The notes beneath the pieces were generated by a model, which was given only the letters and a program-made list of their open reading frames with translations, searched no databases and had not been told where the DNA came from. A stretch of 64,000 bases of DNA from an uncultured Alphaproteobacteria bacterium. GTDB taxonomy: Bacteria; Pseudomonadota; Alphaproteobacteria; HIMB59; GCA-002718135. The translations under genes were made by a program, and so were the position numbers. The stretch lies in the NCBI GenBank assembly GCA_902571865.1, contig CACGDO010000005.1, positions 1,486-65,485 of the forward strand. Reading direction: 5' to 3'. Positions 1 to 64,000 of the stretch are shown in pieces. How positions within the stretch are numbered: position 1 is the stretch's first letter; every line of letters starts with the position of its first letter.

Positions 1-2
1 CA

Positions 3-1475
3 CTTTCTGAAATTTATGAAGTTGCAACTTTTTATGCTCACTTTAATATTGTCAAAGATAGTAAAGATTATAACCCAGTGAATGTTGTAAGGGTTTGTGA
101 AAGTCTAACTTGTGAATTATTCGGCGCACACAAATTACTTCACGATATAAAAAAATTAGAAAGTAAAAATATAAAAGTCGTACCTGGGCCATGCATGGGA
201 AGATGCAATGTTGCTCCTACTGTCTGCGTAGGAAAAAATTATGTAGATGTGGCTAATTTTGATAAAGTTAAAAAAATAATCGATGAAAAAACATTTGAAC
301 CCTTCATTCCAGATTATATAAATTTATCTTCTTATAAAAAAAATGGCGGTTATGAAATAGCGAACAAAATAAAAAATAGTGTGATATCAAAAAAACAAGT
401 TTTGGATTCATTAAATGAAAGTGGATTAAAAGGTAAGGGTGGTGCCGGATTTCCTACAGGAAAAAAATGGGAAATTGTTTCAAATTATAATGGTAAAAAA
501 TATGTTGCTGTTAATGGTGATGAAGGTGAACCAGGTACATTTAAAGATAGGTCATATTTAGAAAGTGATCCACATAGATTTTTAGAAGGAGCTTTAATTG
601 CTTCCTATTTTATAAATGCTCAAAAAGTTTACATTTATATGAGAGATGAATATCCAGCAGTTATAAAAATTTTACTTGATGAAATAAATAAAATGGAAAA
701 TGAAGAAATAATTCCAAAAGACTTTTTTATAGTAAGAAGAGGGGCAGGAGCCTATATTTGTGGAGAAGAGTCAGCAATGATAGAAAGTATTGAAGGCAAA
801 AGAGGACTGCCAAGGCATAGACCACCTTATGTGGCTGAAATTGGTTTATTTGGATGTCCTACTTTAACAAATAATTTAGAAACTCTTTTTTGGGTAAGAG
901 ATATAATTGAAAAAGGAGCAAAGTGGTTTGCTGAAAAGGGGTCCAATGGAAATAAAGGTTTTCATAGTTTCTCAGTATCTGGAAGAGTAAAGAACCCAGG
1001 AGTAAAAGTTGCCCCAGCCGGTATAACAATTCAACAATTAATTGATGAGTATTGTGATGGTATGGCAGATGGACATACTTTTAAAGGATATCTTCCGGGA
1101 GGTGCATCTGGAGGTATCCTACCCGCTGCTATGAATGATATTCCACTTGATTATGGATCGAAAGAATTAATGGATGCTGGATGTTTTTTAGGTTCGGCAG
1201 CAGTAATTGTATTATCGGATCATGATAATATGAAAGATGTTGCGCTTAATTTACTAAAATTTTTTGAAGAGGAAAGTTGTGGTCAATGTACACCATGCCG
1301 TTCCGGTACCGAGAAAACTGTAAAATTAATGCAAGAAAAAAATTGGAATAAGGAAAAATTAAAAGATTTAAGTGAAGTTATGGCTCAAGCATCGATATGT
1401 GGTTTAGGACAAGCTGCAACAAACCCATTAAATTCTGTTTTAAAATATTTTAGCAATGAAATAACTTATGACTAA
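3..1475 (+). CDS. NAD-dependent formate dehydrogenase beta subunit (NuoE-like 2Fe-2S domain fused to NuoF-like FMN/4Fe-4S domain), 5'-truncated by window edge
   Basis: Frame is open from base 3 (LSEIYEVATFYAHF..VRVCESLTC..CMGRC, NuoE-like), so the track start at 78 is not the true start. NuoF motifs GKGGAGFPTG, NGDEGEPGTFKDR, GAGAYICGEES, CGQCTPC..CGLG. Overlaps the FDH alpha start. Confidence 0.9.
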   Translation, partial: LSEIYEVATFYAHFNIVKDSKDYNPVNVVRVCESLTCELFGAHKLLHDIKKLESKNIKVVPGPCMGRCNVAPTVCVGKNYVDVANFDKVKKIIDEKTFEPFIPDYINLSSYKKNGGYEIANKIKNSVISKKQVLDSLNESGLKGKGGAGFPTGKKWEIVSNYNGKKYVAVNGDEGEPGTFKDRSYLESDPHRFLEGALIASYFINAQKVYIYMRDEYPAVIKILLDEINKMENEEIIPKDFFIVRRGAGAYICGEESAMIESIEGKRGLPRHRPPYVAEIGLFGCPTLTNNLETLFWVRDIIEKGAKWFAEKGSNGNKGFHSFSVSGRVKNPGVKVAPAGITIQQLIDEYCDGMADGHTFKGYLPGGASGGILPAAMNDIPLDYGSKELMDAGCFLGSAAVIVLSDHDNMKDVALNLLKFFEEESCGQCTPCRSGTEKTVKLMQEKNWNKEKLKDLSEVMAQASICGLGQAATNPLNSVLKYFSNEITYD

Positions 1476-4221
1476 AAAGAAAACAAAATTTTATTTAAAC
1501 AATAAGTTAGTTGAAGCAAATGCTGATGAAACTATTTGGCAAGTTGCAAATAGACTTGGAATAGAAATTCCACATTTATGTTATTCCGATAAACCTGGAT
1601 ACAGAGCAGATGGAAATTGTAGAGCATGTATGGTTGAGATTGAAGGAGAGCGTGTGTTGGCAGCATCTTGTATTAGAAAGCCAACTGATAGTATAAAAGT
1701 AAAAACTTCTTCAGATAAGGCTAAAAAATCTAGAGAGTTAGTTTTTGAATTACTTCTAGCAGACCAGCCAAAAAAAGAAATTGCTCATGATAATAATTCT
1801 GACTTTTGGAAATGGATAGACAAAGTTGAAGTTAAAGAAAGTAGATTTCCAAAAAAAACTTCATGTCAGGCAGATGTTTCTCATCCTAGTATGGCTGTAA
1901 ATCTAGATGCATGCATCCAATGCAATCTTTGTGTAAGAGCATGTAGAGAAGTTCAGGTCAACGATGTGATTGGAATGGCATATCGAGGAGAAAATTCTAA
2001 AATTGTATTCGATTTTGATGATCCAATGGGTGATAGCACATGTGTGGCATGTGGTGAATGTGTACAGGCTTGCCCAACTGGAGCATTAATGCCAGCATCC
2101 ATTGTAGATAAAGATGGTGTTGGTCATAGTAAGGTAGATAAAAAAATTGATAGCGTTTGTCCTTATTGTGGTGTGGGTTGTCAGATAGAATACAATATAA
2201 AAGATAACAAAATTAAATATGTTAATGGTGTTGATGGTCCCGCAAATAAGAATAGATTATGCGTAAAAGGAAGGTTTGGTTTTGATTATGTAAATAATCC
2301 AGAAAGACTTACAAAGCCATTGATTAGAATTAAAGATAGACAAAAAGACTTACACCCAAGTATTAATTTTTCGAATATTCATGAATATTTTAAAGAAGCA
2401 TCTTGGGATGAAGCTCTAGATTATGCTGCACAAGGATTTTTAAAACTTAATAAACAAAGAAATGGTAAGAGTAATCTTGCAGGTTTTGGATCAGCCAAAT
2501 GTTCAAATGAAGAAGCTTATTTATTTCAAAAATTAATACGAACTGGTTTTAATACAAATAATGTTGATCATTGTACAAGACTTTGTCATGCGTCTTCTGT
2601 AGCTGCTTTATTGGAAACTATTGGTTCAGGAGCTGTCACTGCTCCATTCTATGAAGTTGAACATTCTGATGTGATAATAGTCATTGGAGCAAATCCAACT
2701 GAAAACCATCCTGTTGCAGCAACTTTTTTTAAAAATGCCGCAAAAAAAGGTTCCAAATTAATTGTGATGGATCCTAGAGGTCATTCCTTAAAAAAACATG
2801 CAACTCATATGTTGCAATTTAAACCAGGATCTGATGTCGCTCTCTTAAACTCAATAATGAATGTCATTGTAGAAGAAAATTTATTTAATTCCGAATATAT
2901 TAAAAAACAAACTGAAGGATTTGAAAAATTAAGAAAACATTTAATGAATTACTCACCTGATATAATGGAAAAAGAAACAGGTATTGATCCAGAACTTATA
3001 AGAGAAGTAGCTCGTTTGTATGCAAGTACAAATAAAGGAATAATTTTCTGGGGGATGGGTATTTCTCAACATACACATGGTACCGACAATGCTAGATGTT
3101 TAATTTCTCTAGCTTTAATGACAGGAAATGTTGGAAAAAGAGGATCTGGTCTGCATCCTTTAAGAGGACAGAATAATGTTCAAGGCGCATCTGATGCTGG
3201 TCTTATACCAATGATGTACCCCGATTACCAATTAGTTGATGAAGATAATAATAAAGATTTTTTTGAAAAACTTTGGAACACTCCTTTAGATGATAAAAAA
3301 GGTCTAACTGTTGTAGAAATTATGGATGCTATTCATGAGAATACAATTAAAGGTATGTATATACTTGGTGAAAATCCAGCAATGTCCGACCCTGATCTAA
3401 ATCATGCAAGAGAAGCTCTACAAATGTTAGAGCATTTAGTTGTTCAAGATATTTTTTTAACTGAAACAGCAACATATGCTGATGTTATTTTCCCCGCTTC
3501 AGCATGGCCTGAAAAAAATGGAACAGTTACTAATACTAATAGACAAGTACAGATGGGAAGAAAAGCTTTAGACTCCCCAGGTCAAGCAAAAGAAGATTGG
3601 TGGATAACAAACGAACTTGGAAAAAGAATGGGTTTAAATTGGAAATATAAACATCCAAAAGAAATTTATGAAGAAATGTCACTTACAATGCCTTCATTAA
3701 ATAATATATCTTGGGAAAGATTAGAAAATGAAAACTCTGTAACTTATCCAAGTAAGTCTCCAACTACACCAGGAGATGAAATTGTTTTTGGTGATAAATT
3801 TCCAAACGAAAATGGTAAAGGTAAGTTTGTTCCAGCTAGTGTTACTGCTCCAGATGAAATACCTGATAAAGAATTTGCAATGATACTCACTACAGGAAGG
3901 CAATTAGAACATTGGCATACTGGAGCTATGACTAGAAAGGCATCAAATTTAGATGCAATTGAGCCGGAACCTTCAGTTTCAATATCACCTAAAGATATAA
4001 TTAAAAATAATATGAAAGCTGGTGATAAAATAAAAGTCACAACTAGAAGAGGCTCAATAGATATCAGAGTAAGGCAAGACAGGGCGATTCCTGATGGAGT
4101 TATTTTTATCCCTTTTTGTTATAATGAGTCTGCCGCTAATCTTTTAACTAATCCAGCTTTAGATCCATATGGAAAAATTCCTGAATTTAAATATTGTGCA
4201 GCAAAAATTGAGAAGTTATAA
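1468..4221 (+). CDS. fdhA: Formate dehydrogenase alpha subunit (Mo/W-bisPGD, Cys ligand)
   Basis: N-terminal 2Fe-2S (HLC..GNCRAC..C), two 4Fe-4S motifs (CIQCNLCVRAC, CVACGECVQAC), CPYCGVGC..C, active-site RLCHAS, LRGQNNVQG, C-terminal molybdopterin-binding domain. Confidence 0.93.
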   Translation: MTKKKTKFYLNNKLVEANADETIWQVANRLGIEIPHLCYSDKPGYRADGNCRACMVEIEGERVLAASCIRKPTDSIKVKTSSDKAKKSRELVFELLLADQPKKEIAHDNNSDFWKWIDKVEVKESRFPKKTSCQADVSHPSMAVNLDACIQCNLCVRACREVQVNDVIGMAYRGENSKIVFDFDDPMGDSTCVACGECVQACPTGALMPASIVDKDGVGHSKVDKKIDSVCPYCGVGCQIEYNIKDNKIKYVNGVDGPANKNRLCVKGRFGFDYVNNPERLTKPLIRIKDRQKDLHPSINFSNIHEYFKEASWDEALDYAAQGFLKLNKQRNGKSNLAGFGSAKCSNEEAYLFQKLIRTGFNTNNVDHCTRLCHASSVAALLETIGSGAVTAPFYEVEHSDVIIVIGANPTENHPVAATFFKNAAKKGSKLIVMDPRGHSLKKHATHMLQFKPGSDVALLNSIMNVIVEENLFNSEYIKKQTEGFEKLRKHLMNYSPDIMEKETGIDPELIREVARLYASTNKGIIFWGMGISQHTHGTDNARCLISLALMTGNVGKRGSGLHPLRGQNNVQGASDAGLIPMMYPDYQLVDEDNNKDFFEKLWNTPLDDKKGLTVVEIMDAIHENTIKGMYILGENPAMSDPDLNHAREALQMLEHLVVQDIFLTETATYADVIFPASAWPEKNGTVTNTNRQVQMGRKALDSPGQAKEDWWITNELGKRMGLNWKYKHPKEIYEEMSLTMPSLNNISWERLENENSVTYPSKSPTTPGDEIVFGDKFPNENGKGKFVPASVTAPDEIPDKEFAMILTTGRQLEHWHTGAMTRKASNLDAIEPEPSVSISPKDIIKNNMKAGDKIKVTTRRGSIDIRVRQDRAIPDGVIFIPFCYNESAANLLTNPALDPYGKIPEFKYCAAKIEKL

Positions 4222-4228
4222 ATATTTT

Positions 4229-4351
4229 ATGATTAAAAAAATATTAATAATTTTATTTGTTGTATTTAGTCCAATCACAGCATGCTCTACATTGAGTGAA
4301 TTAAATGAAAGAGTAAAGGGTGATGGGGTTCCTTATATTCCTGGAATTTAA
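4229..4351 (+). CDS. Putative small lipoprotein, 40 aa (MIKKILIILFVVFSPITAC-STLSELNERVKGDGVPYIPGI)
   Basis: ATG 7 nt after the fdhA stop, basic N-terminus, hydrophobic stretch and lipobox I-T-A-C. No clear SD. Confidence 0.55.
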   Translation: MIKKILIILFVVFSPITACSTLSELNERVKGDGVPYIPGI

Positions 4352-4402
4352 TTTATAAAATTCTTGTCGATTTTATAATTTAATATAAATGCAAAGATTG
4401 AT

Positions 4403-4478
<76 letters not shown>

Positions 4479-4490
4479 CCTTTATAATAT

Positions 4491-5252
4491 TTAAGTTGAG
4501 TAGAACTGATATAAAGCAATCGATGTTGCATTAGAAACATTCAAACTATCAATTTCAAATTTTAAATTATTTTTCATTTTTATCTGAATTATTTCATCAC
4601 ATTCCTTTTTTACTAATTCTCTAATACCTTTACCTTCAGAGCCAAAAACTAATACTGATTTTTGTGAAAAATTTAATTTTGAATTTTTATTTTGCGAACT
4701 ATCAAATCCATAAATCCAATAATTATTTTTTTTAAGAAAAGAAATAGCTCTTCTAATATTTGTCACTCTAATATAATTTACAATTTCTGCAGCACCGGAA
4801 GCTGATTTATAAAGTGATGAAGTCAGTTCTGGTGAATTATCTTTGCCAACTATAATTCCTGCACAACCAAATAATGCACATGATCTCATTATTGAGCCAA
4901 TATTTTGAGGGTCAGTTACTTGATCTAAAATTAATATTACTGATTTTGATTTTTGACTTTCTACTTTTACAAATTCTTCTAAACCTGGCCAAGTAAGATC
5001 TTTTGTTTTTAGAACTAATCCCTGCGTTGTGTTTTCATTTCCAAATCTTCTTGTGAATTCATTTTGAGGAAGAATTGTAATTTTTTGTATATTAGATTCA
5101 TATTTTTTGGCAAAATTTGTCTGATTTTTACTAATTATAAGCTCAATATTCTCTCTTTTATCATTTTGAAGGGCTGCCTTAACAGAATGTTGACCAAAAA
5201 TTGTATGAATTCCTTGGTTTTTATTAGGTTTATTATTTCTAAACTTACTCAT
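4491..5252 (-). CDS. rlmB: 23S rRNA Gm2251 2'-O-methyltransferase (SpoU/TrmH family)
   Basis: IFGQHSV, LDQVTDPQNIGSIMR, VFGSEGKGIR and SLNVSNA SPOUT motifs. Confidence 0.88.
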   Translation of the reverse strand: MSKFRNNKPNKNQGIHTIFGQHSVKAALQNDKRENIELIISKNQTNFAKKYESNIQKITILPQNEFTRRFGNENTTQGLVLKTKDLTWPGLEEFVKVESQKSKSVILILDQVTDPQNIGSIMRSCALFGCAGIIVGKDNSPELTSSLYKSASGAAEIVNYIRVTNIRRAISFLKKNNYWIYGFDSSQNKNSKLNFSQKSVLVFGSEGKGIRELVKKECDEIIQIKMKNNLKFEIDSLNVSNATSIALYQFYST

Positions 5253-5377
5253 GATTTAATATCACAGATTTGTCTAATTAATACAATCTAGATATGTACA
5301 AAAAGGCATTTTTTGTCTAAAAGGCCGTTGCTTTTACGAGTATACGTATTTTGCAAAGGTGAAGCTGCTGTTTTAGA

Positions 5378-5407
5378 TTGACATATATACTAATTTATTA
5401 GTATTGG
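5378..5407 (+). promoter_or_regulatory. Probable sigma70 promoter for tRNA-Tyr/tRNA-Gly/tuf
   Basis: Perfect TTGACA at 5378-5383. The -10 is ambiguous (TATTGG at 18 nt or TAGTAT at 15 nt), ending about 15-18 nt before tRNA-Tyr. Confidence 0.45.
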
Positions 5408-5422
5408 CCAATTTCTTCAAAC

Positions 5423-5508
5423 GGAGGGGTGGTCGAGTGGTTAAAGGCAGCGGACTGTAAATCCGCCCGCGTGAGCGTACGTAGGTTCGAATCCTACCCC
5501 CTCCACCA
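5423..5508 (+). tRNA. tRNA-Tyr(GTA)
   Basis: Acceptor GGAGGGG/CCCCTCC, anticodon arm GCGGA-CTGTAAA-TCCGC, long variable arm, CCA end. Confidence 0.97.
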
Positions 5509-5566
5509 TTATGGAGGTAATGGAATAAAAGCATTAAAGTGAGTGTGTGAAGCAGTCAGTTTAGTT

Positions 5567-5640
5567 GCGGGTGTAGCTTAGTGGTAAAGCTCCAGCCTTC
5601 CAAGCTGGCTACGAGGGTTCGATTCCCTTCACCCGCTCCA
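5567..5640 (+). tRNA. tRNA-Gly(TCC)
   Basis: GCGGGTG/CACCCGC acceptor, CCAGC-CTTCCAA-GCTGG anticodon arm, CCA end. Confidence 0.97.
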
Positions 5641-5666
5641 TAACAAAATATTATTGGGGTAAAAAA

Positions 5667-6857
5667 ATGGCTAAAGCAAAATTCGAAAGAAACAAACCGC
5701 ATTGTAACATAGGTACTGTTGGTCACGTTGACCATGGTAAAACAACATTAACTGCTGCTATAACAAAAATATTAGCAGAGTCAGGTGGAGCAGAATTTAC
5801 AGATTACGCAAACATTGACAAAGCACCTGAAGAAAGAGAACGTGGTATTACAATATCTACTGCACACGTAGAATACGAAACTGAAGCAAGGCATTATGCT
5901 CACGTAGATTGTCCTGGACACGCAGATTATGTTAAGAACATGATTACTGGTGCAGCTCAAATGGATGGTGGTATCTTAGTTGTTAATGCAGCTGACGGAC
6001 CAATGCCTCAAACAAGAGAACACATACTTTTAGCTAGACAGGTAGGTGTACCTGCACTTGTCGTATACATGAATAAAGTCGATCAAGTTGATGACAAAGA
6101 ACTAATTGATCTAGTTGAAATGGAAATTAGAGAACTTCTTACTTCATATGAATTCCCAGGTGATACTATCCCAATCATTAAGGGTTCAGCTTTAGCAGCT
6201 CTTGAAGGTAGAGATGATGAAATTGGAAAAAATTCAATTATGGAATTAATGAAAGCAGTTGATGAACATATACCACAACCTAGCCGACCTGTAGATCAGC
6301 CTTTCTTAATGCCAGTTGAGGATGTATTTTCGATTTCTGGTAGAGGTACAGTTGTAACTGGAAGAATTGAACAAGGTCAAGTTAAAGTTGGAGAGGAAAT
6401 CGAAATTTTAGGAATAAGAGATCCTCAAAAAACTACTTGTACTGGTGTAGAGATGTTTAGAAAACTTCTAGACTCTGGTGAGGCCGGAGACAACGTTGGT
6501 GTTCTTCTTCGTGGAACGAAAAGAGAAGAAGTTGAACGCGGTCAAGTATTAGCAAAACCTGGTTCAATAAAACCACATACAAAATTTAAAGCAGAAGCAT
6601 ATGTATTAAAAAAAGAAGAGGGTGGAAGACATACCCCATTCTTTTCAAACTACAGACCTCAATTCTACTTTAGAACAACTGATGTAACTGGAACAATTAA
6701 ATTACCAGAAGGTACCGAAATGGTAATGCCTGGTGATAATATTGCTATGGAAGTTACTCTTTTGTCTCCAATTGCAATGGATAAAGGTTTAAAATTTGCA
6801 ATTAGAGAAGGTGGAAGAACAGTTGGCGCTGGAGTCGTTGCTGAAATTATTGAATAG
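5667..6857 (+). CDS. tuf: Elongation factor Tu
   Basis: [18 protein letters not shown] motifs; canonical Tyr-Gly-tuf-Trp-secE context. Confidence 0.99.
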
Positions 6858-6894
6858 TTTTAGAGACCGCTCTATCAGTTAGCCAATACTTATT

Positions 6895-6970
6895 AGGAGT
6901 GTAGCTCAACTGGTAGAGCACCGGTCTCCAAAACCGGGGGCTGCGGGTTCAAGTCCTGCCACTCCTGCCA
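6895..6970 (+). tRNA. tRNA-Trp(CCA)
   Basis: AGGAGTG/CACTCCT acceptor, CCGGT-CTCCAAA-ACCGG anticodon arm, CCA end, precedes secE. Confidence 0.97.
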
Positions 6971-6984
6971 AAAAAAATAAAAAT

Positions 6985-7200
6985 ATGAATATTGAAAAAA
7001 AGAAAACATCACCGGCTCTTTTTGTAAGACAAGTAAGGCAAGAATTACAGAAGGTTACTTGGCCACAAAGAAGAGATACTTTTTTATCATCTGCAATTGT
7101 CATATTATTAATAATATTATTTTCATTATTTTTTTTACTAACAGATCAGATTTGGTCTTTTTCAATAAGAAAGATAATTGAGATTGGGTCTGGTTTCTAA
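6985..7200 (+). CDS. secE: Preprotein translocase subunit SecE
   Basis: FVRQVRQELQKVTWP motif followed by a single TM helix; synteny. Confidence 0.95.
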   Translation: MNIEKKKTSPALFVRQVRQELQKVTWPQRRDTFLSSAIVILLIILFSLFFLLTDQIWSFSIRKIIEIGSGF

Positions 7201-7733
7201 TGAATAAAGCAAGATGGTACGTTCTTCATGCCTATTCTGGATATGAAAAAAAAGTTGCTGACAGTATTTTAGATCAAGCAACAAAACTAGGTGTTAAAGA
7301 ACACATCGAAGAAATATCGGTTCCAGTTCAAAATATTGTTGAAGTAAAAAGAGGTGTAAGAGTCAATACTGAAAGGAAAATTTATCCTGGCTACATTCTT
7401 ATTAAAATGAATTTAAATGATGACACTTGGCATATAATTAAAACTACTCCAAAGTTAAGTGGTTTTCTAGGTAACAAAGGAAATCCAATTCCAATTAGTA
7501 ATGCTGAAGCAAAAAGAATATCTGAACAAGTTATTGATGGTGTAGAAAAATCCAGACCTGCAATAATGTATGATGTTGGTGAACAGGTTAAGGTTATTGA
7601 TGGACCATTTGCATCATTTAATGGTGAAGTTGAGCAAATAGATGAAGATAAAGCTAGACTCAGAGTAGCTGTTTCAATATTTGGTAGATCAACACCCGTT
7701 GATTTAGAATATTCTCAGGTAGAAAAGGTATAA
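7200..7733 (+). CDS. nusG: Transcription termination/antitermination factor NusG
   Basis: WYVLHAYSGYEKKV, YPGYIL, KOW domain GPFASF, SIFGRSTPV. Confidence 0.98.
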   Translation: MNKARWYVLHAYSGYEKKVADSILDQATKLGVKEHIEEISVPVQNIVEVKRGVRVNTERKIYPGYILIKMNLNDDTWHIIKTTPKLSGFLGNKGNPIPISNAEAKRISEQVIDGVEKSRPAIMYDVGEQVKVIDGPFASFNGEVEQIDEDKARLRVAVSIFGRSTPVDLEYSQVEKV

Positions 7734-7736
7734 AAT

Positions 7737-8165
7737 ATGGCTAAAGAAATTTTAGGATTAATTAAATTACAAATTCCTGCTGGAGGAGCAAATCCTTCCC
7801 CACCCGTTGGTCCAGCACTTGGACAAAGAGGTCTTAATATCATGGATTTTTGTAAAGCTTTTAATGATAAGACAAAAGATTTAGAAAAAGGAGCGCCAAT
7901 ACCAGTTATTATAACTGCATATAAAGATAGAAGTTTTGATTTCACTACAAAATTACCACCAGTAAGCTACTATTTAAAAAAAGCTGCCAAAATAAAAAAA
8001 GGAAACTCAACTCCTGGTAGATCACTTGTTGGTAAAGTATCAATTCAAGATATTGAAAAAATTGCAAAAGAAAAAATGCAAGATTTAAATGCAATTGATT
8101 TAAATGGAGCAGTTAATATGGTTAAAGGATCTGCTGTTTCAATGGGTATGGAGGTTGTAAGTTAA
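7737..8165 (+). CDS. rplK: 50S ribosomal protein L11
   Basis: [17 protein letters not shown] motif; synteny. Confidence 0.98.
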
Positions 8166-8854
8166 TGAAAACTTCAAAAAATAGAAAAAAAATGCTTGAT
8201 AATTTTGATTTTTTAAAAGTGTATGAACCACTCGAAGCGATAAAAATATTAAAAGAAAAATCATATGTAAAATTTAATGAAACAATTGATATTTCAATTA
8301 ACTTAGGAATTGATAGTAATAAAACAGATCAAAATATTAAGGGTGTTGTTAATCTTCCTAAGGGATCAGGTAAAGCGGTTAAAGTTGCTGTAGTTGCTAA
8401 CGAAGATAAACAAAATGATGCCAAAACCAACGGAGCTGATATAGTAGGTAATGATGATTTAATAGAAAAAATTTCTAAATCGAAAATAGATTTTGACATT
8501 CTTATTGCAACCCCAGATATGATGCCAAAACTTGGAAAAGTTGCAAAAATACTAGGCCCAAAAGGTTTAATGCCAAATCCAAAACTTGGAACAGTTACAA
8601 ACGAAATTTCTAAATCAGTAAAAGATGCCAAATCAGGTCAGGTTAAGTTTAAAAATGATAAATCTGGTATCGTTCATGCTGGTGTAGGTAAAATAGATTT
8701 TAGTGAAGAAGACTTGTTGGAAAATATTAAAACATTTTTTTCTTCAGTAGTTAAAAGTAAACCTGATGCTGTTAAGGGTTCTTTTATAAAAAAAGTTACC
8801 ATAGCTTCAACTATGGGAATTGGATTAAATATTAATCAAGCTAGCTTGCGTTAA
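8165..8854 (+). CDS. rplA: 50S ribosomal protein L1
   Basis: LGPKGLMPNPKLGT, STMG motifs. Confidence 0.98.
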   Translation: MKTSKNRKKMLDNFDFLKVYEPLEAIKILKEKSYVKFNETIDISINLGIDSNKTDQNIKGVVNLPKGSGKAVKVAVVANEDKQNDAKTNGADIVGNDDLIEKISKSKIDFDILIATPDMMPKLGKVAKILGPKGLMPNPKLGTVTNEISKSVKDAKSGQVKFKNDKSGIVHAGVGKIDFSEEDLLENIKTFFSSVVKSKPDAVKGSFIKKVTIASTMGIGLNINQASLR

Positions 8855-8883
8855 TTAATCCAATAGATGATCTTTGATCATCA

Positions 8884-8961
8884 CCTGTCAAAGACTGCAG
8901 GAGCTTTGTGCTTAATACCCTGCATAGACTGAAGCGAGTTATTAATTTGCTTCTTGACAGG
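8884..8961 (+). ncRNA. L10 leader cis-regulatory RNA
   Basis: Closing stem CCTGTCAA(8884-91)/TTGACAGG(8954-61) around AAGACTGCAGG..CTTAAT..CCTGCATAGAC, matching the L10-leader kink-turn consensus; directly upstream of rplJ. Confidence 0.8.
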
Positions 8962-8965
8962 CTTA

Positions 8966-8993
8966 AAGTTAGTTTGGTGGGCAAACTAATTTT
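8966..8993 (+). terminator. Terminator-like hairpin in the rplJ leader (possible attenuator)
   Basis: AAGTTAGTTTG-gtggg-CAAACTAATTT, 11-bp stem (one G-U) ending in a short T run. Confidence 0.45.
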
Positions 8994-9037
8994 AGCTAAC
9001 ATTAGATCTTAATGATCTAGTAGAAACCGAGGTTGAC

Positions 9038-9559
9038 GTGAAACGTTCTGAAAAAAAAGATTTTGTAACTAATCTTAAAGAAGATTTTTCTAATTCCACT
9101 TCAGTAATTGTAGCAGAGTATTCTGGTCTTACAGTTAATGAAACTGAGCAACTTAGAAAAGAAATGAGAGATAATGGTGCGAAATTTAAAGTAACTAAGA
9201 ACAGACTCACAAAACTTGCTATCTCTGAGACTCAATTTAAAGAAATATCTGATCTTTTTAAAGGTCCTACAGCAATTGCATATTCTGAAGATGCTGTTGC
9301 ACCAGCAAAAGTAGCAGTAAATTTTGAAAAGAAATTTGAAAAATTTAAGATTCTTGGAGGAGGTTATAATGGAGAGAAAATTGATAGAGATAAAATTGAT
9401 TTTCTTGCAAAATTACCTTCTTTAGATGAGTTAAGAGGAAAAATATTAGGACTAATATCTGCACCTGCTCAAAAAATAGCATCGATAACTATCGAGCCTG
9501 GAGCTCAAATTGCAAGATTAATTAATTCTCATAGTAGCAATAAACAAGAGTCGAACTAG
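9038..9559 (+). CDS. rplJ: 50S ribosomal protein L10
   Basis: GTG start after GAGG; YSGLTV, KVTKNRL, FKGPTAIA, LAKLPS. Confidence 0.97.
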   Translation: MKRSEKKDFVTNLKEDFSNSTSVIVAEYSGLTVNETEQLRKEMRDNGAKFKVTKNRLTKLAISETQFKEISDLFKGPTAIAYSEDAVAPAKVAVNFEKKFEKFKILGGGYNGEKIDRDKIDFLAKLPSLDELRGKILGLISAPAQKIASITIEPGAQIARLINSHSSNKQESN

Positions 9560-9577
9560 GTAAATAAGGAGTAATAA

Positions 9578-9955
9578 ATGGCTGATTTAAATAAAATAGT
9601 AGAAGATCTTTCTTCACTAACCGTTCTTGAAGCGGCTGAATTAAGTAAATTATTAGAAGAAAAATGGGGTGTTTCTGCCTCTGCACCTGTAGCAGTAGCT
9701 GCAGCTCCAGCTGCTGGTGGAGGAGAAACTGCAGCAGAGGAGAAAACAGAATTTGATGTTGAGTTATCTGAATCCGGTTCTAACAAAATCGCAGTAATCA
9801 AAGAAGTTAGAACAATTACAGGACTTGGACTAAAAGAAGCTAAAGATCTTGTAGAAGGAGCACCAAAACCGCTTAAACAAGGGGTTAAAAAAGAAGAAGC
9901 TGAAGAAATGAAAAAAACATTAGAAGCAGCAGGCGCTAAAGTAACATTAAAATAA
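9578..9955 (+). CDS. rplL: 50S ribosomal protein L7/L12
   Basis: [25 protein letters not shown]. Confidence 0.98.
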
Positions 9956-9962
9956 ATAAAAT

Positions 9963-9995
9963 AAAATTGTGGGCCTTAAATAGGCCTACAATTTT
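9963..9995 (+). terminator. Intrinsic terminator/attenuator hairpin between rplL and rpoB
   Basis: AAAATTGTGGGCCT-taaat-AGGCCTACAATTTT, 14-bp stem with one G-U. Confidence 0.7.
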
Positions 9996-10019
9996 GAACT
10001 TGTAAATGAAGGAGTAAAA

Positions 10020-13000
10020 GTGAGCTTAGATCATATTAATATAAAAAAGATAAGAAAATCTTTTGGTAAAATCCCTCTTGTAACTTCTTTACCCAATCTT
10101 GTAGAAGTTCAAAAAAGATCTTTTGATAGTTTTCTTCAACTAAAAACTGATCCTGAACAAAGAGAGAATACTGGCCTTCATTCAATTTTTAAATCTGTAT
10201 TTCCAATTCATGATTATACTGAAAGGGCTACAGTAGATTATGTTAGCTATAATCTTGGTGTTCCAAAATATGATGTCGAAGAATGTTCTCAAAGAGGAAT
10301 GACTTATGGAACGCCTCTTTTAGTTAACTTTCGTCTAATAATATGGGACATTGATGAAATTGCTGGGACAAAATCTGTAAGAGATATTAAAGAACAAGAA
10401 GTCTACATGGGTGATATTCCACTTATGACAAAAAACGCAACTTTTGTAATTAATGGTACAGAGAGGGTTGTGGTAAGTCAAATGCATAGATCTCCTGGTG
10501 TATTTTTTGATCATGATTTTGGGAAAACTCACACAAGTGGTAAATATCTATTTAATGCAAGAATTATTCCCTACAGAGGATCTTGGCTAGATTTTGAACA
10601 TGATGCAAAAAACAATATTCACGCAAGAATTGATAGAAAAAGAAAGTTTCCCGTAACAACATTATTTAAATGTTTACTTAGTGAAGTCTCCAACAATTAT
10701 ATTAAAGAATGTGAAAAAAATAAAATAGAGCCTGATCCTAAAAGAATATTAGGAATGACCGGAGAAGAAATATTATCTTTATTCTATGATAATCTTACTT
10801 ACAAAAAAAATGAATTTGGTTGGTCGTTTAAACAGGATCTATCTTTCTTCAAAGGTAAAATTCTAAACTACAATCTACTCGATTCCAAATCAGGGAAAAC
10901 AATTTTGACTAAAGGCACAAAAGTAAATCAAAAAATAATCAACGATTTAAAAAAGAAAAATAGTAATAATTTCTCAATAACTGAAGAATCACTTCTTGGA
11001 TTTTTTTTAGCATCAGATCTTATTGATGAAAAGACAGGTAAAATATTCTTTGAAGCTGGATATGAAATTGATGAAATATTTATTGATTTTATAAATGTAA
11101 ATAAAATTAACAAAATCGATATTTTAAAAGCTGATAATATTGAAATTGGTTCTTACATCAGAAACACCTTACAATTGGATAAAGCAAGATCAAGAGAGGA
11201 AGCTCTATTTGAAGTTTTCAAAATCTTAAGACCTGGTGAGCCGCCCACAATTGAAACAGCTGAAAATTTATTTAATAATCTTTTCTTTAATGCTGATAGG
11301 TACGATTTATCTTCAGTTGGAAGATTAAAAATAAACGCAAAATTTAAAAAAAATACCTCTATTGAACAAAGAGTTTTAGATAAAAGCGATATTATAGATG
11401 TTGTTAAACACATGCATAATTTAATCGATGGCAAAGGTGAAATAGATGATATTGATCACTTGGCTAATAGAAGAGTAAGATCTGTAGGTGAATTGCTAGA
11501 AAATCAATACAGAATTGGTCTTTTAAAAATGGATAGAGCAATCAAAGAGAGATTAAGCTCTTTAGAAGTTGATAATATTATGCCACAGGATATTGTGAAT
11601 GCAAAACCCGTTGTAGCTTCTATAAAGGAATTTTTTGGTCTTAGTCAGCTTAGTCAGTTTATGGATCAGACTAATCCTCTAAGTGAAATTACTCATAAAC
11701 GAAGGGTATCAGCATTGGGTCCAGGTGGTTTAAATAGAGAAAGAGCTGGATTTGAAGTAAGAGATGTTCACCAAACACATTATGGAAGGATCTGCCCAAT
11801 TGAAACTCCAGAAGGTGCTAATATTGGACTTATTAATAGCCTAGCCTCTTACTCAAGAATTAATAAATATGGATTTATTGAAACTCCATATAGAATAGTA
11901 AATTCTGGTAAGGTTTCAGATAAAGTAATATACCTCAGCGCAATCGATGAAGAAGATTTTGTAATAGCTCAAGCTAATTCAGAAGTGGATACTAAAGGCA
12001 AATTTAGTAATCAAATTGTTAGTTGTAGGAAAAATGGTGAATTCATAAATGTAGATATAGACTCAATAGACTTAATGGATGTATCCCCTCAGCAATTAGT
12101 ATCTGTTGCTTCCTCTCTTATTCCATTTCTAGAGAATGATGATGCAAATAGAGCTCTTATGGGTTCCAATATGATGAGACAAGCAGTTCCTCTAATAAAA
12201 CCTAAAGCTCCTTTAGTTGGTACAGGTATGGAGTACACTGTTGCCAATGATAGTGGCTCAACAATAGTTGCAAAAAGGGAAGGTATAGTAGATCAACTTG
12301 ATGCAAATAGAATTGTAATTAGAATAACTGATAAAAATGATAAGTCACTTAACAAAATTGATATTTACAATCTTGCTAAATTTCAGAGATCAAATCAAAA
12401 CACATGTATTACTCAAAGACCTTTAGTAAATGTTGGTGATAAAATTTTAAAAAATCAAGTTATTGCAGATGGTCCAGCAACCGAACTTGGCGAACTCGCA
12501 CTTGGAAGAAATGTTCTTGCTGCATTCATGCCATGGAATGGATATAATTTTGAAGATTCAATTCTAATATCAGAAAAAGTTGTTCAAGATGATGTCTTTA
12601 CATCTATTCATGTTGAAGAGTTTGAAGTTATGTCAAGGGATACAAAGTTAGGACCTGAAGAAATAACTAGAGATATACCTAACGCAAGTGAAGAAATGCT
12701 TATAAATCTTGATGAGACTGGAATTGTTTATGTTGGAGCAGAAGTAAATTCTGGTGACATTTTAGTAGGTAAGGTAACTCCGAAGGGTGAGTCACCGATG
12801 ACACCAGAAGAAAAACTACTTAGAGCAATTTTTGGAGAAAAAGCGGCAGATGTCAAAGATACAAGTTTACGAGTTCCACCAGGAGTAAAAGGAACAATTG
12901 TTGAAATAAGAGTTTTTTCAAGAAGGGGAATAGAAAAAGATGAACGTGCAATTAGTATAGAAAACAATCAAATTGAAGTTATTGCTAGAGACAGAGATGA

Positions 13001-14225
13001 TGAATTAAAAATTCTTGAAAAGAGTTTCGGGAATCATCTAAGAGAACTTCTCAATAATCAAGTATTCATCTCTGGAATTGATGCCCTAACTAAAAATTCA
13101 AATATAAAGTATGAACAAATCGAGAGTCTGTCCTTAAATGATTTATTAAAAATTAATATCTCTGATGAAAAGAGAAGTGATCAAATTGAAGCTTTGGTCA
13201 GTAATTATGAAAATCAATTAGGTAATATTAATCAAAAGTTTGAAAACAAAATAGATAAAATACAAAGTGGTGATGAGTTACTACCTGGGGTTTTAAAGTT
13301 AATAAAAGTCTTTATTTCTGTAAAACGTAAATTACAACCAGGTGATAAGATGGCTGGACGACACGGGAATAAGGGTGTAATTTCCAAAATCTGTCCAGTT
13401 GAAGATATGCCTTATCTGGAAGATGGAACACCAGTTGATATAGTTTTGAATCCGTTAGGAGTTCCAAGTAGAATGAATATAGGCCAAATTTTAGAAACGC
13501 ATCTTGGTTGGGCTTCCGCTTCTTTAGGAAGACAAGTTAATGAAATGTTAAAAAAAATACAGTCTACAGGACAAACTGATGATCTAAGAAAACAGCTTTT
13601 AGAAATATATGATCTAGATAGCCATCAGAAATTGATAAATAATATGAATGATGATGAAATTCTCGAGCTAGGAAATAACCTTAAAGATGGTATTCCATTT
13701 GCAACTCCAGTTTTTGATGGCGCAAAAGAAAAAGATATAACAAACTTACTATCAAAATCTGGTGTTTCTAACACAGGTCAAGAAGTCCTATATGATGGTA
13801 TAACTGGTAAGAAATTTGAGAGACCTGTTACAGTTGGATATATGTATATGCTAAAACTTCATCATTTGGTAGATGAAAAGATTCATGCTAGATCAATTGG
13901 TCCTTACAGCTTAGTTACCCAACAACCTTTAGGAGGAAAAGCACAATTTGGAGGACAAAGATTTGGAGAGATGGAAGTTTGGGCGCTTGAGGCTTATGGT
14001 GCAGCATACACCCTTCAAGAAATCTTGACTATTAAATCTGATGATGTTGCAGGAAGAACTAAAGTTTATGAGTCAATAGTTAAAGGTGATAATAATTTTG
14101 AGTCTGGAACACCTGAGTCATTTAATGTTATGGTAAAAGAACTTAGGTCTCTTGGTTTAAATTTAGATTTTAAAGAAAACTTAAAAGAAAATAACTTAAC
14201 AAACTTGATAGGTACAAATGAATAA
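10020..14225 (+). CDS. rpoB: RNA polymerase beta subunit
   Basis: GTG start after GAAGGAG; [48 protein letters not shown]. Confidence 0.99.
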
Positions 14226-17200
14226 AGAACTAACAAATATTTTTAATCAAAACTTAGGTGTTCAGAATTTTAATAGTCTTAAAATATCTATTGCTAGTCC
14301 AGATGATATTCGATCTTGGTCTTTTGGTGAAATTAAAAAACCTGAAACTATAAATTATAGAACTTTTAAACCAGAAAAGGACGGCCTTTTTTGTTCTAGA
14401 ATATTTGGTCCAGTTAAAGATTATGAATGTCTTTGTGGTAAATATAAAAGAATGAAATTTAGAGGAATAATTTGTGAAAAATGTGGAGTAGAAGTAACAC
14501 TTTCAAAAGTAAGAAGGGATAGGATGGGCCATATAGAATTAGCGGCACCGGTATCTCATATATGGTTTATGAAATCCTTACCAAGTAGGATTGCTACCTT
14601 ATTAGATATGACAATTAAAAATTTAGAAAAAGTTCTTTATTTTGAGCAATTCATTGTTGTTGAACCTGGCTTAACTGATTTAAAAAAAGGAGACATAATT
14701 ACTGAAGAACAATATATTGAGTATCAAGATGAATATGGTGAAGATTCTTTTAACGCCTCAATAGGAGCAGAAGCAATTGAGCAGATGCTTATTAGTATTG
14801 ATTTGGAAAGTGATTTCAATCAATTAAAAATTGATTTAACAGAAACCAAATCTGAACTGAAGAAAACTAAAATTACAAAAAGACTAAAATTAATTGAGTC
14901 TTTCATTTTATCAAAAAACAAACCTGAATGGATGATCATGAAAGTTCTACCTGTAATTCCACCTGAGTTAAGACCTTTAGTACCACTAGATGGGGGTAGA
15001 TTTGCAACATCCGATTTAAATGACCTTTATAGAAGAGTCATAAATAGAAATAATCGTTTAAAAAGATTAATTGATCTGAGAGCGCCAGACATTATTATCA
15101 GAAATGAAAAAAGAATGCTTCAAGAATCTGTTGATGCGTTATTTGATAATGGCAGAAGAGGAAGGGTAATTACATCAACAAATAAGAGACCACTTAAATC
15201 CCTTTCAGATATGTTAAAAGGAAAACAAGGTAGATTTAGACAAAACCTTCTAGGTAAAAGGGTTGATTACTCTGGTAGATCAGTAATTGTTGTAGGTCCA
15301 AATTTAAAACTCCATCAATGTGGAATACCCAAAAAGATGGCACTCGAGCTATTTAAGCCATTCATATTTCATAAACTCGATGTATATGGTTGGGCAAACA
15401 CAATAAAGGCAGCAAAAAAACTTGTCGAAAAAGAAGACTCAAGAGTTTGGGACATTTTAGAGGAGGTAATAAGAGAACACCCAGTTCTTCTGAATAGAGC
15501 TCCCACTCTTCATAGGCTAGGTATTCAGGCTTTTGAACCTATTTTAATAGAAGGAAAATCAATACAACTCCATCCTTTAGTTTGTACAGCTTTTAATGCT
15601 GATTTTGATGGTGATCAAATGGCTGTTCATGTTCCTCTTAGTCTGGAAGCTCAGCTTGAAGCAAGAGTACTGATGATGAGTACAAATAACATTCTACATC
15701 CAGCAAGTGGCAAACCAATTATTGTTCCTTCTCAAGATATTATTTTAGGTATTTATTATTTGTCAATAATGAGAGAAAAACAAATTGGAGAAGGTCGAAG
15801 TTTTGTAGATTTGAATGAAATATTAAAAGCATTAGAAAATAACGATATAAGTCTTCATACAAAAATTAATGCCAGAGTTAAAAATAGTGATGGCGATATT
15901 TTAAAAGTAATAACCACTCCAGGAAGAATGATTTTAGGAAACATTTTACCAGACAATAAAAACATTAATTATGAGATGATAAACAAAATATTAACTAAAA
16001 AAGAAGTTAGTAATATTATCGACACTGTTTATAGATTTTGTGGACAAAAAGAGACTGTTTTATTTGCAGATCATATTATGCAAATAGGGTTTAAGTATGC
16101 AGCAATTGCAGGTATTTCTTTTGGAAAAGATGATTTAATTATACCATCTGATAAAGATAATCTTCTAAACGCAACTCAAGAAAAAGTTCAAGAGTATGAA
16201 AATCAATACCAAGATGGATTAATTACTCAAGGTGAGAAGTACAACAAAGTAGTGGACGCATGGTCTGAATGCACAAATAAAGTTGCTGATAAAATGCTTG
16301 ATGTTATATCTTCACCTTCAGATGAACAACCAATAAATTCTGTATATATGATGGCCCACTCTGGAGCAAGGGGGTCAGCTGCACAATTAAAACAACTTTC
16401 TGGAATGAGAGGTTTGATGGCTAAACCTTCTGGAGAGATCATTGAGAACCCAATTAAATCAAATTTTAAAGAAGGTTTATCAGTTCTTGAATACTTTACC
16501 TCTACCCATGGAGCGCGTAAAGGTCTAGCTGATACTGCATTAAAAACTGCAAGTAGTGGTTATTTAACCCGTAGATTAGTTGATGTTGCTCAAGATGCTG
16601 TTATTAGAGAATTAGACTGCAATACATCTAATGGTGTTATTGTTGAAGAAATAGTTGAGTCTGGAAATATTACATCATCGCTTACTGAAAGAGTATTAGG
16701 TAGAACTCCTGTCAGTGAAATAATTGATGAAAATAACAACGTTATTGTTAATGCTGGTGAAATAATTTCTGAAAAACATTTGGATCCAATTACAAAACTA
16801 GGTATCAGATCATTAAAAATTAGATCAGTTTTAACTTGTGAAACTGAGGATGGTATCTGCTCAATATGTTATGGTAGAGATCTTGCTAGAGGAACTCCAG
16901 TTAACCTTGGAGAAGCGGTAGGTATAATAGCAGCACAATCAATTGGTGAACCTGGAACACAATTAACAATGAGAACATTTCATATAGGTGGTGCAGCCAG
17001 TTCATCTGTTGAACAGTCAAATGCAACTGCTCCAGTATCAGGTATTGTGCAACTAGAAAATATTAATATCATTGAAGATAAGTTTGGTAACAAAATAGTA
17101 TTAAGCAGAAATGGAAAAATAAAAATACTAGATAAAAGTACAGAAAAATATTCTTCTAACATACCATTTGGATCTAAACTTCTTGTAAATAATGGTGATA

Positions 17201-18336
17201 AGGTTGAAAATAATTTTATACTTGCAGAGTGGGACCCATATACTTTACCAATAATTGCTGAAAAGAATGGATTTGTTAAATACGTGGATTTAAAACAAGG
17301 TTCATCCTTTAGAGAGTCGATTGATGACACAACAGGTATATCAAGTAAAATAGTAATTGACTGGAGCCAAAATCAAAAGAGCAAAAATTTCAAACCTGCT
17401 ATTAATATAACTGAAAATTTATCTAGCGATAATGTTGAGTCAGAAAACTTTTTAAACTATCCTATGTCTATTGATTCAATTTTAAGTGTTGAAGATGGTC
17501 AAGAAGTAACCGCTGGTCAAGTAATAGCTAGAATTCCAAAGGAATCATCTAAAACTAAAGATATAACAGGAGGTCTTCCAAGGGTCGCAGAACTTTTCGA
17601 AGCAAGAAAACCAAAAGATCCTGCAATAATGTGTGAAATTGATGGAAAAATTTCATTTGGCAAAGATTATAAAAATAAACGAAGAGTGATTATTACATCT
17701 TTAGATGAGAAAGATACATTTGAAATCTTAATCCCAAGATCAAAATACTTGAATGTTCAAGAAGATGACTTTGTTAAAAAAGGAGATATACTTGTTGAAG
17801 GAACTCCTGTACCTCATGATATTCTTAGAATTTTGGGAGTAGAAGAATTAGCGAGATACCTTGTAAGAGAAGTTCAATCAGTTTACAAACTCCAAGGCGT
17901 ATATATAAATGATAAACATATTGAGACTATCGCAAGACAGATGCTTCAAAAGGTTCTAATTAAAGAACCAGGCGACTCTAATCTTATTGTGGGAGAGCAA
18001 ATTCAAAGAAGAGACCTAGTAAAACTTAATAAAATATTAAAAAATGAAGGAAAAAAAGAAGTTTCTTCTGAGCCAGTATTACTTGGCATAACAAAAGCAA
18101 GTTTACAAACTAGCTCATTTATTTCAGCGGCTTCTTTTCAAGAAACTACAAAAGTATTAACTGATGCAGCTACACTTGGAAAGGTGGATACCTTAAATGG
18201 ACTGAAAGAGAATGTAATTGTTGGAAGACTCATTCCAGCAGGCACTGGTAAATTGACTTCAGATTATGAGAATATAGCTTATGAAAAAGACAAGGAAATA
18301 ATTGAAAAAAATCAGCCTGAAAATATAGAAAATTAG
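14218..18336 (+). CDS. rpoC: RNA polymerase beta' subunit
   Basis: [12 protein letters not shown] catalytic motif, CLCGKYK..CEKC zinc finger. Confidence 0.99.
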
Positions 18337-18356
18337 TAATTTTTTAGCATATCTTC

Positions 18357-18385
18357 TTGACTTTAATGCAATCAATTTATAAAGA
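18357..18385 (+). promoter_or_regulatory. Probable promoter of rpsL operon
   Basis: TTGACT-N17-TAAAGA in the 108-nt rpoC-rpsL gap. Confidence 0.45.
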
Positions 18386-18444
18386 CCCCTACGATTTGTT
18401 AAAGGTCGTGGATTTAATTCCAAACACTTAACTAGAGGATAACA

Positions 18445-18816
18445 ATGCCAACAATAAACCAACTTGTTAGAAAAGGTAGATCTGCTGTAAAAAAAAGGAA
18501 TAAGGTTCCTGCTTTAGATAAAAGCCCTCAAAAACGTGGAGTATGTACGAGAGTATATACAACAACTCCAAAAAAACCAAACTCCGCTTTAAGAAAAGTT
18601 GCTAGAGTTAAACTTACAAATGGACAGGAAGTTTCAGCCTATATCCCAGGAGAGGGTCACAACCTACAAGAACACTCTGTAGTACTTATCAGGGGTGGTC
18701 GTGTTAAAGATTTACCAGGTGTAAGATATCATATCTTAAGAGGAACACTTGACACTCAAGGTGTTTCAACAAGAAAGCAAAGAAGATCCCTTTATGGAGC
18801 TAAGCGCCCTAAATAG
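18445..18816 (+). CDS. rpsL: 30S ribosomal protein S12
   Basis: [20 protein letters not shown]. Confidence 0.99.
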
Positions 18817-18818
18817 TT

Positions 18819-19289
18819 ATGTCTAGAAGAAGAGCAGCAGAAAAAAGAACTATACTACCAGATCATAAATATAAAGATTTAGTTTTGGCTAAGTTCATGA
18901 ATAGAATCATGATGAATGGAATGAAATCAACATCAGAAAAAATTGTATACGGAGCTTTTGATATTGTTTCAAAAAAAACTGACAAAACACCAATTGAATT
19001 TTTTCACGAAGCATTAAACAATGTTAAGCCTACATTAGAAGTTAGATCTAGAAGAGTAGGAGGAGCAACTTACCAAGTTCCTATGGAAGTAAGGCCTAAA
19101 AGAGCACAAACCCTTGCAATGAAATGGATTGTGGACTCTGCAACAAAAAGAAATGAAAAAACAATGAGGGAAAGAGTTGCAAATGAAATTATAGATGCAT
19201 TTAATAACAAAGGAAACGCAGTAAAGAAACGAGAAGAGACTCACAAAATGGCTGATGCTAATAGAGCTTTCTCTCATTTTAGGTGGTAA
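18819..19289 (+). CDS. rpsG: 30S ribosomal protein S7
   Basis: [21 protein letters not shown]. Confidence 0.99.
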
Positions 19290-19294
19290 GATAT

Positions 19295-21373
19295 ATGTCA
19301 AGATCGCATTCATTAAATCAATATAGAAACATTGGAATAATGGCTCATATAGATGCTGGCAAAACAACCACTACAGAAAGAATATTATATTACACTGGTA
19401 AATCACATAAGATTGGAGAAGTTCATGATGGCGCTGCAACTATGGATTGGATGGAGCAAGAGCAAGAAAGAGGTATCACTATTACATCAGCAGCAACAAC
19501 ATGTTTTTGGAAAGACCATCGTATAAATATTATTGATACCCCTGGTCATGTAGACTTTACAATTGAAGTAGAAAGATCATTGAAGGTTTTAGACGGTGCG
19601 GTTGCTGTTTTTGACGGTGTTGCAGGTGTTGAGCCTCAATCTGAAACTGTATGGAGACAAGCAGACAAATATAAAGTCCCCCGAATGTGTTTCGTTAATA
19701 AACTTGATAGAACTGGAGCAAACTTTTTTATGTGCGTAGATATGATTTCTGAGCGTTTAGGTTCGTATCCGCTTGTCACCCAATTACCAATAGGCATTGA
19801 GAGCAATTTAAAGGGTGTTGTTGATTTAGTTGCTTACAAAGCAATAGTTTGGCAGGACGAAAGTCTAGGAGCTAAATTTGACATTGTAGATATACCTGAA
19901 GATTTAAAGGAACAGTCTGATGAATACAGATTAAAATTAATTGAGAAAGCTGTAGAAGAGGATGACTCAATTATGGAAAAATATCTTGATGGTAATGAAC
20001 CAACTTTAGAAGAATTGAAATTATGTATTAGAAAAGGGACTATTAAAGGATCGTTTGTTCCTGTTTTAACAGGATCAGCTTTTAAGAATAAGGGTGTTCA
20101 ACCACTTTTAGATGCTGTTATCGATTATATGCCATCACCTACTGACGTATCAAGTGTAAGGGGAGTAGATGTTAACGATGATACTATAGAATTAACTAGA
20201 AAATGTGAAGACAATGAACCATTTAGCGCTTTAGCATTTAAAATAATGACAGACCCTTTCGTTGGAAGCTTAACTTTTGCTAGAATCTACTCTGGCTCAA
20301 TAAATACTAAAGACTCAGTTCTTAACTCTAATTCTGGTAAAAAAGAAAATATCGGTAGAATGCTATTAATGCACGCTAATAATAGAGAAGAAATAAAAAC
20401 AGCTAATGCTGGAGATATTGTTGCTTTAGTGGGATTAAAAGATGTTACTACTGGAGAAACTTTATGTGCATCTGATAAACCTATAGTCCTAGAAAAAATG
20501 GATTTTCCTGATCCAGTCATTGAAGTTGCAGTTGAACCTAAAACTAAAGTAGACCATGAAAAAATGGGCCAGGCTTTGGGAAGACTAGCCCAAGAAGATC
20601 CTAGTTTTAGAGTTACAACAGACCATGAAAGTGGTCAAACAATAATCAAAGGTATGGGAGAACTTCATCTAGAAATTCTTGTAGATAGAATGAAGAGAGA
20701 ATTTAAAGTAGAAGCAAACGTTGGTGCGCCACAAGTTGCATATAGAGAAACAATTTCTAAGTCATTTGATGTTGATTATACCCATAAGAAACAATCAGGT
20801 GGTGCTGGGCAATTTGCAAGAGTAAAAATAAAATTTCAGCCCGGCGATGCTGGCAGTGGTTATCAATTTATTAATCAAATTAAGGGTGGTAATATTCCTA
20901 CGGAGCATATCCCAGGCGTTGAGAAAGGGTTAATTGCTCAACAACAAACAGGGGTTATAGCTGGTTTTCCATGTATTGATTTTAAAGCAACCTTATATGA
21001 TGGAGCATATCATGATGTTGACTCAAGTGTTCTAGCTTTTGAAATTGCTGCTCGTGCAGCTTTTAGGGAAGGTATTGCTAAGGCAAGTCCAGTATTACTC
21101 GAGCCAATGATGAAAGTAGAAGTTGTTACTCCTGAAGAATATATGGGCGATGTGATTGGTGATTTAAATAGTAGACGTGGACAAGTTCAAGAAATGTCAA
21201 CAAGAGGGAATGCAAATGTAGTTGATGCAATGGTGCCACTTGCAAACATGTTTGGTTATGTAAATAATTTAAGATCTTTATCACAAGGAAGAGCCAACTA
21301 TACAATGCAATTTGATCACTATGAAGAGGTACCATCTAATGTTGCTGAAGAAGTAAAGGCTAAATTAGCATAA
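19295..21373 (+). CDS. fusA: Elongation factor G
   Basis: [23 protein letters not shown]; ATG at 19295 just after the rpsG stop. Confidence 0.99.
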
Positions 21374-21681
21374 TGGACAATCAAAATATAAGAATTAGAT
21401 TAAGAGGATATGATAACTCCCTTTTGGATACTAGTACTCAAGATATAATAAATACAGCTAAGAGAACAGGAGCTAAAGTAAAAGGTCCAATTCCTTTACC
21501 AACAAGATTTGAGAGATTTACCGTAAATAAATCGCCTCATATCGATAAAAAAAGTAGAGATCAGTTAGAAATAAGGACACATAATCGTCTTTTAGACATA
21601 ATTGATCCAACACCACAGACAGTTGATGCATTAATGAAATTAGACTTATCTGCTGGTGTAGAAGTGGATATTAAAATTTAA
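21373..21681 (+). CDS. rpsJ: 30S ribosomal protein S10
   Basis: [25 protein letters not shown]; TAATG overlap with fusA. Confidence 0.98.
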
Positions 21682-21682
21682 C

Positions 21683-22327
21683 ATGTTACGGTCTGGTTTA
21701 ATAGCAACTAAATTGGGAAACAGTTCGTTTTTTCACAATAATGGTTCTAATATTCATGTAACTGTTTTGAAAGTAAATGATTGTATTGTCTCTAACATTA
21801 AAACTTTAGAAAAAAATGGATATAATGCAGTACAACTTGCATCCATAGATACTGGAAAAGATATAAAACATGTTAAAAAGCCTCAAAGAAAAATATTTTC
21901 TTCGATTAAAATAAATCCTAAAAAAATTATTAAAGAGTTTAAAGTTGATAATAATAATTTATTGGAAATTGGAACTACACTTAATGCAGATCATTTTAAA
22001 GTTGATCAATTTATTGATGCTAGTAGTTTTTCAATTGGTAAAGGTTTTGCTGGTGTAATGAAAAGGCACAACTTTGGTGGACTTAGAGCATCACATGGAG
22101 TTTCAATCTCACATCGTTCTCATGGCTCAACTGGACAAAATCAAGATCCTGGAAGAGTTTTTAAAGGAAAAAAAATGGCAGGAAGAATGGGAAATACAAA
22201 GGTAACTAAACAAAACTTAAAAATTATCGAAATAGATAAAGTTAATAATCTAATAATAGTAAAAGGTTCAGTGCCTGGTAAAAAAAACTCAATTATTTAT
22301 TTGAAAGATTCAGTTAAAAGGTCCTAA
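21683..22327 (+). CDS. rplC: 50S ribosomal protein L3
   Basis: GKGFAGVMKRHNF, SHGVSISHRSHGSTGQ. Confidence 0.98.
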   Translation: MLRSGLIATKLGNSSFFHNNGSNIHVTVLKVNDCIVSNIKTLEKNGYNAVQLASIDTGKDIKHVKKPQRKIFSSIKINPKKIIKEFKVDNNNLLEIGTTLNADHFKVDQFIDASSFSIGKGFAGVMKRHNFGGLRASHGVSISHRSHGSTGQNQDPGRVFKGKKMAGRMGNTKVTKQNLKIIEIDKVNNLIIVKGSVPGKKNSIIYLKDSVKRS

Positions 22328-22951
22328 ATGAAGAGAAAAGTTTTAAACCTTAAAAATAAATCAGTTGGAGATATTGATCTTGATTCAAATATATTTGGTT
22401 TTAGGAAACTTCCTGATTTAATTCACCAATATATAAGATTTCAAAATGCTAAATCAAGACAAGGTTCACATAAAACAAAGACAAGGTCAGAAGTAAGTGG
22501 TAGAAGTAAAAAACCTTTCTCCCAAAAAGGTACAGGTAATGCTAGACAAGGTAGTAATAAACCACCTAATTTTAGAGGTGGTGCAGTATCAATGGGTCCT
22601 GTGAATAGAGATCACTCATTTAATTTAAATAAAAAAGAAAAGAAACTTGCACTAGTGTCAGCTCTGTCTGTAAAAAACTCTCAAGATAAGTTAATAATTA
22701 TTGATAGTTTTGAAATTCAAAGTTTTAAAACTAAGGATCTTTATTCTGACTTAAAACTTTTTGAATATGAAACAGCTCTTTTTATATATTCAGAACAAGG
22801 TTTAAATAAAAACTTTAAGCTTGCTTCTTCAAATATACCAAAAATATCAACTCTAAATCAAAAGGGTATAAATGTAAAAGATCTAATAAGTTATGATAAA
22901 ATATTTATAGAACAAAAATCTATTAATGAAATAGTTAAGAGGCTCTCATGA
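22328..22951 (+). CDS. rplD: 50S ribosomal protein L4
   Basis: QKGTGNARQG, FRGGAV. Confidence 0.97.
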   Translation: MKRKVLNLKNKSVGDIDLDSNIFGFRKLPDLIHQYIRFQNAKSRQGSHKTKTRSEVSGRSKKPFSQKGTGNARQGSNKPPNFRGGAVSMGPVNRDHSFNLNKKEKKLALVSALSVKNSQDKLIIIDSFEIQSFKTKDLYSDLKLFEYETALFIYSEQGLNKNFKLASSNIPKISTLNQKGINVKDLISYDKIFIEQKSINEIVKRLS

Positions 22952-23265
22952 AAAAAAACAAACTTAATATTTCTTTAGAAAGAGCTTATGATATTGTAAA
23001 AAAACCAATTACAACAGAAAAATCTACAAATTTACAACAATTCAACCAGTATTCATTTGTTGTATCCAAGGATTCAAACTCATTTGAAATTAAAAAAGCT
23101 ATTGAAGTAATTTTTAAAGTAAAAGTTAATAAAATTAATACCTCAATACTTAGAGGTAAAGGTAAAACATTTAAAGGTCAATACGGTTTTAGGAAAGATA
23201 CTAAAAGAGCTATAGTTACATTAGAAGAAGGCAACACTATTGATTCATCATTGGAGATTAAATAA
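22948..23265 (+). CDS. rplW: 50S ribosomal protein L23
   Basis: PITTEKS, KRAIVTL; synteny. Confidence 0.95.
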
Positions 23266-24086
23266 TGTTAATAAAGTTTAAACCAACAACTCCAGGTTTA
23301 AGGGGAACAGTTTTAGTTTCAAAAAAAGAACTTTCAAAAGAAAAACCTTACAAATCACTTACAACAAAACTAAATTCTACAGGAGGAAGAAATAACCAGG
23401 GCAGAATCACTTCAAGGAGAATGGGAGGTGGTGTAAAAAGAAAATTTAGAATCATAGATTTTAAAAGATCTAAAACTGATGTTTCAGCTGAGATTATAAG
23501 AAATGAATATGATCCAAATAGATCAGCTTTTATATCACTTGTTAAGTATGAAGATGGTGAGCATAGCTATATCATTTCACCAAAAAATATTAAAATAGGT
23601 GAAAAAATTATCTCTGGCGAAAATGTTGCGATCAAGAATGGTAATTGTCTTCCTATAAATAATATTCCGGTGGGAACTAATATTCATAATATTGAACTAA
23701 AACCTGGAGCAGGCGCTCAATTAATAAGATCAGCTGGATCTTCTGCACAAATAGTCTCTAAAGAACAACCATATGTTCAAATTAAGTTAATTTCTGGAGA
23801 AATTAGACATATCAACAAATATTGTAGAGCTACAATCGGTGAAGTATCTAACTCTGATCAAAAAAATATTAAGCTAGGTAAAGCTGGCAGAAAAAGATAT
23901 TTAGGTTTCAGACCAAAAGTAAGAGGTGTTGTCATGAATCCAGTAGATCATCCTCATGGTGGTGGAGAAGGTAGAACTTCTGGAGGTAGAGATCCTGTAA
24001 CTCCATGGGGAGTTTCTACCAAAGGAAAAAAAACAAGGAATAACAAAAAAACTAACGTATTTATCTTAAAGAGGAAGAAAAAATAA
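23265..24086 (+). CDS. rplB: 50S ribosomal protein L2
   Basis: [25 protein letters not shown]. Confidence 0.99.
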
Positions 24087-24367
24087 TGACTAGATCTGTA
24101 TGGAAAGGACCGTTTGTTGATATTACGCTTATGAAGAAAGCAGAAAAATCAGCTCAATCTGCTAGAAAAGAAGTTATAAAAACTTGGTCAAGAAGATCTA
24201 CTATACTACCGCAATTTGTTGGTTTAACATTCGGTGTTTATAATGGACAAAAATTTGTACCTGTAACGGTAAACGAACAAATGGTTGGACATAAATTTGG
24301 AGAGTTTTCTCCTACCAGGAATTTTAAAGGTCATACTGCGGCTGATAAGAAAGCGGAACAAAAATGA
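24086..24367 (+). CDS. rpsS: 30S ribosomal protein S19
   Basis: [21 protein letters not shown]. Confidence 0.98.
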
Positions 24368-24732
24368 GTGATAATCCATTAGCTATAGCAAAAGATAACA
24401 TGGTTAGAATAAGTCCTACCAAGTTATCAATATTAGTAAACAGCATAGTAAATATGAAAGTTAGTATAGCTGTTAATCAATTGCAATTTTCTTCAAAAAG
24501 AATATCTAGAACTATACTTAAGGTTTTGAATGCTGCTATTGCAAATGCAGAAAATAATAATCAAATGGATATAGATAAGCTTTTTATTAAAGAAGCCTTT
24601 GTTGGTAAAAGTTTAAGAATGAAAAGATGGAGGCCCAGAGCTAAAGGTAGAGCATCATCAATAATAAAACCATTTAGTAAAGTAACTATTATTGTTGAAG
24701 AAAGATTAGAAAACAAAAAAGGAAAAGCATAA
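24364..24732 (+). CDS. rplV: 50S ribosomal protein L22
   Basis: SAIANAEN-like [17 protein letters not shown]. Confidence 0.97.
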
Positions 24733-25409
24733 TGGGACAAAAAGTAAATCCGTACGGTATTAGACTTGGAATAAACAAAACTTGGTCGTCAAGATGGTTT
24801 TCAAAAAACGAATATACCAAATTGCTACATCAGGATTTGAAAATTAAAAGTTATGTTCAAAAAAAATTAAAAAATGCTAGCATATCAAAAATTAATATTG
24901 AAAGAGCTGCAAAGAAATTAAGACTTTCTATTTATAGTTCAAGACCAGGAATCATAATTGGAAAAAAGGGAGCTGATATTGAAACTTTAAAAAATGATCT
25001 TTCAAAAATGTCTAATCTAGAAGTATTTTTAGATATTAAAGAAGTAAGAAAACCTGAAGTTGAGGCAAAATTAGTTGCAGAAAATATTGCTTCGCAACTT
25101 GAAAAGAGAATATCTTTTAGAAGGGCGATGAAAAAGGCAGTGCAGTCAGCAATGAGATTAGGAGCAAAAGGTGTAAAAGTTGTATGCAGTGGAAGATTGG
25201 GTGGTGCAGAAATTGCCAGAACTGAGAAATATCATGAGGGTAGTGTTCCATTACATACTCTTAGAGGTGATATTGATTATTCTACAGCAGAAGCTGAAAC
25301 TACATATGGAATTTGTGGAATTAAAGTTTGGATTAACAAAGGTGAAATATTATTGAAAGACCCATATGCTAGTGAAAAAAAACAATTTGACCAAGGGAGC
25401 GTAAGATAA
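24732..25409 (+). CDS. rpsC: 30S ribosomal protein S3
   Basis: [27 protein letters not shown]. Confidence 0.99.
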
Positions 25410-25825
25410 TGAATATGCTTTCACCAAAAAAAACTAAATTTAGAAAACAATTCAAAGGAAGAATTCATGGAAATTCAAAAGGCAATTATGCACTAAATTA
25501 CGGAAGTTTTGGACTTAAAGCACTAGAACCAGAGAGAGTTACATCCAGGCAAATAGAAGCTGCAAGAAAAGCAATAACAAGATACTTAAAAAGAGCTGGT
25601 CGTATGTGGATTAGAATATTTCCTGATGTTCCTGTTTCAAAAAAACCTGCTGAAGTTAGAATGGGTAAAGGCAAAGGGTCAATTGAGTACTGGGCTTGCA
25701 GAGTAAAACCAGGAAGAATTATGTTTGAGGTAGATGGAGTAAATATTAATGATGCAAGAAAGGCTATGACATTAGCTGCAGCAAAACTACCTATTAAATG
25801 CAAATTTGTTGAAAGAAATATATAA
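25409..25825 (+). CDS. rplP: 50S ribosomal protein L16 (alternative start 25415)
   Basis: [12 protein letters not shown]. Confidence 0.98.
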
Positions 25826-26019
25826 TGAATAAAAAAATTAATTTAGACTATAAAAAATTATCTGAAGAAGTCTTAGATAACAAGAAAATACTGTTAAATT
25901 TAAGATTCCAAAAAAGTTCTGGTCAACTTGAAAAAACTTCGCAAATTAAAAATGCTAGAAAACAAATAGCTAGACTGAAAACTAAATTATCTATGATTAA
26001 AGGTGATGAAAATGCCTAA
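25825..26019 (+). CDS. rpmC: 50S ribosomal protein L29
   Basis: LLNLRFQ..GQL..RKQIAR; synteny. Confidence 0.93.
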
Positions 26020-26257
26020 AAGAATATTATCTGGGGTTGTTGTTTCTTCAAATTCTAACAAAACTATAACAGTAGATGTTACTAGAAGAATAAAACATAA
26101 ACTTTATAAAAAAATAATTAGACAGACTAAAAAATATCATGTTCATGATGAGAATAATCAATTTAAAGTTGGAGATACAGTTTCCATTATAGAATCAAAG
26201 CCCATTTCCAAACTAAAAAAATGGAAAGTGATTTCTAATTTAGGGGAAAATTCATGA
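26012..26257 (+). CDS. rpsQ: 30S ribosomal protein S17
   Basis: [22 protein letters not shown]; start at ATG 26012 after AAGGTG. Confidence 0.97.
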
Positions 26258-26622
26258 TACAAATGCAATCTAATCTTTTTGTAGCAGACAACTCTGGAGC
26301 AAGGAAGATACAATGTATCAAGGTTTTAGGTGGTTCAAAAAGAAGATCCGCTTCAATTGGAGACATAATAGTAGTTTCAATAAAAGATGCTTTGCCAAGA
26401 GCTAAAGTAAAAAAAGGTGACGTTTATAAAGCTGTTGTTGTGAGAACTTCCAAAGATTTTAAAAGGCCTGATGGAACCGCAATCAGATTTGATAAAAATG
26501 CTGCAGTTATATTAGATAAGCAAGAAGAACCTATAGCTACTAGGATATTTGGACCGGTGACAAGAGAATTAAGAAGTAAAAAATTTATGAAAATAATTAG
26601 TTTAGCTCCTGAGGTAATTTAA
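26254..26622 (+). CDS. rplN: 50S ribosomal protein L14
   Basis: [22 protein letters not shown]. Confidence 0.99.
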
Positions 26623-26936
26623 TGAGTATTAAGTTTAAATTAAAAAAAGGTGATGAAGTAATCGTTCTTACAGGTAAAGATAAAGGTAAAACTGGTAAGA
26701 TAGTTCAAATGTTGCCAAAAAGAATGAAGGCCATAGTTTCAGAAATTAATACAGCTAAAAAAAATCAGAAACCTGACAATAATCAACCAGGTGGAATAGT
26801 TAATAAAGATATGCCAATCGATATTTCTAATCTTTCTTTTTACGATCCAGAATTAAAAAAAGGAGTTAAAATTGGCTATAAATTAAATAATGATAAAAAG
26901 GTTAGAATAAATAAATCTAGCGGTAAGGAAATTTAA
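26622..26936 (+). CDS. rplX: 50S ribosomal protein L24
   Basis: KKGDEVIVLTGKDKGK KOW motif. Confidence 0.97.
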   Translation: MSIKFKLKKGDEVIVLTGKDKGKTGKIVQMLPKRMKAIVSEINTAKKNQKPDNNQPGGIVNKDMPIDISNLSFYDPELKKGVKIGYKLNNDKKVRINKSSGKEI

Positions 26937-27488
26937 ATGAGCAGGCTTTTAGAAGAATATAATAATCAGATTAAAAAAAATTTAAAGTCTAAGCTTGGTT
27001 TAAATAATATTTTTGAAGTTCCAAAATTAAAAAAAATAATTCTAAATATAGGAGTTGGGGAGGCTAAAGAAGATTCAAAGTTAATTGATAAAGCTCTTGA
27101 GGATCTAACTCTAATATCTGGACAAAAGGCTGTAAAAACTAAATCCAAAAAGGCTATTTCAGGATTTAAAATTAGAGCAGGTATGCCTTTAGGAGTAAAA
27201 GTAACTTTAAGAAATAAAATTATGTACGAATTTCTTGATAGATTAGTAAATATTGCAATCCCAAGAATTAGAGATTTTAGAGGATTAAATCTTAAAAGTT
27301 TTGATGGTAATGGAAACTTTTCTATGGGAATAAAAGAACATGTAATTTTTCCAGAAATCAATTTTGATAAAGTAGATAAAATAAGAGGTATGGATATTAC
27401 AATTTGTACCTCAGCAAAAAACAATAATGAGGCTTTAGAATTATTAAAGAGTTTTAATATGCCTTTTAATGACAACAAGGTAAATTAA
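26937..27488 (+). CDS. rplE: 50S ribosomal protein L5
   Basis: [18 protein letters not shown]. Confidence 0.98.
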
Positions 27489-27496
27489 GGAGTAAA

Positions 27497-27802
27497 ATGG
27501 CTAAGCTTAGTTCAGTACAAAAAAATTTATTTAGGCAAAAATTAATTAGTAAATTTAAAATTAAGAGAAAGACACTTAAATCTATGATAAAAAATAAAGA
27601 AATTTCTATAGAAGAGAGAATTTCATATCAAAATAAATTAAATGATCTTCCTAGAAATGGTTCAGCAATTAGACATAGAAATAGATGTGAAATTACAGGA
27701 AGGCCAAGAGGCAACTATAGAAAATTTGGTTTATCAAGAATTAAACTTAGGGAACTTTCAATGTCTGGAGATTTGCCAGGTGTTGTAAAATCAAGTTGGT
27801 AG
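27497..27802 (+). CDS. rpsN: 30S ribosomal protein S14 (101-aa, zinc-independent type)
   Basis: [25 protein letters not shown]. Confidence 0.98.
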
Positions 27803-27811
27803 GAGGATATT

Positions 27812-28210
27812 ATGGCTTTTAATGACTCACTCTCAGACATGCTTGCCAGAATTAAAAATGCACATCAAGCAAATAAAGTATCAACTTTATGTCTAAATTC
27901 CAAACTAAACTTAAATGTTCTTACTGTTCTTAAAGATGAAGGTTATATTAGAGACTTTAAAAATATAGAAGAAAGAAAAGGTGTCAATTCTATTAAAATT
28001 GATTTGAAGTATTTTAATGGTAGTCCTGTAATAAAAAAAATAAAAAGAATATCAAAGCCTGGAATTAGAAAATACTCAAAAATAAGTGAACTTAATAAAC
28101 CATATGGGGGTTTAGGAATTTCAATTTTATCTACTCCTAAAGGAGTTATGTCAGATCATGAAGCAAAGAAGAATAATGTTGGCGGCGAAGTATTGTGCGA
28201 GGTTTTTTAA
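27812..28210 (+). CDS. rpsH: 30S ribosomal protein S8
   Basis: DMLARIKN, SKPG.R, STPKGVM, GGEVLC. Confidence 0.98.
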   Translation: MAFNDSLSDMLARIKNAHQANKVSTLCLNSKLNLNVLTVLKDEGYIRDFKNIEERKGVNSIKIDLKYFNGSPVIKKIKRISKPGIRKYSKISELNKPYGGLGISILSTPKGVMSDHEAKKNNVGGEVLCEVF

Positions 28211-28740
28211 TGTCCAGAATAGCTAAGAATCCAATTAAAATTTCAAAAGAAATTCAATGTACTTTTATTGATGGTGTTTTTTCAGCTAAAGGAAAATTGG
28301 GAGAAATGCAAACAAATGTTAATGCAAATTTTAAAATCGATATAAATGATGATGAGATTAAGGTGATTCCAAAAGGTGAATTTGATAAAGATCCTAACTG
28401 GGGAACTACCAGAGCGATAATATCAAATATTATTAATGGTGTTACAAGTGGCTTTTCTAAAACATTAGAATTAAATGGTACTGGATACAGAGCTAGCGTT
28501 ACGGGTTCAAAGCTAAAATTAGAACTTGGTTACAGTCATGATATTAACTTTGATATACCTAGTGATGTTAAGATTGAATGCTCAAAACAAAACATAATAA
28601 AGTTGACAAGTATTGATAAAGAAAAACTTGGTGCTACTGCTGCCAAGATTAGATCATATAGAAAACCAGAACCCTTCAAAGGTAAAGGAATTAAATACTC
28701 AGATGAATATATTTTTAGAAAAGAAGGAAAAAAGAAATAA
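28210..28740 (+). CDS. rplF: 50S ribosomal protein L6
   Basis: MSRIAK, GTGYRA, PEPFKGKGI; ATG at 28210. Confidence 0.98.
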   Translation: MSRIAKNPIKISKEIQCTFIDGVFSAKGKLGEMQTNVNANFKIDINDDEIKVIPKGEFDKDPNWGTTRAIISNIINGVTSGFSKTLELNGTGYRASVTGSKLKLELGYSHDINFDIPSDVKIECSKQNIIKLTSIDKEKLGATAAKIRSYRKPEPFKGKGIKYSDEYIFRKEGKKK

Positions 28741-28742
28741 CC

Positions 28743-29075
28743 ATGAAAACTAGACAAGAAAGAATTAGGTATAAAACAAAAAAAGTATCTGATAGAAAAA
28801 GATTATCAGTATATAGATCTAATAACCATATCTATGCTCAATTAATAGACGATGCCAAAGGAGTGACACTAGCTAGTTCATCTTCAATGGAAAAATCAAT
28901 AAAAGATATGAAACTTTCTCGAAAAGAATTGGCTGAACTAATTGGTAAAAATATAGCTAAAAAAATAATATCGAAAGGTATTGATAAGGTAGCTTTTGAT
29001 AGAGGAAAATACAAATATCATGGTTTAATAAAGATACTAGCTGAAGCTGCAAGAGTGGAAGGACTTAATTTTTAG
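28743..29075 (+). CDS. rplR: 50S ribosomal protein L18
   Basis: [23 protein letters not shown]. Confidence 0.98.
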
Positions 29076-29083
29076 AGGTATTT

Positions 29084-29593
29084 ATGTTTGATAATGAAAA
29101 AAATGAATTTAGTGAACATCTAGTAACAATAAATAGAGTTGCAAAAGTTGTTAAAGGTGGAAGAAGATTTGGTTTTGCTGCAATCATGATAGTTGGTGAT
29201 AATAAAGGTAGGGTTGGTATAGGAACAGGCAAAGCAAAAGAAGTCCCAGAAGCTGTTAGAAAAGCAACTGAAAATGCAAAAAATAAAATGATCAGAGTTC
29301 ATTTAAAAGAAAATAGAACTATTCATCATGATACTATTGGGCGTTTTGGGGCTGGAAAAGTTATACTTCGTGCTGCTTCTCCAGGAACAGGTATTATAGC
29401 AGGGGGTCCAATGAGAGCACTATTTGAATCTCTTGGAATTAAAGACGTTGTAGCAAAATCTACTGGAACTTCAAATCCACATAATATGCTAAAAGCAACT
29501 ATGAATGCTTTTAAAGTTTCTGAATCTCCTAAATCTGTTGCTGCAAAAAGATCAAAAAAAATTAATGAAATAAATAACAATAAAAATAGTTAG
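29084..29593 (+). CDS. rpsE: 30S ribosomal protein S5
   Basis: [22 protein letters not shown]. Confidence 0.99.
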
Positions 29594-29595
29594 AT

Positions 29596-30054
29596 ATGAA
29601 AATTAACGAACTTAAATCTACATTAACATCCAGTAAAAAACCTAAAAGAAGAGGTAGAGGTTCGGGCTCTGGTCTTGGAAAGACAGCTGGTAGAGGTGTT
29701 AAAGGTCAAAAATCAAGATCTGGAGTATCAATAAACGGTTTTGAGGGCGGTCAAATGCCACTTTATCGACGTTTACCTAAAAGAGGATTTAAAAATTATT
29801 TTAAAACAAAAATTCAAAGAATTAATTTTAATATTATTAATAATTTAATAAAAAAATACAAACTAAATCCTGAGGATATTAAAGAGGAAGATCTTTTTAA
29901 TAAAAATATCTTTAAAAAATCAAATGGAAGTTTAAAATTACTCAATGTAGGTAAACCAGAAAATAACACTAATTTAGAGATTTCTTATGCTTCAAAAAAA
30001 GCAATTGAAGTATTAGAAAAAAACGGTGGCAAAATCAAATTAACTAAGAAATAA
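29596..30054 (+). CDS. rplO: 50S ribosomal protein L15
   Basis: [23 protein letters not shown]. Confidence 0.98.
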
Positions 30055-31395
30055 ATGGCAACAGCTGCAGATAGATTGGCAAATAATTTAAATTTTGGAG
30101 CTCTTGGCAAAGCAACTGAATTAAGACAAAGACTTCTTTTTACTTTAGGTGCTCTCATTGTTTTTAGATTAGGAACTTTTTTACCAATTCCTGGAATTAA
30201 TCCTCTTGCACTTCAGCAATTTTTTGAGCAACAATCTTCTGGTATATTGGGTATTTTTGATACTTTTTCTGGCGGAGCGTTAGGAAGAATGGGTATATTT
30301 GCATTAGGAGTAATGCCTTATATTTCCTCATCAATTATTATGACCTTAATGCAGTCTGCGATACCCTTTCTAAAATCTTTAAAAGAACAGGGCTCTAAGG
30401 GAAGGAGGCAGCTACTTCAATATACAAGATATGTAACAGTTTTGATTGCTGCTATTCAAGGTTACGGTGTTTCAATTGGTTTAGAATCAATGCAAACTAC
30501 TTACGGAAATATTGTTTTTGATCCAGGGTTATTTTTTCGACTTACTACTGTTATTACTCTTGTGGGAGGAACTATATTTTTGATGTGGTTAGGAGAACAA
30601 ATTTCATCAAGAGGTGTAGGCAATGGAATTTCATTAATTATTACAGCAGGTATTATTGCAAATTTACCAGGTGCATTTGTAAGTACACTTCAATTAGGTA
30701 GAACTGGTGAATTAAGTATAGGTTTCATTTTAAGTATATTAATCTTAATATTATTTTTAATAATTTTTATAGTGTTTGTTGAAAAAGCACAGAGACGTCT
30801 TCCAGTTCAATATCCAAAAAGACAAGTCGGTAATAAAATATATGGAGGTCAGAGTTCACATTTACCTCTTAAAATCAATACAGCAGGTGTTATACCTGTT
30901 ATATTTGCTTCATCAATTCTGTTACTTCCAAATACTATGTCTGGTTTTGGAGCAGGATCCTCAAGTGATATATTTATACTAATCTCCAGCTATTTAGGTA
31001 GAGGTCAACCACTATATTTAGCATTGTATGCAGCAATGATAATCTTTTTTGGATTTTTCTATACATCTATTGTTTTTAATCCAGATGAGCAGGCTGAAAA
31101 CTTACGTAAATATGGAGGGTTTATTCCTGGAATAAGGCCAGGAGAAAATACAGCTAAATATATTGAGTTTGTATTAATAAGATTAACAACAATAGGAACT
31201 ATATATTTAACCTTTGTTGCTCTGTTACCAGAATTTCTACTTTCAAGAACTTCCATTCCATTCTATTTAGGCGGAACTGCTTTATTAATCGTTGTAGTCG
31301 TTATGATAGATTTTATTACACAGGTTCAATCCTACCTGTTTCAACATCAATATGAAGGTTTGCTCAAAAAAACTAAGTTAAAAGGTAGAAGATAA
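30055..31395 (+). CDS. secY: Preprotein translocase subunit SecY
   Basis: LGVMPYISSSII, GNGISLII, NTAGVIP, FIPGIRPG. Confidence 0.99.
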   Translation: MATAADRLANNLNFGALGKATELRQRLLFTLGALIVFRLGTFLPIPGINPLALQQFFEQQSSGILGIFDTFSGGALGRMGIFALGVMPYISSSIIMTLMQSAIPFLKSLKEQGSKGRRQLLQYTRYVTVLIAAIQGYGVSIGLESMQTTYGNIVFDPGLFFRLTTVITLVGGTIFLMWLGEQISSRGVGNGISLIITAGIIANLPGAFVSTLQLGRTGELSIGFILSILILILFLIIFIVFVEKAQRRLPVQYPKRQVGNKIYGGQSSHLPLKINTAGVIPVIFASSILLLPNTMSGFGAGSSSDIFILISSYLGRGQPLYLALYAAMIIFFGFFYTSIVFNPDEQAENLRKYGGFIPGIRPGENTAKYIEFVLIRLTTIGTIYLTFVALLPEFLLSRTSIPFYLGGTALLIVVVVMIDFITQVQSYLFQHQYEGLLKKTKLKGRR

Positions 31396-31396
31396 A

Positions 31397-31966
31397 TTGA
31401 ATAACATAATCTTTTTTGGACCACCTGGGGCCGGTAAAGGAACACAAGCAAAAATTATTTCAAATCATTTAAATTTACCGCACCTTTCGACAGGTGACAT
31501 ACTAAGGAAAAAAATTAATGAAAAAGACGACCTAGCAAAAAAATTGAATGAAATAATGTCATCTGGAAAACTAGTATCAGACGATATATTAAATTCCATA
31601 GTTGCATCACGATTAGAAAGTAATCAAGAGAATGGGTTTATTTTGGATGGGTATCCAAGATCATTACCGCAATCAGAATTTTTAAACAATTATTTAAAAA
31701 GAATATCTGAAAAAATTAATTATATATTTGATATTCAAATTAATTTTTCTATTTTAAAAGATAGAATTTTAAAACGTTCTACAGAAGAAAGTAGAGAAGA
31801 TGATAAATTCGAAGTTTTAGAGACTAGATATAAAGAATATTTAAATACTACTGAAAATGTATCTAAATTTTATAGAGAGTCACAACCAGATATTTATTTT
31901 GAAATTGATGGATCTTTGCAAATTGAAGAAATAACTATGAAAATAACTCAAATATTAAAAAAATGA
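31397..31966 (+). CDS. adk: Adenylate kinase (short-LID type)
   Basis: TTG start; GPPGAGKGTQ, STGDILR, LDGYPR, R..REDD. Confidence 0.96.
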   Translation: MNNIIFFGPPGAGKGTQAKIISNHLNLPHLSTGDILRKKINEKDDLAKKLNEIMSSGKLVSDDILNSIVASRLESNQENGFILDGYPRSLPQSEFLNNYLKRISEKINYIFDIQINFSILKDRILKRSTEESREDDKFEVLETRYKEYLNTTENVSKFYRESQPDIYFEIDGSLQIEEITMKITQILKK

Positions 31967-31998
31967 TGAAAATCAGCCAAATTTTAAGATATCTCTTC

Positions 31999-32028
31999 TT
32001 GACTAAACACATAATTATCATGTATTCA
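31999..32028 (+). promoter_or_regulatory. Probable alpha-operon promoter
   Basis: TCTTC-TTGACT-N18-TATTCA; same TCTTCTTGACT 5' context as the rpsL promoter. Confidence 0.4.
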
Positions 32029-32056
32029 CCCTCATTCATTTTTTTTGGAAATCTTT

Positions 32057-32437
32057 ATGGCTAGAATATCAGGTGTCAACATCCCTACTAACAAAAAAGT
32101 AAATATAGCTCTTACCTACATTTTTGGTATTGGAAATAAAATAGCCTTAGATATTTGCAAAGAAGCTTCTATAGATCTTACTAAAAGAGTTAGTGAACTA
32201 AATGAAGAGGAAGTTAATAAAATAAGGGATTTAATAGATAAGGATTATTCCGTTGAAGGTGATTTAAGAAGAAAAATATCTTTAGATATTAAAAGACTAA
32301 ATGACCTTGGTTGCTATAGAGGTCTAAGACATAGAAAAAAACTTCCAGTAAGAGGACAGAGAACCCATACCAATGCAAGAACAAGAAAAGGCAAGGCTGT
32401 TGCAATCGCTGGTAAGAAAAAAGTTACAAAAGGCTAG
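32057..32437 (+). CDS. rpsM: 30S ribosomal protein S13
   Basis: MARISGV, YRGLRH, PVRGQRT. Confidence 0.99.
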
Positions 32438-32438
32438 T

Positions 32439-32819
32439 ATGGTTGATAAAAAAAAATCAAAGTTTAAAAAAAAATTTTCTTCCGGTATAGCACATATCGT
32501 TTCTTCTTTTAATAATACAATAATAACCATAACAGATGAAAAAGGTAATGCAGTTGCTTGGTCTTCTTCGGGTCATAAAGGTTTTAAAGGTTCTAGAAAA
32601 TCTACACCATATGCTGCTCAAATAGCTGCTGAGGATGTAGGAAATAAAGCTAAAGAGTTTGGTTTAAAAAACCTTAAAGTAGAAGTTTCTGGCCCTGGTT
32701 CTGGAAGAGAGTCTGCCTTAAGATCTTTACAATCTATTGGTTATGTAATTACATCTATTAAAGACGTTACGCCTATACCTCACAATGGCTGCAGACCAAG
32801 AAAAAGAAGAAGAGTTTAA
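32439..32819 (+). CDS. rpsK: 30S ribosomal protein S11
   Basis: [26 protein letters not shown]; ATG at 32439. Confidence 0.98.
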
Positions 32820-32834
32820 ATAAAGGAGCAATAA

Positions 32835-33857
32835 GTGTTACAAAAAAACTGGAGTGAATTAATTAAACCAACAAAAATGGAAGTTAATGTTAATGAAAAT
32901 AATGGAAGAATTGGTAAACTTACTGCTGAACCTTTAGAGAGAGGTTTCGGTTTAACATTAGGAAATTCAATAAGAAGAATACTTCTTTCATCTTTACAAG
33001 GTGCTGCAATTACATCAGTAAAAATTAAAGGTGTTGTTCATGAATTTTCTACTATTTCTGGAGTTAAAGAAGATTTGACTGACATTCTTCTTAACTTAAA
33101 ATCAGTAGGAGTAAAGGTCCATTCGCCTGGTTTAAAGAAAATGTATCTTAAGTCAAGTGGATCTGGAGAATTACGCGCTGGGAATTTTGAAACTGATTCT
33201 GAAACTGAAATAATGAATCCAGACCAGCTAATTATGACGTTAGACTCCAATGCAGATATTGAAATTGAAGCAAACGTTGAAACGGGTAAAGGTTATGTTT
33301 CAGCTGAAGTAGCTGAAGATGAAAATAAATTAATTGGAGAGATTAAGCTTGATGCTATGTTCAGTCCAGTTATAAAAGCTACATACAAAGTTGAAAATAG
33401 TAGAGTAGGTCAAGTTACAGATTTTGATAAACTAATTTTTGAAGTTGAAACTAACGGTGCAATAAGTCCTGATGATGCGATTGCTCTTGCTGCTCGAATA
33501 TTACAGGATCAATTACAACCCTTCATTAATTTTGATGAACCCGAAGTTTTACCTGATCAATCACAAGCAGAGGCTTTATCTTTTAACTCTAATTTACTTA
33601 AAAAAGTTGAGGAGTTGGAACTGTCAGTAAGATCAGCAAACTGCCTTAAAAATGATAATATCATCTATATTGGTGATTTAGTTCAAAAATCCGAATCTGA
33701 AATGCTAAGAACACCAAATTTTGGAAGAAAATCTCTTAATGAAATTAAAGAAGTGCTACAACAAATGGAGTTAAACTTAGGAATGTCTGTCCCAGATTGG
33801 CCACCTGAAAATATCGACGATCTTGCAAAGAAATATGAAGATCCTTTCAATAAATAA
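32835..33857 (+). CDS. rpoA: RNA polymerase alpha subunit
   Basis: GTG start after AAGGAG; PLERGFG.TLGN, LELSVRS.NCL, NFGRKSL. Confidence 0.99.
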
Positions 33858-33863
33858 ACATAT

Positions 33864-34304
33864 ATGAAGCATAATATTAAAAACAAAAAACTTAATAAAA
33901 CATCATCTCATAGGAAAGCAATGTTCATGAATATGTCAAACGCACTTATAAAACATGAACAAATTTCCACAACCCTAGCTAAAGCTAAAGAGCTCAGAAG
34001 ATTTGTAGAAAAAATAGTAACTTTGGGTAAAAAAGGTGATCTGTTATCAAAAAGAAAAACTATTTCCATTTTACAAGATCAAAAAATGTCAAAGAAAGTC
34101 TTTGATGTGCTGGCTGATCGATATAAAAATAGAAGTGGTGGATATACAAGAATAATCAAACTTGGTAACAGGTTTGGTGACAACGCTCCTACAGCAGTAA
34201 TAGAATTTGTTGACAGAGATGAAAATGCAAAAGGGCAAGATAGTGGTCCTGTTATTGAAAAAAAATCTACGGAAGAAGAAGTAGAGCAACAACCTCAAAT
34301 TTAG
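33864..34304 (+). CDS. rplQ: 50S ribosomal protein L17
   Basis: [20 protein letters not shown]. Confidence 0.98.
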
Positions 34305-34310
34305 AAACTA

Positions 34311-34679
34311 TTGTTTAATATAATCCTTGTAGCCACAGGCGGAGCAACTGGAGCAATACTAAGATATATTCTAACAAACTTAAGCAAAACTATATTTACC
34401 TCAAGTATTTATGGAACTCTTTCAGTAAATATTATAGGCTGTTTTTTGATTGGATATCTTGTAACTTCAGATTTCTCAAAAAACATAAATGAAAATTTTG
34501 TTAAATTTTTTTTAATTATAGGTTTACTTGGATCATTTACTACTTTTTCAGCATTTTCCTATGAAGTTGTTAATTTAATTATTTCTAAAAAAATCCTTAT
34601 AGCATTTATATATATTTCTATTTCAATATTCGTCTGCATTTTATTTGCATACTTTGGAATGTTAATTAATAAGTTTTAA
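34311..34679 (+). CDS. crcB: Fluoride channel FluC/CrcB
   Basis: GGATGAILRY, GTLSVN, GLLGSFTTFSAF. Confidence 0.92.
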   Translation: MFNIILVATGGATGAILRYILTNLSKTIFTSSIYGTLSVNIIGCFLIGYLVTSDFSKNINENFVKFFLIIGLLGSFTTFSAFSYEVVNLIISKKILIAFIYISISIFVCILFAYFGMLINKF

Positions 34680-34680
34680 T

Positions 34681-35595
34681 TTGATAAAAAAAATACAAAT
34701 TAAGAAAGATTACGAAGTTAGGCTTGATAAGTATTTAAAGAACTTATTTACCTCTCTTACGCAAAGTTTTATTGAAAAAAATATAAGAAAGAAAAATATT
34801 TTAATTAATAACTCTCGCACAAAAGCAAATTATGTTGTCAAATTAAATGATAATTTAATTATATTAAATTTCCATGAAGAACTTTACAAAAATAAAATAA
34901 TTTATAAGAAAAATATTAATATATCAGATAATGATTTAAAAAAGTTTAATAAATCAATTATTTTTCAAAATAACAATTTTTTAGTTATCAATAAGTGGTC
35001 AGATATTGCAACACAAGGAGGCAGTAAAGTAAATGTTTCGATTGACCATATAATAAAAAATATTAACCCCAATTATAGACTCGTGCACAGACTTGATAAA
35101 GAGACATCAGGTTTGCTTTTGATTTCGAAAAATTTAAAATATGCAAGATCTTTTTCAACACTTTTTAAACAACATTTAATTACAAAGTTTTACATTGCTT
35201 TATGTGAGGGAAGTCCAAAAAACAAAAATTCTAAAGTTCTTTTAAATATAAAAAACAAAAATCAGGAAATTGAAAAAACTATAACTAATTACAGTGTTAT
35301 TAGTAATAAAAATAATATAACACAAATTCTATATAACCCTGAAACTGGCAAAACTCATCAATTAAGAAAAGTTTCTAAAAATCTTGGTTGCTCAATAATA
35401 GGTGATCAAAAATATAATATTAATTCTAAGTACAATAATGAAAAACTAATGTTACATGCCTTTGCTTTGAAATTTACAATTTATGAAGAAAAATTTAGTT
35501 TTATTTCAGAATTACCCGAATATTTTCTTACTTTTATTAAAAAAAATAAATTAAAATTTAAAGAAAATTTAGAAAAAGAATTAAATAGTTTTTAA
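34681..35595 (+). CDS. RluA-family 23S rRNA pseudouridine synthase with S4 domain (RluC-like)
   Basis: RLDKYL S4-like N-terminus, HRLDKETSG catalytic motif, TGKTHQLR, LHA. Confidence 0.88.
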   Translation: MIKKIQIKKDYEVRLDKYLKNLFTSLTQSFIEKNIRKKNILINNSRTKANYVVKLNDNLIILNFHEELYKNKIIYKKNINISDNDLKKFNKSIIFQNNNFLVINKWSDIATQGGSKVNVSIDHIIKNINPNYRLVHRLDKETSGLLLISKNLKYARSFSTLFKQHLITKFYIALCEGSPKNKNSKVLLNIKNKNQEIEKTITNYSVISNKNNITQILYNPETGKTHQLRKVSKNLGCSIIGDQKYNINSKYNNEKLMLHAFALKFTIYEEKFSFISELPEYFLTFIKKNKLKFKENLEKELNSF

Positions 35596-36237
35596 TTTGT
35601 TTAAAAAAATTTTTTTAAAACCTTCATCAAATTCTTTTTGATCTATTTTAATACCTAACTCATTCAATGAAGTATTTGCATACTCTTTTAATCCACATGA
35701 ATGAATAGAATTATAATATTTTAAATCAGGATTAATATTAAAACTCATTCCATGATAAGTAATCCATTTTTTAACTCTAAGACCAATAGCACTAATTTTT
35801 TTTTCTTTATCAAATGTCATTTTATTATTCTTAATTACCCAAATACCGACTCTATCTTTAAATGCTCTTGCTTCAACATTGTAGCTCTTTAAAAAATCAA
35901 TTACAGAATTTTCAATTACAGAAATAAACTTTCTTATATCCTTTTTTTTATTATTTAAGTTTAACATAAAATAAACAATTCTTTGGCCTGGTCCATGATA
36001 AGTCGTTTTTCCACCACGATTTGTCTTTAATACTTCTATAACATCTGAATTTAATATTTCATCATCTGAAGCACTTGTGCCTTGAGTAAATATATGATTA
36101 TGACTAAGAAACCATAGTAATTCTTTTGAATGATTTTCACTTATATCTCTTACCTTAGACTCCATAAATAAAACAGCCTCCTTATAATTTATTTCTTCAT
36201 TAGATATTTTAATTTCAATCTGATTCATGTCATTCAT
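35581..36237 (-). CDS. lipB: Octanoyltransferase
   Basis: RGGKTTYHGPGQ, KISAIG, YHG, CG motifs. Confidence 0.95.
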   Translation of the reverse strand: MNDMNQIEIKISNEEINYKEAVLFMESKVRDISENHSKELLWFLSHNHIFTQGTSASDDEILNSDVIEVLKTNRGGKTTYHGPGQRIVYFMLNLNNKKKDIRKFISVIENSVIDFLKSYNVEARAFKDRVGIWVIKNNKMTFDKEKKISAIGLRVKKWITYHGMSFNINPDLKYYNSIHSCGLKEYANTSLNELGIKIDQKEFDEGFKKIFLNKLKTI

Positions 36238-36288
36238 ATACTTTATTGATAGTTAATATCCTATCTGATATTTAATTCTAGTATATAT

Positions 36289-36375
36289 GCGGCTGTGGCG
36301 GAATTGGTATACGCGCAGCGTTGAGGTCGCTGTGGGATTTATCCTGTGGAAGTTCAAGTCTTCTCAGCCGCACCA
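36289..36375 (+). tRNA. tRNA-Leu(GAG)
   Basis: GCGGCTG/CAGCCGC acceptor, CAGCG-TTGAGGT-CGCTG anticodon arm, long variable arm, CCA end. Confidence 0.96.
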
Positions 36376-36381
36376 ATTAAT

Positions 36382-37749
36382 ATGGAAGAAATTATAATTA
36401 AAAAAGATGATGACAATTCTAATGAATCAATTCGATTAGTAACTGATTATCTAGAAAATTATAAATATGATAAAATTTTATCTTTTTTAAAAGACTTTCA
36501 TAATGCAGACATAGCAGAAATTCTTCAAAATTTAGATCCAGTTTTAAGATTAAGTCTTCTAAATATAATGGATAAAAATTTTGATCCTGAAATCTTAACT
36601 TATTTGAATGATACTCTTAGAGAAGAAATAATTGAAACTTTAGATATAAAACAGTTAGCTAATAACGCAAAAAGTTTAGACATAGATGATGCCGTAGATT
36701 TAGCTGAAGATTTAGAAGAAAAAAATCAAAATATTTTTTTAGAAAACTTAGACAAAGAAGAAAGAACTTTAGTTAAAGAAGGTTTAAATTACCCTGAAGA
36801 TTCTGCTGGAAGATTAATGCAAAGAGAATTTGTTGCTATTGATCAATCATGGAATGTTGGTCAAGCAATTGATTATTTGAGAAATAATAAAGGAAATTTA
36901 CCTGAAGATTTCTACGATATTTATTTAATTAATCAAACCAAAGAAGCAAAAGGGATAGTTCCATTAGGAAGATTAATGGGCTCAAAAAGAGAAATAAAAT
37001 TAAATTCAATATCAAATAAAGAGTTACGGTTAATTGATGTGAATGCTGATCAAGAAGATGTAGCTTTATTATTTAATAAATATGGATTGGTTAGCGCCCC
37101 TGTTATTGATACCCAAAAAAAAATTATTGGATCTATTACAGTTGATGATGTTGTTGAAGTCATTGAAGAAGAAAGAGAAGAAGATATTTTAAAACTTGGA
37201 GGCGTAGATCATACAGATTTATACGAGTCAGTTATTGGCACAACAAAATCTAGAATTTCATGGTTAATTGTTAATTTAATGACAGCAGTCGTAGCTTCCA
37301 TAGTAATAGGTTTGTTTGAAGCAGCAATCGAAAAAGTAGTGGCCTTAGCTATTTTAATGCCAATTGTAGCTTCTATGGGTGCCAATGCTGGCACTCAAAC
37401 TTTAACTGTGGCAGTGCGAGCTATTGCAGTGAAAGAATTAACAACTAGTAACGCGTTAAAAATAATAATCAAAGAAACTCTAATTGGTGGTATAAATGGT
37501 ATCATATTCGCTATTATAATATCTTTGATTTCTATTTATTGGTTTGATAATTTGCTATTAGGCTTGATAATAGGTCTTGCTATGATACTGAACTTACTAA
37601 TTGCTGGTTTTTCAGGAATTGTAATTCCACTAGTTTTAGATAAGCTGAAAATTGATCCTGCTTTAGCATCAGCAGTAATTTTGACTACAATAACAGATGT
37701 ATTTGGTTTTCTATCTTTTCTTGGATTAGCAACTTTATTTTTAATATGA
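36382..37749 (+). CDS. mgtE: Magnesium transporter MgtE
   Basis: HNADIAE N-domain, YPEDSAGRLM, CBS pair, MGANAGTQ, TTITDVFG. The track start at 36346 lies inside the tRNA, so ATG 36382 is used. Confidence 0.95.
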   Translation: MEEIIIKKDDDNSNESIRLVTDYLENYKYDKILSFLKDFHNADIAEILQNLDPVLRLSLLNIMDKNFDPEILTYLNDTLREEIIETLDIKQLANNAKSLDIDDAVDLAEDLEEKNQNIFLENLDKEERTLVKEGLNYPEDSAGRLMQREFVAIDQSWNVGQAIDYLRNNKGNLPEDFYDIYLINQTKEAKGIVPLGRLMGSKREIKLNSISNKELRLIDVNADQEDVALLFNKYGLVSAPVIDTQKKIIGSITVDDVVEVIEEEREEDILKLGGVDHTDLYESVIGTTKSRISWLIVNLMTAVVASIVIGLFEAAIEKVVALAILMPIVASMGANAGTQTLTVAVRAIAVKELTTSNALKIIIKETLIGGINGIIFAIIISLISIYWFDNLLLGLIIGLAMILNLLIAGFSGIVIPLVLDKLKIDPALASAVILTTITDVFGFLSFLGLATLFLI

Positions 37750-37773
37750 TTTGGCCTATTTAGATAAAAAGCA

Positions 37774-39114
37774 ATGCTAGAAAAAAATGATCTAATAGAT
37801 TACTTTTATAAAGGAATTAAAGATAAAAATGATATGCGCATAGGCGTAGAACATGAGAAATTTGTTCTAAAAAAAGACAGTTTACACCAATTATCTTATG
37901 AAGAGTCAAACGGTATAAAAGATATTCTTTTAAAATTTGTAAAAAAGGGATGGAAACCAAAGTATGATGATAAAAATACTACTATAATTGCTCTAGAAAG
38001 ATTTGGTGAAAGTATAACTTTAGAACCAGGTGGTCAGATCGAATTATCTGGAGCTCAATTAAAAAATATTCATCAAACCTGCACAGAAACAAATAGACAT
38101 TTAAAAGAGTTAAAAGAAATTGGTGAAGAATTTAATTTTATATTATTGGGCTTAGGCGTGGAACCCAGTTTATCCATAGATGAATTACCTTGGATACCAA
38201 AACAAAGATACTCCATAATGAAAAAATATATGCACAAAGTAGGTACTTTAGGACATCATATGATGAAACGTACTTGTACAAACCAAGTAAATTTGGATTA
38301 TCATTCTGAAGCAGATATGATTGCTAAGTATAGATTAATGTTGAATCTTGAAGGAATTGCAACTGCAATATTTGCTAACTCACCATTTGATCAAAAAAAA
38401 GTTTCTAAATATAAGAGTTTAAGATCTCATTTTTGGCATCACACAGATAAAGATAGAACAGGTTTATTACCATTTGTTTTTGATAAAGATTTTAATTTTG
38501 AAAAATATGCTGAGTATGCTCTTGATGTGCCAATGTATTTTGTAATTAGAAATCATAAATATATAAATATGACCAATTATACTTTTAGAGATTTTATGAA
38601 TAATAAAATCTCTAAAGATTTGCACATTGAAACCACCATTGAAGATTGGATAAATCATTTATCAACTTTATTTCCTCAAGTTAGATTAAAGCAATTCTTA
38701 GAAATTCGTTCCATGGATGCATGTTCATGGGATTTAATATGTTCTCAACCTGCTTTTTGGACTGGTATTTTATATAATGATGAAGCTATTGATAAAACGA
38801 ATGAAATTGTCGAGGGTTGGACTCAAAATGATAGGAATTTAATAAATAATTTAGCCCCACTAGAGGGGTTACAAACAAAATTTAAAAATGGTGATCTGTT
38901 AGACGTTGCACAAAAATTGTTCGAAATTTCAAAATCAGGTTTAGAGAAAAGAAATGTTCTAGTAAAAAATGAAAAATATAATGAAACATTTTATCTAAAA
39001 GATTTAGAGCAAAATCTATCGAATGGTCATTCACCAGCTGATTTATTAATCAGTAAATATAATGGTGAATGGAAGCAAAATATTGAAATAATATATGAAG
39101 AAGAGATTTTCTAA
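37774..39114 (+). CDS. gshA: Glutamate-cysteine ligase (GCS2, plant/alphaproteobacterial type)
   Basis: IGVEHEKF, TLEPGGQIELSG, FANSPF, TLFPQVRLK..LEIR; coupled to gshB. Confidence 0.93.
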   Translation: MLEKNDLIDYFYKGIKDKNDMRIGVEHEKFVLKKDSLHQLSYEESNGIKDILLKFVKKGWKPKYDDKNTTIIALERFGESITLEPGGQIELSGAQLKNIHQTCTETNRHLKELKEIGEEFNFILLGLGVEPSLSIDELPWIPKQRYSIMKKYMHKVGTLGHHMMKRTCTNQVNLDYHSEADMIAKYRLMLNLEGIATAIFANSPFDQKKVSKYKSLRSHFWHHTDKDRTGLLPFVFDKDFNFEKYAEYALDVPMYFVIRNHKYINMTNYTFRDFMNNKISKDLHIETTIEDWINHLSTLFPQVRLKQFLEIRSMDACSWDLICSQPAFWTGILYNDEAIDKTNEIVEGWTQNDRNLINNLAPLEGLQTKFKNGDLLDVAQKLFEISKSGLEKRNVLVKNEKYNETFYLKDLEQNLSNGHSPADLLISKYNGEWKQNIEIIYEEEIF

Positions 39115-40052
39115 TGAAAAAAAGTATAGCAATCCAGATGGATAATATTGAAAAAATTGATTATGAATTCGATACATCTTTTTTAATTGGTTATGAGGCA
39201 CAGGAAAGATCTTATGATATTTTTTATTACAATCCAAAAAATTTATTTATAAAAGAAAATACTATTCAAGCATCTGGATATTATTTAGAGTTATTACTTG
39301 ATGAAAAAAATTATTTCAATTTTAAATCTAATAAAATAATTGCCAAATTAGAAGATTTTCAATTTGTTTTTTTAAGACAAGACCCTCCTTTTGATATGAA
39401 TTATATCACATCGACTTATATTTTAGATTTACTTCCCTCCTCAACAATTGTTGTAAATAATCCAACGGCAGTTAGAAACTCTACTGAAAAGTTATTTACA
39501 TTTAATTTTAAAGAATTCATGCCACCTACTTTGGTAACAAAAGATTTAAAAATTATTGAAGATTTTTTAAATAGAGAAGAAGATATCATAACCAAACCAC
39601 TTTATGGTAATGGTGGAGAGGGTATACATAGATTTAATAAAAGTAATTTCAATTCTAAAATATTAGAAGAATATTTACATTTACCTATAATGGTCCAAAA
39701 ATTTATCAATGAGATAGAGCATGGTGACAGGAGAATCATTTTTTTCGATGGTGAATATTTTGGTTCAGTTGCTAGAATACCCCAAGAAGGTAATGTAAAG
39801 GCAAATTTTCATGCGGGCGGTGTAGCAAGCAAAACGGATCTTGTTTATAGAGATGAAGAAATTATTAAGACATTGGGGCCAAAACTCAAAGAACACAATC
39901 TTTTTTTTGTTGGAATTGATATAATTGGAAATTATCTAACAGAAATAAACGTAACTTCACCTACAGGATTGAAGCAAATTAATGCATTAAATAATGTAAA
40001 TTTAGAAAAAGATTTTTGGGATAAGCTTGAAGCAAAATATAAATTAGTTTAA
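39114..40052 (+). CDS. gshB: Glutathione synthetase
   Basis: QMD..E, RQDPPFDM.Y, KPLYGNGG, EINVTSPTG. Confidence 0.96.
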   Translation: MKKSIAIQMDNIEKIDYEFDTSFLIGYEAQERSYDIFYYNPKNLFIKENTIQASGYYLELLLDEKNYFNFKSNKIIAKLEDFQFVFLRQDPPFDMNYITSTYILDLLPSSTIVVNNPTAVRNSTEKLFTFNFKEFMPPTLVTKDLKIIEDFLNREEDIITKPLYGNGGEGIHRFNKSNFNSKILEEYLHLPIMVQKFINEIEHGDRRIIFFDGEYFGSVARIPQEGNVKANFHAGGVASKTDLVYRDEEIIKTLGPKLKEHNLFFVGIDIIGNYLTEINVTSPTGLKQINALNNVNLEKDFWDKLEAKYKLV

Positions 40053-40075
40053 TTACAATAATTAAAGGAAAACAT

Positions 40076-40642
40076 ATGCACGAAGATAGAATTTTAATTA
40101 ACAAATTAAAAAATTTTGAAAATATTAATTCAAATTTTCTTATAATAACATTGATGTTATTTGGTTCAATTTTACTAGCGATTTCTGCCAAAGTTCAAGT
40201 TCCATTTTGGCCAGTGCCAATGACAATGCAGACGTTTGTGATATTCTTAATAGGAATGACATATAGTGTCAGGTTATCTTTTGCCACAGTTGCATTTTAC
40301 ATTTTTCAAGGAGCTATAGGACTTCCCGTGTTTGCAGCTGGTGGTGGAATTGCTTATTTAGTTGGTCCAACTGCAGGATACCTTTATGGAATGTTATTTG
40401 CATCTATTTTTATAAGTTATTTAGCAAATTTAGGTTTTAGCAAAACATATTTTAAAGCTACATTATCTCTGTTAACTGGTTCTACTATTATATTTTTATT
40501 TGGCATCATCTATCTTGGTTATATTATTGGTTTCGAAAAAGCAGTAGCTGCTGGTCTTTTACCATTTATTCCAAGTGAATTATTTAAAATTGCATTAGCA
40601 GTTGCTTTGATACCAACTTTACACAAAATTATTACAAAATAG
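40076..40642 (+). CDS. bioY: Biotin transporter BioY
   Basis: PVPMTMQTF, GLPVFAAG, GPTAGYL. Confidence 0.92.
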   Translation: MHEDRILINKLKNFENINSNFLIITLMLFGSILLAISAKVQVPFWPVPMTMQTFVIFLIGMTYSVRLSFATVAFYIFQGAIGLPVFAAGGGIAYLVGPTAGYLYGMLFASIFISYLANLGFSKTYFKATLSLLTGSTIIFLFGIIYLGYIIGFEKAVAAGLLPFIPSELFKIALAVALIPTLHKIITK

Positions 40643-40648
40643 TAATTA

Positions 40649-41539
40649 ATGAAAATTGGTATTGATGTAGGTGGTACCAAAACTGAGGGTATTCTTTTAG
40701 ATCCAAATGGAATTGAAATAGATAGAAAAAGAATTAATACTGAAAAAAGTTATGATGGAACAATTAAGGGAATACTGTCCATTATAAAACATTTTGAAGA
40801 TAAACACGGCAAAGCAGAAACTGTTGGTATGGGAATGCCAGGAGCCATATCAAATGATACAGCTTTAATTAAAAATGCCAATTCTATATGGTTAAACGGC
40901 AAACCTTTTAAGCAAGATTTAGATAAAATTCTAAATAGAAATGTGAATTTGGAAAATGATGCTAATTGTTTTACTCTTTCTGAAGCAGTAGATGGAGCTG
41001 GTAAAGGGTTTGAAGTTGTTTTCGGTGTTATTATAGGAACTGGTGTAGGCGGTGGTATCAGTATCAATCAAAAAGTTATAAGAGGTCGTAATAGCATAAG
41101 TGGAGAATGGGGACATATAGTTTTGCCTAGCAGAACAGAAGATGAAAAAAAATATGTTAAAAAATGTTATTGTGGAAAAGATGGGTGCTTAGAAACCTAT
41201 ATATCTGGACCAGGGTTTTCATCTGTTTATAATTTACGTTTCAATAAAAATTATAATTCACATCAAATATTAGATGGTTATAATAATAAAGAAAAAGATA
41301 GTATCTTTGCACTAAATCAATATGTCGATCATTTAGCAAGAGGATTGTCTTTAGTTTGTAATATTCTTGATCCAGATGTGATAGTTTTGGGTGGAGGTAT
41401 GTCAAACATCGATTTTATTTATGAAAATATAAATGATGCTCTAAAAAAATATGTTTTTACAGATACGCTTCACACAAAAGTTGTAAAAAATATTCATGGT
41501 GATTCAAGTGGCGTAAGAGGAGCTGCTTGGCTTTCTTAA
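40649..41539 (+). CDS. ROK-family sugar kinase (fructokinase Mak-like)
   Basis: GIDVGGTK, ENDANCF, GTGVGGG, GEWGH, CYCGKDGCLE zinc motif. Confidence 0.9.
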   Translation: MKIGIDVGGTKTEGILLDPNGIEIDRKRINTEKSYDGTIKGILSIIKHFEDKHGKAETVGMGMPGAISNDTALIKNANSIWLNGKPFKQDLDKILNRNVNLENDANCFTLSEAVDGAGKGFEVVFGVIIGTGVGGGISINQKVIRGRNSISGEWGHIVLPSRTEDEKKYVKKCYCGKDGCLETYISGPGFSSVYNLRFNKNYNSHQILDGYNNKEKDSIFALNQYVDHLARGLSLVCNILDPDVIVLGGGMSNIDFIYENINDALKKYVFTDTLHTKVVKNIHGDSSGVRGAAWLS

Positions 41540-42987
41540 ATACCACCCATTGAAATATATTTTATAGTTAAATAGTCATCAAGGCCATAACGAGAACCTT
41601 CTCTTCCCATTCCTGATTCTTTTACACCTCCAAAAGGCACTTCTGCAATTGTTGGTAGTCCATTATTGATAGATACAATCCCATATTCAAGTGCTTCAGC
41701 TACTCTCCAAATTCTTCCTATGTCTCTTGAATAGAAATATGAAGCTAATCCATATGGTGTATCATTAGCCATTTTAATCACCTCATCATCACTAGAAAAT
41801 TTATAAAGAGGTGCAACAGGTCCAAATGTTTCTTCAAAAGTTATTTTTGCCTTTGTAGATACATTTGAGAGAACAGTTGGTTGATAGAAATTACCACCAA
41901 GCGAATGCACATCTCCACCAATTGCTATTTTAGCTCCGGTATTTACTGCATCTTGAACATGATCAATTACTTTTTCTAAAGAGGATTGATCAATTAAAGG
42001 ACCAGATACAATTCCATCTTCAAGTCCATTACCCACTGTTATTTTACTGACTTCATTTGTAAATTTTTCTAGGAATTCATCATAAATATTTTCATGGACA
42101 AAAATTCTATTTGAACAAATACATGTTTGACCACTATTTCTAAATTTACTTTGAAGTGCGCCTGCAACAGCTTCATCCATATCTGCATCATCGAAAACAA
42201 TAAAGGGTGCATGACCACCAAGTTCCATAGAAACTTTTTTTACTGTTGAGGCACTTTGCTCTAAAAGTATTTTTCCAACCTCCGTAGATCCTGTAAAAGA
42301 AATTTTTCTTACAATTGGGTTACTTGTTAGCTCTTTACCAATCTCACTTGCCGATCCAGTGATTACATTAAATACACCATCTGGAAAACCAGCTTCTTTA
42401 GCAAGCACTGCTACAGCTAGTGCTGAATAGGGTGTTTGGCTTGCTGGTTTAACAACAGTAGTACAACCAACAGCTAGAGCGGCTGCACATTTTCTTGTGA
42501 TCATTGAATTTGGAAAATTCCATGGAGTTATTGCTCCCACAACACCAACAGGTTGTTTAATTATTACAATTCTTTTTCCAGGTCTTGGATCAGGAACTAT
42601 ATCACCATACACTCTTTTTGCTTCTTCAGCATAGAACTCAATGTAAGAAGCACCCATTAGTATTTCACCCTTTGCTTCAGCTAGAGGTTTACCTTGCTCA
42701 ATAGTCATTATTTTAGCTAAATCATCTGCATTTTCTGTAATTAACTCACCCCATTTTTTAAGAATAACTGATCTTTCTTTCGCAGTAGTTTCTTTCCAGG
42801 TTTGGAAAGCAGTATTGGCATCATCTACAGCTTTTTTAGTTTCTGAAATTGAGCATTTTGGGACGTTGCCAATAATTTCAAGAGAGGCTGGATTATTTAC
42901 CTCAAGAGTTTCACCTGAAGAACTGTTAACCCATTCCCCATTTATAAAACATTTTTGTTTAAAGAGTGATTTGTTATTTAATTCCAT
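41536..42987 (-). CDS. gabD: NAD(P)-dependent succinate-semialdehyde dehydrogenase family (GabD/Ssd-like)
   Basis: ITPWNFP, FTGSTEVGK, ELGG, GQTCIC, EETFGP, PFGGVKESGMGREG. Confidence 0.85.
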   Translation of the reverse strand: MELNNKSLFKQKCFINGEWVNSSSGETLEVNNPASLEIIGNVPKCSISETKKAVDDANTAFQTWKETTAKERSVILKKWGELITENADDLAKIMTIEQGKPLAEAKGEILMGASYIEFYAEEAKRVYGDIVPDPRPGKRIVIIKQPVGVVGAITPWNFPNSMITRKCAAALAVGCTTVVKPASQTPYSALAVAVLAKEAGFPDGVFNVITGSASEIGKELTSNPIVRKISFTGSTEVGKILLEQSASTVKKVSMELGGHAPFIVFDDADMDEAVAGALQSKFRNSGQTCICSNRIFVHENIYDEFLEKFTNEVSKITVGNGLEDGIVSGPLIDQSSLEKVIDHVQDAVNTGAKIAIGGDVHSLGGNFYQPTVLSNVSTKAKITFEETFGPVAPLYKFSSDDEVIKMANDTPYGLASYFYSRDIGRIWRVAEALEYGIVSINNGLPTIAEVPFGGVKESGMGREGSRYGLDDYLTIKYISMGGI

Positions 42988-42995
42988 ATGTTTTA

Positions 42996-43003
42996 ATTAT
43001 AAT
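42996..43003. promoter_or_regulatory. Palindromic ATTATAAT giving a consensus -10 (TATAAT) on both strands: candidate bidirectional promoter
   Basis: Sits in the 43-nt gap between the divergent gabD and amidinotransferase starts. Confidence 0.5.
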
Positions 43004-43030
43004 GCATAGTTTTAAATTAAGGAAAATATA

Positions 43031-44134
43031 ATGACAATAGTTAATTCTTGGAATGAATGGGATCCATTAAGACATGTTATAGTTGGAGCAGTTGAAAATG
43101 CCAACATACCTCCAATGGAACCGGCGCTTGAACCAAAAATAAGTAAAGATAGTGGTATGGCAGGATCTCACGGACCACGTTCACAGGAGTCAATTGATAA
43201 AGCAAATATACAATTAGAAAACTTTGTTAAAATATTAAATTCCCTAAATATAAAAGTTGATAGACCAACACCTATTGACTTTTCTCAGATTATCAAGACA
43301 CCCGATTGGTCTAATGATGGTATGTTTGGTTGTATGCCTCCAAGAGATGTTATTCTTACTGTAGGAAATGAAATGCTAGAGGCGCCAATGTCTTACAGAT
43401 GTAGATGGTTTGAGTACCTTGCTTATAGGCCACTACTTGAAAAATATTATTCAGAAGATAAAAATATGAGATGGGAGTCGGCACCTAAACCAAGATTAAC
43501 AAATCAATCTTATAAGTCTAATTATCTTCCTAAAGGTATAACGGAAGAAGAACGATATAAAAAAATCGAAAATAGAGACATGATATTGACTGAAAAAGAA
43601 CCACTTTTTGATGCAGCAGAAATTTTACGTTTTGGAAAAGATCTTTTTTATCATAACAATTTTACATCAAATTTAAGTGGTTTAGATTGGTTAAGAAGGC
43701 ATTATCCAAATCATCGTGTTCATCAAATTAATTTACCAGGTGATTTAATTCCAACTCACATTGATGCATGTTTTACTCCCATTAAACCAGGAGTTATAAT
43801 TATTAATCCGAATAGAAAAATATCATCAGAGCAAAGAAAAATTTTTGATGATAATAAATGGGAAATTCATGAAGCAGCACCTTCTATTCATAATAGTCCA
43901 CCACCTATGTGTTATTCATCAATCTGGTTGTCAATGAATGTTTTGATAATTGATCCTAAAACTATATGTGTCGAAGCAACAGAAGAAAAAATGATTAAAC
44001 AAATGGAAAGTTTTGGATTGGATGTTATTCCTGTTCCTTTTAGAGACGTTTATGCATTTGGGGGTAGTCTACATTGTGCCACAACTGATGTTCATAGAGA
44101 GGGTGAGTGTGAGGATTATTTTCCAAGTCAATAA
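43031..44134 (+). CDS. Amidinotransferase (pentein superfamily, AGAT/StrB1/SxtG-like)
   Basis: VNSWNEWDPL, PRD, FDAA (catalytic Asp), HID (His), GGSLHCAT (Cys nucleophile). Confidence 0.92.
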   Translation: MTIVNSWNEWDPLRHVIVGAVENANIPPMEPALEPKISKDSGMAGSHGPRSQESIDKANIQLENFVKILNSLNIKVDRPTPIDFSQIIKTPDWSNDGMFGCMPPRDVILTVGNEMLEAPMSYRCRWFEYLAYRPLLEKYYSEDKNMRWESAPKPRLTNQSYKSNYLPKGITEEERYKKIENRDMILTEKEPLFDAAEILRFGKDLFYHNNFTSNLSGLDWLRRHYPNHRVHQINLPGDLIPTHIDACFTPIKPGVIIINPNRKISSEQRKIFDDNKWEIHEAAPSIHNSPPPMCYSSIWLSMNVLIIDPKTICVEATEEKMIKQMESFGLDVIPVPFRDVYAFGGSLHCATTDVHREGECEDYFPSQ

Positions 44135-44889
44135 TGAATAGTTTTAATCAAAATAATTTTAAAGCCAATTTAAATGACACAAACTTTTCTAGAATTGGTA
44201 TAATTACACTATCAACGGATTTTACCATAGAGCAGGATTTTAGAAAAATTTGCCATAATTTACCAGTTGATCTATTTTTTAATAGGATACCTTTTTTAAA
44301 TCCTCTAACTCATGAAAATTATATGAGAATGGCTGATCATCTTACAGAAACAACAAACCAAATACTACCCAATGAAAAAATACAAGTTGTAGCGTATGGA
44401 TGTACTTCGGGTACTATTGAAATTGGTGAAAAAAGAATAAGATCTGAAATTTTCAAGGCTAAACCTGATGCTTTAATTACTACACCTATTACAGCAGCTG
44501 TCAAAGCACTTAAATTGTTAAACCATAAAAAAATTGCTGTCCTTACTCCTTATCCAAAAGATGTTAATGTTAAAGTTTACAAATATTTAATTGAAAGTGG
44601 ATTTGAAATTAAATCATTTAGTTCATTTAATTTAAATTATGATTCGGAAATTGCCAAAGTTACTCATGATAGTTTAATGCGAACAATTTCTTCAATTAAT
44701 TTAATAGATGTTGATAGTATTTTTGTATCTTGTACTGCATTAAAAGTAATTGATATTATCGAAACATTAGAGTCAAAATTAAGCACAGATATCATTTCAA
44801 GTAATCAAGCTATTATTTGGGATTCATTAAGATTATCTAATATTAATCAAAAAATTGATGGTTTTGGTAACCTATTTAAATTACATTAA
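44134..44889 (+). CDS. eutA: EutA-like Asp/Glu racemase-maleate isomerase family protein
   Basis: RIGIITLSTD, paired catalytic cysteines YGCTSG and VSCTAL, SSNQA; precedes eutB/eutC-like genes. Confidence 0.72.
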   Translation: MNSFNQNNFKANLNDTNFSRIGIITLSTDFTIEQDFRKICHNLPVDLFFNRIPFLNPLTHENYMRMADHLTETTNQILPNEKIQVVAYGCTSGTIEIGEKRIRSEIFKAKPDALITTPITAAVKALKLLNHKKIAVLTPYPKDVNVKVYKYLIESGFEIKSFSSFNLNYDSEIAKVTHDSLMRTISSINLIDVDSIFVSCTALKVIDIIETLESKLSTDIISSNQAIIWDSLRLSNINQKIDGFGNLFKLH

Positions 44890-44901
44890 ATAGGGTTTAA
44901 A

Positions 44902-45864
44902 TTGATTACACTTCAACAAATACAAGATGCACATAAGAAAATTTTACCTTATGTTAATTATACACCATTAATTAATTCTAATTTCTTATCAAAAAATACT
45001 ACAGTAAAACTAAAGTTAGAAAATTTTCAAATCACTGGTTCATTTAAGTTAAGAGGCGCTGTTAATAAACTTCTTTCTTTAAGTGAAGATGACAAAAACA
45101 AAGGAGTCATTGCAGTTTCTACAGGGAATCACGGCAAAGGCGTTGCTTATGCTTCAAAAGTATTGGGCATTCAATCAACAATATATATGTCTTCAATGGT
45201 TCCAGAATATAGAAAAGAGGCTATTCAAAAATTAGGGGCTAAAGTAGAAATTATTGGAAAGAATAGTGATGAAGCTGATTTGTATGCTAAACAAATTGCG
45301 AAAGAAAAAAATATCCCACTAATTCATCCTTTTGATGATGAAGATATTATAATAGGGCAAGGTACAGTTGGACTTGAAATGCTTACTGAATTTCCCGAAG
45401 TTGATACAGTAATTATACCAACATCTGGTGGCGGTCTTATATCTGGAATTGCTCAGGCTATTAAACTTCAAAAACCTAACACAAAAATTATTGCCGTATC
45501 TATGGAAAGAGGCCCCTCAATGTATGAAAGTCTAAAAGAAGGTAAGCCTGTTGATGTAGAGGAAACTGAAACTTTAGCTGATTGTTTAGGGGGTAGTATT
45601 GGTTTAGATAATAAATTTACATTTAATATTGTACAAAAATACGTTGATGACTTTGTTTTAGTAAGTGAAGAAAAAATAGCTGAGGGAATTAGAATAAACT
45701 TTTTAGAACATAAAATTGTATCTGAAGGTGCTGCAGCAACAAGTGTTATGGTTGTTAAAGAAAAATTAACATCGCACTTAGGAAAAAATATAATTTGTTT
45801 AATTTGTGGTGGAAATATTGACTCGGAACTATTTAATAAAGTTTTAAGCCATGCTCATCCTTAA
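44902..45864 (+). CDS. eutB: EutB-like PLP-dependent dehydratase (Ser/Thr dehydratase family)
   Basis: TTG start; TGSFKLRGA, STGNHG, GGGL, and the EutB-type LGGSIGLDN segment. Confidence 0.8.
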   Translation: MITLQQIQDAHKKILPYVNYTPLINSNFLSKNTTVKLKLENFQITGSFKLRGAVNKLLSLSEDDKNKGVIAVSTGNHGKGVAYASKVLGIQSTIYMSSMVPEYRKEAIQKLGAKVEIIGKNSDEADLYAKQIAKEKNIPLIHPFDDEDIIIGQGTVGLEMLTEFPEVDTVIIPTSGGGLISGIAQAIKLQKPNTKIIAVSMERGPSMYESLKEGKPVDVEETETLADCLGGSIGLDNKFTFNIVQKYVDDFVLVSEEKIAEGIRINFLEHKIVSEGAAATSVMVVKEKLTSHLGKNIICLICGGNIDSELFNKVLSHAHP

Positions 45865-46825
45865 TAAAAATGATATTATTCAACATGTAAATTTGAATAA
45901 AAATCTCATACCAATAATAGAGGAGGCTTTCATAAGTTTATCAAAGGGATTGGTAATGATGCCACCTATAATGAGAATTGATATTGAAAAATATCATGGT
46001 GAATCAGATGTTAAAGCTGCATACATTGAGGGTTTTGACAGTTTTGCAATAAAAATCGCTTCAGGTTTTTTTGATAATCCAAAACTTGGTTTGCCATCTA
46101 GTAATGGACTGATGGTTTTATTAGATTCAAAGACTGGAGTTGTAAAATCTGTTTTATTGGATGAAGGTTATCTTACAGATACTAGAACAGCTATAGCAGG
46201 AGCAATAGCTACAAAATATTTATCAAATCAAAATGCTAATTCTGTTGGTATTATCGGAGCTGGAATTCAAGCCAAATTACAACTTCAAGCAATAATGTTA
46301 GTTAGAAAAATAAAAAAAATAACAGTCTGGACAAGAGATGAGACAAAAGCAAACCAATTTATCGAAGGTTTTAAAGATTTAGATTTAGATTTGCATGTAG
46401 CTTCTTCTTGCAAGGAGTTGGCAAGCTTATCAGAAATAATCGTTACAACAACTCCTAGTAAAAAACCGCTTTTGCAATTTGATTGGATAATTAAAGGAAC
46501 TCACATAACAGCAATGGGATCAGATGCAGAACAAAAAAACGAATTAGATCCTCAGTTGTTAAAACATTGCGATCAATATGTACCTGACAATCAATTACAA
46601 ACAAGTGTTTTGGGTGAATTACATCATGCTTTAAAACAAAATATAATTTCTTCTAAAGAAAAATTTAATGAACTTGGCGATATTATTAACGATCCAAGCT
46701 TAGGAAGAAAAAATAAAGAAGATATAACAATATGTGATTTGACAGGAACTGGCGTACAAGATACTGCAATAGCAAGATTTGCTTATAATCTTTGTAAAAC
46801 AAATAATTTAGGCATCAATATTTAA
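45851..46825 (+). CDS. eutC: EutC-like ornithine cyclodeaminase/mu-crystallin family protein
   Basis: MPPIMRIDI..GESDVKAAY, GFFDNPKLGLPS.NG, GYLTDTRTA, DLTGTGVQD. Confidence 0.82.
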   Translation: MLILNKNDIIQHVNLNKNLIPIIEEAFISLSKGLVMMPPIMRIDIEKYHGESDVKAAYIEGFDSFAIKIASGFFDNPKLGLPSSNGLMVLLDSKTGVVKSVLLDEGYLTDTRTAIAGAIATKYLSNQNANSVGIIGAGIQAKLQLQAIMLVRKIKKITVWTRDETKANQFIEGFKDLDLDLHVASSCKELASLSEIIVTTTPSKKPLLQFDWIIKGTHITAMGSDAEQKNELDPQLLKHCDQYVPDNQLQTSVLGELHHALKQNIISSKEKFNELGDIINDPSLGRKNKEDITICDLTGTGVQDTAIARFAYNLCKTNNLGINI

Positions 46826-46828
46826 TTT

Positions 46829-48271
46829 ATGAGTCAAGCAATAATAAAAAAAACGTCTGATTACTTCAAATCAAAAGGAGTTGTCTTGCCAAGTATTAGT
46901 GAACTTCAAGACCCTCAAATTATTAATGATGATATTAAAAATTCTCTAAAAAAAATAAATAATAATGATATCAATCCTCTTAACCTCTTTAGAGTTCATT
47001 GGTTTAATAAAAGAGATCAATCAGGTTTTGGAAATGAGCCTGAATATATTGTGCTTCCAACAGAATTTACAGGTGTTAAGGCAAAGATAATTGTAAATAT
47101 GGGACGATATTTTCCCTTAATAACAGCTCATAAAGTTTTGGCAGCTTATGGTTGTTTGCTTCCAAGAATATTGAATGGTACTTTTGATTATGAAAAACAT
47201 AAAGCAGTTTGGCCTTCAACAGGAAATTATTGCCGGGGTGGAGTAGCAATATCTCGGATAATGGGTCTTAATAGTATTGCAATACTTCCTGAAGGAATGA
47301 GTAATGAGAGATTTGAATGGTTGAATAATTGGGTTGAAGATAAAAAAAATATCATAAAGACAAAAGGCACAGAAAGTAATGTTAAAGAAATTTACGATGC
47401 TTGTAATGAATTAAAAAAAGATAATCAAAATGATATCATAAATCAATTTGATGAGTATTATAACTATGGCATTCATCGTTCCGTAACCGGTCCATCTTTT
47501 GAAAAATCATTTCTTAAAGTTAAAGGTAACAGTAATTTAACTCCTAGGTTTTACGTAAGTGCTTCAGGATCAAGTGGTACTCTAGCAGCAGGAGATTATC
47601 TTAAAGATAAATTACAGACGAAGATTGCAGTTGTTGAAGCTTTGGAGTGCCCAACTTTGCTTCATGGCGGTTATGGTGAACATAATATACAAGGAATTGG
47701 TGACAAACATGTTCCCCTTATTCATAATGTAATGAATACAGATTTTGTCGTAGATGTCACTGATCAAGCTACCAATAATCTAAATATGATTTTTAATACT
47801 GAAATAGGAAAAAAGTTTTTAATTGAGAAAAAAAATTTTGAGCCTGATTTTGTTTCACGACTTCCTGAATTTGGCTTTTCAGCAATAGCAAATATATTGG
47901 CATCAATAAAACTAGCTAAATATATGGATTTAAATAGTGATGACGCAATTATAACGGTCGCTACAGATGGTGCAGATTTATACATGTCAGAATTAAATAA
48001 GACCATTGCTGATTTTAAAAATAATTATGATGAAATAGTTTGTGCTGAACTATTTGGAAAACACCTATCAGGAATATCTACTGATAATATGCTAGAACTT
48101 TCTTACCTGGACAAGAAAAGAATATTTAATTTAGGTTACTTTACTTGGGTAGAGCAACAAGGTGTAAGTCTTGAAGAATTTGAAAAAAGAAAAGATCAAA
48201 AATTTTGGAATTCACATTATGAATATATGCTTTCTCTAGACAATAAGATTAAAGAATTTAATAATATGTAG
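46829..48271 (+). CDS. Fold-type II PLP-dependent enzyme of unknown specificity (480 aa)
   Basis: AHKV (PLP Lys), WPSTGNY, SGSSGTL phosphate loop, HNIQGIG cysteine-synthase-like motif. Confidence 0.75.
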   Translation: MSQAIIKKTSDYFKSKGVVLPSISELQDPQIINDDIKNSLKKINNNDINPLNLFRVHWFNKRDQSGFGNEPEYIVLPTEFTGVKAKIIVNMGRYFPLITAHKVLAAYGCLLPRILNGTFDYEKHKAVWPSTGNYCRGGVAISRIMGLNSIAILPEGMSNERFEWLNNWVEDKKNIIKTKGTESNVKEIYDACNELKKDNQNDIINQFDEYYNYGIHRSVTGPSFEKSFLKVKGNSNLTPRFYVSASGSSGTLAAGDYLKDKLQTKIAVVEALECPTLLHGGYGEHNIQGIGDKHVPLIHNVMNTDFVVDVTDQATNNLNMIFNTEIGKKFLIEKKNFEPDFVSRLPEFGFSAIANILASIKLAKYMDLNSDDAIITVATDGADLYMSELNKTIADFKNNYDEIVCAELFGKHLSGISTDNMLELSYLDKKRIFNLGYFTWVEQQGVSLEEFEKRKDQKFWNSHYEYMLSLDNKIKEFNNM

Positions 48272-48274
48272 GTT

Positions 48275-49429
48275 ATGAAAACTCAGTCATTACATAACCA
48301 ATTAGTAGAATGGCGTCATGATCTTCATATGCACCCACAATTAAGTTTTGAAGAAGAGTATGCTGCAGCAAAAGTATCAACACTTCTAAAAGAATTTGGA
48401 ATAGAAGTTCATTCTGGTATTGCCAGAACTGGAGTAGTTGGAATTTTAAAAAAAGGAAATAGTTCAAATTCAATAGGTATAAGAGCTGACATGGATGCTC
48501 TTCCTATACATGAAACTAATAAGTTTAGTTATAAGTCCAAGTTTGATAACAGAATGCATGCATGTGGACATGATGGTCACACAACAATGTTATTAGGTGC
48601 AGCAAAATATTTATCAGAAAAAGGTAACTTTAACGGTACGGTATATTTTATTTTTCAACCTGATGAAGAGAATACATTTGGTGCAAGAACAATGATAGAT
48701 GAAGGATTGTTTGATAAATTTAACATTGATGAAGTTTACGCTATGCACAATATTCCTAACATGGAAATTGGAACATTTGGTACAAGAAATGGAGCTATTA
48801 CAGCCAGTGAAAATTTATTTGAAATTGAAATAAAAACTAAAGGTGGGCACGCTGCATTACCTCATATGGGGGTAGATGCAATAACTGTTGGTTCTCAAAT
48901 AGCTGTAGCACTTCAATCGATAGTGTCTAGGAAATTAAATCCAGCAGACAATGGTATAGTGTCTATTACTGAATTTATAACCGATGGTAAAAAAAATGTT
49001 CTGCCAGGTATGGTAAAAATGACTGGTGACGCGAGAGCTTTATCAAAAGAAACAAATGAAAAAATTGCTTCAAAAATGTTACAAATTGTCGAAGGGATTT
49101 GCAATGCACATGGTGTTAATGGTAGTGTTAAATATGAAACAGCCTGTCCTGTAACTTTTAATTCAAAAAATCAAACTGAGTCTGCAACAAAAGCTGCAGT
49201 TTCTTTACTTGGTAATGATAAATGTAATGGTAATATAGAACCTCGTTTATTCTCAGAAGATTTTTCTGTTATGGCAAATGAAAAACCTGGCTGCTTTGTT
49301 TTAATGGGTAACGGAACATCAGAGCAGCATTCCAGACCTTTACATGCTGATAATTATGATTTTAATGACGAATTATTAGTCATAGGTTCTTCATATTGGA
49401 CTGAATTGGTAGAACAACAATTAAAATAA
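48275..49429 (+). CDS. M20D-family amidohydrolase (hippurate hydrolase-like)
   Basis: IRADMDALP, MHACGHDGH, FQPDEE, GGHAA.PH, SEDF, LH. Confidence 0.9.
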   Translation: MKTQSLHNQLVEWRHDLHMHPQLSFEEEYAAAKVSTLLKEFGIEVHSGIARTGVVGILKKGNSSNSIGIRADMDALPIHETNKFSYKSKFDNRMHACGHDGHTTMLLGAAKYLSEKGNFNGTVYFIFQPDEENTFGARTMIDEGLFDKFNIDEVYAMHNIPNMEIGTFGTRNGAITASENLFEIEIKTKGGHAALPHMGVDAITVGSQIAVALQSIVSRKLNPADNGIVSITEFITDGKKNVLPGMVKMTGDARALSKETNEKIASKMLQIVEGICNAHGVNGSVKYETACPVTFNSKNQTESATKAAVSLLGNDKCNGNIEPRLFSEDFSVMANEKPGCFVLMGNGTSEQHSRPLHADNYDFNDELLVIGSSYWTELVEQQLK

Positions 49430-50587
49430 ATGTTTTCTGAAAACTTAAATAAACTAAAGAAAAAAATGTCTGAGAACAATATTGATCTCTCAATTATAAC
49501 TGATGATGACTCGATATATTATTTCACAGGATACCATGACTTCCTTCATATGGATTTTTATCGACCAACATTATTAGTTGTTTCAAATGATCATAAAACT
49601 TATTTAATTACACCTCTTCTTGATGTTTTATTAGTACCAGAATCTTGTCCTGTAGATATGGTTGAAACATGGAATGATGGTATTGGAAATGAATGGAGAG
49701 AATTATTACCTCAAATCATCAATCAGCATAAAAATATTTTTATTGAAAAATTTAAAATTAACCCAATGGTTAAGAGTTATTTAGACGAATTACTTAAAGA
49801 CCATCCTGGGGATTTAACCAAATTAATAGATAATATAAGAATGATTAAATCTAATCATGAATTGAATATAGCTCGTCATGCCGGCGAAGTTGGTATGGCT
49901 ATGATGGAGGCAGCAAAAAAAACAATTGGCCATAATGTTCCTGAGTATGAGGTTGCACTTGCACAATCACAAGCTGGAACAAGAAAAGCTGCAGATCTTT
50001 TAAAAGAATTTTATCCTGATAATATCAATATGTCTCCAAATATTCACTTTTTACCTGTTATGACATCGGGTCATGATTTACCTAAAACTCACCATCGTGC
50101 TTCAACCAAAATTATAAAAAAAGGTGATCCAGTATTCGTATGTTATTGTGGTTCTACAAATTTCCATAGGTTTAAATTAGGTTTTGACAGAATATTTTGG
50201 GTAGAAGAAATTCAATCCGATGAACAAATAAAAGCTTTTGAGACTGCAGTTAAATCTCAAAAAGCTGCTCTTGAAATTCTTGGCCCTGGAGTAACAGCTG
50301 AAGAAGTTCATGCTGCTTATGCAGATACTATACAGTCTGAGGGATACCCTTATCCTACATTTCGATGTGGAAGAGGTACAGGCTTTAGCTTTTTAGAGGA
50401 ACCACAATTAGTAGTTGGTAATAAAACAGTACTGGAGCCTGGAATGGTATTTGCCGTTGATGGCGGGGCAAGTGCAAATAATTTTAGATCACAAGTTGGT
50501 GATAGTTTTATTATAACAGAAGAAGGATACGAACAAATAACACATCATTCTAAAAATATTGATGATCTAATAATTCCACATGGATGA
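49430..50587 (+). CDS. M24 pita-bread-fold hydrolase, metal-independent (creatinase/ectoine-hydrolase-like)
   Basis: Creatinase-type N-domain (YFTGY), R.IKS..E linker, C-domain lacking the usual D/D/H/E/E metal ligands. Confidence 0.75.
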   Translation: MFSENLNKLKKKMSENNIDLSIITDDDSIYYFTGYHDFLHMDFYRPTLLVVSNDHKTYLITPLLDVLLVPESCPVDMVETWNDGIGNEWRELLPQIINQHKNIFIEKFKINPMVKSYLDELLKDHPGDLTKLIDNIRMIKSNHELNIARHAGEVGMAMMEAAKKTIGHNVPEYEVALAQSQAGTRKAADLLKEFYPDNINMSPNIHFLPVMTSGHDLPKTHHRASTKIIKKGDPVFVCYCGSTNFHRFKLGFDRIFWVEEIQSDEQIKAFETAVKSQKAALEILGPGVTAEEVHAAYADTIQSEGYPYPTFRCGRGTGFSFLEEPQLVVGNKTVLEPGMVFAVDGGASANNFRSQVGDSFIITEEGYEQITHHSKNIDDLIIPHG

Positions 50588-51605
50588 AATCACAGTATTT
50601 AACACACATTGCTGTGGTGAAATTGGGGATGTTGTAACTGGAATTAAAGGCTTGAATTTTAAATCACCTGAAGAAGCTTCTAAAAAACTTTTTTTAGATA
50701 AAAAATGGAGAAATTTTTTTCTAAATGAACCTCGAGGAGGGGTCTTTAAACATTGTAATATTATTTTAGAACCTTCAAATAAAAATGCAGATGCTGGATT
50801 TGTAATTATGGAACCAGAAGATAATCCTCCAATGAGTGGGTCAAATGCAATTTGTGTAACGACAGTCTTATTAGAAAAAAATATTGTTCAAATGAAATAT
50901 CCTAAAACCATGCTTACACTTGAAGCTCCAGGTGGTTTAATAAAAGTTGTTGCTGATTGTGAAAATAAGAAAGTTAAAAGTGTCACTTTAACTAATCTTG
51001 CCTGCTTTGCAGATAAAATAGATGTAGATTTAAAGACTAAAAATTATGGTACAATTAAAGTAAGTACTGCTTTTGGAGGTGACAGTTTTTTAATTTGTAA
51101 TGCTAGTGATTTTAATCTTAAAATTGAACCAAAGAATGCAAATAAATTTGTAAATGTTGCAAAAGAATTATTAAAAGAAGCAAACGCATCTATAGGATTT
51201 GAGCATCCTACTATTAATGGATTAGACTATCTTTCCTTTTGCCAATTTATTGAACCCTTAAAAAAAAATAATCAATCATTACTTACAGGATTAAATACAG
51301 TTGTTATACGACCTGGGAAACTTGATCGTTCACCTTGCGGCACAGGCACTTCAGCAAGATTAGCAGTAATGAAAGAAAAAAATGAAATACAAATAAATGA
51401 AGAATTTATATCAAAGTCTATTATAGGATCTTCATTTAACGCAAGTATTGAAAAGGAAATTAAAATTAATAACAAAAATTGTATTATTCCAAAAATAACA
51501 GGTAGTGCATTTATTACTGGAAAACAAAGTTTATATATCGATAAGGATGATCCTTTTCCAGAAGGTTATAGATTAAATGACACATGGCCAGATTCATTAA
51601 GTTAA
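50580..51605 (+). CDS. Proline racemase superfamily enzyme (Ser/Cys active-site pair)
   Basis: EPRGG, PMSGSNAIC, DRSPCGTGTSA, ITGSA. Confidence 0.88.
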   Translation: MDEITVFNTHCCGEIGDVVTGIKGLNFKSPEEASKKLFLDKKWRNFFLNEPRGGVFKHCNIILEPSNKNADAGFVIMEPEDNPPMSGSNAICVTTVLLEKNIVQMKYPKTMLTLEAPGGLIKVVADCENKKVKSVTLTNLACFADKIDVDLKTKNYGTIKVSTAFGGDSFLICNASDFNLKIEPKNANKFVNVAKELLKEANASIGFEHPTINGLDYLSFCQFIEPLKKNNQSLLTGLNTVVIRPGKLDRSPCGTGTSARLAVMKEKNEIQINEEFISKSIIGSSFNASIEKEIKINNKNCIIPKITGSAFITGKQSLYIDKDDPFPEGYRLNDTWPDSLS

Positions 51606-51681
51606 CTGTGATTAAATAACACTAGTATGGCGAGTTAATTTATTTTACTTTCATCAACTATTCTAATAATTAATAAAACAA

Positions 51682-52947
51682 ATGACAAAATTTAATGCCT
51701 GGAATGTAATTAAAAACGGTTTAAATGGTCAGTCTTATTGGACTAGACAATGGCGTGATCCAGAACCAAAAAGTAGTTATGACGTTGTAATAATTGGGGG
51801 AGGTTTGCACGGTCTTGCCACAGCATATTATTTAGCAAAGAATCATAATATAAAAAATGTAGCTGTCTTAGAAAAAGGCTGGATTGGTGGAGGAAACGCT
51901 GGACGTAATACCACTATTGTAAGATCAAATTATATGATGCCAGGCAACCACGAATTTTATGAACATTCTTTAAAGTTATGGGAAAATTTAAGTCACGAAT
52001 TAAATTATAATGTAATGTTTAGCCAACGAGCTCATGTCTCGTTATTTCATAGCCCTGGTGCTAAAGATTCAGTTTCACGGATTTATAATATTATGCGACT
52101 CCACGGAACTGATGCAGAACTTTGGGATTTAAAAACTTTAAAGAAAAAAATTCCGCATTTAAATTATCATAATTCTAGATTTCCAATACTTGGAGCTGCA
52201 GTTCAAAAAAGAGCAGGCAATGCAAGACACGATGCAGTTGCATGGGGTTATGCAAGGGCTGCAGATACATTAGGTGTAGACATTTTGCAAAATTGTGAAG
52301 TTACAGGTTTTACAAGAAAGAATGGAAATATTGAAAGTATTCAAACTTCAAGAGGAATTATAAAAGGAAAGAAAATAGGATTTGCTGTTGCAGGTAATAC
52401 TTCAGTATTATGGCAAATGGCAGAATTAGGCAACCTGCCAATTGAGTCTCATAAACTACAAGCATTTGTATCTGAGGCTGTTAAGCCACTCCTAGATCAG
52501 GTTGTTGTTTACGGTGTAGGTGGTGCACATTTCTATATATCGCAGTCAGACAAAGGAAGTATGGTGTTTGGTGGTGATCTTGACTGGTATAAATCATATG
52601 CTCAAAGAGGAAATCTTCCTATGGTTCAAGATGTTGCTGAAGCGGCCATGGCAATATTTCCTTCACTTGGGAGAATAAGATTACTTCGTCATTGGGCAGG
52701 TGTTATGGACATGACAATGGACGGATCATTTTTTATTTGTAAAACACCGATATCTAATCTCTATTTAAATGCTGGTTGGAACTATGGGGGTTTTAAAGCA
52801 AGTCCAGCATCAGGTTGGTATTTTGCCGACTTAATTGCAAATGAAAGCCCGCATAACTACGTGCAAAATCATAATTTAGAAAGATTTGAAAAAGGTATCA
52901 ATATAGATGAACGTGGTGCAGGACCTGATCCGAAATTGCACGGTTAA
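51682..52947 (+). CDS. soxB: Heterotetrameric sarcosine oxidase family beta subunit
   Basis: GGGLHG, GRNTTIVRSNY, ARHDAVAW, GWNYGGFKA. Confidence 0.9.
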   Translation: MTKFNAWNVIKNGLNGQSYWTRQWRDPEPKSSYDVVIIGGGLHGLATAYYLAKNHNIKNVAVLEKGWIGGGNAGRNTTIVRSNYMMPGNHEFYEHSLKLWENLSHELNYNVMFSQRAHVSLFHSPGAKDSVSRIYNIMRLHGTDAELWDLKTLKKKIPHLNYHNSRFPILGAAVQKRAGNARHDAVAWGYARAADTLGVDILQNCEVTGFTRKNGNIESIQTSRGIIKGKKIGFAVAGNTSVLWQMAELGNLPIESHKLQAFVSEAVKPLLDQVVVYGVGGAHFYISQSDKGSMVFGGDLDWYKSYAQRGNLPMVQDVAEAAMAIFPSLGRIRLLRHWAGVMDMTMDGSFFICKTPISNLYLNAGWNYGGFKASPASGWYFADLIANESPHNYVQNHNLERFEKGINIDERGAGPDPKLHG

Positions 52948-53232
52948 ATGATTAGAATTAATTGTCCTTATTGTGGTGAAAGAGATCATAGTGAATTTAG
53001 TTATGGAGGAGATGCAACAATCAATTATCCTTCGTTAGATGCATCAGAGAAAGAATGGACTGAAGCTATATTTTTCAGAAAAAATATAAAAGGTTTTCAA
53101 TTTGAAACATGGCATCATTCTAATGGATGTAGAATGTGGTTGGTAGTTGAACGTTCTACTGTCACTCATGAAATAAAAAGTGTCAAACCATCCCATCCGG
53201 ATTTACAGAAGATTGTAGAAAATAATAAATGA
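52948..53232 (+). CDS. soxD: Sarcosine oxidase family delta subunit
   Basis: CPYCG.R...EF.YGG, WHHSNGC zinc ligands. Confidence 0.92.
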   Translation: MIRINCPYCGERDHSEFSYGGDATINYPSLDASEKEWTEAIFFRKNIKGFQFETWHHSNGCRMWLVVERSTVTHEIKSVKPSHPDLQKIVENNK

Positions 53233-56186
53233 AGACAAGAAGAATAGATAACTATGGAAAAATTAATAGAGATAAAATTTTATCCTTTAGGTGGGATAAA
53301 AAAAATTACAAAGGTTTTGAAGGAGATACTCTAGCATCAGCATTACTTGCAAATAATATTGGTATAGTTGGTAGAAGTTTTAAATATCATAGACCAAGGG
53401 GAATATTTTCTAGTGGAGTCGAGGAGTCCGGTGCTTTAGTTACTATTGGTTCAAAAGATAGAAGAGATCCAAATGTAAGAGCAACAACGCAAGAATTATA
53501 TAATGGTTTGGAAGCAAGTGGTCAAAATGCATTTCCAAATGTAAATTTTGATCTAGCTGGAATAAATAATTACTTAGGTAGGTTTTTTGCAGCTGGTTTT
53601 TATTATAAAACTTTTATGGGAATACCTCCACTTGAATGGGGTAAAGGAACAGCCATATGGATGTTTTTTGAAAAGTTTATTAGAAAAGCTGCGGGAATGG
53701 GAAGTGCTTCTGGGTTACCTGATCCAGATACTTATGAGCATGCTCATGATTTTTGTGATTTAATTGTTGTAGGATCAGGACCTGCTGGTGTTGCAGCTGC
53801 AATAGAGGCAGCAGAAAAAAAATTAGATGTTATTTTAGTTGAGCAAGATAGTCTTATTGGAGGAAATCAACTTGCAGAAAATGATTTTGATAACTCACAA
53901 ATTAAAAATCAACTTGAAAATCTAGGCATAAAAATAATGACTAGAACTACTGCATTCGGATTATATGATAATTGTGTTGTTGGTTTATTAGAGAGAGTAA
54001 CAGACCATATATCAGCATCAAATGTAAACATTCCACGCCAAAGATTTTGGACCATTAGAGCAAAGCATATAATTGTTGGTGCTGGAGCAATTGAAAGACA
54101 CATTGCATTTAATAATAATGATATTCCTGGTGTAATGACCGTAAATGCATCAAAGCATTATTTGAATAGATATGGTGTACTCACCGGAAAAAGAATTGTG
54201 ATAGCTACAAATAATGATTCTGTTTATGAAACAGCACATCAATTATCAGAAGCTGGGGCCAATGTAACTGTTCTTGATTCACGAACTAATTTTGAAATTG
54301 AGACAAATAAAAGTTTTGAAATAAGAAAAGGGTATGTACCTTATAATATTAATGGTTCAAAAAAAATTAATAGTTTAGATATATCAAAAAGTGTAACTAT
54401 TAATAAATCTGAAACTATAAATTGTGATCAGGTTCTATTATCAGGTGGCTGGTCACCTGCTGTACATTTGTTATCTCACAGAGGCGTAAAGCCTAAATGG
54501 GATTATAACAATGCTTGTTTTTTACCAAGTGACACAAAAGAAAATATTACAATGGTAGGTTCTTCTAGAGGTTTATGGAATAAAAATGATTGTATTGCTT
54601 CTGGGATAGCAGGAACTACTGATGCGTTGAACCGTTTAGGTATTTCTAAAACAAATTATTTTTTCCCAAAACCTGGTGGATGGAAAAATCCCATACAACC
54701 ACTTTATGAAGTAAAATATAAAAAATCTAGATCAAAAAGTTTTGTAGATTATCAACATGATGTAACAACAGATGACGTAAGACTCGCACATCGTGAAGGT
54801 TTCATTTCGGTAGAGCATCTTAAAAGATACACAACTTTAGGTATGGCAAACGATCAAGGAAAAATGGGAAATATCATTGGATTGTCTTTAATGGCAGAAC
54901 TTTTAAATAAAGAAATTTCAGAAGTTGGAACTACTGTTTTTAGACCTCCTTATACTCCTGTATCTATAGGTGCCTTAAGCGGAAGAAATGTTGGAAAACA
55001 TTTTAGGCCGTTAAGAGTAACGCCAATGCATCAATGGAATATTGATCATGGTGCAAAAATGATTGAAGTTGGATTGTATCAAAGACCTTGGTATTATCCC
55101 AAAGAAAATGAAACTTTAAGTGACTCTTATATAAGAGAAGCATCAACAGTAAGAAAAACAGTTGGAATTTGTGATGTAACATCATTAGGCAAAATAGCTA
55201 TTCAAGGACCAGACTCTACCGAATTTTTAAATAGAATTTATTCGAATGGTTTTTCAAAACTACAAGTTGGAAAAGCTAGATACGGTATCATGTTACGTGA
55301 TGACGGTATTGTAATGGATGATGGCACATCTTGGAGATTAGCAGAAAATGAATATTTTATGACGACGTCTACAGGTGAAGCTGCAAAAGTGATGTCATGG
55401 TTAGAAGAATTACTTCAAACTAGATGGACAGATCTTAATGTTAATGTGACTAGTGTTTCTGAACAATGGGCAGGCGTATCAATTGCAGGACCTAAATCTA
55501 GAGAAGTTCTCAATAATTGTGTCGATGATTCTTTGGTTATAACTAATAATAACTTACCTTTTATGGGTGTTACTTCAACATTTCTTAAAGGTAATATTCC
55601 TTGTAGGATTGCAAGAATTAGTTTTTCCGGCGAATTAGCTTTTGAAGTTTATGTCAAATCAGATTTTGCCAATACAATGATGGACTTACTTTGGGAAAAT
55701 GCAAAAAAATATGATGGATGTTTATATGGATTAGAAGCTTTAGGTGCGCTTAGAGTTGAAAAAGGTCATGTAACAGCTGCTGAGCTTGATGGGAGGGTAA
55801 CAATTGATGATGCAGGTTTAAGCAAAATGGCATCTACAAAAAAATCATATATTGGAAGCGCAATGAGAAAACGAGGAGTTTTAAAAAATAATGATCGTGA
55901 AATTCTAGTAGGCTTCTTTCCTACAAATCTAAAAGAAACTTTTAATGCTGGAACTATTGTGTGTGAAAAAAATAATATTAAAGGACAGGGTATCGGAAGA
56001 ATCACCTCAGTCACTTATTCTCCAGAACTTGGACATTGGATTGGAATAGGTTTTGTAAAAGGTGGTTTAGATAAATGGAAAGATACCACTTTAGTAGGCG
56101 CAGACCCTGTAAGAAATAAACAAATGAATTTAAAAGTTGTTTCACCACATATGATTGATCCTAAAGGAGAACGAATGTATGCATAG
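53229..56186 (+). CDS. soxA: Sarcosine oxidase family alpha subunit (NAD-binding plus GcvT-like folate domain)
   Basis: GDTLASAL, FKYHRPRG, GSGPAG, KRYTTLGMA.DQGK, RISFSGELAFE. Confidence 0.92.
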   Translation: MKTRRIDNYGKINRDKILSFRWDKKNYKGFEGDTLASALLANNIGIVGRSFKYHRPRGIFSSGVEESGALVTIGSKDRRDPNVRATTQELYNGLEASGQNAFPNVNFDLAGINNYLGRFFAAGFYYKTFMGIPPLEWGKGTAIWMFFEKFIRKAAGMGSASGLPDPDTYEHAHDFCDLIVVGSGPAGVAAAIEAAEKKLDVILVEQDSLIGGNQLAENDFDNSQIKNQLENLGIKIMTRTTAFGLYDNCVVGLLERVTDHISASNVNIPRQRFWTIRAKHIIVGAGAIERHIAFNNNDIPGVMTVNASKHYLNRYGVLTGKRIVIATNNDSVYETAHQLSEAGANVTVLDSRTNFEIETNKSFEIRKGYVPYNINGSKKINSLDISKSVTINKSETINCDQVLLSGGWSPAVHLLSHRGVKPKWDYNNACFLPSDTKENITMVGSSRGLWNKNDCIASGIAGTTDALNRLGISKTNYFFPKPGGWKNPIQPLYEVKYKKSRSKSFVDYQHDVTTDDVRLAHREGFISVEHLKRYTTLGMANDQGKMGNIIGLSLMAELLNKEISEVGTTVFRPPYTPVSIGALSGRNVGKHFRPLRVTPMHQWNIDHGAKMIEVGLYQRPWYYPKENETLSDSYIREASTVRKTVGICDVTSLGKIAIQGPDSTEFLNRIYSNGFSKLQVGKARYGIMLRDDGIVMDDGTSWRLAENEYFMTTSTGEAAKVMSWLEELLQTRWTDLNVNVTSVSEQWAGVSIAGPKSREVLNNCVDDSLVITNNNLPFMGVTSTFLKGNIPCRIARISFSGELAFEVYVKSDFANTMMDLLWENAKKYDGCLYGLEALGALRVEKGHVTAAELDGRVTIDDAGLSKMASTKKSYIGSAMRKRGVLKNNDREILVGFFPTNLKETFNAGTIVCEKNNIKGQGIGRITSVTYSPELGHWIGIGFVKGGLDKWKDTTLVGADPVRNKQMNLKVVSPHMIDPKGERMYA

Positions 56187-56742
56187 ACATTCTGCACTAG
56201 AAACAATTTATAAGGTTGGAAAATATTCATCAAGCGAGAAACAATCTCTAACATTTAAAGAATTAAAAAGTTTAGAAATTTTGCAAATTGCTTGTTGGCC
56301 TGACAAAATTGATGAAATGAATAATTTAATATCAAAAGAACTAAAAATTAAAAATATTCCTAGTTTTAATAAAGGGATAATTTTTGAAAATAAATCATTA
56401 TGGAGAATGGAACCTTTGAAATGGTGGCTATTTAATAAAGAAATTGAAATAAGTGAGCAAATCGCAACAATTTTAGACATGTCTCATGCTTTTACAGGTA
56501 TTGAAATTACAGGAGATAATTCATCATTATTTTTAAATAGACATCTTCCAATTGATTTAAGAGCTAGGAATTTTCCAGATCTATCTTCTGCTAGCACAGC
56601 TATTCATCATGTCAGTGTTAAGCTATTTAAAATAACTTCCAATAACTACTGTCTATATATACCAAGAGGTTTTGCTTTATCAATTTGGGAGATCCTTCTT
56701 GAAACAGCGGATCAGTTTGGATACGAAGTATTAGAGAGATAG
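56179..56742 (+). CDS. soxG: Sarcosine oxidase family gamma subunit
   Basis: Position after soxA with 8-nt overlap; DMSHA...I.ITG, PIDL, RGFA..IW..L. Confidence 0.8.
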   Translation: MHRHSALETIYKVGKYSSSEKQSLTFKELKSLEILQIACWPDKIDEMNNLISKELKIKNIPSFNKGIIFENKSLWRMEPLKWWLFNKEIEISEQIATILDMSHAFTGIEITGDNSSLFLNRHLPIDLRARNFPDLSSASTAIHHVSVKLFKITSNNYCLYIPRGFALSIWEILLETADQFGYEVLER

Positions 56743-56816
56743 ATAAGTTATCTTGGGGTAACGGAAACTGGTTATAAACTAATTACTAATGTATTTAGCA
56801 ATTTGCATATAGTAAA

Positions 56817-57497
56817 TTAATCATTTGCATCACCACCTCCAGCACCTTTGGCTCTAGATTCCTCTGACTCAGGTACAAAAGTTCTAAAAGCTATCTTAGA
56901 TATTTGATCCCAAGATTTTTTATCAGGATTTATGCCTTCAGATAGCAAATTATTTATATTTGATGATGGAATATTAATATCTAACTTTTGTTCATTTAAA
57001 ATATTTTTTGTAAGTAAAAGATCAAAATTTCTTTGATAATTTGTAGAGATAATATCTCTATTAATACTAATATTTTTATTTGTTATTTGTGCATTAACTT
57101 TTTGATCTAACAAAAACTGTGAATTGATATTTTTTTTTGCATACTTATAAAGCAAAGGTATTAGGAATATGGGATCATTGCAATTTTTTATAGTTAATAT
57201 TAAATTTTCTTTTTTATCTACTTTTGATATCAAATAATCAATTAATCCTGGCCCTATCATCAAAAAAGATTTATTTTTACAATCAAACTCATCATTTATA
57301 TTTGATGGATCTATGCTAGCATTAAAAGTGTTATCTAATTCTTTAATTTTTAATGTTAATAATTTGATTCCATCTAAACCAAGTATTTCAAGCCAAGTTG
57401 TAATAAATGCAGCGTCTTCATCTGATCCATATGTGAACCCTAATCCTGAAAAAGCTCGCTGTGAATTAGTGTAGACTTCATAATAAGAGTAACTCAC
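56817..57497 (-). CDS. DUF3726-like protein of unknown function (probable GTG start 57497; track start 57533)
   Basis: N-terminal S..EV....QRAF.GLG..YG..EDAA....WL...GLDG pattern; C-terminal SEESRAKGAG. Confidence 0.55.
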   Translation of the reverse strand: MSYSYYEVYTNSQRAFSGLGFTYGSDEDAAFITTWLEILGLDGIKLLTLKIKELDNTFNASIDPSNINDEFDCKNKSFLMIGPGLIDYLISKVDKKENLILTIKNCNDPIFLIPLLYKYAKKNINSQFLLDQKVNAQITNKNISINRDIISTNYQRNFDLLLTKNILNEQKLDINIPSSNINNLLSEGINPDKKSWDQISKIAFRTFVPESEESRAKGAGGGDAND

Positions 57498-57502
57498 AGA
57501 TA

Positions 57503-59167
57503 TTAATATGAATTCATTGTTGCAAAACCCCATTCATCAACATTTTTATTATTTAGATCTGATAGATAAGGAGCTCCAGAAAAAAAACTTACTCTTAACC
57601 ATCTATCTGACTTAGGATCATATCGATTGGCACCAAAAAAAGATAATTTAAATCTTAACATATCAATTGGTATTGTTTTTTTATCGAGAACATTATCTTG
57701 AACTTCCGAATAAGGATAATTTTTTAAAGATTGTATTCTTTTAATAATTCCTCTGTATTCGGGATGTGTTAATAAAAATTCACAAATTAATTGATTTTCA
57801 TCTACATTTTTTATTTGCTTAAATAAGTCACTGACCATTTTTGCAATTCCTAAATTTTGCTCCAATTCACTTCCTTGCTCATTATATCTTTCACCCAGCC
57901 TAGGTTCTAACTTTGCTGCTGAAACATACCAAAATAAATAATTGCTATCATTGTTATTAAAATCAATATCTTTTATCCAAGAATATTTATCATTGATTAT
58001 TTGTTTTAAATCTCCGATAGATTGATTTCCATCAATTTCCATTATCTCCTCATCTGCCATATCTTCTGCTAACTCTTCTGATATTTGAGGATACAATTCA
58101 ATTAGTTGTACTCTTGCAATTTCTTGAGTATCATTATTAAAATTTGAATCACAATAATCTAGAATATCTAACCATTTAAATTTTTGAGAGAGATCTAAGT
58201 CATTAATATAGAAAATATATTTTTTTAAATCTTCAGTAGTTAATTTATTTTTATTAATTTGGAATTCATCACTTGTGTTTACTTCCTCAAGATAATTAAG
58301 AGCTTTATTCAACAGTTTTTTATATTTTTCAAAAATTATACTATCTAACTCAATTTGAGAAATTGCTTCTAATGTCTTTGTGTACTGTTTCATCCACTTA
58401 TTAATCAACTTTGGATGCTTAATGATAAAAGGTGCCATACCTAAACCTGTTGAATTACCAATACCTAAATGTTGTTTAATTTTTCTATCTAACTTTACTG
58501 CTTTTTTTGGATTAATTTGCCTTGCAACATGCTCGACTAATTCAATACTAAATTCTCTAATTAAATAAACTGATAACATTTCTGCTCTAAAGGGTTGATT
58601 GAAAACAGTTGTATTTTTTGTGTTAGTAAAATCTGATAATCCAAATTTACCACTACCATAAACAGCAGTAGTTCTCAGTAAATACCCAACTTTATTTATT
58701 TCATAAATATCTGGCTGATTACCATTTGAAAGACAATCGACAACATACTGAAACAATCTTACACTTTTATTTGCTCTGCTAAGAATTAACTCATCTGGAG
58801 AATTGCGACCTGATTCTTGAAGAGGAATTGTTTTTTTTAATCTATTTAGATCTTGATCAGATAATTTACCTACATGTAACGTATAGGCTGTATCCCATTT
58901 ACTAGCAATAACTCTATCACTTCTATCCTTATCATCTAGAAAAGCAGAGAAACATACAAGTGAATAAGTTTGCTTATTAATAATTATTTCATAAACAACA
59001 GTGCCGAAACCATATTTATCTAAATCAAATTTTGATTTATGTATTTCCCAGTTGTCATTGATCAATCTTCTTAACATACTTCTAGAAAAACTAAGGCGAG
59101 AAGGATAGCGTGAACCCATTCTTGATAGTTTCATGTAGTTATCGTTTTCTCTTACTTTTTGTAACAT
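57503..59167 (-). CDS. Conserved-looking hypothetical protein, 554 aa
   Basis: Long soluble ORF with enzyme-like low-variability segments (RSDRVIA..WD, GYLLRTTAVYGSGKFG, GIGNSTGLGMAPF, FFGANRYDPKSDRW); no family recognised. Confidence 0.8.
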   Translation of the reverse strand: MLQKVRENDNYMKLSRMGSRYPSRLSFSRSMLRRLINDNWEIHKSKFDLDKYGFGTVVYEIIINKQTYSLVCFSAFLDDKDRSDRVIASKWDTAYTLHVGKLSDQDLNRLKKTIPLQESGRNSPDELILSRANKSVRLFQYVVDCLSNGNQPDIYEINKVGYLLRTTAVYGSGKFGLSDFTNTKNTTVFNQPFRAEMLSVYLIREFSIELVEHVARQINPKKAVKLDRKIKQHLGIGNSTGLGMAPFIIKHPKLINKWMKQYTKTLEAISQIELDSIIFEKYKKLLNKALNYLEEVNTSDEFQINKNKLTTEDLKKYIFYINDLDLSQKFKWLDILDYCDSNFNNDTQEIARVQLIELYPQISEELAEDMADEEIMEIDGNQSIGDLKQIINDKYSWIKDIDFNNNDSNYLFWYVSAAKLEPRLGERYNEQGSELEQNLGIAKMVSDLFKQIKNVDENQLICEFLLTHPEYRGIIKRIQSLKNYPYSEVQDNVLDKKTIPIDMLRFKLSFFGANRYDPKSDRWLRVSFFSGAPYLSDLNNKNVDEWGFATMNSY

Positions 59168-59221
59168 TTATTAAATATCTGTAGTTAATTTTGGTTTTTT
59201 CATTAATAGAAGTATTAATCT

Positions 59222-60208
59222 ATGTCAAAAATAAGTGAAGATATACTTCTAATTGATGGATTGGAATATTGTAACTGGAATAGGGAATTATTTGAAAATG
59301 CCCACCAATCTGGATTAACTGCAATTCATGCGACATTAGTGTATTGGGAAAATACTGAAGAGTCTTTTGAAAAAATAAATTATTGGCACCGTCTTTTTAA
59401 AGAGCATCATGATATTATTGCTCACGCAAAAACTACCGAAGATATTTTGGATGCTAAAAAAAATAATAAAGTTGCAATTATTTTTGGTTTTCAAAATTCT
59501 GCTCCTATTGCGAATGATATATTTTTAATTGAAAAATTTTTTGAAGCAGGTGTAAGATTTATGCAACTCACCTATAATAATCAAACCCCACTCGCTGGAG
59601 GATGTTTTGAACCTAAAGACTCAGGTGTTTCACGATTTGGAAAAGCTGTTATTGAAGAAATGAATAGACTTGGCATGATTGTAGATTTAAGTCATGCAGG
59701 AAAGCAAACTTGTCTTGACGCTATTGAAGTCTCAAATAAACCTGTGGCAATTTCTCATGCTAACCCAAATTTCTTTCATAAATCTAAAAGAAACATTGAT
59801 ACTGATATTTTACAAAAACTTGTTAAAAAAAATGGTTTTATTGGGTTAAGTTTATATCCTTACCATCTTAAAAATTTAGGTGATTGTACCATAGAAGATT
59901 TTTGTGAAATGATTAAGGAGCTAGTAAACCTAATTGGTGAAGACAATATTGGAATAGGGTCTGATCTTTGTTTAAATTGGCCTGATGATGTAGTTATGTG
60001 GATGAGAAATGGAAACTGGACCAAAAATATCGACTATGGAGAATCTAAAGATAAAAATCCAAAATGGCCTAAGTTACCAAGTTGGTATAAACAACCAAGT
60101 GACTTAAATAATTTTTTTTATTTAATGTGTGAAAATAATATTCCAGAAAAAGTTTCTACAAAAATAATAGGTCAGAATTGGTTTAACTTCATGAAAAATC
60201 AATTTTAG
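59222..60208 (+). CDS. M19 membrane-dipeptidase-like amidohydrolase (non-canonical metal site)
   Basis: QLTYN, MNRLGMIVDLSH, AISHAN, GIGSD; the N-terminal HxD and bridging Glu are replaced. Confidence 0.82.
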   Translation: MSKISEDILLIDGLEYCNWNRELFENAHQSGLTAIHATLVYWENTEESFEKINYWHRLFKEHHDIIAHAKTTEDILDAKKNNKVAIIFGFQNSAPIANDIFLIEKFFEAGVRFMQLTYNNQTPLAGGCFEPKDSGVSRFGKAVIEEMNRLGMIVDLSHAGKQTCLDAIEVSNKPVAISHANPNFFHKSKRNIDTDILQKLVKKNGFIGLSLYPYHLKNLGDCTIEDFCEMIKELVNLIGEDNIGIGSDLCLNWPDDVVMWMRNGNWTKNIDYGESKDKNPKWPKLPSWYKQPSDLNNFFYLMCENNIPEKVSTKIIGQNWFNFMKNQF

Positions 60209-61068
60209 TTTCTACGACTAATAAAAGAAGCTGATAGCAAACTTATAATTACAATCGAAGCACCAATCATTTGATAAGTTTCTAAATTTTCTTTTAATAA
60301 AAAAACAGCTCCAAGAACACCTACCACTGGTTCTAAATACAAAAATAAAGCAGTATATGATTGTCCAATCTTTGGGATAGCAATTAATTGTGATAAAAGT
60401 GCAAAGCTATAACATACCGAAGGAATTATAATTAAAAGATAAATATTGAAATCAAAATTAAAATTTAATGAAAAAAATATTTTTAATATTACAAAGAAGA
60501 AAAAAGTATTAAAAACATTTATAAAGATATTAATTGGTATTGGTGAAATACCTTTAATAGACATTTTTTGATTTACTATAATCATACTAGTTGATCCAAG
60601 TGAGGCAAGAAAAGCTAAAAGAATACCTACTATATTTATGACTTTAAAAGATGGTCCTATAACTAAAACAATTCCTAAAAATGTAACAAAAAAGAGAATC
60701 TTTACAGTTAATGAAATTTTTTCTTTATCGACAATAATAGAAAATAAAAGAACATATATTGGATAGAGGCAAAAAATAAGAATTGTTAAACTAACTTCAA
60801 TAAATATAACTGAAGTCAATAATCCAAGCGTTAATAATATTGAACCCGCTGAAATAGATAAAAAGTATTTTAGGTTCTTTTTAAAAATTTCTAATAGATT
60901 CTTTTGATAAGGGATAAAAGGTAATATAATTATCGCGGCAACTGCGTAACGTAAAAAAATAGTTAATGCTACAGAGGCGCCTGAATTATATGCTATTTTT
61001 GTAGTAGGGCCAATTAGGCCAAACAAAATTCCAGCAACTAAAGCAAAAATAACTCCAAATATGAACAT
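60205..61068 (-). CDS. EamA/DMT-family transporter
   Basis: About 10 hydrophobic segments in two repeats, LRY, YLEPV. Confidence 0.85.
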   Translation of the reverse strand: MFIFGVIFALVAGILFGLIGPTTKIAYNSGASVALTIFLRYAVAAIIILPFIPYQKNLLEIFKKNLKYFLSISAGSILLTLGLLTSVIFIEVSLTILIFCLYPIYVLLFSIIVDKEKISLTVKILFFVTFLGIVLVIGPSFKVINIVGILLAFLASLGSTSMIIVNQKMSIKGISPIPINIFINVFNTFFFFVILKIFFSLNFNFDFNIYLLIIIPSVCYSFALLSQLIAIPKIGQSYTALFLYLEPVVGVLGAVFLLKENLETYQMIGASIVIISLLSASFISRRN

Positions 61069-61133
61069 TTTTTAAATTAACTTTTGACTATTTGTTTTCA
61101 TGCAGTTATTCAAGCTTCATTACAAAATATATT

Positions 61134-62222
61134 ATGAATGACACATCTCAAAGTTTCGTTAAATTTGAAAAGATTGATAAAAGTTATGATGGAGAAGTAC
61201 TAGTAGTAAAAAACTTAAACTTGGATATTGCTAAGGGTGAGTTTGTAACAATGTTGGGTCCATCAGGATCAGGTAAAACAACAACTTTGATGATGTTAGC
61301 TGGTTTTGAAACACCTACAAACGGTGAAATATTTTTAGATACTAAACCAATAAGTAAAATACCTCCTTATGAAAGAGAAATTGGAATGGTATTTCAAAAC
61401 TATGCTTTATTTCCCCACATGACTGTTGCAGAAAATTTATCATTCCCTCTAGAAGTAAGAAAAATTTCAAAACCAGATATTAAAGAAAAAGTGCAGAAAG
61501 CTCTTGATATGGTTGAGTTAGGAAATTTTGGTACTAGATTTCCTGCTCAATTATCTGGTGGACAACAACAAAGAGTTGCTTTGGCTAGAGCACTTGTATT
61601 TGAACCACGCCTTGTATTAATGGATGAGCCTTTAGGTGCACTTGATAAGAATTTGCGTGAACAGATGCAATACGAAATCAAACATATTCATGATAGGATT
61701 GGTATAACAGTTGTCTATGTTACACATGATCAAAGTGAAGCATTAACAATGTCCAACAGAATTGCAGTATTCAATGATGGTGTAGTACAACAATTATCTA
61801 CTCCTGATATTTTGTATGAAAAACCTGAAAATTCTTTTGTTGCTAAATTTATAGGTGAAAATAATACATTAAATGGTGTTGTTAAAGAAGTAAATGGTTC
61901 GTCATGTACTGTTGAATTAGATGGTGGTTTTGGAATGGTGAAAGCGTTAAAAATTAATGTGAATGAAGTTGGAGAAAAAACTCAACTATCTATTAGACCA
62001 GAACGTGTTTCAATAGACAGTTCTACTTCTGGCTCAAACAATTTTTCAGGAAAAATTGAAGAATTAATTTACCTAGGTGATCATATTAGAGCTAGGCTTG
62101 ATGTTTGTGGAAATAATGAGTTTATAGTAAAAGTCCCTAATGAAGGAAGTTTTAGTCATAAAGAAGGAGATCAACTTAATTTAAGCTGGGATTCCGAGGA
62201 TGTTAGAGCTCTAGATATTTAA
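61134..62222 (+). CDS. ABC transporter ATPase, PotA-like with TOBE domain
   Basis: GPSGSGKT, VFQNYALFPH, LSGGQQQR, LMDEPLGALD, YVTHDQ; ATG at 61134. Confidence 0.93.
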   Translation: MNDTSQSFVKFEKIDKSYDGEVLVVKNLNLDIAKGEFVTMLGPSGSGKTTTLMMLAGFETPTNGEIFLDTKPISKIPPYEREIGMVFQNYALFPHMTVAENLSFPLEVRKISKPDIKEKVQKALDMVELGNFGTRFPAQLSGGQQQRVALARALVFEPRLVLMDEPLGALDKNLREQMQYEIKHIHDRIGITVVYVTHDQSEALTMSNRIAVFNDGVVQQLSTPDILYEKPENSFVAKFIGENNTLNGVVKEVNGSSCTVELDGGFGMVKALKINVNEVGEKTQLSIRPERVSIDSSTSGSNNFSGKIEELIYLGDHIRARLDVCGNNEFIVKVPNEGSFSHKEGDQLNLSWDSEDVRALDI

Positions 62223-62353
62223 ATCTATTTTTTTATCGGTATTTGGCCAAAATTTTTTATTTTTACCTCTTTTTTTTCATTTAATGACATGTTATTAAAC
62301 CACCATTACGGACATAATCTTAAGATTAATTAATAAAAAATAGGAGGATATAT

Positions 62354-63457
62354 ATGTCTAAATTTTTAAAAACCTTCTTATTTGCGTCATTAGTGTTCGC
62401 TCCTTTTACAGCTAGCGCTGTAACAGTAGCTTCATGGGGTGGTGCTTATACAGAAAGTCAACAAAAAGCTTATGCTGACACATATTCTGATCCTAGCTCA
62501 ATTGTTTTTGAAAACTACAACGGAGGTTTAGGTGAAGTAAGAGCTCAAGTAGAAAGTGGAAGTGTTACTTGGGATTTAGTAGACGTTTTACCATCTGATG
62601 CAATCACGGGTTGTGATGAGGGTCTTTTCGAAGATATTTCATCTGAAATTGCAGCTAATGCTGTTCCTGGACCAGACGGTGAATCAATGGCAGAAGATAT
62701 GGAAAACAATGGACTTGAGTATCACTCAGGTTGGGATTGTTGTGTTCCACAAATTTTCTGGACATACGTTGTATTCTATGACCCAGATGCTTTCCCTGGT
62801 GAAAAACCAAATAGTATGGCTGACTTCTTTGATACAGAAAAGTTCCCTGGTAAAAGAGGTATTCATACTTGGGCAACAGGTATTATAGAAAAAGCTATGG
62901 TAGCAGATGGTGTAAAACCAAATGCAGTTCCAACAGTTTTAGCTAACCAAACAGGTGCTATTGATAGAGCATTTGAAGTTATGGACAGAATTAAAGATGA
63001 TGTAGTATTCTGGTCAGCTGGTTCTCAACCTCTTGAGTTAGTAAAAAGTGGAGAAGTTATAATGTCAGTTGCATATAACGGCCGTGTTGGTGCAGCTAAC
63101 CTAGCTGAAGGAGAAAACTTTGAATATATTTGGGAAGGTCAAGTTCTAGACCAAGAGTATCTTTGTCTAACTGCTGGTGCTCCTAACAGAGAAGCAGCAC
63201 TTGATTTCATGTGGCATGCTTCAACTCCTGAAGCACAAGCTGAACAAGCTAAATATATTACATATGGACCAATGAGAGCATCTGGTATTCCAATCATTAA
63301 AGCAGGTGAGCCTTTTGGACCAGGTGGCGTTGAAATTATGCCTCATATGCCTAATACTCCAGATCGTTTAGCAGTTTCAATCGTAAGTGATCCACAATGG
63401 TGGTCAGATTACGGTGCAGAAATTAATGAGCGTTATGCTGCGTGGATGGCTAACTAA
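62354..63457 (+). CDS. ABC transporter substrate-binding protein, PotD/PotF superfamily (SWGG subgroup)
   Basis: Signal peptide ending ASA, SWGGAY, FFDTEKFPGKR, AYNGR; strong GGAGG SD. Confidence 0.88.
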   Translation: MSKFLKTFLFASLVFAPFTASAVTVASWGGAYTESQQKAYADTYSDPSSIVFENYNGGLGEVRAQVESGSVTWDLVDVLPSDAITGCDEGLFEDISSEIAANAVPGPDGESMAEDMENNGLEYHSGWDCCVPQIFWTYVVFYDPDAFPGEKPNSMADFFDTEKFPGKRGIHTWATGIIEKAMVADGVKPNAVPTVLANQTGAIDRAFEVMDRIKDDVVFWSAGSQPLELVKSGEVIMSVAYNGRVGAANLAEGENFEYIWEGQVLDQEYLCLTAGAPNREAALDFMWHASTPEAQAEQAKYITYGPMRASGIPIIKAGEPFGPGGVEIMPHMPNTPDRLAVSIVSDPQWWSDYGAEINERYAAWMAN

Positions 63458-63488
63458 GCTTGATAAATTAAACTTTGTAATTTAATCT

Positions 63489-63514
63489 AAAGGCGAGAAT
63501 TATCTCGCCTTTTT
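63489..63514 (+). terminator. Intrinsic terminator/stabilising hairpin after the SBP gene
   Basis: AAAGGCGAGA-atta-TCTCGCCTTT followed by TT(A)TTT. Confidence 0.8.
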
Positions 63515-63528
63515 ATTTGGAGGTTACC

Positions 63529-64000
63529 ATTTCTACGGCTGAATTATTAACTACAGACGGCATTCCACTCAAACAAAGCCTTCGAAAAGCTGAAAGAAGA
63601 AATAAACTTCGTGCCTTTCTACTAGTATTTCCTTTACTTCTTTTTATTATTGTAACATTTGTAATGCCTATTGGTGACATGCTTCTAAGAAGCGTTGATG
63701 ATAGTCAAATTAATTCAGTATTTTCTAATACTTTTGATGAATATAAAAACTGGGATAAAGAAGCTGATGAACTGCCGCCTGAAGAAGTTTACAAAAGTCT
63801 TTTTTTTGAATTAGCAAATGGAGATAAGAGGCAGATAGGTAAAGCCTTAACAAGAATGAATTATGCTAAATCTGGTTGGAAAAGTTTAATAAAAAAAACT
63901 ACAAGAGAAATAAAAAAAATTGTTAAAAAGGGTGAAGAACCAGTTTCGTATAAAGATACATTTATTAAAATAAATAAGCTCTGGGCAGATCCAACTTACT
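63529..64000 (+). CDS. ABC transporter permease, PotB-like, 3'-truncated; start at ATT 63529 (or TTG 63517)
   Basis: Open frame to the window end: TTDGIPLKQSLRKAERRNKLRAFLLVFPLLLFIIVTFVMPIGDML (TM1) followed by a periplasmic loop; missing from the ORF track because no stop is in the window. Confidence 0.8.
   Translation, partial: MSTAELLTTDGIPLKQSLRKAERRNKLRAFLLVFPLLLFIIVTFVMPIGDMLLRSVDDSQINSVFSNTFDEYKNWDKEADELPPEEVYKSLFFELANGDKRQIGKALTRMNYAKSGWKSLIKKTTREIKKIVKKGEEPVSYKDTFIKINKLWADPTY

What the first reader, a model, noticed from the sequence alone, without database searches (positions are those of the whole stretch)
41536..56742. Candidate undescribed pathway: amidinotransferase-led, ectoine-like catabolic operon ending in a sarcosine-oxidase-type complex
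Seen: eight genes (43031-51605) joined by overlaps or gaps of 12 nt or less: amidinotransferase, EutA-, EutB- and EutC-like proteins, orphan PLP enzyme, M20 hydrolase, metal-free M24 hydrolase and proline-racemase-family enzyme. After 76 nt come soxBDAG, and an ssd/gabD is divergent. Knowledge: ectoine/hydroxyectoine catabolism uses eutABCDE plus atf and ssd, and includes neither an amidinotransferase nor a proline racemase. I know of no described pathway with this combination. Inference, in order of preference: (a) catabolism of a guanidino or cyclic-guanidine analogue of (hydroxy)ectoine, with the amidino group transferred to an acceptor such as ornithine (salvaged as arginine) rather than lost as urea; (b) creatine/guanidinoacetate use (M24 as creatinase giving sarcosine for SoxBDAG); (c) Arg to Orn to Pro flux through the amidinotransferase, cyclodeaminase and racemase, analogous to cyanobacterial ArgZ/AgrE chemistry.
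Basis: partly seen in the sequence, partly recalled or inferred. Interest (0 to 1): 0.85.

Follow-up and report, generated by a model that had tools for sequence, protein, structure and literature searches.

The report
Modular nitrogen-osmolyte breakdown gene island
An abundant, streamlined marine bacterium of the HIMB59/AEGEAN-169 type carries a real, conserved and undescribed cluster of 13 genes that most likely breaks down small nitrogen-rich solutes related to ectoine and creatine, but it is built from separable modules rather than being one pathway led by the amidinotransferase.

Summary
Eight intact genes (43031-51605) are packed with gaps of -14 to +12 nt, soxBDAG follows after 76 nt, and an SSADH-type gene lies divergent 43 nt upstream. 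Family assignments are mostly right: a true AGAT-type amidinotransferase, EutA/B/C-like proteins, a CysK-fold PLP enzyme, an M20 amidohydrolase, an M24 protein lacking all five metal ligands, a Ser/Cys proline-racemase-family enzyme, and heterotetrameric sarcosine oxidase.

The order is conserved in about 30 related genomes, but comparison with other lineages splits it into modules:
- AT-EutA(+ssd) survives alone.
- OCD-PALP-M20-M24-ProR occurs without AT, EutA, EutB or sox.
- Some close relatives lack M24 through sox.
- AT orthologues elsewhere sit in unrelated contexts, repeatedly next to creatinase or DoeA-like M24 hydrolases and a Pot-type importer.

The M24 subfamily is widespread. It pairs with M20 in 25 of 65 metagenome loci. 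In Roseovarius, Aminobacter and 10-11 of 43 metagenome loci it heads an M24-racemase-soxBDAG operon; on the two plasmids this lies beside an Ehu-type transporter. Sister genomes carry a threshold-passing EhuABCD inside the cluster.

Best reading: a composite island for ectoine-type and creatine/N-methyl-type solutes. The substrate is not identified. Verdict: new variant of a known kind, moderately interesting.

The parts
41536..42987 (-). ssd/gabD-type NAD(P)-dependent aldehyde dehydrogenase, divergent from AT with a 43-nt spacer
   Evidence: Pfam Aldedh 577 bits. TIGR01780 SSADH 727 bits, above the 646 cutoff. Adjacent to AT in all HIMB59-type loci, including L032 and L081.
43031..44134 (+). 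AGAT-type amidinotransferase (AT)
   Evidence: Matches PDB 1JDX/1JDW at E 6e-77, SxtG at 7e-65 and StrB1 at 1e-56. Residues equivalent to D170, D254, H303, D305, R322, S355 and C407 are conserved; lid positions N300 and M302 are Ile and Thr. The lid motif is specific to this lineage.
44134..44889 (+). EutA-like member of the Asp/Glu/hydantoin racemase (Amdase) family; its start overlaps the AT stop by 1 nt
   Evidence: Pfam Amdase 76 bits. TIGR02990 eutA 212 bits, below the 318 cutoff. The AT-EutA pair is kept even in L032, which lacks eutB through soxG.
44902..45864 (+). EutB-like PLP dehydratase (threonine-dehydratase fold)
   Evidence: NF005680 EutB 379 bits against a 413 cutoff; next best is threonine ammonia-lyase at 322 bits.
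45851..46825 (+). EutC-type OCD/mu-crystallin family enzyme (cyclodeaminase or imine reductase)
   Evidence: NF006141 'cyclodeaminase' 453 bits, above 408. TIGR02992 eutC 409, below 472. True ornithine cyclodeaminase model 112, below 350. Travels with PALP-M20-M24-ProR in L084/L085.
46829..48271 (+). 480-aa PLP enzyme with a cysteine-synthase / beta-substituted-alanine-synthase core plus N- and C-terminal helical extensions
   Evidence: Pfam PALP only 32 bits. Best PDB sequence hit is CysK at E 7e-13. AF2 model pLDDT 90. Foldseek best matches are CysK, beta-cyanoalanine synthase and CBS, TM about 0.8 on the target, 20-25% identity. More than 8000 close homologues in marine metagenomes.
48275..49429 (+). 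M20 N-acyl-amino-acid amidohydrolase
   Evidence: TIGR01891 320 bits, above 154. Best specific models are CpsA (316) and DoeB2, the M20-type N-acetyl-DABA deacetylase (315, below the 550 cutoff). Orthologues at 49-50% on the Roseovarius and Aminobacter plasmids. Lies directly upstream of the M24 orthologue in 25 of 65 metagenome loci.
49430..50587 (+). M24 'pita-bread' protein of a distinct subfamily lacking all five metal ligands
   Evidence: Pfam M24 85 bits and Creatinase_N 63 bits. EutD model 57 bits against 613. Prolidase ligands D209, D220, H284, E313 and E327 are replaced by C, G, R, D and G; the conserved His is kept. Only 21-25% identical to creatinase and DoeA-like proteins. Orthologues at 55-56% head M24-Amdase-soxBDAG operons.
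50580..51605 (+). Proline-racemase-superfamily enzyme with a Ser/Cys catalytic pair (4-Hyp/3-Hyp epimerase or t3Hyp dehydratase type)
   Evidence: Pfam Pro_racemase 329 bits. Best PDB hits are 4K8L and 1TM0; motifs MSGSN and DRSPCGTG are present. Those structures belong to 'cluster 3', which is functionally mixed (PMC4113996). Absent in L014.
51682..52947 (+). soxB, sarcosine oxidase beta subunit
   Evidence: TIGR01373 606 bits, above 529. 410 bits to PDB 2GAG_B. 75-76% identical to soxB of the Roseovarius and Aminobacter operons.
52948..53232 (+). soxD, delta subunit
   Evidence: Pfam SoxD 106 bits.
53229..56186 (+). soxA, alpha subunit with a folate-binding GcvT domain
   Evidence: TIGR01372 1165 bits against a 1164 cutoff. 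Pfam GCV_T, SO_alpha_A3 and Fer2_4.
56155..56742 (+). soxG-like gamma subunit (TTG start as listed)
   Evidence: TIGR01375 51 bits, below the 144 cutoff. It occupies the gamma-subunit position. 31-32% identical to the plasmid soxG genes.
61092..63457 (+). Pot-type ABC importer (ATPase plus SBP_bac_8 binding protein); tentatively part of the system
   Evidence: TIGR01187 potA 377 bits, above 356. SBP_bac_8 148 bits. The ATPase is 63-68% identical and the binding protein 39-42% identical to the importers adjacent to AT in L040, L047 and L050 and to creatinase-M20-M24 in L112. In L010 and L013 it directly follows M20.

Best explanation
The locus is a conserved but modular catabolic island of a streamlined HIMB59/AEGEAN-169-type alphaproteobacterium. 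It degrades small nitrogen-rich zwitterionic solutes and is not a single linear pathway.

Shown:
- gene identities at family level;
- conservation of the order in the lineage;
- separability of the modules;
- recurrence of M20-M24 and of M24-racemase-soxBDAG in unrelated bacteria;
- Ehu-type and Pot-type importers attached to these modules.

Inferred mechanism:
1. The metal-free M24 enzyme hydrolyses an amidine- or guanidine-type C-N bond of an imported solute, as its metal-free relatives ectoine hydrolase and creatinase do. The adjacent M20 amidohydrolase then removes the resulting N-acyl or N-carbamoyl group.
2. EutB-like dehydratase plus the EutC-type reductase, with EutA-like or ProR-type epimerases setting stereochemistry, remove a beta-hydroxyl from the freed amino acid. 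This has been proposed for hydroxy-DABA in hydroxyectoine catabolism. The CysK-fold PLP enzyme performs a beta-elimination or beta-replacement. The SSADH-type dehydrogenase oxidises the resulting semialdehyde.
3. SoxBDAG removes an N-methyl group from a product (sarcosine or another N-methyl amino acid) and passes the C1 unit to tetrahydrofolate.
4. The amidinotransferase is an add-on that moves amidino groups between arginine/ornithine and a guanidino acid, saving nitrogen instead of releasing urea.

The most probable substrate classes are (hydroxy)ectoine-type cyclic amidines for the eut-like part and creatine-like N-methyl guanidino or amidino acids for the M24/M20/Sox/AT part.
For: Order conserved in about 30 genomes.

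Modularity:
- L084/L085 carry OCD-PALP-M20-M24-ProR-DAO only.
- L032 carries ssd | AT-EutA-DoeA-like-DmdA only.
- L010 and L013 lack M24 through EamA; L014 lacks ProR; L020 lacks PALP, M20 and M24.

Signals pointing to ectoine-type substrates:
- EutA/B/C-like proteins near the thresholds, in the alphaproteobacterial order eutABC (PMC13188858).
- ssd adjacent, as in the canonical cluster.
- EhuA, EhuB and EhuC all above the NCBIfam cutoffs, inserted between eutC and PALP in L023-L026.
- A DoeA-like hydrolase (369 bits to PDB 6TWJ) adjacent in L081 and L032.
- DoeB2 is among the best specific matches for the M20 protein, and M20 replaces EutE in putative Bacillota ectoine clusters.
- The M24 orthologues in Roseovarius and Aminobacter lie beside AsnC and EhuCDA genes.

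Signals pointing to N-methyl or creatine-type substrates:
- M24-Amdase-soxBDAG-Rieske operons.
- A true creatinase in the same gene row as M20-M24, behind a Pot-type importer.
- AT lies next to a true creatinase in Pelagibacter, next to DoeA-like proteins (L032, L034), and next to an M24 of this subfamily plus the same importer type in L040.

The M24 protein lacks the metal ligands, as creatinase and DoeA-like proteins also do.
Against: - No substrate has been identified, and no enzyme of these exact subfamilies has been characterised.
- The window lacks EutD, EutE, a DABA transaminase, a regulator and any transporter inside the cluster.
- EutA and EutB fall below their curated cutoffs.
- No step in ectoine breakdown yields an N-methyl amine, so soxBDAG has no role in that reading.
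- M24 is not a creatinase, so the creatine reading needs a different, unnamed substrate.
- The AT link to the rest is restricted to one lineage and could be inherited synteny.
- The ProR-family enzyme, the Ldh_2 gene in L020/L021 and the DAO gene in L084 fit hydroxyproline chemistry better than either proposed class.
- There is no transcript evidence.
Confidence: 0.45

Rival explanations
1. Creatine-family route as the main function. A guanidino or cyclic N-methyl compound related to creatine or creatinine is imported by the Pot-type system. M24 and M20 hydrolyse it to sarcosine or another N-methyl amino acid, and SoxBDAG converts that to glycine. AT moves the amidino group of guanidinoacetate or creatine onto ornithine. 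The eut-like genes are bystanders.
For: M24-racemase-soxBDAG operons in three orders. Creatinase-M20-M24 behind an orthologous Pot-type importer. Creatinase-AT-threonine-aldolase-like genes in Pelagibacter. AT, M24 and the importer together in L040. A DUF1989 protein next to M24 in six metagenome loci. A field tracer study reports creatine made from sarcosine by an 'unidentified enzyme' (PMC9321204).
Against: M24 is only 25% identical to creatinase and has different residues at the ligand and substrate positions. It also sits in the same gene row as a true creatinase, so it must do something else. This reading gives no role to EutB, EutC, PALP or ProR. It also does not explain the Ehu-type transporter inserted inside the cluster in sister genomes.
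Confidence: 0.2
2. One linear pathway for a guanidino or cyclic-guanidine analogue of (hydroxy)ectoine: AT removes the amidino group first, and all eight genes then act in sequence.
For: AT is translationally coupled to EutA, and the pair plus ssd is conserved down to 65% AT identity, where it is followed by a DoeA-like hydrolase (L032). The AT lid motif is specific to this lineage. All eight genes are tightly packed.
Against: No such natural compound is known to me. The modules separate freely: L084, L010/L013, L014 and L020. AT orthologues elsewhere have no eut partners. The M20-M24 pair is widespread without AT.
Confidence: 0.1
3. Proline-family chemistry. The cluster degrades hydroxyprolines, N-methyl(hydroxy)prolines or their betaines, or channels Arg to Orn to Pro. 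ProR epimerises or dehydrates, the OCD-family enzyme reduces pyrroline-2-carboxylate or cyclises ornithine, and SoxBDAG demethylates N-methylproline.
For: The ProR-family enzyme belongs to the 4HypE/t3HypD 'cluster 3', whose neighbours include OCD, Ldh_2, DAO and aldehyde dehydrogenase. An Ldh_2 gene lies next to ProR in L020/L021. A DAO gene follows ProR in L084. AT yields ornithine.
Against: The OCD protein is EutC-type, not an ornithine cyclodeaminase or LhpI. This reading gives no role to M20, the metal-free M24, PALP or EutB. ProR is missing in L014 while the rest is kept. The inserted transporter is Ehu-type.
Confidence: 0.1
4. No shared function. In a genome with almost no intergenic DNA, unrelated catabolic genes have simply been packed side by side and inherited together.
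For: The genome is streamlined (31% GC, minimal spacers everywhere). There is no regulator in the cluster. Modules are gained and lost independently. The neighbouring genes are unrelated: glutathione synthesis, BioY and a ROK kinase.
Against: The same family combinations recur in unrelated, non-streamlined bacteria on plasmids (GC 58-60%): M24, M20, sox, a racemase, a PLP lyase and an Ehu-type transporter. AT pairs with M24-type hydrolases in four different configurations.
Confidence: 0.1

Closest known systems
Ectoine/hydroxyectoine catabolic cluster of Ruegeria pomeroyi and Sinorhizobium meliloti (ehu/ueh-eutABCDE-asnC-ssd-atf)
   Same: EutA-, EutB- and EutC-like genes in the alphaproteobacterial order, with an adjacent ssd-type dehydrogenase. 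An M24 hydrolase is followed or preceded by a deacylase. An Ehu-type importer is embedded in sister genomes, and a DoeA-like hydrolase is adjacent in relatives.
   Different: The window has no EutD/DoeA (57 bits against 613), no EutE, no Atf transaminase and no EnuR or AsnC regulator. Extra genes are AT, a CysK-fold PLP enzyme, a ProR-family enzyme and soxBDAG. EutA and EutB score below their cutoffs.
Putative ectoine clusters of Bacillota, in which an M20 enzyme (abgB / 'DoeB2') replaces EutE (PMC13188858; NCBIfam NF038259 and NF038260)
   Same: An M24 hydrolase paired with an M20 amidohydrolase instead of the EutD-EutE pair. DoeB2 is among the best specific models for the window M20 protein.
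   Different: Scores are far below the cutoffs (M20 315 against 550; M24 54 against 575). The Bacillota clusters themselves have not been tested experimentally.
Creatine pathway: creatinase (metal-free M24) followed by heterotetrameric sarcosine oxidase
   Same: A metal-free M24 enzyme upstream of soxBDAG. A true creatinase neighbours both AT and the M20-M24 pair in other marine bacteria.
   Different: The window M24 is 25% identical to creatinase, with C/G/R/D/G at the ligand positions where creatinase has N/A/H/E/E. It is accompanied by M20 and a racemase, which creatine breakdown does not need.
Uncharacterised plasmid operons of Roseovarius pelagicus HL-MP18 (NZ_CP106737) and Aminobacter sp. 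SR38 (NZ_CP062115): LysR | M24-Amdase-soxBDAG-Rieske, beside AsnC-SBP-EhuCDA and M20-diaminopropionate ammonia-lyase
   Same: Orthologous M24 (55-56%), M20 (49-50%), soxB (75-76%) and soxA (57-58%). A racemase lies between M24 and soxB. A fold-type-II PLP lyase lies next to M20.
   Different: The racemase slot is filled by an Amdase-family protein rather than a ProR-family one, and the PLP enzyme belongs to a different subfamily. They have no AT, EutB, EutC or ssd, and they do have regulators and transporters. Their function is equally unknown.
Hydroxyproline pathways (4HypE with D-Hyp oxidase; t3HypD with Pyr2C reductase), Zhao et al. 2014
   Same: The ProR-family enzyme falls in the same sequence cluster as 4K8L and 1TM0. 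OCD, Ldh_2, DAO and aldehyde dehydrogenase neighbours appear in this or related loci.
   Different: There is no Pyr4H2C deaminase, and the OCD protein is EutC-type. Most of the cluster (AT, EutA, EutB, PALP, M20, M24) has no place in those pathways.
L-arginine:glycine amidinotransferase (AGAT/GATM) and its relatives SxtG, CyrA and StrB1
   Same: Same fold. The catalytic Cys-His-Asp triad and all arginine/ornithine-binding residues are conserved.
   Different: The lid residues differ (N300 to Ile, M302 to Thr) and are specific to this lineage. The context is catabolic rather than biosynthetic. The acceptor or donor other than arginine/ornithine is unknown.

Membership tests
Canonical ectoine/hydroxyectoine catabolic cluster (eutABCDE-ssd-atf) | EutD/DoeA ectoine hydrolase (TIGR02993) | tested here: not met
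   The window M24 scores 57.5 bits against a 613 cutoff and is 21-23% identical to DoeA-like proteins. DoeA-like genes occur only in the relatives L081, L032 and L034.
Canonical ectoine/hydroxyectoine catabolic cluster (eutABCDE-ssd-atf) | EutE/DoeB N-acetyl-DABA deacetylase | tested here: not met
   No gene between 37.7 and 63.5 kb matches that family. The only candidate substitute is the M20 protein, which scores 315 bits against 550 on DoeB2.
Canonical ectoine/hydroxyectoine catabolic cluster (eutABCDE-ssd-atf) | EutA, EutB and EutC at equivalog level | tested here: inconclusive
   EutA 212 against 318; EutB 379 against 413; EutC 409 against 472, though PRK08291 'cyclodeaminase' is passed at 453 against 408. 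The eut models are the top hits for EutA and EutB; for the OCD protein the top hit is PRK08291 'cyclodeaminase', with eutC second. The low-GC composition may depress the scores.
Canonical ectoine/hydroxyectoine catabolic cluster (eutABCDE-ssd-atf) | Ssd dehydrogenase and Atf/DoeD transaminase | tested here: inconclusive
   An SSADH-type gene is present. No aminotransferase is found between 37.7 and 63.5 kb. The rest of the genome could not be seen.
Canonical ectoine/hydroxyectoine catabolic cluster (eutABCDE-ssd-atf) | Dedicated Ehu or Ueh importer in or beside the cluster | tested here: not met
   Absent from the window cluster. Present and above the cutoffs (EhuA 388 against 345; EhuB 290 against 191; EhuC 236 against 197) in the sister genomes L023-L026.
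AGAT-type amidinotransferases | Cys-His-Asp catalytic triad and arginine-binding Asp, Asp, Arg and Ser | tested here: met
   The alignment to 1JDX shows D170, D254, H303, D305, R322, S355 and C407 all conserved. The GxLHC motif is present in 79 of the 80 orthologues.
AGAT-type amidinotransferases | Arginine:glycine specificity | not testable with these tools
   The lid residues differ from AGAT. An enzyme assay is needed.
Creatinase (creatine amidinohydrolase) | High similarity to solved creatinases and their active-site pattern (N, A/E, H, E, E at the M24 ligand positions) | tested here: not met
   62 bits to 1CHM, against 533 bits for a true marine creatinase; 25% identity; pattern C, G, R, D, G.
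M24 metallopeptidases (prolidase / aminopeptidase P) | Five metal ligands: D, D, H, E, E | tested here: not met
   All five are replaced, and consistently so across the subfamily.
Heterotetrameric sarcosine oxidase (SoxBDAG) | Four subunit genes in the order B-D-A-G, with a folate-binding GcvT domain in the alpha subunit | tested here: met
   soxB 606 against 529; soxA 1165 against 1164 with GCV_T; SoxD Pfam 106 bits; soxG weak at 51 against 144 but in the right position. 410 bits to 2GAG_B.
Heterotetrameric sarcosine oxidase (SoxBDAG) | Sarcosine as the physiological substrate | not testable with these tools
   The NCBIfam models are 'subfamily' level. Paralogous sox operons with other N-methyl substrates have been suggested (PMC9321204).
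Proline racemase superfamily (4HypE / t3HypD) | Family fold and catalytic pair | tested here: met
   Pfam 329 bits. The Ser (MSGSN) / Cys (DRSPCGTG) pair matches 4K8L and 1TM0.
Proline racemase superfamily (4HypE / t3HypD) | Specific activity (t3Hyp dehydratase or Hyp epimerase) | tested here: inconclusive
   NF047722 417 bits against 550. The sequence cluster is functionally mixed and some members are promiscuous.

The most novel reading that the evidence does not exclude
The amidinotransferase, the metal-free M24/M20 hydrolase pair and SoxBDAG together form an undescribed, widespread marine route for guanidino or amidino osmolytes. In this route the amidino group is salvaged by transfer to ornithine, making arginine, rather than lost as urea. 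One concrete form: a creatine:ornithine (that is, arginine:sarcosine) amidinotransferase. That would be the 'unidentified enzyme' behind the sarcosine-to-creatine labelling seen in North Pacific tracer experiments (PMC9321204). It would also give glycine-auxotrophic, nitrogen-starved SAR11- and HIMB59-type cells a nitrogen-sparing source of glycine and arginine.
Probability: 0.2. Interest if true: 0.8.

Novelty: new variant of a known kind. Interest (0 to 1): 0.6.

Why it matters
HIMB59/AEGEAN-169 and SAR11 cells are among the most numerous heterotrophs in the surface ocean, and they live on dilute, nitrogen-containing small molecules. Which solutes they consume is largely inferred from annotation.

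This locus, and the widespread M20-M24(-sox) module it contains, marks at least one substrate class that current annotation does not capture. The M24 and PALP proteins are labelled 'Xaa-Pro peptidase' and 'cysteine synthase' in public records.

Identifying the substrate would add a flux to marine carbon and nitrogen budgets. It would also assign function to thousands of metagenomic genes. It could show whether amidino-group salvage is a nitrogen-saving strategy.

Culturable carriers of the orthologous operon exist (Roseovarius pelagicus, Aminobacter sp. SR38), so the question can be tested directly.

Tried and rejected
- **Exact-protein look-up of AT:** found nothing on record.
- **Promoter and terminator scans:** fewer sites than in shuffled sequence and nothing in the 76-nt gap. 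They say nothing about operon structure.
- **Literature searches:** amidinotransferase with SAR11, DoeB2, and arylmalonate decarboxylase with sarcosine oxidase returned only a KEGG-level mention or nothing. The AEGEAN-169 genomics paper does not mention sarcosine, creatine, hydroxyproline or amidinotransferase.
- **M24 as EutD, creatinase or prolidase:** rejected on scores and residues.
- **OCD protein as a true ornithine cyclodeaminase:** rejected.
- **Sulfonate link for PALP480:** considered because TauE/SafE genes lie near its homologues on Rhizobium and Bosea plasmids and near some M24-sox loci. The chromosomal Rhizobiales homologues instead sit with F420-biosynthesis, CoA-transferase, luciferase-like and M20 genes, so no consistent clue emerged.
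- **L010 and L013, where the Pot-type importer directly follows M20:** first looked like independent linkage. It is better explained as a deletion of M24 through EamA relative to the window order.
- **Substrate ideas that fit only some of the genes, none adopted:** BMAA, opines, N-methylhydantoin, hydroxyproline betaines and homoserine betaine.

Full report
**What is in the window.**
The window has about 31% GC and almost no intergenic DNA. Its closest relatives in the genome collection are single-cell genomes labelled 'uncultured Alphaproteobacteria AG-89x' and MarineAlpha5 bins, with Pelagibacteraceae further away. That places it in the HIMB59/AEGEAN-169-type lineage (inference from record titles; PMC10308909 gives the clade background).

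The spacings are -1, +12, -14, +3, +3, 0 and -8 nt across the eight genes. A 76-nt gap precedes soxB. The spacings within soxBDAG are 0, -4 and -32 nt. Only 43 nt separate the divergent ssd and AT start codons.

**Gene identities.**
- **41536-42987 (-):** an SSADH-type aldehyde dehydrogenase (TIGR01780, 727 bits against a 646 cutoff).
- **43031-44134:** no Pfam hit at E<0.001, yet a clear AGAT-type amidinotransferase. It matches human AGAT at E 6e-77, SxtG at 7e-65 and StrB1 at 1e-56. The residues equivalent to D170, D254, H303, D305, R322, S355 and C407 are conserved. The lid positions N300 and M302 are Ile and Thr.
- **44134-44889, 44902-45864 and 45851-46825:** EutA and EutB are the best models for the first two genes. 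The OCD protein scores highest on the PRK08291 'cyclodeaminase' model, with EutC second. Only PRK08291 is passed (453 against 408). The others fall short: EutA 212 against 318, EutB 379 against 413, EutC 409 against 472. The true ornithine cyclodeaminase model scores only 112 against 350.
- **46829-48271:** a 480-aa PLP protein. Its AlphaFold model (pLDDT 90) superposes best on cysteine synthase, beta-cyanoalanine synthase and CBS cores, with TM about 0.8 on the target and 20-25% identity. It has added terminal helices.
- **48275-49429:** an M20 N-acyl-amino-acid amidohydrolase. Its best specific models are CpsA and DoeB2, the M20-type N-acetyl-DABA deacetylase, at 316 and 315 bits against cutoffs of 500 and 550.
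- **49430-50587:** an M24 protein in which the five prolidase metal ligands are replaced by C, G, R, D and G. The pattern is conserved across its subfamily. It is 21-25% identical to creatinase and DoeA-like proteins.
- **50580-51605:** a proline-racemase-family enzyme with a Ser/Cys catalytic pair, closest to 4K8L and 1TM0. These belong to a sequence cluster shown to be mixed and promiscuous for 4-Hyp epimerase and t3Hyp dehydratase activity (PMC4113996).
- **soxBDAG:** passes the sarcosine oxidase family models, and the alpha subunit carries the folate-binding domain.

**Conservation and modularity.**
The amidinotransferase was used to fetch 80 genomic loci. Loci L001-L029 (AT 86-98% identical) keep ssd | AT-eutA-eutB-eutC-PALP-M20-M24-ProR-soxB... 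as far as their DNA extends. L081 does so at 82% AT identity. The arrangement is therefore inherited and stable in the lineage.

It nonetheless falls apart into modules:
- L032 (AT 65% identical) keeps only ssd | AT-EutA. These are followed by a DoeA-like ectoine hydrolase (369 bits to PDB 6TWJ) and DmdA.
- L084 and L085 keep only OCD-PALP-M20-M24-ProR, followed by a 365-aa DAO-family oxidase in place of sox. They have no AT, EutA, EutB or ssd.
- L020 lacks PALP, M20 and M24. L014 lacks ProR. L010 and L013 lack everything from M24 to the EamA gene, so that M20 abuts the Pot-type importer.
- L020 and L021 carry an Ldh_2 gene on the opposite strand between ProR and soxB. There, sox cannot be on the same transcript.
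- L023-L026 carry a BisC-type S/N-oxide reductase and a complete EhuABCD importer between eutC and PALP. EhuA, EhuB and EhuC are above the curated cutoffs.

**The amidinotransferase elsewhere.**
The other 50 loci hold AT orthologues at 61-68% identity in Pelagibacteraceae, other Alphaproteobacteria and Desulfobacterales. None has eutB, eutC, PALP, ProR or sox nearby. The 'AT-led ectoine-like operon' is therefore specific to one lineage.

AT does recur beside M24-type amidino hydrolases:
- A true creatinase (535 bits to PDB 7YTO) lies immediately upstream of AT in Pelagibacter L072-L074, L076 and L077, where a threonine-aldolase-family gene follows AT. L071 shows the same order on a contig that cuts the creatinase short. 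In L080 one extra ORF separates creatinase from AT.
- A DoeA-like protein lies directly after AT in L034, and after AT-EutA in L032.
- In a Desulfosarcinaceae contig (L040), an OTCase-like gene, AT, an M24 41% identical to the window's, and a Pot-type ABC importer lie together.
- The same importer type is divergent from AT in L047 and L050. The window encodes it at 61092-63457, with the ATPase 65-68% and the binding protein 40-42% identical.

**The M24-M20-sox module elsewhere.**
Searching plasmids with the M24 protein found 55-56% orthologues in Roseovarius pelagicus and Aminobacter sp. SR38. In both, a LysR gene is divergent from an operon of M24, an Amdase-family racemase-like gene, soxB, soxD, soxA, soxG and a Rieske oxygenase. 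This operon lies beside AsnC, a binding protein and EhuC/D/A. The same plasmids carry an M20 amidohydrolase next to a diaminopropionate ammonia-lyase.

Identities to the window proteins are M24 55-56%, M20 49-50%, soxB 75-76% and soxA 57-58%. The racemase-like gene is only about 31% identical to the window EutA.

Eighty metagenome loci with this M24 (GC 42-66%) were then examined:
- M20 lies directly upstream of M24 in 25 of 65 loci with enough upstream DNA.
- An Amdase-like gene plus soxB lies directly downstream in 10-11 of 43 loci with enough downstream DNA.
- Three loci carry a true creatinase in the same gene row. In L108 and L112 the order is creatinase-M20-M24 (63% identity to the Pelagibacter creatinase), behind a Pot-type importer orthologous to the AT-linked one.

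The slot between M24 and soxB is filled by a ProR-family enzyme in HIMB59 and by an Amdase-family enzyme elsewhere. This suggests an epimerisation step is needed (inference).

**Interpretation.**
Two sets of signals coexist.

Ectoine-type signals:
- EutABC-like genes in the alphaproteobacterial order, with ssd adjacent.
- A threshold-passing Ehu importer inside the cluster in sister genomes.
- DoeA-like hydrolases adjacent in relatives.
- An M24 plus M20 pair that parallels EutD-EutE and the M20 substitution seen in putative Bacillota clusters (PMC13188858).

N-methyl and guanidino signals:
- The recurrent fusion of M24 with folate-linked N-demethylases: SoxBDAG, a DMGDH-like protein, Rieske oxygenases and a DgcA-like enzyme.
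- The creatinase neighbours.
- The AT-M24-importer network.

No single known compound satisfies both sets. Ectoine breakdown yields no N-methyl amine, and creatine breakdown needs neither M20, a racemase, EutBC nor a CysK-fold enzyme.

I therefore favour a composite island (confidence 0.45). In it, M24/M20 open and deacylate an amidine- or guanidine-type solute. EutB and EutC, the epimerases and the PLP enzyme process the freed beta-substituted amino acid. Ssd oxidises a semialdehyde. SoxBDAG removes an N-methyl group. AT salvages amidino groups.

The mechanism is inferred from family chemistry: creatinase and DoeA are metal-free M24 hydrolases; BhcB/BhcD-type and the proposed EutB/EutC chemistry; AGAT reversibility. 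The last three points rest on my own knowledge of those families.

**Rivals.**
- A creatine-family route as the main function: 0.20.
- Proline or hydroxyproline chemistry: 0.10.
- Mere packing of unrelated genes: 0.10.

**Novelty and interest.**
No paper in the searchable library discusses an amidinotransferase in SAR11 or HIMB59 beyond a KEGG label, or an Amdase-sarcosine oxidase operon. All enzyme families are known, and the logic (ring-opening or hydrolysis, deacylation, dehydration, N-demethylation) is that of known osmolyte catabolism. I class it as a new variant of a known kind.

It is interesting for three reasons. It sits in very abundant bacteria. Thousands of metagenomic homologues are mis-annotated as 'Xaa-Pro peptidase' or 'cysteine synthase'. 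Culturable carriers make it testable.

A field tracer study reported creatine formed from sarcosine by an 'unidentified enzyme' (PMC9321204). An arginine:sarcosine amidinotransferase would explain that. This is the most novel reading that I cannot exclude (probability about 0.2).

Noticed in passing
L072-L074, L076-L077 (Pelagibacteraceae), e.g. L077:8763-12153; L071 and L080 are variants: A true creatinase (535 bits to PDB 7YTO), an AT orthologue and a threonine-aldolase-family (Beta_elim_lyase) gene lie in a row after an EamA transporter. In L080 one extra ORF separates creatinase from AT, and in L071 the contig cuts the creatinase short. All three enzymes can yield glycine or its precursor, which fits the glycine dependence of SAR11.
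   Followed up: partly
L023-L026, e.g. L025:10420-15165: Sister genomes carry a cytoplasmic BisC-type molybdopterin S/N-oxide reductase (910 bits, just under the 1018 cutoff) plus a full EhuABCD importer, inserted between eutC and the PALP gene. The role of the reductase is unexplained.
   Followed up: partly
L010 and L013 (AT 97-98% identical to the window): These relatives lack the block corresponding to window M24 through the EamA gene (about 49.4-61.1 kb), so M20 is directly followed by the Pot-type importer. L014 lacks only ProR. The locus behaves as a flexible region within populations.
   Followed up: partly
window 56817-59167 (-): A DUF3726 protein (238 aa) and an overlapping 554-aa ORF with no Pfam or NCBIfam match. 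The pair is conserved next to the cluster in L032 as well (44% and 62% identity).
   Followed up: no
window 59222-61068: An M19 membrane-dipeptidase-family gene (242 bits) and a convergent EamA-type transporter lie between the sox genes and the Pot-type importer. The same order occurs in L032.
   Followed up: no
L081:19941-21443 and L032:11781-14150: A DoeA-like M24 hydrolase (486 bits on the EutD model, below the 613 cutoff) is followed in L032 by a gene that passes the DMSP demethylase (DmdA) model at 536 bits against a 410 cutoff. In L081 a positionally equivalent GcvT-family gene follows it but runs off the end of the locus. The pairing of an 'ectoine hydrolase' with DmdA is unexplained.
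   Followed up: no
L174-L176 (Labrys, Xanthobacter, Kaistia chromosomes): Rhizobiales homologues of the 480-aa PLP enzyme (46-50% identical) sit in a conserved row: F420 biosynthesis genes, PALP, a two-subunit CoA-transferase, a luciferase-like oxidoreductase and M20. On the Rhizobium and Bosea plasmids the homologue lies near TauE/SafE and M20 genes.
   Followed up: partly
L121-L124, L135, L137 (marine metagenome contigs): In these loci the M24 orthologue is followed by a DUF1989 protein. To my knowledge DUF1989 is the family of carboxyguanidine deiminase subunits. A D-Tyr-tRNA deacylase gene comes next. This is another hint of guanidine or urea chemistry.
   Followed up: no
AT orthologues in L001-L080: The substrate-lid motif before the catalytic His differs by group: LPGDLIPTHIDA in the HIMB59 group, FPGDPYPIHIDA in most other marine orthologues (including L032), and SFKDPNPMHIDA in human AGAT.
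   Followed up: partly
window 37774-41539: Directly upstream of the cluster lie a GCS2-family glutamate-cysteine ligase, glutathione synthetase, BioY and a ROK-family kinase. These are syntenic in all relatives and look unrelated to the cluster.
   Followed up: no
window 7200-35600: Two ORFs of about 1400 aa (10020-18336) are followed by a long run of small same-strand ORFs. The layout resembles rpoBC and ribosomal-protein operons. This was not checked with any tool.
   Followed up: no

Follow-up and report, generated by a model that had tools for sequence, protein, structure and literature searches.

The 64,000-nucleotide stretch of alphaproteobacterial DNA analysed here, which belongs to a small marine bacterium of SAR11 type and which we refer to as the window, carries a gene predicted from its sequence and a structural model to encode a full-length and intact amidinotransferase of the AGAT family, present as a single copy in this genome (Table 1). 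Its reading frame is the only one with these exact ends, starts with ATG and is preceded at a distance of 6 nt by an AAGGA ribosome-binding motif that lies within the 43-nt divergent spacer common to this gene and that of an SSADH-type aldehyde dehydrogenase. On the other side, the amidinotransferase stop overlaps the start of a gene for an EutA-like protein (TAATG), indicating translational coupling. Six further genes follow before soxB starts 76 nt past the end of this operon, and importer genes are found close to the end of the window.

Table 1. Features of the amidinotransferase locus, with positions counted from the first nucleotide of the window.
Feature	Position	Strand	Remarks
SSADH-type aldehyde dehydrogenase	41536-42987	-	TIGR01780, 726.7 bits (cut-off 646); divergent from the amidinotransferase
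Ribosome-binding motif AAGGA	43020-43024	+	read from sequence
Putative AGAT-family amidinotransferase	43031-44134	+	367 aa
Asp194	43610-43612	+	motif LFDAAE
Lid D238-L-I-P-T242	43742-43756	+	
His243	43757-43759	+	D-L-I-P-T-H-I-D-A, residues 238-246, including Asp245
Cys349	44075-44077	+	motif GGSLHCATTD
EutA-like protein	44134-44889	+	Asp/Glu/hydantoin racemase superfamily; TIGR02990, 211.7 bits (below cut-off 318)
EutB-like dehydratase, EutC-like cyclodeaminase/reductase, 480-aa fold-II PLP enzyme, M20 amidohydrolase, diverged M24 hydrolase, proline-racemase-family enzyme	44902-51605	+	six genes
soxB	51682-52947	+	opens a soxBDAG cluster of the sarcosine-oxidase type; TIGR01373, 605.9 bits (cut-off 529)
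Importer: PotA-type ATPase, PotD-like binding protein, permease	61092-63999	+	permease truncated by the window end
PotD-like binding protein of this importer	62354-63457	+	

Human AGAT is the closest solved relative of the predicted protein, matching it end to end in a phmmer search against PDB chains (1jdw/1jdx, E = 5.7e-77, residues 4-364 covered), with further matches to SxtG (7e-65), HsvA (1e-60) and StrB1 (1e-56); at the level of sequence, this family match is far above chance. The original prediction had described the catalytic motifs as intact, and Asp194, His243 and Cys349 are indeed all present and aligned to D254, H303 and C407 of the human triad (phmmer alignment, mapping rechecked), which is invariant or nearly so across a 50-sequence alignment. 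The AGAT ligand positions are kept as well (D106, E173, D245, R262, S296 and S297 for human D170, E233, D305, R322, S354 and S355), which in the human enzyme contact the guanidinium and the amino-acid end of arginine or ornithine, and conservation extends to the pair of aspartates by which the terminal NH2 groups on a guanidinium are bound. An AF2 model of the protein (pLDDT 95.1, pTM 0.93) superimposed in Foldseek on 1jdw, 2jdx and 4jdw with TM scores of 0.90-0.91 and an rmsd of 2.0-2.2 Å (0.91 and 2.1 Å for human AGAT). A purely hydrolytic activity, which had been named as a possible contrary outcome, is unlikely given that the structure search matched transferases at E values of 1e-42 to 1e-34 and superfamily hydrolases at about 1e-12, with a TM score of about 0.6 and 10-15% identity. 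The predicted enzyme thus resembles vertebrate AGAT/GATM (EC 2.1.4.1; 1JDW/1JDX) in fold, triad, ligand residues and approximate mature length; it differs in being bacterial, in lacking a mitochondrial presequence, in its lid and in heading a catabolic-looking operon, whereas AGAT serves creatine synthesis.

Strong purifying selection (dN/dS of 0.05-0.09 against orthologues) and the stop-free presence of the gene in 91 of the 115 genomes of its family lead us to judge it functional. Scans with Pfam and NCBIfam returned nothing above thresholds (12 bits for PF02274 against a cut-off of 22.8), with weak sub-threshold hints from the PAD_porph and ADI models (12 bits for ADI), and NCBI labels close homologues as "serine/threonine protein kinase". 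Missed by these collections and misnamed in GenBank, the marine clade of amidinotransferases to which the gene belongs is absent from current metabolic reconstructions of these organisms.

The segment preceding the catalytic histidine reads D-L-I-P-T-H in the window and D-P-N-P-M-H in human AGAT and so differs, as had been noted before, at both positions of interest (I240 for N300 and T242 for M302), leaving no human-type 300-flap (Asn300/Met302). The further suggestion that the acceptor or donor may therefore not be the glycine/arginine pair is not supported. CyrA, with its published lid D-I-F-P-S, is a narrow arginine:glycine enzyme (PMC4887976, PMC3684758), and the Ile/Thr pair of the window is chemically akin, if not identical, to its Phe/Ser pair in combining a hydrophobic residue with a small hydroxyl. 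Given this CyrA-like lid, the conserved ligand residues and the variable lids of orthologues, a strict arginine/glycine or guanidinoacetate/ornithine couple is still compatible with the sequence; the I/T lid alone would be a weak indication and does not demonstrate a new substrate or the loss of the arginine/ornithine couple. CyrA/AoaA, which serves cylindrospermopsin synthesis, also differs in gene neighbourhood: CyrA is encoded in a toxin cluster with PKS/NRPS genes, the window gene among importers, hydrolases and oxidases. SxtG, HsvA, StrB1 and AmtA share the family and triad but accept cationic or bulky amines, carry other lids (D-M-H-P-M in AmtA, PMC4887976; E-A-L preceding the catalytic histidine in SxtG, whose E255 is part of a charged pocket, PMC12371840) and all belong to toxin, antibiotic or virulence clusters.

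Among orthologues with the same full operon, the lid reads DLIPT, DPFPT (L005, L042) or DMYPI (L039), and DPYPI occurs at the same locus in reduced operons and also elsewhere. The I/T pair is therefore not dictated by gene context, and the idea that the lid state tracks operon type was rejected. A hydrophobic residue takes the place of Asn300 throughout the marine clade. Most of its wider alphaproteobacterial membership has a Y/I lid; Y-P-I is the ancestral form, from which the I-P-T lid was derived at the level of the genus. The window's clade sits on a long stem branch with 24 fixed differences, several of them adjoining catalytic or ligand residues; a shift of specificity in this clade is possible on such sequence evidence, and the I-P-T lid may tune which small substrate fits. 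Nearest to the marine clade in our tree are groups with D-[IL]-[FY]-P-S lids, which are linked to CyrA and SxtG by their motif only, as the tree rows are unnamed and include no characterised enzymes; cluster look-ups of the outgroup sequences returned "glycine amidinotransferase" or no name. With Y/I, F/T and I/T variants at one orthologous locus, nature offers a mutagenesis series in which the influence of the 300-flap on specificity could be studied.

No neighbour of the amidinotransferase gene is more constant in the order than the facing dehydrogenase gene: the pair was found at nine of the ten loci examined there, including the reduced L040 and L041, with no dehydrogenase match upstream of the amidinotransferase at L045 (G001). 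The downstream order of six genes is kept at L005, L039, L042-L044 and L126-L128. Several of these neighbours resemble components of the ectoine and hydroxyectoine clusters (eutABCDE-ssd-atf, doeABCD), namely EutA, EutB, EutC, the DoeB2-type deacetylase and the ssd-type dehydrogenase. The EutB-like and EutC-like proteins stay below their equivalog cut-offs (379 bits against 413 and 409 against 472), the latter passing a generic cyclodeaminase model (452.8 against 408), while the M20 protein reaches 315 bits with DoeB2, whose cut-off is 550. The M24 protein is metal-poor and distantly creatinase-like (62 bits); with TIGR02993 it reaches 57.5 bits against a cut-off of 613, and the genome contains no better match. 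EutD, EutE and a transaminase were not found in the window, and a EutD-like gene, present in the relatives G079, G106, G108 and G114, was not found in its genome either. Unlike the window, known ectoine clusters contain no amidinotransferase, and a literature search linking the two yielded nothing. In G106 (L129), eutABC and the gene of the 480-aa PLP enzyme lie at a separate locus without an amidinotransferase, so that the module does not require this enzyme, and synteny of BioY, ROK and aldehyde dehydrogenase genes extends well past the operon in these streamlined genomes. Because the flanking BioY-ROK order is equally conserved, adjacency within the order is weak evidence, and both observations weaken tight operon packing as a proof of joint function.

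Orthologues in Pelagibacteraceae, 58-62% identical, lie in blocks of an EamA transporter, often a genuine creatinase (E = 3.7e-154 to 1chm), the amidinotransferase and at some loci a threonine-aldolase-like gene (L055-L114). These belong to the same marine clade and, like the window gene, adjoin transporters and amidino-type M24 hydrolases in glycine-yielding surroundings, with creatinase and threonine aldolase there and sarcosine oxidase in the window. They differ in their D-P-Y-P-I lid and in the adjacent genuine creatinase, for which the best match in the window's genome has 31% identity, so that no true creatinase is found there; the window gene, for its part, is joined to a eutABC-like operon and faces the SSADH-type gene. 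At L066 and L096, the amidinotransferase gene (with creatinase at some loci) is followed by EutA, EutD-like and ABC importer genes, an arrangement that L108 shares as far as EutA, and at L049 and L051 an importer of the L066 type is divergent from the amidinotransferase. The importer of the window is 72%, 56% and 57% identical to the L066 transporter genes (tblastn); among solved binding proteins, 8jv1 is closest to its PotD-like component (E = 2e-70), with GABA-binding proteins following at about 1e-35, and a literature search on the ligand of 8JV1 found nothing. Adjacency of amidinotransferase and EutA is thus seen in the window's order and in Pelagibacteraceae (L096, L108, L066), and it extends to a EutD-like gene in two orders (L040/L041 and L066/L096). 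We rejected the amidinotransferase beside a EutD-like gene in G106 and G108 as an independent association, since in G079 the EutD-like gene follows soxBDAG within this island, an arrangement from which a deletion can explain the adjacency; the Pelagibacteraceae cases stay independent of these. Around most Pelagibacteraceae orthologues there are no eut genes, many orthologues are without a creatinase neighbour, and many marine-clade members in other bacteria are solitary in unrelated contexts. Genes for guanidinoacetate methyltransferase or natural-product synthesis were not seen nearby at any locus inspected.

These gene neighbourhoods across several lineages point to a catabolic or salvage role rather than one in natural-product synthesis, and within the window the catabolic setting is indicated by the EutA-like overlap, the SSADH-type neighbour, the importer and the downstream sarcosine oxidase, together with the creatinase of the Pelagibacteraceae loci. 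That such a setting is unusual for an amidinotransferase had been proposed from the sequence and holds up, with a conserved context and no literature link: searches combining amidinotransferase with SAR11, Pelagibacter, ectoine or creatinase found nothing relevant, and the AEGEAN-169 genome paper does not mention the amidinotransferase or its neighbour genes. The only SAR11 match in these searches lists GATM, without evidence, as a taurine-to-taurocyamine marker.

Our preferred reading, to which we give about even chances, is that this AGAT-type enzyme serves the catabolism or salvage of imported guanidino compounds. Amidinotransferases of this family follow a ping-pong mechanism, in which a guanidino donor would yield its amidino group to Cys349, giving an S-amidino intermediate, and Cys349 would pass the group on to an amine acceptor beneath the lid of the 300-flap. 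In this way ornithine and small imported guanidino compounds would exchange amidino groups, the donor most likely being guanidinoacetate or a creatine-type compound and possibly 4-guanidinobutyrate or taurocyamine. The products would be arginine, made without ATP, and a de-amidinated amine of the glycine, sarcosine or GABA type that could be passed to the sarcosine oxidase and the SSADH-type dehydrogenase encoded nearby. Such salvage would not be essential, as argG is present and arginine synthesis appears intact in the window's genome, for which reason we rejected the amidinotransferase as the sole arginine route. A cycle of ornithine and arginine through arginase and urease is unsupported as stated: urease is present, arginase was not found in this genome and its only ureohydrolase is of the agmatinase type.

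The best surviving alternative, though an unlikely one, is that the amidinotransferase acts in an ectoine- or hydroxyectoine-like pathway by adding an amidino group to an intermediate or removing it, for example on a diaminobutyrate-type product or on a linear guanidino compound arising when a EutD-like or M24 enzyme opens a cyclic amidine or guanidine. The gene does head the block of EutA-, EutB- and EutC-like genes with the DoeB2-like M20 and the M24 hydrolase, and the EutD-like neighbour that recurs in two orders, a sister of ectoine hydrolase, matches the solved structure of DoeA at E = 1e-109, though it stays below the equivalog cut-off. To our knowledge, however, ectoine catabolism has no amidino-transfer step, and ectoine is an acetamidine with no guanidine, whereas the window protein keeps the guanidinium-binding aspartate pair. 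All of the Eut-like proteins miss their equivalog cut-offs, and the missing EutD-like gene, the separate locus in G106 and the rarity of eut genes beside Pelagibacteraceae orthologues likewise speak against this pathway.

Somewhat less probable still is a conventional biosynthetic role, in which an arginine:glycine amidinotransferase would provide the cell with guanidinoacetate or some other guanidino solute and its gene would owe its operon position to nothing but tight packing. This role would fit human AGAT as closest solved relative, the full set of conserved ligand residues, the chemical likeness of the lid to that of CyrA (PMC4887976, PMC3684758), the D-[IL]-[FY]-P-S groups as nearest outside the marine clade and the wider synteny in the order. 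Against it stands the degradative pattern of recurrent pairing with importers, genuine creatinase, sarcosine oxidase and hydrolases, with no methyltransferase or natural-product genes near any inspected locus; making guanidinoacetate beside a creatine-splitting enzyme would moreover be futile.

We also give little credence to a couple of sarcosine and creatine, in which sarcosine would be amidinated to creatine, or accept the amidino group of any guanidino compound, before a creatinase-type M24 hydrolase frees urea and regenerates sarcosine. We know of no amidinotransferase that accepts sarcosine, the M24 protein of the window is at best a distant relative of creatinase and many orthologues lack a creatinase neighbour. 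On the other side, the hydrophobic residue in place of Asn300 could make room for the N-methyl group, true creatinase adjoins in Pelagibacteraceae, the window combines a metal-poor M24 protein with soxBDAG in a genome with urease, and in a field isotope study label from sarcosine appeared in creatine, for which "an unidentified enzyme" was invoked (PMC9321204). A change of function to hydrolysis, with ammonia or urea freed from a guanidino compound in a deiminase or dihydrolase reaction, is very improbable: fold and Cys/His/Asp chemistry are common to arginine deiminase, DDAH and ArgZ, in line with the PAD_porph and ADI hints, but the hydrolase matches are remote next to those of transferases, and the transferase-typical lid and ornithine-binding residues are kept.

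Returning to amidino salvage, a bolder extension that we consider rather doubtful is that the marine clade, including its Ile/Thr-lid variant, represents a new physiological class, an ATP-free "amidino shuttle" of oligotrophic bacteria. Amidino groups from dissolved guanidino compounds would be passed to a small carrier, either ornithine or sarcosine, the latter becoming creatine, and the carrier would next be processed by a partner M24 amidinohydrolase or through the arginine pool. SAR11-type bacteria are dominant in the surface ocean and rely on external glycine and reduced nitrogen. If the shuttle exists, plankton auxotrophic for glycine could obtain glycine and arginine through it, and it could be the enzyme sought behind sarcosine-derived creatine in seawater incubations (PMC9321204). 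Were an AGAT-type enzyme tied to importers, creatinase-type hydrolases and sarcosine oxidase, this would be an undescribed nutrient route by which guanidinoacetate, creatine and their relatives excreted by animals and algae are turned into glycine and arginine without ATP.

The gene is a single open reading frame of 367 aa with an ATG start, an AAGGA motif six bases 5' of it and a stop codon that shares bases with the start codon of the following gene (TAATG). In a phmmer search against all PDB chains, residues 4-364 of its product align with human arginine:glycine amidinotransferase (AGAT; E 5.7e-77), followed by SxtG (7e-65), HsvA (1e-60) and StrB1 (1e-56). The script-checked numbering from this alignment places D194, H243 and C349 on the human triad D254/H303/C407, which bears out the intact Asp/His/Cys motifs of the original prediction, and the I-P-T-H segment differs from human AGAT as described there, with I240 for N300 and T242 for M302. 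All six residues that Humm et al. reportedly described in 1997 as ligand-contacting in human AGAT (D170, E233, D305, R322, S354 and S355) are kept. A structure model had been proposed as a check, and the AlphaFold2 model built from a 50-sequence alignment (mean pLDDT 95.1) superposes on human AGAT with a TM score of 0.91 and an rmsd of about 2.1 Å. The protein thus shows every testable feature of AGAT-type amidinotransferases except the human-type lid, i.e., the five residues before the catalytic His, and sequence and model predict that it works like AGAT or CyrA. Since no Pfam or NCBIfam model reaches threshold on it (PF02274 scores 12 bits) and NCBI/GenBank names close homologues "serine/threonine protein kinase" (P0005, P0009, P0015, P0084, P0102), its clade has been overlooked or misnamed by automated annotation; the JGI name is "glycine amidinotransferase".

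Coordinates of the amidinotransferase (AT) gene and of features discussed with it
Feature	Sequence	Position	Strand	Remark
AT gene	window	43031-44134	+	ORF listing
EamA-family transporter gene	window	60205-61068	-	between homarine-type genes and ABC importer
PotA/PotD-type ABC importer	window	61092-63999		tblastn
argG match	G000:C3 (window's own genome)	143734-144912		450.9 bits
EutA-EutB-EutC-PLP480 block	L129 (G106:C2)	5622-9731		stand-alone, contig other than AT's
EutD-like gene	L128 (G079:C1)	16011-17183		ectoine-hydrolase sister, 470 bits on TIGR02993
Insertion within operon	L127 (G022:C4)	5539-15371		includes two tandem M24 genes
Insertion within operon	L126 (G067:C1)	7832-13780		
Threonine-aldolase-family PLP gene	L057	9107-10150		directly 3' of AT

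The lid reads D-L-I-P-T, compared with D298-P-N300-P-M302 in human AGAT, D-M-H-P-M in the arginine:lysine enzyme AmtA (both PMC4887976) and D-I-F-P-S in CyrA (PMC4887976, PMC3684758); SxtG aligns with E-A-L ahead of the catalytic His, and its E255 is cited as belonging to a charged pocket (PMC12371840). CyrA is narrow for arginine and glycine, and changes of Phe245 or Ser247 broaden its range (PMC4887976, PMC3684758). Its lid and ours share a hydrophobic and a small hydroxyl residue, and D-L-I-P-T would represent this CyrA pattern rather than new chemistry. Because the other ligand residues are all kept, the lid by itself is no basis for calling the arginine/glycine (or ornithine/guanidinoacetate) couple lost, and it does not support the earlier suggestion that acceptor or donor may not be the glycine/arginine pair.

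Among 270 retrieved homologues, lids of the form [D/E]-L-[I/M/T]-P-T occur in the group at 77-100% identity, which comprises the genus of the window and genera close to it, D-P-F-P-T in another at 63-65% identity and D-[P/M/A]-Y-P-I in the largest group, at 61-66% identity. A FastTree phylogeny of 121 sequences recovered one marine alphaproteobacterial clade of 54 rows in which the window's group is a 9-row clade with full support on a long stem (0.29 changes per site); the groups nearest to the marine clade from outside carry D-[IL]-[FY]-P-S lids. Between 56 sequences of the window's group and 150 others, 24 positions are fixed differently, including (in human numbering) 299, 300, 302 and 307 around His303/Asp305, 257 near Asp254, 318 near Arg322 and 351 near Ser354/355. 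At most of the discriminating positions that were compared by eye on the phmmer PDB alignment (e.g., 246, 273, 299, 307 and 351), human AGAT sides with the larger marine group, so the derived state seems to be that of the window's group. Such a pattern is consistent with a shift in specificity without proving one. Strong purifying selection acts on the gene (dN/dS 0.05-0.09, with dS above 1), and comparison of orthologue lids points to the I/T lid as a CyrA-like, genus-level derived state.

The window's genome (1.63 Mb in 23 contigs, about 31% GC; relatives are labelled Pelagibacteraceae at NCBI) holds one AT copy, and the gene occurs in 91 of the 115 genomes of its family and 1 of 71 in the sister family. 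In that lone carrier (G122), a 17-kb contig (L043) bears the complete operon, 88-93% identical to that of the window's genus, which points to a recent transfer or to an error in binning. The full arrangement, an SSADH-type aldehyde dehydrogenase (ALDH) gene divergent from AT-EutA-EutB-EutC-PLP480-M20-M24-ProRac-soxB (PLP480, a 480-aa fold-II PLP enzyme; ProRac, a proline-racemase-family enzyme), is kept in L005, L039, L042-L044 and L126-L128 at 60-90% protein identity. Two of these loci (L126 and L127, from genomes of the window's genus) carry 6-9 kb insertions with ABC-transporter genes, and the M24 genes in L127 share only 27-28% identity with the EutD-like protein. A reduced locus, ALDH divergent from AT-(EutA)-EutD-like-DmdA-like, is found in G106 and G108, where PLP480 lies on a separate contig (adjoined by eutABC in G106), so AT is separable from the eutBC-PLP480 module. 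G106 thereby has a second EutA-like gene, and its eutABC-PLP480 block can work without an adjoining AT. Since G079, of the window's genus, has a EutD-like gene after soxBDAG (and before homarine-type genes), the reduced loci can be deletions rather than independent associations; no EutD-like gene was found at the matching spot of the window (about 56742-56817) or elsewhere in the 92%-complete assembly. These loci and gene orders, together with unrelated yet equally conserved BioY and ROK genes upstream, limit inference from operon conservation. Within this order, AT is accompanied most steadily by EutA and by the divergently oriented SSADH-type gene. A role as a step of an ectoine-type pathway seems unlikely.

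Scanning one genome per species, we found members of the clade, sharing 58-66% identity with the window protein, among true Pelagibacter isolates, in numerous single-cell genomes of Pelagibacteraceae, in Rhodobacterales (Shimia, Marivita, Paracoccaceae) and SAR116, and, among others, in Filomicrobium and Magnetovibrio. Three arrangements recur when the proteins encoded beside AT are searched by tblastn across these loci. The usual Pelagibacteraceae block is EamA-family transporter-[M24]-AT-[threonine-aldolase-like PLP enzyme], whose M24 member is a genuine creatinase that matches the P. putida enzyme 1chm at E 3.7e-154 and is present in about 18 of the Pelagibacteraceae loci. The PLP gene, seen in L057 and about 25 other Pelagibacteraceae loci, is a Beta_elim_lyase in L057 with a weak GntG-family match (68.8 bits) and is a potential further glycine-yielding step. 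L066 and L096 read AT-[creatinase]-EutA-EutD-like-PotA/binding-protein/permeases (L108 ends with its contig after AT-EutA), and in Filomicrobium and a relative (L049, L051) AT is divergent from an importer of this type. Other members stand alone beside a TauD-family dioxygenase, an arginase-family gene or unrelated genes. Comparison of the window's importer with that of L066 gave identities of 72%, 56% and 57%, and the nearest PDB matches of the window's binding protein are 8jv1 (E 2e-70) and the GABA-binding proteins 4euo and 6dgv; the window's EamA gene and the Pelagibacteraceae pre-AT gene are not close homologues (no tblastn match at 1e-15). What these lineages share is uptake systems combined with glycine-yielding enzymes and with M24 hydrolases that cleave amidino or amidine groups, which is a pattern of degradation or salvage and not of natural-product synthesis. 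The catabolic-looking setting, which the original prediction rightly called unusual, distinguishes the clade from all characterised amidinotransferases in that importers and catabolic enzymes adjoin it, and we consider a plain biosynthetic AGAT quite improbable.

By the ping-pong chemistry of the family, a guanidino donor would transfer its amidino group to Cys349, which would hand it to an amine beneath the lid. Gene context suggests that ornithine or arginine may be one side of the exchange and a small imported guanidino compound the other, yielding arginine together with amines of the glycine, sarcosine or GABA type that the neighbouring sarcosine oxidase and SSADH-type dehydrogenase could process; we give this salvage role an even chance. 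Metabolic checks in the window's genome were mixed, so salvage is plausible and not obligatory: argG and urease are present, the only ureohydrolase found is agmatinase-type and not arginase, and no GABA transaminase scored above cut-off, and there are four class-III aminotransferases. The argG match contains one TAA, either its own terminal stop or an interruption. No true creatinase was found in this genome. Activity on the sarcosine/creatine couple is quite improbable as well. A hydrolase is very improbable, as arginine deiminase, DDAH and ArgZ match at only E about 1e-12 and 10-15% identity; sequence and model indicate a transferase-type member of the superfamily.

Overall, the original observation holds and its interpretation is partly supported. 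New here are the orthologue lid comparison, the list of clade-specific substitutions, the selection estimate and the derived CyrA-like I/T lid. The clade is widespread in marine Alphaproteobacteria and missed by family libraries, and our literature search found no paper describing it. A field study found creatine derived from sarcosine and asks for the enzyme behind it (PMC9321204); the marine AT clade could be that enzyme.

Follow-up and report, generated by a model that had tools for sequence, protein, structure and literature searches.

Ectoine is a major phytoplankton exometabolite (PMC13012070), and its known breakdown pathway leads from a ring-opening hydrolase (EutD or DoeA) via a deacylase (the AstE-type EutE) to dehydroxylation. 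EutE is missing from Bacillaceae clusters containing eutD-eutC-atf and abgB (PMC13188858), and in these clusters, as in the DoeA2/DoeB2 systems (NF038259 and NF038260), an M20-family amidohydrolase is found in its place. Ectoine hydrolase and creatinase (creatine amidinohydrolase) share a Creatinase_N and a pita-bread domain, and both have lost the dinuclear metal ligands while keeping the catalytic His. Further systems of relevance are trans-3-hydroxy-L-proline dehydratase with pyrroline-2-carboxylate reductase (4k7g family) and the homABCD homarine operon with N-methylglutamate dehydrogenase (PMC13236597).

Here we describe a related cluster in a 64,000-nt stretch of alphaproteobacterial DNA (the window), which belongs to a 1.63-Mb genome (92% complete) of an abundant, streamlined SAR11-type marine alphaproteobacterium. 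The locus shares with the known ectoine pathway its overall logic, the alphaproteobacterial eutA-eutB-eutC order, an adjacent SSADH-type dehydrogenase and, in relatives, a DoeA-like eutD as well as, in a few of them, ehuABCD. It differs in that eutD is deleted in the source strain, an AstE-type eutE is missing in the lineage, no aminotransferase is clustered, family matches of the surrounding genes include no EnuR or AsnC regulator, and the cluster is joined head to tail with soxBDAG. Additional genes encode an AGAT-type amidinotransferase, a 480-aa PLP enzyme, an M20 amidohydrolase, a second M24 subfamily and a racemase-family enzyme.

Organization and conservation of the operon

An earlier note on this DNA had reported EutA-, EutB- and EutC-like genes in canonical order, followed by a fold-type-II PLP enzyme, an M20 amidohydrolase and an M24 protein. 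Open reading frames and family matches on the forward strand bear out these six genes; the AGAT, racemase-family and SSADH-type aldehyde dehydrogenase genes and soxBDAG had been overlooked. The operon comprises eight genes, of which the first encodes an intact AGAT-type amidinotransferase and the last a proline-racemase-family protein, and is flanked by a divergent dehydrogenase gene upstream and soxBDAG downstream:

41536..42987, minus strand: SSADH/GabD-type aldehyde dehydrogenase (Pfam Aldedh 577 bits; TIGR01780 SSADH 727 against a cut-off of 646)
43031..44134, plus strand: AGAT-type amidinotransferase (263 bits against human L-arginine:glycine amidinotransferase, 1jdw, over the full length)
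44134..44889, plus strand: EutA-like protein of the Asp/Glu racemase/maleate isomerase superfamily (TIGR02990 212 bits against a cut-off of 318; next family 84)
44902..45864, plus strand: EutB-like PLP-dependent beta-hydroxy-amino-acid dehydratase (NF005680 379 against a cut-off of 413; next family 322)
45851..46825, plus strand: EutC-like NAD(P)H imine reductase or cyclodeaminase of the OCD/mu-crystallin family (PRK08291 453, above the cut-off of 408)
46829..48271, plus strand: 480-aa fold-type-II PLP enzyme with a CysK/CBS-like core (PDB matches are cysteine synthases, at most 50 bits)
48275..49429, plus strand: M20 N-acyl-L-amino-acid amidohydrolase (TIGR01891 319.5, above the cut-off of 153.75)
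49430..50587, plus strand: M24 'pita-bread' hydrolase without metal site (Creatinase_N and Peptidase_M24 domains)
50580..51605, plus strand: proline-racemase-superfamily enzyme (Pfam Pro_racemase 329 bits)
51682..56742, plus strand: soxBDAG-type heterotetrameric N-methyl-amino-acid oxidase/dehydrogenase (SoxB TIGR01373 606, above the cut-off of 529)
56753..56820, plus strand: relic of the eutD/doeA 3' end (ungapped alignment to eutD of relative G022)

All eight reading frames are full length in the source strain; the AGAT stop overlaps the eutA start, and the racemase-family gene overlaps the M24 stop. The arrangement is not due to chance, since gene order is retained across the genus at 55-99% amino-acid identity. 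Where eutD is missing, purifying selection acts on all cluster genes (dN/dS 0.04-0.14 in a comparison of two such genomes). The cluster also appears to be expressed: seawater RNA libraries from four studies yielded contigs that cover the operon and bridge its gene junctions.

The EutA-, EutB- and EutC-like proteins each match their Eut family best, the next family trailing by 57 to 128 bits, but the curated cut-offs are not reached by EutA, EutB or, with the TIGR model, EutC. EutA-like is closest to maleate isomerases in the PDB and keeps both catalytic-type Cys residues (YGCTSG and VSCTAL), EutB-like contains the PLP-lysine motif GSFKLRG, and EutC-like, which contains the Rossmann motif GAGIQA, passes the PRK08291 'cyclodeaminase' threshold and falls short of that of TIGR02992 (409 against 472). 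The SSADH-type dehydrogenase gene adjoins the AGAT gene in relatives too, and its product can be regarded by position as an analogue of Ssd/DoeC, which convert aspartate semialdehyde to aspartate.

The M24 and M20 hydrolases and the deletion of eutD

Searches of the whole 92%-complete genome recovered neither eutD (nothing above 49 bits with TIGR02993) nor eutE (zero hits with TIGR02994), and eutE is also absent from the four eutD-positive relatives tested. As the earlier note had stated, the window lacks an AstE-family deacetylase and a class-III aminotransferase; aminotransferases of this class are located on other contigs, and no gene for the conversion of diaminobutyrate to the semialdehyde is present within the cluster.

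A true eutD/doeA directly follows soxG in 24 of the 60 genomes of the genus and, counted by locus, in 27 of the 53 that are informative; there the intact gene encodes 391 amino acids, matches H. elongata DoeA with 364 bits and contains the LTGYDGWSFYV motif. In the source strain, a 67-nt relic lies between the soxG and homA stops. Its ungapped alignment with the 3'-terminal 67 nt of the G022 eutD has 47 identical positions (score 27 against a maximum of 21 in 500 shuffles), and 12 of 20 codons agree in frame with the EutD C-terminus. This spacer is common to 25 related loci, and the 25 species-level genomes with the shared deletion keep the operon at 92-100% identity. Because this remnant of the 3' end persists, the absence of eutD results from a deletion within a subclade and not from an ancestral design based on non-orthologous replacement, as had been proposed. 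As eutD is gone but all other genes are intact and constrained, the operon would therefore have an EutD-independent input.

The M24 protein does lack the EutD-type N-terminus, reading FTGYHDFLHMDF in place of LTGYDGWSFY, and matches the EutD model at only 57.5 bits and DoeA2 at 54 bits (cut-off 575). Like creatinase and ectoine hydrolase, it combines Creatinase_N with a pita-bread domain, has lost the dinuclear metal ligands (C, G, R, D and D at the five ligand positions of P. furiosus prolidase) and keeps the catalytic His (His221 in prolidase), but its scores are weak (62 bits against P. putida creatinase, 39 bits against DoeA) and its C/G/R/D/D pocket is its own. We consider it a putative metal-ligand-less creatinase/EutD-like hydrolase and a candidate amidine or amidino hydrolase. 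Its suggested role as an alternative ring opener is plausible in view of the metal-free site, the retained His and its linkage to M20 and EutA-like genes; a simple replacement of EutD is rejected, as the two coexist in relatives, share about 22-25% identity and differ at all five pocket positions compared.

Both Alpha- and Gammaproteobacteria encode homologues of this M24 (56-59% identity), and M20 and EutA-like genes are frequent neighbours. An M20-M24-EutA-like module, with or without an aldehyde dehydrogenase, recurs in other, unrelated Proteobacteria (G156, G318, L183, L185, L187, L188 and L190); M20 directly adjoins M24 in G156, G318, L185, L187 and L190, and an aldehyde dehydrogenase heads the module in G156. 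G169 carries an M24 homologue ~3 kb away from a cluster of ehu, eutB and eutC. Outside the source lineage, the module is surrounded by EamA transporters and CoA-type enzymes and by no ectoine genes; therefore, its substrate may not be an ectoine.

For the M20 protein, a deacylase or decarbamoylase function had been suggested, of which the former is retained: the enzyme is of the N-acyl type and not of the carbamoylase/ureohydrolase type. Since eutE was not found even in eutD-positive relatives, M20 is the obvious deacetylase and a likely candidate for removing the acetyl group from N-acetyl-diaminobutyrate. Neither M20 (315 on the DoeB2 model NF038260, cut-off 550) nor M24 is a member of the DoeA2/DoeB2 families.

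Add-on genes and inserted cassettes

The genes for AGAT, the PLP enzyme and the racemase-family protein are separable add-ons; these three of the eight operon genes carry no role in the pathway model given below. AGAT conserves D170, D254, H303, D305, R322, S354/355 and C407, with N300 changed to Ile and M302 to Thr. Its homologues in other Alphaproteobacteria (57-63% identity) are not located beside eut genes, and in two relatives AGAT, EutA and the aldehyde dehydrogenase are replaced by two M24 paralogues. In G447, an AGAT homologue is flanked by two M24 paralogues, a GntG-like aldolase and an EamA transporter, and in G195 about 6 kb separate AGAT from an M24 paralogue that has an agmatinase-family gene as its neighbour.

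The PLP enzyme matches cysteine synthases over residues 82-389. Its AlphaFold model (pLDDT 95) has N- and C-terminal helical extensions around this core, and the top Foldseek matches (CysK, beta-cyanoalanine synthase, CBS and SbnA) indicate a predicted fold resembling that of beta-replacement enzymes. The protein has about 291 cluster representatives at E<=1e-30; homologues elsewhere (50-55% identity) stand alone without conserved neighbours. A function as diamino-acid lyase, as put forward previously, is unsupported: diaminobutyrate carries its leaving group on the gamma carbon, and nothing points to deamination of 2,4-diaminobutyrate.

Closest to the racemase-family protein in the PDB are 4k8l, 1tm0 and 4k7g (3-hydroxyproline dehydratase; 314-352 bits). 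As in the 4k7g systems, OCD- and Ldh_2-family reductases are encoded nearby, but the catalytic pair is Ser/Cys (PPMSGSN and DRSPCGTG, conserved genus-wide) instead of the Ser/Thr of these entries, and the NF047722 (t3HypD) cut-off is missed (417 against 550). The gene is cleanly missing from four relatives; in many others it adjoins a gene of the Ldh_2 family, which includes pyrroline-2-carboxylate reductases. Furthermore, an ehuABCD insertion separates eutC from the PLP gene in G011, G475, G481, L159, L160 and L176; all four subunits exceed the curated (equivalog) cut-offs.

Candidate pathway, alternatives and the soxBDAG neighbours

That the cluster is related to ectoine is supported by the true eutD that closes it in about half of the relatives and by the ehuABCD genes within the operon of several. 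We hold it somewhat more probable than all other readings together that separable modules here make up a variant catabolic island of the ectoine/hydroxyectoine type, with an EutD-independent input in the eutD-deleted subclade. In eutD-positive relatives, EutD would open ectoine or hydroxyectoine to N-alpha-acetyl-(hydroxy)diaminobutyrate, and M20 would take off the acetyl group in place of the missing AstE-type EutE. Dehydroxylation at the beta position by EutA, EutB and EutC could follow, through epimerisation, PLP-dependent dehydration and reduction of the imine with NAD(P)H, after which an unlinked class-III aminotransferase and the divergent aldehyde dehydrogenase would yield aspartate semialdehyde and aspartate, respectively. 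In the eutD-less source genome, the metal-free M24 paralogue, part of the conserved module with M20 and EutA, is the most likely input route; the compound that it opens might be ectoine or hydroxyectoine, or a closely related cyclic amidine or amidino compound. The three add-on enzymes (AGAT, PLP enzyme and racemase-family protein) may serve side steps or nitrogen-rich substrates close to the pathway. The sequences themselves show the gene content, the deletion, the conservation and, in relatives, the linkage to eutD and ehu; the enzymatic assignments are all inferred.

Alternatively, the eut-like names could mislead, and the core operon could act on guanidino compounds or cyclic imino acids, such as hydroxyarginine/hydroxyornithine, 3-hydroxyproline or guanidinoacetate/creatine-type compounds. 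AGAT would then strip amidino groups, the creatinase-like M24 would hydrolyse the amidino product, EutB and EutC would dehydrate a beta-hydroxy amino acid and reduce it, via a cyclic imine, to proline, and the racemase-family enzyme would supply the same imine pool, with eutD and ehuABCD as independent flexible cassettes that merely landed in an osmolyte island. All arginine-binding and catalytic residues of AGAT are kept, AGAT and M24 homologues are paired in G447 and (with the agmatinase-family gene) G195, and the resemblance to 3-hydroxyproline dehydratases with the adjacent Ldh_2 gene, the persistence of the operon without eutD and the lack of ectoine genes around outgroup M24 modules are likewise consistent with such substrates. 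We nevertheless regard this as a serious but rather unlikely alternative: genes for an ectoine-specific importer and an ectoine-specific hydrolase have joined exactly this operon, inside it or at its edge, in several independent configurations, EutB and EutC match Eut families best, M20 is of the N-acyl-amino-acid type, and neither AGAT nor the racemase-family gene is indispensable, as some relatives lack one or the other and retain the remaining genes.

Considerably less probable is the strict form of the earlier note's proposal, a single linear path from ectoine to aspartate, in which M24 acts as EutD, M20 as EutE and the PLP enzyme takes the place of the aminotransferase by deaminating diaminobutyrate. 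The joint absence of eutD, eutE and a clustered aminotransferase, the metal-free M24 and the N-acyl-type M20 would fit, but eutD was lost through deletion and coexists with M24 in relatives, the beta-replacement-like PLP enzyme has solitary homologues and suits a gamma-carbon leaving group poorly, and AGAT, the racemase-family gene and the aldehyde dehydrogenase are left unexplained. That the source-strain operon is a decaying, functionless remnant, as the relic and the missing Ehu transporter (no Ehu binding protein is encoded in the source genome) might suggest, is very improbable and already contradicted by conservation, namely the intact reading frames, the low dN/dS and the retention of the operon throughout the deletion-bearing genomes, together with its coverage by RNA-library contigs.

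The soxBDAG genes follow the operon in the same direction at a distance of 77 nt and encode a SoxD-family protein and the SoxA domains GCV_T and SO_alpha_A3; candidate activities of the complex are those of sarcosine oxidase and N-methylglutamate dehydrogenase. As in the homarine system, homA, homB and homC are located immediately downstream, and the homABC product N-methylglutamate requires a soxBDAG-type enzyme (PMC13236597). This separate pathway concerns the ownership of soxBDAG and not that of the eut-like genes.

An eight-gene operon next to sox and homarine genes

The host genome (1.63 Mb, 92% complete) encodes a compact operon in a window with a G+C content of 31%. The earlier note had named six of its genes correctly, yet these are only part of an eight-gene unit. 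The features of the region are as follows:

41536-42987, minus strand: SSADH-type aldehyde dehydrogenase, divergent from and upstream of the operon
43031-51605: operon of eight co-directional ORFs that overlap or are separated by gaps of at most 13 nt, in the order AGAT-type amidinotransferase, EutA-, EutB- and EutC-like proteins, 480-aa fold-II PLP enzyme, M20 amidohydrolase, M24 protein with Creatinase_N domain, and proline-racemase-family enzyme
77 nt 3' of the operon: soxBDAG
56817-60208, beyond soxBDAG: homA (DUF3726) and homB (554 aa, no Pfam match), both on the minus strand, then homC (M19 peptidase), matching the operon of homarine genes described in PMC13236597

Throughout the genus the operon is conserved, at 55-99% identity. 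In the same order's sister family, a search of 24 genomes gave no PLP-enzyme gene, and AGAT, the EutA-like protein and the M24 protein had no match in the two sister-family genomes within the class samples. Among the papers searched, none describes this cluster, or ectoine catabolic genes in this lineage.

The soxBDAG genes encode all four subunits (B, D, A and G), including the folate domain, of a predicted heterotetrameric sarcosine oxidase or N-methylglutamate dehydrogenase. Because they adjoin homABC, they may provide the N-methylglutamate dehydrogenase needed by the homarine pathway rather than a sarcosine oxidase. Further along the window (61092-63457), genes for a TOBE-domain PotA-like ATPase and an SBP_bac_8 binding protein follow; in relatives, this pair is continued by genes for two permeases, a DAO-family oxidase and another aldehyde dehydrogenase, a possible homD. 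On the other side of the operon (10020-35595), two ORFs of ~1400 aa are followed by about thirty short co-directional ORFs, a layout resembling rpoBC and ribosomal-protein operons.

Loss of eutD and retention of the operon

The ectoine hydrolase gene eutD (391 aa) lies directly after soxG, in the same direction, in 24 of 60 genomes of the genus. Its products contain the LTGYDGWSFYV motif; TIGR02993 gives them 462-477 bits, and comparison with the crystallised DoeA of H. elongata (PDB) gives 364 bits. Among 80 loci retrieved with an M24 profile, 27 carry eutD and 25 have instead a spacer of 74-81 nt as found in the window. In the host genome, the best TIGR02993 match reaches 49 bits (cut-off 613), and the sole remnant of the gene is a 67-nt relic at 56753-56820, between the stop codons of soxG and homA. 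This relic can be aligned gap-free with the 3'-terminal 67 nt of eutD (47/67 identical; score 27, whereas none of 500 shuffles exceeded 21), and 12 of 20 in-frame codons still agree with the EutD C-terminus. As the spacer is thus a remnant of eutD, we infer that the gene was deleted once, in an ancestor of the subclade holding this genome. When the segment 56817-59167 is compared with loci L111-L182, the homA gene of the window is ~97% identical to homA of eutD-bearing loci but only ~87% identical to that of the other eutD-less loci with the relic spacer, a pattern that suggests a recombination breakpoint beside the deletion scar.

The AstE-family deacetylase gene eutE had no TIGR02994 match in the host genome, and none above the cut-off in four eutD-bearing relatives or in G447, an alphaproteobacterium from a different family with a genome of 1.3 Mb. 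No class-III aminotransferase (Atf/DoeD) is encoded in the window; five class-III-like matches in the genome are all located on other contigs. The earlier note was therefore right that eutD and eutE are absent, which holds across the 92%-complete genome, and that the window contains no class-III aminotransferase.

All ORFs of the operon are intact, each gene has a dN/dS of 0.04-0.14 in a comparison of two eutD-less genomes, and the deletion is common to 25 species-level genomes that still keep the operon. Furthermore, seawater RNA libraries from four studies yielded contigs that cover the operon and span the eutB/eutC, PLP/M20, M20/M24, M24/racemase and racemase/soxB junctions; these contigs were used for presence and junction bridging only, since their depth cannot rank genes and DNA carry-over is possible. 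Together, these observations indicate that the operon has a function that does not depend on EutD. Apparent frameshifts, which may be sequencing errors or real decay, occur in the PLP gene of a single-cell genome (L142:7399-8839) and in eutA of a MAG (L152:3472-4222).

Eut-like core and the M24-M20-EutA-like module

For each of the three Eut-like proteins, the corresponding Eut family is the top match by a wide margin over the next family: 212 versus 84 bits for EutA (cut-off 318), 379 versus 322 for EutB (cut-off 413) and 409 versus 308 for EutC (cut-off 472). The EutC-like protein also passes PRK08291 (453; cut-off 408), whereas the EutA- and EutB-like proteins reach no curated cut-off. EutB retains its PLP lysine, EutC its Rossmann motif and EutA two catalytic-type cysteines. 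The adjacent aldehyde dehydrogenase passes TIGR01780 (727; cut-off 646), and a predicted Ssd/DoeC-type dehydrogenase next to the operon is a feature shared with the canonical eutABCDE-ssd-atf/doeABCD cluster. In contrast to that cluster, the region contains no eutD, eutE, clustered Atf/DoeD, linked Ehu importer or EnuR/AsnC regulator: the best ehuB match in the host genome scores 42 bits (cut-off 191), and Pfam identified no GntR/MocR- or AsnC-family protein among ORFs of at least 100 aa between 35581 and 63999 plus soxD. Relatives supply, in addition to the eutD of the 27 loci, a complete ectoine importer: ehuABCD, with all four subunits above curated cut-offs, lies between eutC and the PLP gene in genomes G011, G475 and G481 and loci L159, L160 and L176, some of which represent the same genome. 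A bisC/TorA-family molybdopterin S/N-oxide reductase accompanies this importer in all of these genomes and loci; the joint insertion measures 5.4 kb in G011 (L035:4421-9828). A search for ectC gave no match, but as the control genomes gave none either, this negative carries no weight.

The M20 protein passes the broader TIGR01891 amidohydrolase subfamily and is of the N-acyl-L-amino-acid amidohydrolase type. On the DoeB2 deacetylase model (NF038260) it scores 315, as well as on other members of the subfamily but below the cut-off of 550, which places it outside this family. Judged by sequence, it is the sole candidate in the operon for deacylating the EutD product in eutD-bearing strains. The earlier proposal that M20 replaces the missing deacylase holds in part: the N-acyl type, the failure to find eutE even in eutD-bearing relatives and the lack of another candidate in the operon favour it.

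The M24 protein reaches 57.5 bits on the EutD model (cut-off 613), and its N-terminus reads FTGYHDFLHMDF where EutD has LTGYDGWSFY, confirming that the EutD-type motif is missing. Where prolidase has its five metal ligands, the M24 protein carries C, G, R, D and D, and EutD carries E, A/P, Y, M/I and E; both retain the catalytic histidine (His221). Because both have lost the metal ligands and kept this histidine, each appears to be a metal-free pita-bread hydrolase, and in these respects the M24 protein resembles the metal-free amidinohydrolases of the family (creatinase, EutD). However, M24 and EutD share only ~22-25% identity, belong to different subfamilies and are present together in relatives. 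That M24 opens the ring in place of EutD, as had been suggested, is possible.

Outside the lineage, M24 homologues with 50-59% identity adjoin M20 and/or EutA-like genes in G156, G318, L183, L185, L187, L188 and L190 (outgroup genomes and loci), and the G156 copy also includes an SSADH-like dehydrogenase. The M24-M20-EutA-like module is real. In outgroup G169, an ehu-eutB-eutC cluster with more M24 paralogues lies ~3 kb from an M24 homologue; the other outgroup neighbours encode EamA transporters and CoA-type enzymes and are not ectoine genes.

Add-on genes and candidate substrates

AGAT and the racemase-family gene are separable modules. Compared with human AGAT (1jdw), the predicted amidinotransferase keeps the Cys-His-Asp triad, Asp170, Asp305, Arg322 and Ser355, and its flap residues are changed (N300 to Ile, M302 to Thr). 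AGAT homologues elsewhere stand alone or among M24 paralogues, and one copy lies beside a transposase; across six genomes, their neighbours showed nothing conserved save M24 paralogues in G447 and G195. In G004 (= contig L162) and L173, the head of the operon has two extra M24 paralogues in place of AGAT, EutA and the dehydrogenase; in G004 (L030:12536-14868) the EutD model gives these paralogues 131 and 188 bits.

The racemase-family enzyme is nearest to 3-hydroxyproline dehydratases, but membership of the trans-3-hydroxy-L-proline dehydratases was not accepted, as it scores 417 on NF047722 (cut-off 550) and its catalytic pair is Ser/Cys genus-wide, compared with Ser/Thr in 4k7g, 4k8l and 1tm0. 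Its gene is cleanly missing from four eutD-bearing loci, and an Ldh_2-family gene accompanies it in many relatives. This dehydrogenase gene separates the racemase-family gene from soxB in L033:14109-19280 (G020), L034 and L032:5191-6192, and some of these relatives add an OpuA-type ABC importer with a fused double permease (662 aa).

The 480-aa PLP enzyme was modelled with a pLDDT of 95, and a fold search with this model returned only the CysK, beta-cyanoalanine synthase, CBS and SbnA class, pointing to no specific function. These are beta-replacement enzymes. Its homologues (50-55% identity) in nine other alphaproteobacterial genomes have no conserved neighbours, and the ESM Atlas yielded only family-level names for this enzyme and for M24. 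The suggestion that it is a diaminobutyrate-deaminating lyase is thus unsupported; of the strict model of three replacements, the M20 part is partly right and the M24 part possible.

On balance, the operon is somewhat more likely than not to be a catabolic island of modular build, a variant of the ectoine/hydroxyectoine type. EutD and Ehu would then be flexible feeder cassettes, M20 would substitute for EutE, and the M24-M20-EutA module would form a second hydrolytic entry for ectoine, hydroxyectoine or an analogue. In the main alternative, the substrates of the operon core would be guanidino or cyclic imino acids, and ectoine genes would only be its neighbours. The retained AGAT active site, the resemblance to 3-hydroxyproline dehydratases and the ectoine-free surroundings of most outgroup modules are compatible with this rival, the Eut top matches and the importer inserted within the operon less so, and we regard it as rather unlikely. 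We consider it unlikely, too, that the M24-M20-EutA-like module and the aldehyde dehydrogenase constitute an undescribed EutD/EutE-independent route that opens and deacylates ectoine, hydroxyectoine or a related cyclic amidine osmolyte. In such a route, the ring itself may be a direct substrate of the Ser/Cys racemase-family enzyme, which might, for example, dehydrate 5-hydroxyectoine; like 3-hydroxyproline, this compound is a cyclic imino acid with a beta-hydroxyl group.

Four other routes were weighed and, for want of discriminating evidence, not adopted. For a hydantoinase-style route, M20 is of the N-acyl rather than the carbamoylase type; for conversion of creatine via sarcosine to glycine by M24 and Sox, M24 reaches only 62 bits against creatinase; and for an SbnA/SbnB-like pairing of the PLP enzyme and EutC, EutC reaches 105 bits on the SbnB family (cut-off 327). 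The fourth was opine catabolism.

Surface-ocean bacterioplankton is dominated by SAR11-type cells. If the EutD/EutE-independent reading is true, eutD-less SAR11-type cells could feed on ectoine, hydroxyectoine or related osmolytes, and marine phytoplankton release ectoine as one of their main nitrogen-rich compounds (PMC13012070). The cluster supplies a candidate non-AstE deacetylase, shows a conserved M24-M20-EutA module present in several proteobacterial lineages and offers a setting for assaying putative EutA, EutB and EutC roles, and the natural eutD polymorphism among near-identical genomes is a ready-made experiment on the roles of the remaining genes.

Two loci outside the lineage combine related genes differently. 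G169 (L106:1169-13248) encodes a variant ectoine-type locus with ehuD, ehuA, eutB (above the cut-off), eutC, a CN-hydrolase, three different M24 paralogues and a diaminopropionate-ammonia-lyase-like PLP enzyme. In G447 (L091:6141-10418), a DoeA-like eutD (474 bits) and an EutA-like gene lie beside a Pot-type ABC importer, the ATPase of which is 67% identical to the product of the window gene at 61092-62222.

Follow-up and report, generated by a model that had tools for sequence, protein, structure and literature searches.

Several described systems offer points of comparison for the locus analysed here. SbnA/SbnB and CmnB/CmnK are pairs of a CysK-like and an OCD-family enzyme, and ectoine-type solutes give the four-carbon 2,4-diaminobutyrate. 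In the SbnA/SbnB system, L-2,3-diaminopropionate (DAP) is made from O-phosphoserine and glutamate. The canonical ectoine and hydroxyectoine clusters (eutABCDE-ssd-atf or doeABCD), in the descriptions consulted, include no CysK-like enzyme, and EutABC has been proposed to act on hydroxy-DABA (PMC13188858). The reductive uric-acid pathway yields albizziin and DAP (PMC12507026, PMC12990295); the characterised SsnA/XDH/carbamoyltransferase clusters of the E. coli and C. difficile type lead to these compounds (PMC12507026), and a CysK-like enzyme is not mentioned in either of the two accounts of uricolysis. YgeX/DpaL, which together with YgeY belongs to this pathway (PMC12507026), is a fold-type II PLP enzyme.

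The gene studied here encodes a protein with the same general fold, termed PLP480. It occupies positions 46829..48271 on the forward strand of the window, the whole stretch of 64,000 nucleotides that was analysed, and runs from an ATG start through 480 codons to a stop codon, which is included in these coordinates. The original prediction had described this reading frame correctly, and the four motifs that it listed (AHKV, STGNY, SGSSGT and IQGIG) are all present in the translation. In an AlphaFold (AF2) model with a pLDDT of 95, the core superposes on CysK, beta-cyanoalanine synthase and cystathionine beta-synthase (CBS) with a TM of ~0.8 by target and a Foldseek probability of 1.00. The superposition leaves ~75 N-terminal and ~85 C-terminal residues unmatched, and from these ends it follows that the predicted excess of about 150 residues over cysteine synthase, with extensions on both sides, was right. 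The N-terminal extension (about residues 1-75, 46829..47053) is helical, with P21, P29, L53 and W58 invariant in family alignments. The C-terminal extension (about residues 395-480, 48011..48268) is helical in the model and carries the conserved residues W440, W460 and D471. Neither extension had a PDB match in the Foldseek and profile searches, and sequence, profile and structure searches found nothing in the PDB nearer to PLP480 than CysK.

The predicted active site, all on the forward strand, was placed by alignment of the family profile to CysK. The predicted Schiff-base lysine, K102 (codon 47132..47134), lies in the AHKV motif (residues 100-103) and pairs with the lysine of SVKDR in cysteine synthase crystal structures; its conservation in the family alignments is 90% or more, and the surrounding HKVLAA was nearly invariant in the 71 relatives compared. 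The PSTGN(Y) segment (about residues 129-133, 47213..47227) pairs with the (P)TSGN(T) loop of CysK and is the putative 'asparagine' loop for the substrate alpha-carboxylate; when the relatives' loops were compared, WPSTGNY(C/A)RG was invariant in all four context types. The predicted PLP phosphate-binding loop, (S)GSSGT (about residues 245-251, 47567..47581), pairs with GTGGT of CysK and is likewise conserved among the relatives. IQGIG (residues 287-291) runs into the family-specific D292-K293-H294-VPLI-H299-N300 loop at the predicted active-site entrance (together 47687..47728), and the CysK counterpart of this stretch is IQGIGAGF(I/V)P. In the 71 relatives HNIQGIGDKH(V/I)PLIHN was invariant in all four genomic contexts, and judging from the alignment the D292-K293-H294 loop may have a role in leaving-group handling. 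GFSAIAN pairs with GISSGAN of CysK, which puts S351 (codon 47879..47881; at least 90% conserved) at the GISSGA serine, where it is predicted to hydrogen-bond to the pyridine nitrogen of PLP. Q206 and the H216/T220-G221 motif also align with CysK.

PLP480 therefore shares with the CysK/CBS/beta-cyanoalanine synthase clade a two-domain fold and aligned catalytic motifs. The Schiff-base lysine stands at the start of the first core helix, there are two alpha/beta PALP domains, and a Gly-rich phosphate loop and a serine for the pyridine nitrogen are in place; the Pfam PALP score is 32.1 bits, under the gathering score of 35. The protein is an intact fold-type II enzyme, as had been proposed, with PLP binding predicted from its residues. 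Chance can be excluded because the family is conserved and the frame stays open over 480 codons in DNA of 31% G+C. Beta-elimination or beta-replacement is the chemistry expected for this clade. In contrast to CysK, with which it is 20-26% identical, PLP480 has AHKV for SxKDR and GIGDKHVPLIHN for GIGAGF(I/V)P, bears extensions that are conserved family-wide, and sits in a catabolic operon.

The curated families gave low scores. The best NCBIfam match was cysK (TIGR01139) at 72.2 bits against a cut-off of 351, followed by 69.6 against 344 for TIGR01136 and 26.3 against 394 for TIGR01138. A plain CysK/CysM cysteine synthase was rejected on these scores, on TAHKV in place of SxKDR, and on a length of 480 residues with extensions compared to ~300-330. 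CBS (TIGR01137) was rejected at 24.6 against 510 bits and on extensions that lack a PDB match, and threonine synthase was ruled out on curated scores. No model of DAP ammonia-lyase (TIGR01747, TIGR03528, NF006058) was among the PLP480 matches at E <= 0.01; the best match to the DpaL models in genome G000 was the eutB-like gene described below, with 82 bits against a cut-off of 276.

PLP480 had been called an orphan, and this description fails. Searches returned at least 8000 significant, near-full-length marine matches, and among the matches listed most are 480-482 residues long; few uncharacterised PLP enzymes of alphaproteobacteria in the surface ocean are thus recovered more often than PLP480. 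Of 50 genomes sampled from its own family, 46 carry the gene (0 of 50 in the sister family), and relatives 49-56% identical to it occur in the genomes of at least 597 species from many other phyla. In the ESM Atlas fold search the architecture of residues 1-480 recurs at a TM of 0.97 in clusters of Actinomycetota and Bacillota, and two family alignments have both extensions throughout. We define the long CysK-like family as proteins of ~460-510 residues that carry the two extensions together with the loops HKVLAA, WPSTGNY(C/A)RG and HNIQGIGDKH(V/I)PLIHN; the alignments, the 71-relative loop comparison and the Atlas fold match place PLP480 within it. The Atlas language-model and fold searches with PLP480 returned unnamed clusters only, and no characterised member was found in the literature on SAR11/ectoine, AEGEAN-169/HIMB59, eut genes, Pelagibacter/diaminobutyrate and ygeX/ygeW/ssnA. 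The family, whose proteins are about 480-510 residues in length, is a large, widespread and uncharacterised branch of the cysteine-synthase group, whose members carry the database name 'cysteine synthase', and assigning its reaction would annotate thousands of such mislabelled entries.

The PLP480 gene lies in a forward-strand operon with the order AGAT-eutA-eutB-eutC-PLP480-M20-M24-(ProRac)-soxBDAG, which is conserved across genera in the window's lineage. The first gene (43031..44134) encodes an AGAT-type amidinotransferase (E 6e-77 to human L-arginine:glycine amidinotransferase, 1jdx) and is syntenic in L012-L015. It is followed at 44134..46825 by eutA-like (Asp/Glu-racemase superfamily), eutB-like (Thr-dehydratase-like PLP) and eutC-like (OCD family) genes, recognised by NCBIfam and arranged with gaps or overlaps of at most 14 nt. 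These scored 212 bits on EutA, 379 bits on EutB and 409-453 bits on the EutC/cyclodeaminase models, the 453 bits on cyclodeaminase PRK08291 being above cut-off. PLP480 is separated by 3 nt from its neighbour on either side. An M20 amidohydrolase (DoeB2/CpsA-like) and an M24 creatinase/prolidase-fold hydrolase come next (48275..50587; upstream gaps of 3 nt and 0 nt), and then a proline-racemase-family protein resembling trans-3-hydroxyproline dehydratase and soxBDAG (50580..56742; domain and NCBIfam matches, synteny). A GabD/Ssd-type aldehyde dehydrogenase (41536..42987, reverse strand; TIGR01780, 727 bits, above cut-off) is divergent from the operon and syntenic in L012 and L015.

Four more loci, in other genomes from the same family, show this gene order at 60-86% identity, and four genomes without PLP480 also lack the eutC-like gene. 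In this abundant ocean bacterium PLP480 is a fixed member of the operon. An Ehu-like amino-acid ABC transporter stands directly upstream of the PLP480 homologue in L014, L027 and L031, and in L014 it lies inside the operon. The window resembles the canonical ectoine clusters in its EutA/B/C-like proteins, M24 protein, deacylase and Ssd-type dehydrogenase, and their Ehu-like transporter is matched in a sister genome. The operon probably serves to bring dissolved nitrogen-rich solutes into central metabolism, and a reaction for PLP480 would help to name the substrate of this SAR11-type island.

The surroundings of relatives in other lineages were counted in 77 loci with a tblastn matrix, which was chosen because the ORF calling of a first count had missed 22 of 80 target genes in high-G+C loci. 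A second PALP protein, threonine-synthase-like, was near the family gene in 49 of the 77 loci, and of the 58 loci with callable genes, 27 have it as the next gene downstream. Also nearby were XDH-family proteins (21 loci), SsnA (17), carbamoyltransferases (12) and carbamate kinase (10, and a Cloacimonadota locus), enzyme types that belong to the reductive uric-acid pathway. DpaL was near the gene in 8 loci and was nearly mutually exclusive with the ThrC-like partner. Three alphaproteobacterial loci (L027, L031, L044) have EutA-like, DoeB2-like M20, M24 and soxB genes in common with the window, together with DpaL. In five genomes with clusters of the SsnA/XDH/carbamoyltransferase type, neither YgeX/DpaL nor YgeY was above the curated cut-offs assembly-wide; these are MAGs of unstated completeness. 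With its active site unchanged, the family turns up repeatedly in versions of the recently solved reductive uric-acid pathway from which the last two known enzymes are missing, and a reaction assignment would fill a gap in the purine catabolism of habitats other than the gut. Because the family occupies such clusters in genomes without YgeX and YgeY, it may do the same job by converting albizziin or DAP to pyruvate. PLP480 differs from YgeX/DpaL in belonging to another clade of the fold, true DpaL co-occurs with the family in Alphaproteobacteria, and the window has neither SsnA nor XDH.

The invariance of the active-site loops over four types of context argues for one conserved chemistry. Our leading reading, to which we give a probability of about 0.4, is that PLP480 works in catabolism, carrying out beta-elimination or beta-replacement on a beta-N-substituted alanine of the DAP or albizziin type; more generally, it probably takes a nitrogen-bearing side group off a small amino acid. 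On this reading the gene is translationally coupled within a catabolic operon for a nitrogen-rich, ectoine-like solute in a SAR11-type marine alphaproteobacterium. The M24 hydrolase would open a ring and the M20 hydrolase would deacylate the product, which would release an alpha-amino acid that PLP480 takes as an external aldimine on K102. Removal of the alpha-proton would expel the beta-substituent, and the resulting aminoacrylate would leave as a 2-oxo acid and ammonia or be trapped by a nucleophile. The likeliest substrates would be DAP or a derivative of it with a carbamoyl or amidino group, such as albizziin, because the active site does not vary in relatives sited where such compounds are predicted to arise. 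Also in favour of this substrate class is a RidA gene on a Bosea plasmid, two genes downstream of the homologue and beyond an IS481 transposase. Gene, fold, PLP-binding residues, family and the conserved operon are observed features of the locus, and from them and the relatives we infer which way the reaction runs, on what substrate and with what leaving group.

The role resembling DAP ammonia-lyase that had been predicted fares unevenly. Relatives do adjoin DpaL or SsnA/XDH/carbamoyltransferase clusters, and this circumstantial support comes from them and not from the window operon: DpaL, ThrC-like, SsnA and XDH genes are all missing from the operon, and genome G000 has no DpaL above cut-off, so the DAP-type link is transferred from relatives at ~50% identity. 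None of the window genes is known to make a three-carbon diamino acid. A plain DpaL equivalent is unlikely, since PLP480 matches no DpaL model and the family co-occurs with DpaL, and this co-occurrence means that the family could equally well act on another substrate. Some contexts have no obvious link to DAP, namely the loci with a CoA-transferase and a luciferase-like oxidoreductase (~10), the aldehyde dehydrogenase that directly follows the PLP480 homologue in G025, and two rhizobial plasmids with TauE/SafE. A broader proposal, which we regard as tentative, is that the long CysK-like family is an unrecognised lyase for beta-N-substituted alanines that takes urea, ammonia or guanidine off albizziin-type compounds. 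With a second fold-II PLP partner, the enzyme would stand in for YgeY and YgeX at the end of the reductive purine pathway across many aerobic phyla of soil and sea, and in SAR11-type bacteria it would allow the ocean's most abundant heterotrophs to draw nitrogen from a diamino-acid-derived solute.

A rival reading, which on the whole we consider unlikely, gives PLP480 a four-carbon substrate. M24 would open the ring of (hydroxy)ectoine, M20 would deacetylate the product, and PLP480 would then act on 3-hydroxy-2,4-diaminobutyrate by beta-elimination of water or on 2,4-diaminobutyrate by gamma-elimination; it would fill the slot of the DABA transaminase (Atf/DoeD) and feed the divergent aldehyde dehydrogenase or central metabolism. 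Consistent with this are the EutA-, EutB- and EutC-like proteins, the DoeB2-like M20 and the M24 protein in the operon, the Ehu-like transporter in the L014 operon, the divergent Ssd and the aldehyde dehydrogenase after the G025 homologue, the action proposed for EutABC, and the lack of canonical EutD, EhuB or Dat above cut-off in genome G000; NCBIfam equivalogs of EutD, EutE and Atf were likewise not found here. However, transamination or aldehyde formation is not known for the CysK clade of fold-type II enzymes, EutB already supplies beta-hydroxy dehydratase chemistry, and any of five class-III aminotransferase loci elsewhere in G000 could fill the missing step. Moreover, dozens of genomes that lack a eut-like gene in the neighbourhood have the identical active site, and G025 keeps eutB-eutC-M24-M20 together without PLP480.

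Two further readings start from the nearest known enzymes. A biosynthetic role was part of the original prediction: PLP480 would join activated serine to an amine and, with the OCD-family enzyme, form DAP for guanidinylation by the amidinotransferase. A CysK-like gene does directly follow an OCD-family gene, as in SbnA/SbnB and CmnB/CmnK, the operon has an intact AGAT-type enzyme, beta-replacement by an amine nucleophile is within the repertoire of the clade, and a link to DAP chemistry may be shared. The SbnA/SbnB pair was nevertheless rejected, and this reading is very improbable: PLP480 scores 23.9 bits on SbnA (TIGR03945; cut-off 350), its neighbour 105 on SbnB (TIGR03944; cut-off 327), and that partner is of the EutC type in a catabolic context. 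The adjacency is not conserved, with six kilobases between the two genes in L014; the rest of the operon encodes hydrolases, an oxidase and an aldehyde dehydrogenase, the vicinity of PLP480 has no genes for siderophores, NRPS or export, and the relatives sit with uptake transporters and the DAP-degrading DpaL. Sulfur handling is less improbable than this but still quite doubtful. As a beta-lyase or synthase of this kind, PLP480 would be a divergent cysteine synthase, a lyase for cysteate or S-alkylcysteine (sulfoxide), or an enzyme of sulfide or methanethiol salvage, any of which would serve a lineage reliant on reduced sulfur. The database name fits, as do the nearest crystallised or curated relatives (cysteine synthases, beta-cyanoalanine synthase, S-methylcysteine synthase and CBS) and a BisC-type S/N-oxide reductase, encoded after the gene in L027 and L044 and within the operon in L014. 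Against it stand the low cysK score and a much nearer CysK/CysM-like gene elsewhere in genome G000 (265 bits), the lack of any sulfur-metabolism gene in the window operon by Pfam and NCBIfam searches, and enzymes of nitrogen compounds as the family's dominant neighbours. A sulfonate link through TauE/SafE, a sulfite-exporter-family gene, was set aside except as a weak rival, since it appears on two rhizobial plasmids only, adjoining the homologue in Rhizobium sp. NXC24 and near it in Bosea, and in 0 of 89 other loci.

The open reading frame of PLP480, the 480-aa fold-type II PLP enzyme, lies at window positions 46829-48271 on the forward strand, and has an ATG start and 480 codons. The four motifs named in the original prediction were all found in its translation at the positions claimed: AHKV (residues 100-103), STGNY (129-133), SGSSGT (245-250) and IQGIG (287-291). 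The Pfam PALP model scored 32.1 bits, which is below the gathering score of 35, and the top NCBIfam model, cysK, gave 72 bits where its cut-off requires 351. A sequence search of the PDB placed cysteine synthases at the top (E 7e-13), and the match improved to E 3e-37 when a profile from 30 family members was used. In the profile alignment, K102 falls on the Schiff-base lysine position of CysK, PSTGN on its carboxylate-binding TSGNT loop, GSSGT on its phosphate loop, and S351 on the serine contacting the pyridine nitrogen. The AlphaFold model based on the same alignment had a mean pLDDT of 95. Foldseek matched its core to CysK, beta-cyanoalanine synthase and CBS (probability 1.00, TM ~0.8 by target, 20-26% identity), and approximately 75 N-terminal and 85 C-terminal residues were left without a match. 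The alignment of catalytic residues and the CysK/CBS core thus confirm the fold-type II assignment, and the unmatched termini bear out the predicted extra length relative to cysteine synthase. An 80-aa antisense ORF within the gene (window 47764-48006, reverse strand) is most likely spurious.

PLP480 is a real, intact and highly conserved enzyme, and the earlier label of 'orphan' does not hold. The first homology search returned at least 8000 significant matches; among the matches listed, most were 480-482 aa long and came from marine metagenomes and single-cell genomes. The gene was present in 46 of 50 sampled genomes of the window's own family and in none of 50 from the sister family. Relatives beyond this lineage were also sought. 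A search without a word index detected them over their full length, with identities of 30-52%, in Cloacimonadota, Planctomycetota, a metamonad eukaryote and other organisms. When one genome of each species was scanned, relatives sharing 49-56% identity turned up in at least 597 genomes, including those of Actinomycetota, Chloroflexota, Acidobacteriota, Myxococcota and Gemmatimonadota, and the alphaproteobacterial Hoeflea, Xanthobacter and Rhodobacteraceae. The whole architecture, both extensions included, matched predicted structures from Actinomycetota and Bacillota clusters with a TM of 0.97; none of these clusters carried an informative name, and no published description of any member of this long CysK-like family was found in a literature search. 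In one genome of the window's own genus (G091:C1:86998-88438), the gene was recovered in two parts whose matches overlap, one covering residues 1-199 and the other 193-480, and each was reported with one TAA stop; this could reflect a pseudogene or an assembly error.

PLP480 is the fifth gene of an operon, 3 nt after an EutC-like OCD-family gene (45851-46825) and 3 nt before an M20 amidohydrolase gene of the DoeB2/CpsA-like type. The preceding genes encode an AGAT-type amidinotransferase (E 6e-77 to human AGAT), an EutA-like protein and an EutB-like protein; those following the M20 gene encode an M24 hydrolase (prolidase/creatinase/DoeA-like) and a proline-racemase-family protein (50580-51605). 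The operon is followed after 76 nt by soxBDAG, and a GabD/Ssd-type aldehyde dehydrogenase gene is divergent. None of the three genes 3' of soxG (window 56817-60208) had an NCBIfam family. The proline-racemase-family protein is closest to trans-3-hydroxyproline dehydratase; the trans-3-hydroxy-L-proline dehydratase model gave it 417 bits, with a cut-off of 550. Together with the EutC-like protein, this racemase-family protein mirrors the known T3LHyp dehydratase/pyrroline-2-carboxylate reductase pair. 5-Hydroxyectoine is a cyclic beta-hydroxy imino acid, and by analogy this pair could dehydroxylate it to ectoine. EutB is the only other fold-type II PLP enzyme in the window and also the best DpaL-model match in the genome, where no canonical EutD, EhuB or Dat equivalog scored above cut-offs.

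Four more loci, all in other genomes of this family, have the identical gene order (60-86% protein identity), and in four own-family members PLP480 and the eutC-like gene are both missing. In a variant locus (L014:3854-9777, genome G047), eutC is separated from PLP480 by an insertion that encodes a BisC-type molybdoenzyme and the ATPase, SBP_bac_3 binding protein and permease of an Ehu-like ABC transporter, and PLP480 comes directly after the transporter genes. The 764-aa molybdopterin oxidoreductase is 44% identical to the BisC-family reductase of a Rhodobacteraceae locus (L044); there and in Hoeflea (L027), the BisC-type gene immediately follows PLP490, the family member of these loci. In one genus of the same family (G025; L011:9532-14975 and L020:8474-12731), PLP480 (65% identical) is detached from the operon and is followed by genes for a 460-aa aldehyde dehydrogenase, a DUF2878 protein and a xanthine/uracil-family permease. 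This genome keeps a separate eutB-eutC-M24-M20 operon, whose M20 protein scored above cut-off as a YgeY-type enzyme (329 bits).

Seventy-seven loci from other lineages were compared by tblastn with reference proteins and by clustering of called neighbours, and the family recurred in four contexts, the window's own operon being counted as context IV. In context I (approximately 49 loci), a second, threonine-synthase-like (ThrC-like) PALP protein is encoded near the long CysK-like gene, immediately downstream in 27 of 58 loci with callable genes, often with XDH-family molybdoenzymes (21), SsnA-type aminohydrolases (17), carbamoyltransferases (12) and carbamate kinase (10). Context II (approximately 10 loci) has a CoA-transferase pair and a luciferase-like oxidoreductase. 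In these loci (L007, L055, L065, L067-L069, L072, L076, L082 and L095), the A/B pair and the oxidoreductase, probably F420- or FMN-dependent, lie downstream and the ThrC-like partner is absent; F420 biosynthesis genes lie upstream in L007. Context III, in alphaproteobacterial loci L027, L031 and L044, combines an Ehu-like ABC transporter, PLP490, a true DpaL (above cut-off), a DoeB2-like M20 protein, an M24 hydrolase, an EutA-like protein, a BisC-type reductase and soxBD(A). Near the family, DpaL and a ThrC-like protein almost exclude one another: by tblastn, seven of eight DpaL loci lacked a ThrC-like gene.

Overall identity within the family is only about 50%, yet the predicted active-site loops show little or no variation across the four contexts: HKVLAA, WPSTGNY(C/A)RG, NQF, H..(V/C)TG, GS(A/S)GT, HNIQGIGDKH(V/I)PLIHN, G(F/L)S(S/A)I(A/C)N and TVATDG. 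Such invariance argues that one reaction is carried out throughout the family, and that its substrate is everywhere a single small alpha-amino acid or a close analogue of it. The retained carboxylate loop and PLP ligands and the CysK/CBS fold, a clade whose chemistry is well established, suggest that the enzyme catalyses alpha,beta-elimination or beta-replacement and that its alpha-amino acid substrate carries a heteroatom substituent at the beta position. A DKH segment stands at the active-site entrance where CysK has AGF after GIG, and judging from the alignment it may bind or protonate the leaving group.

The enzymes gathered in context I correspond to those of the reductive uric-acid pathway. 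In this pathway, solved in 2025, XdhD, YgfK, SsnA and HyuA lead to 2,3-diureidopropionate, YgeW or UacY converts this to albizziin, and YgeY and YgeX take albizziin through 2,3-diaminopropionate (DAP) to pyruvate (PMC12507026, PMC12990295). In five actinomycetotal and chloroflexotal genomes (G101-G105; L042, L048, L063, L073 and L037), SsnA, XDH and carbamoyltransferase genes cluster with a pair formed by PLP500, the long CysK-like protein of these genomes, and the ThrC-like protein, both genes lying inside the cluster; neither YgeX/DpaL nor YgeY was found above curated cut-offs anywhere in these assemblies. These clusters are possibly an unrecognised variant of the end of the pathway. PLP480 gains interest because its family is large and widespread, and through this newly seen tie to uricolytic clusters lacking YgeX and YgeY.

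Because contexts I and III are DAP-linked and YgeY/YgeX are apparently replaced, the best-supported substrate class is a beta-N-substituted alanine (DAP, albizziin or an amidino analogue), to which we assign a probability of roughly 0.4. A RidA gene near the Bosea plasmid homologue fits an enzyme that releases aminoacrylate. Against this substrate class, no product of the window operon is known to make a diamino acid of three carbons, and context II and the detached G025 gene show no clear DAP link. The main alternative, which we consider rather unlikely, is that PLP480 belongs to an ectoine/hydroxyectoine scheme, in which it would take the place of the missing transaminase and use hydroxy-DABA or DABA (2,4-diaminobutyrate) as substrate.

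It is more doubtful still that PLP480 is a lyase or synthase of sulfur compounds, as its closest known relatives, the BisC genes near the family and TauE on two plasmids might suggest. These conjugative plasmids, from Rhizobium sp. NXC24 and Bosea vaviloviae, carry homologues that are 47-50% identical (L102:10741-13419 and L101:12070-21236). Adjacent to the homologues or close by are genes for a TauE/SafE sulfite-exporter-family protein, an M20 peptidase and an amino-acid ABC transporter, and a TPP-binding enzyme and a gamma-glutamyltransferase are also encoded near the Bosea copy. However, TauE was not found in the other loci compared, and the window's genome has a much closer CysK-like gene elsewhere. 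The original prediction had also offered an SbnA/SbnB-type route of DAP biosynthesis; this appears very improbable, as neither protein reaches the cut-off of its curated model and the route does not fit the catabolic neighbours of PLP480.
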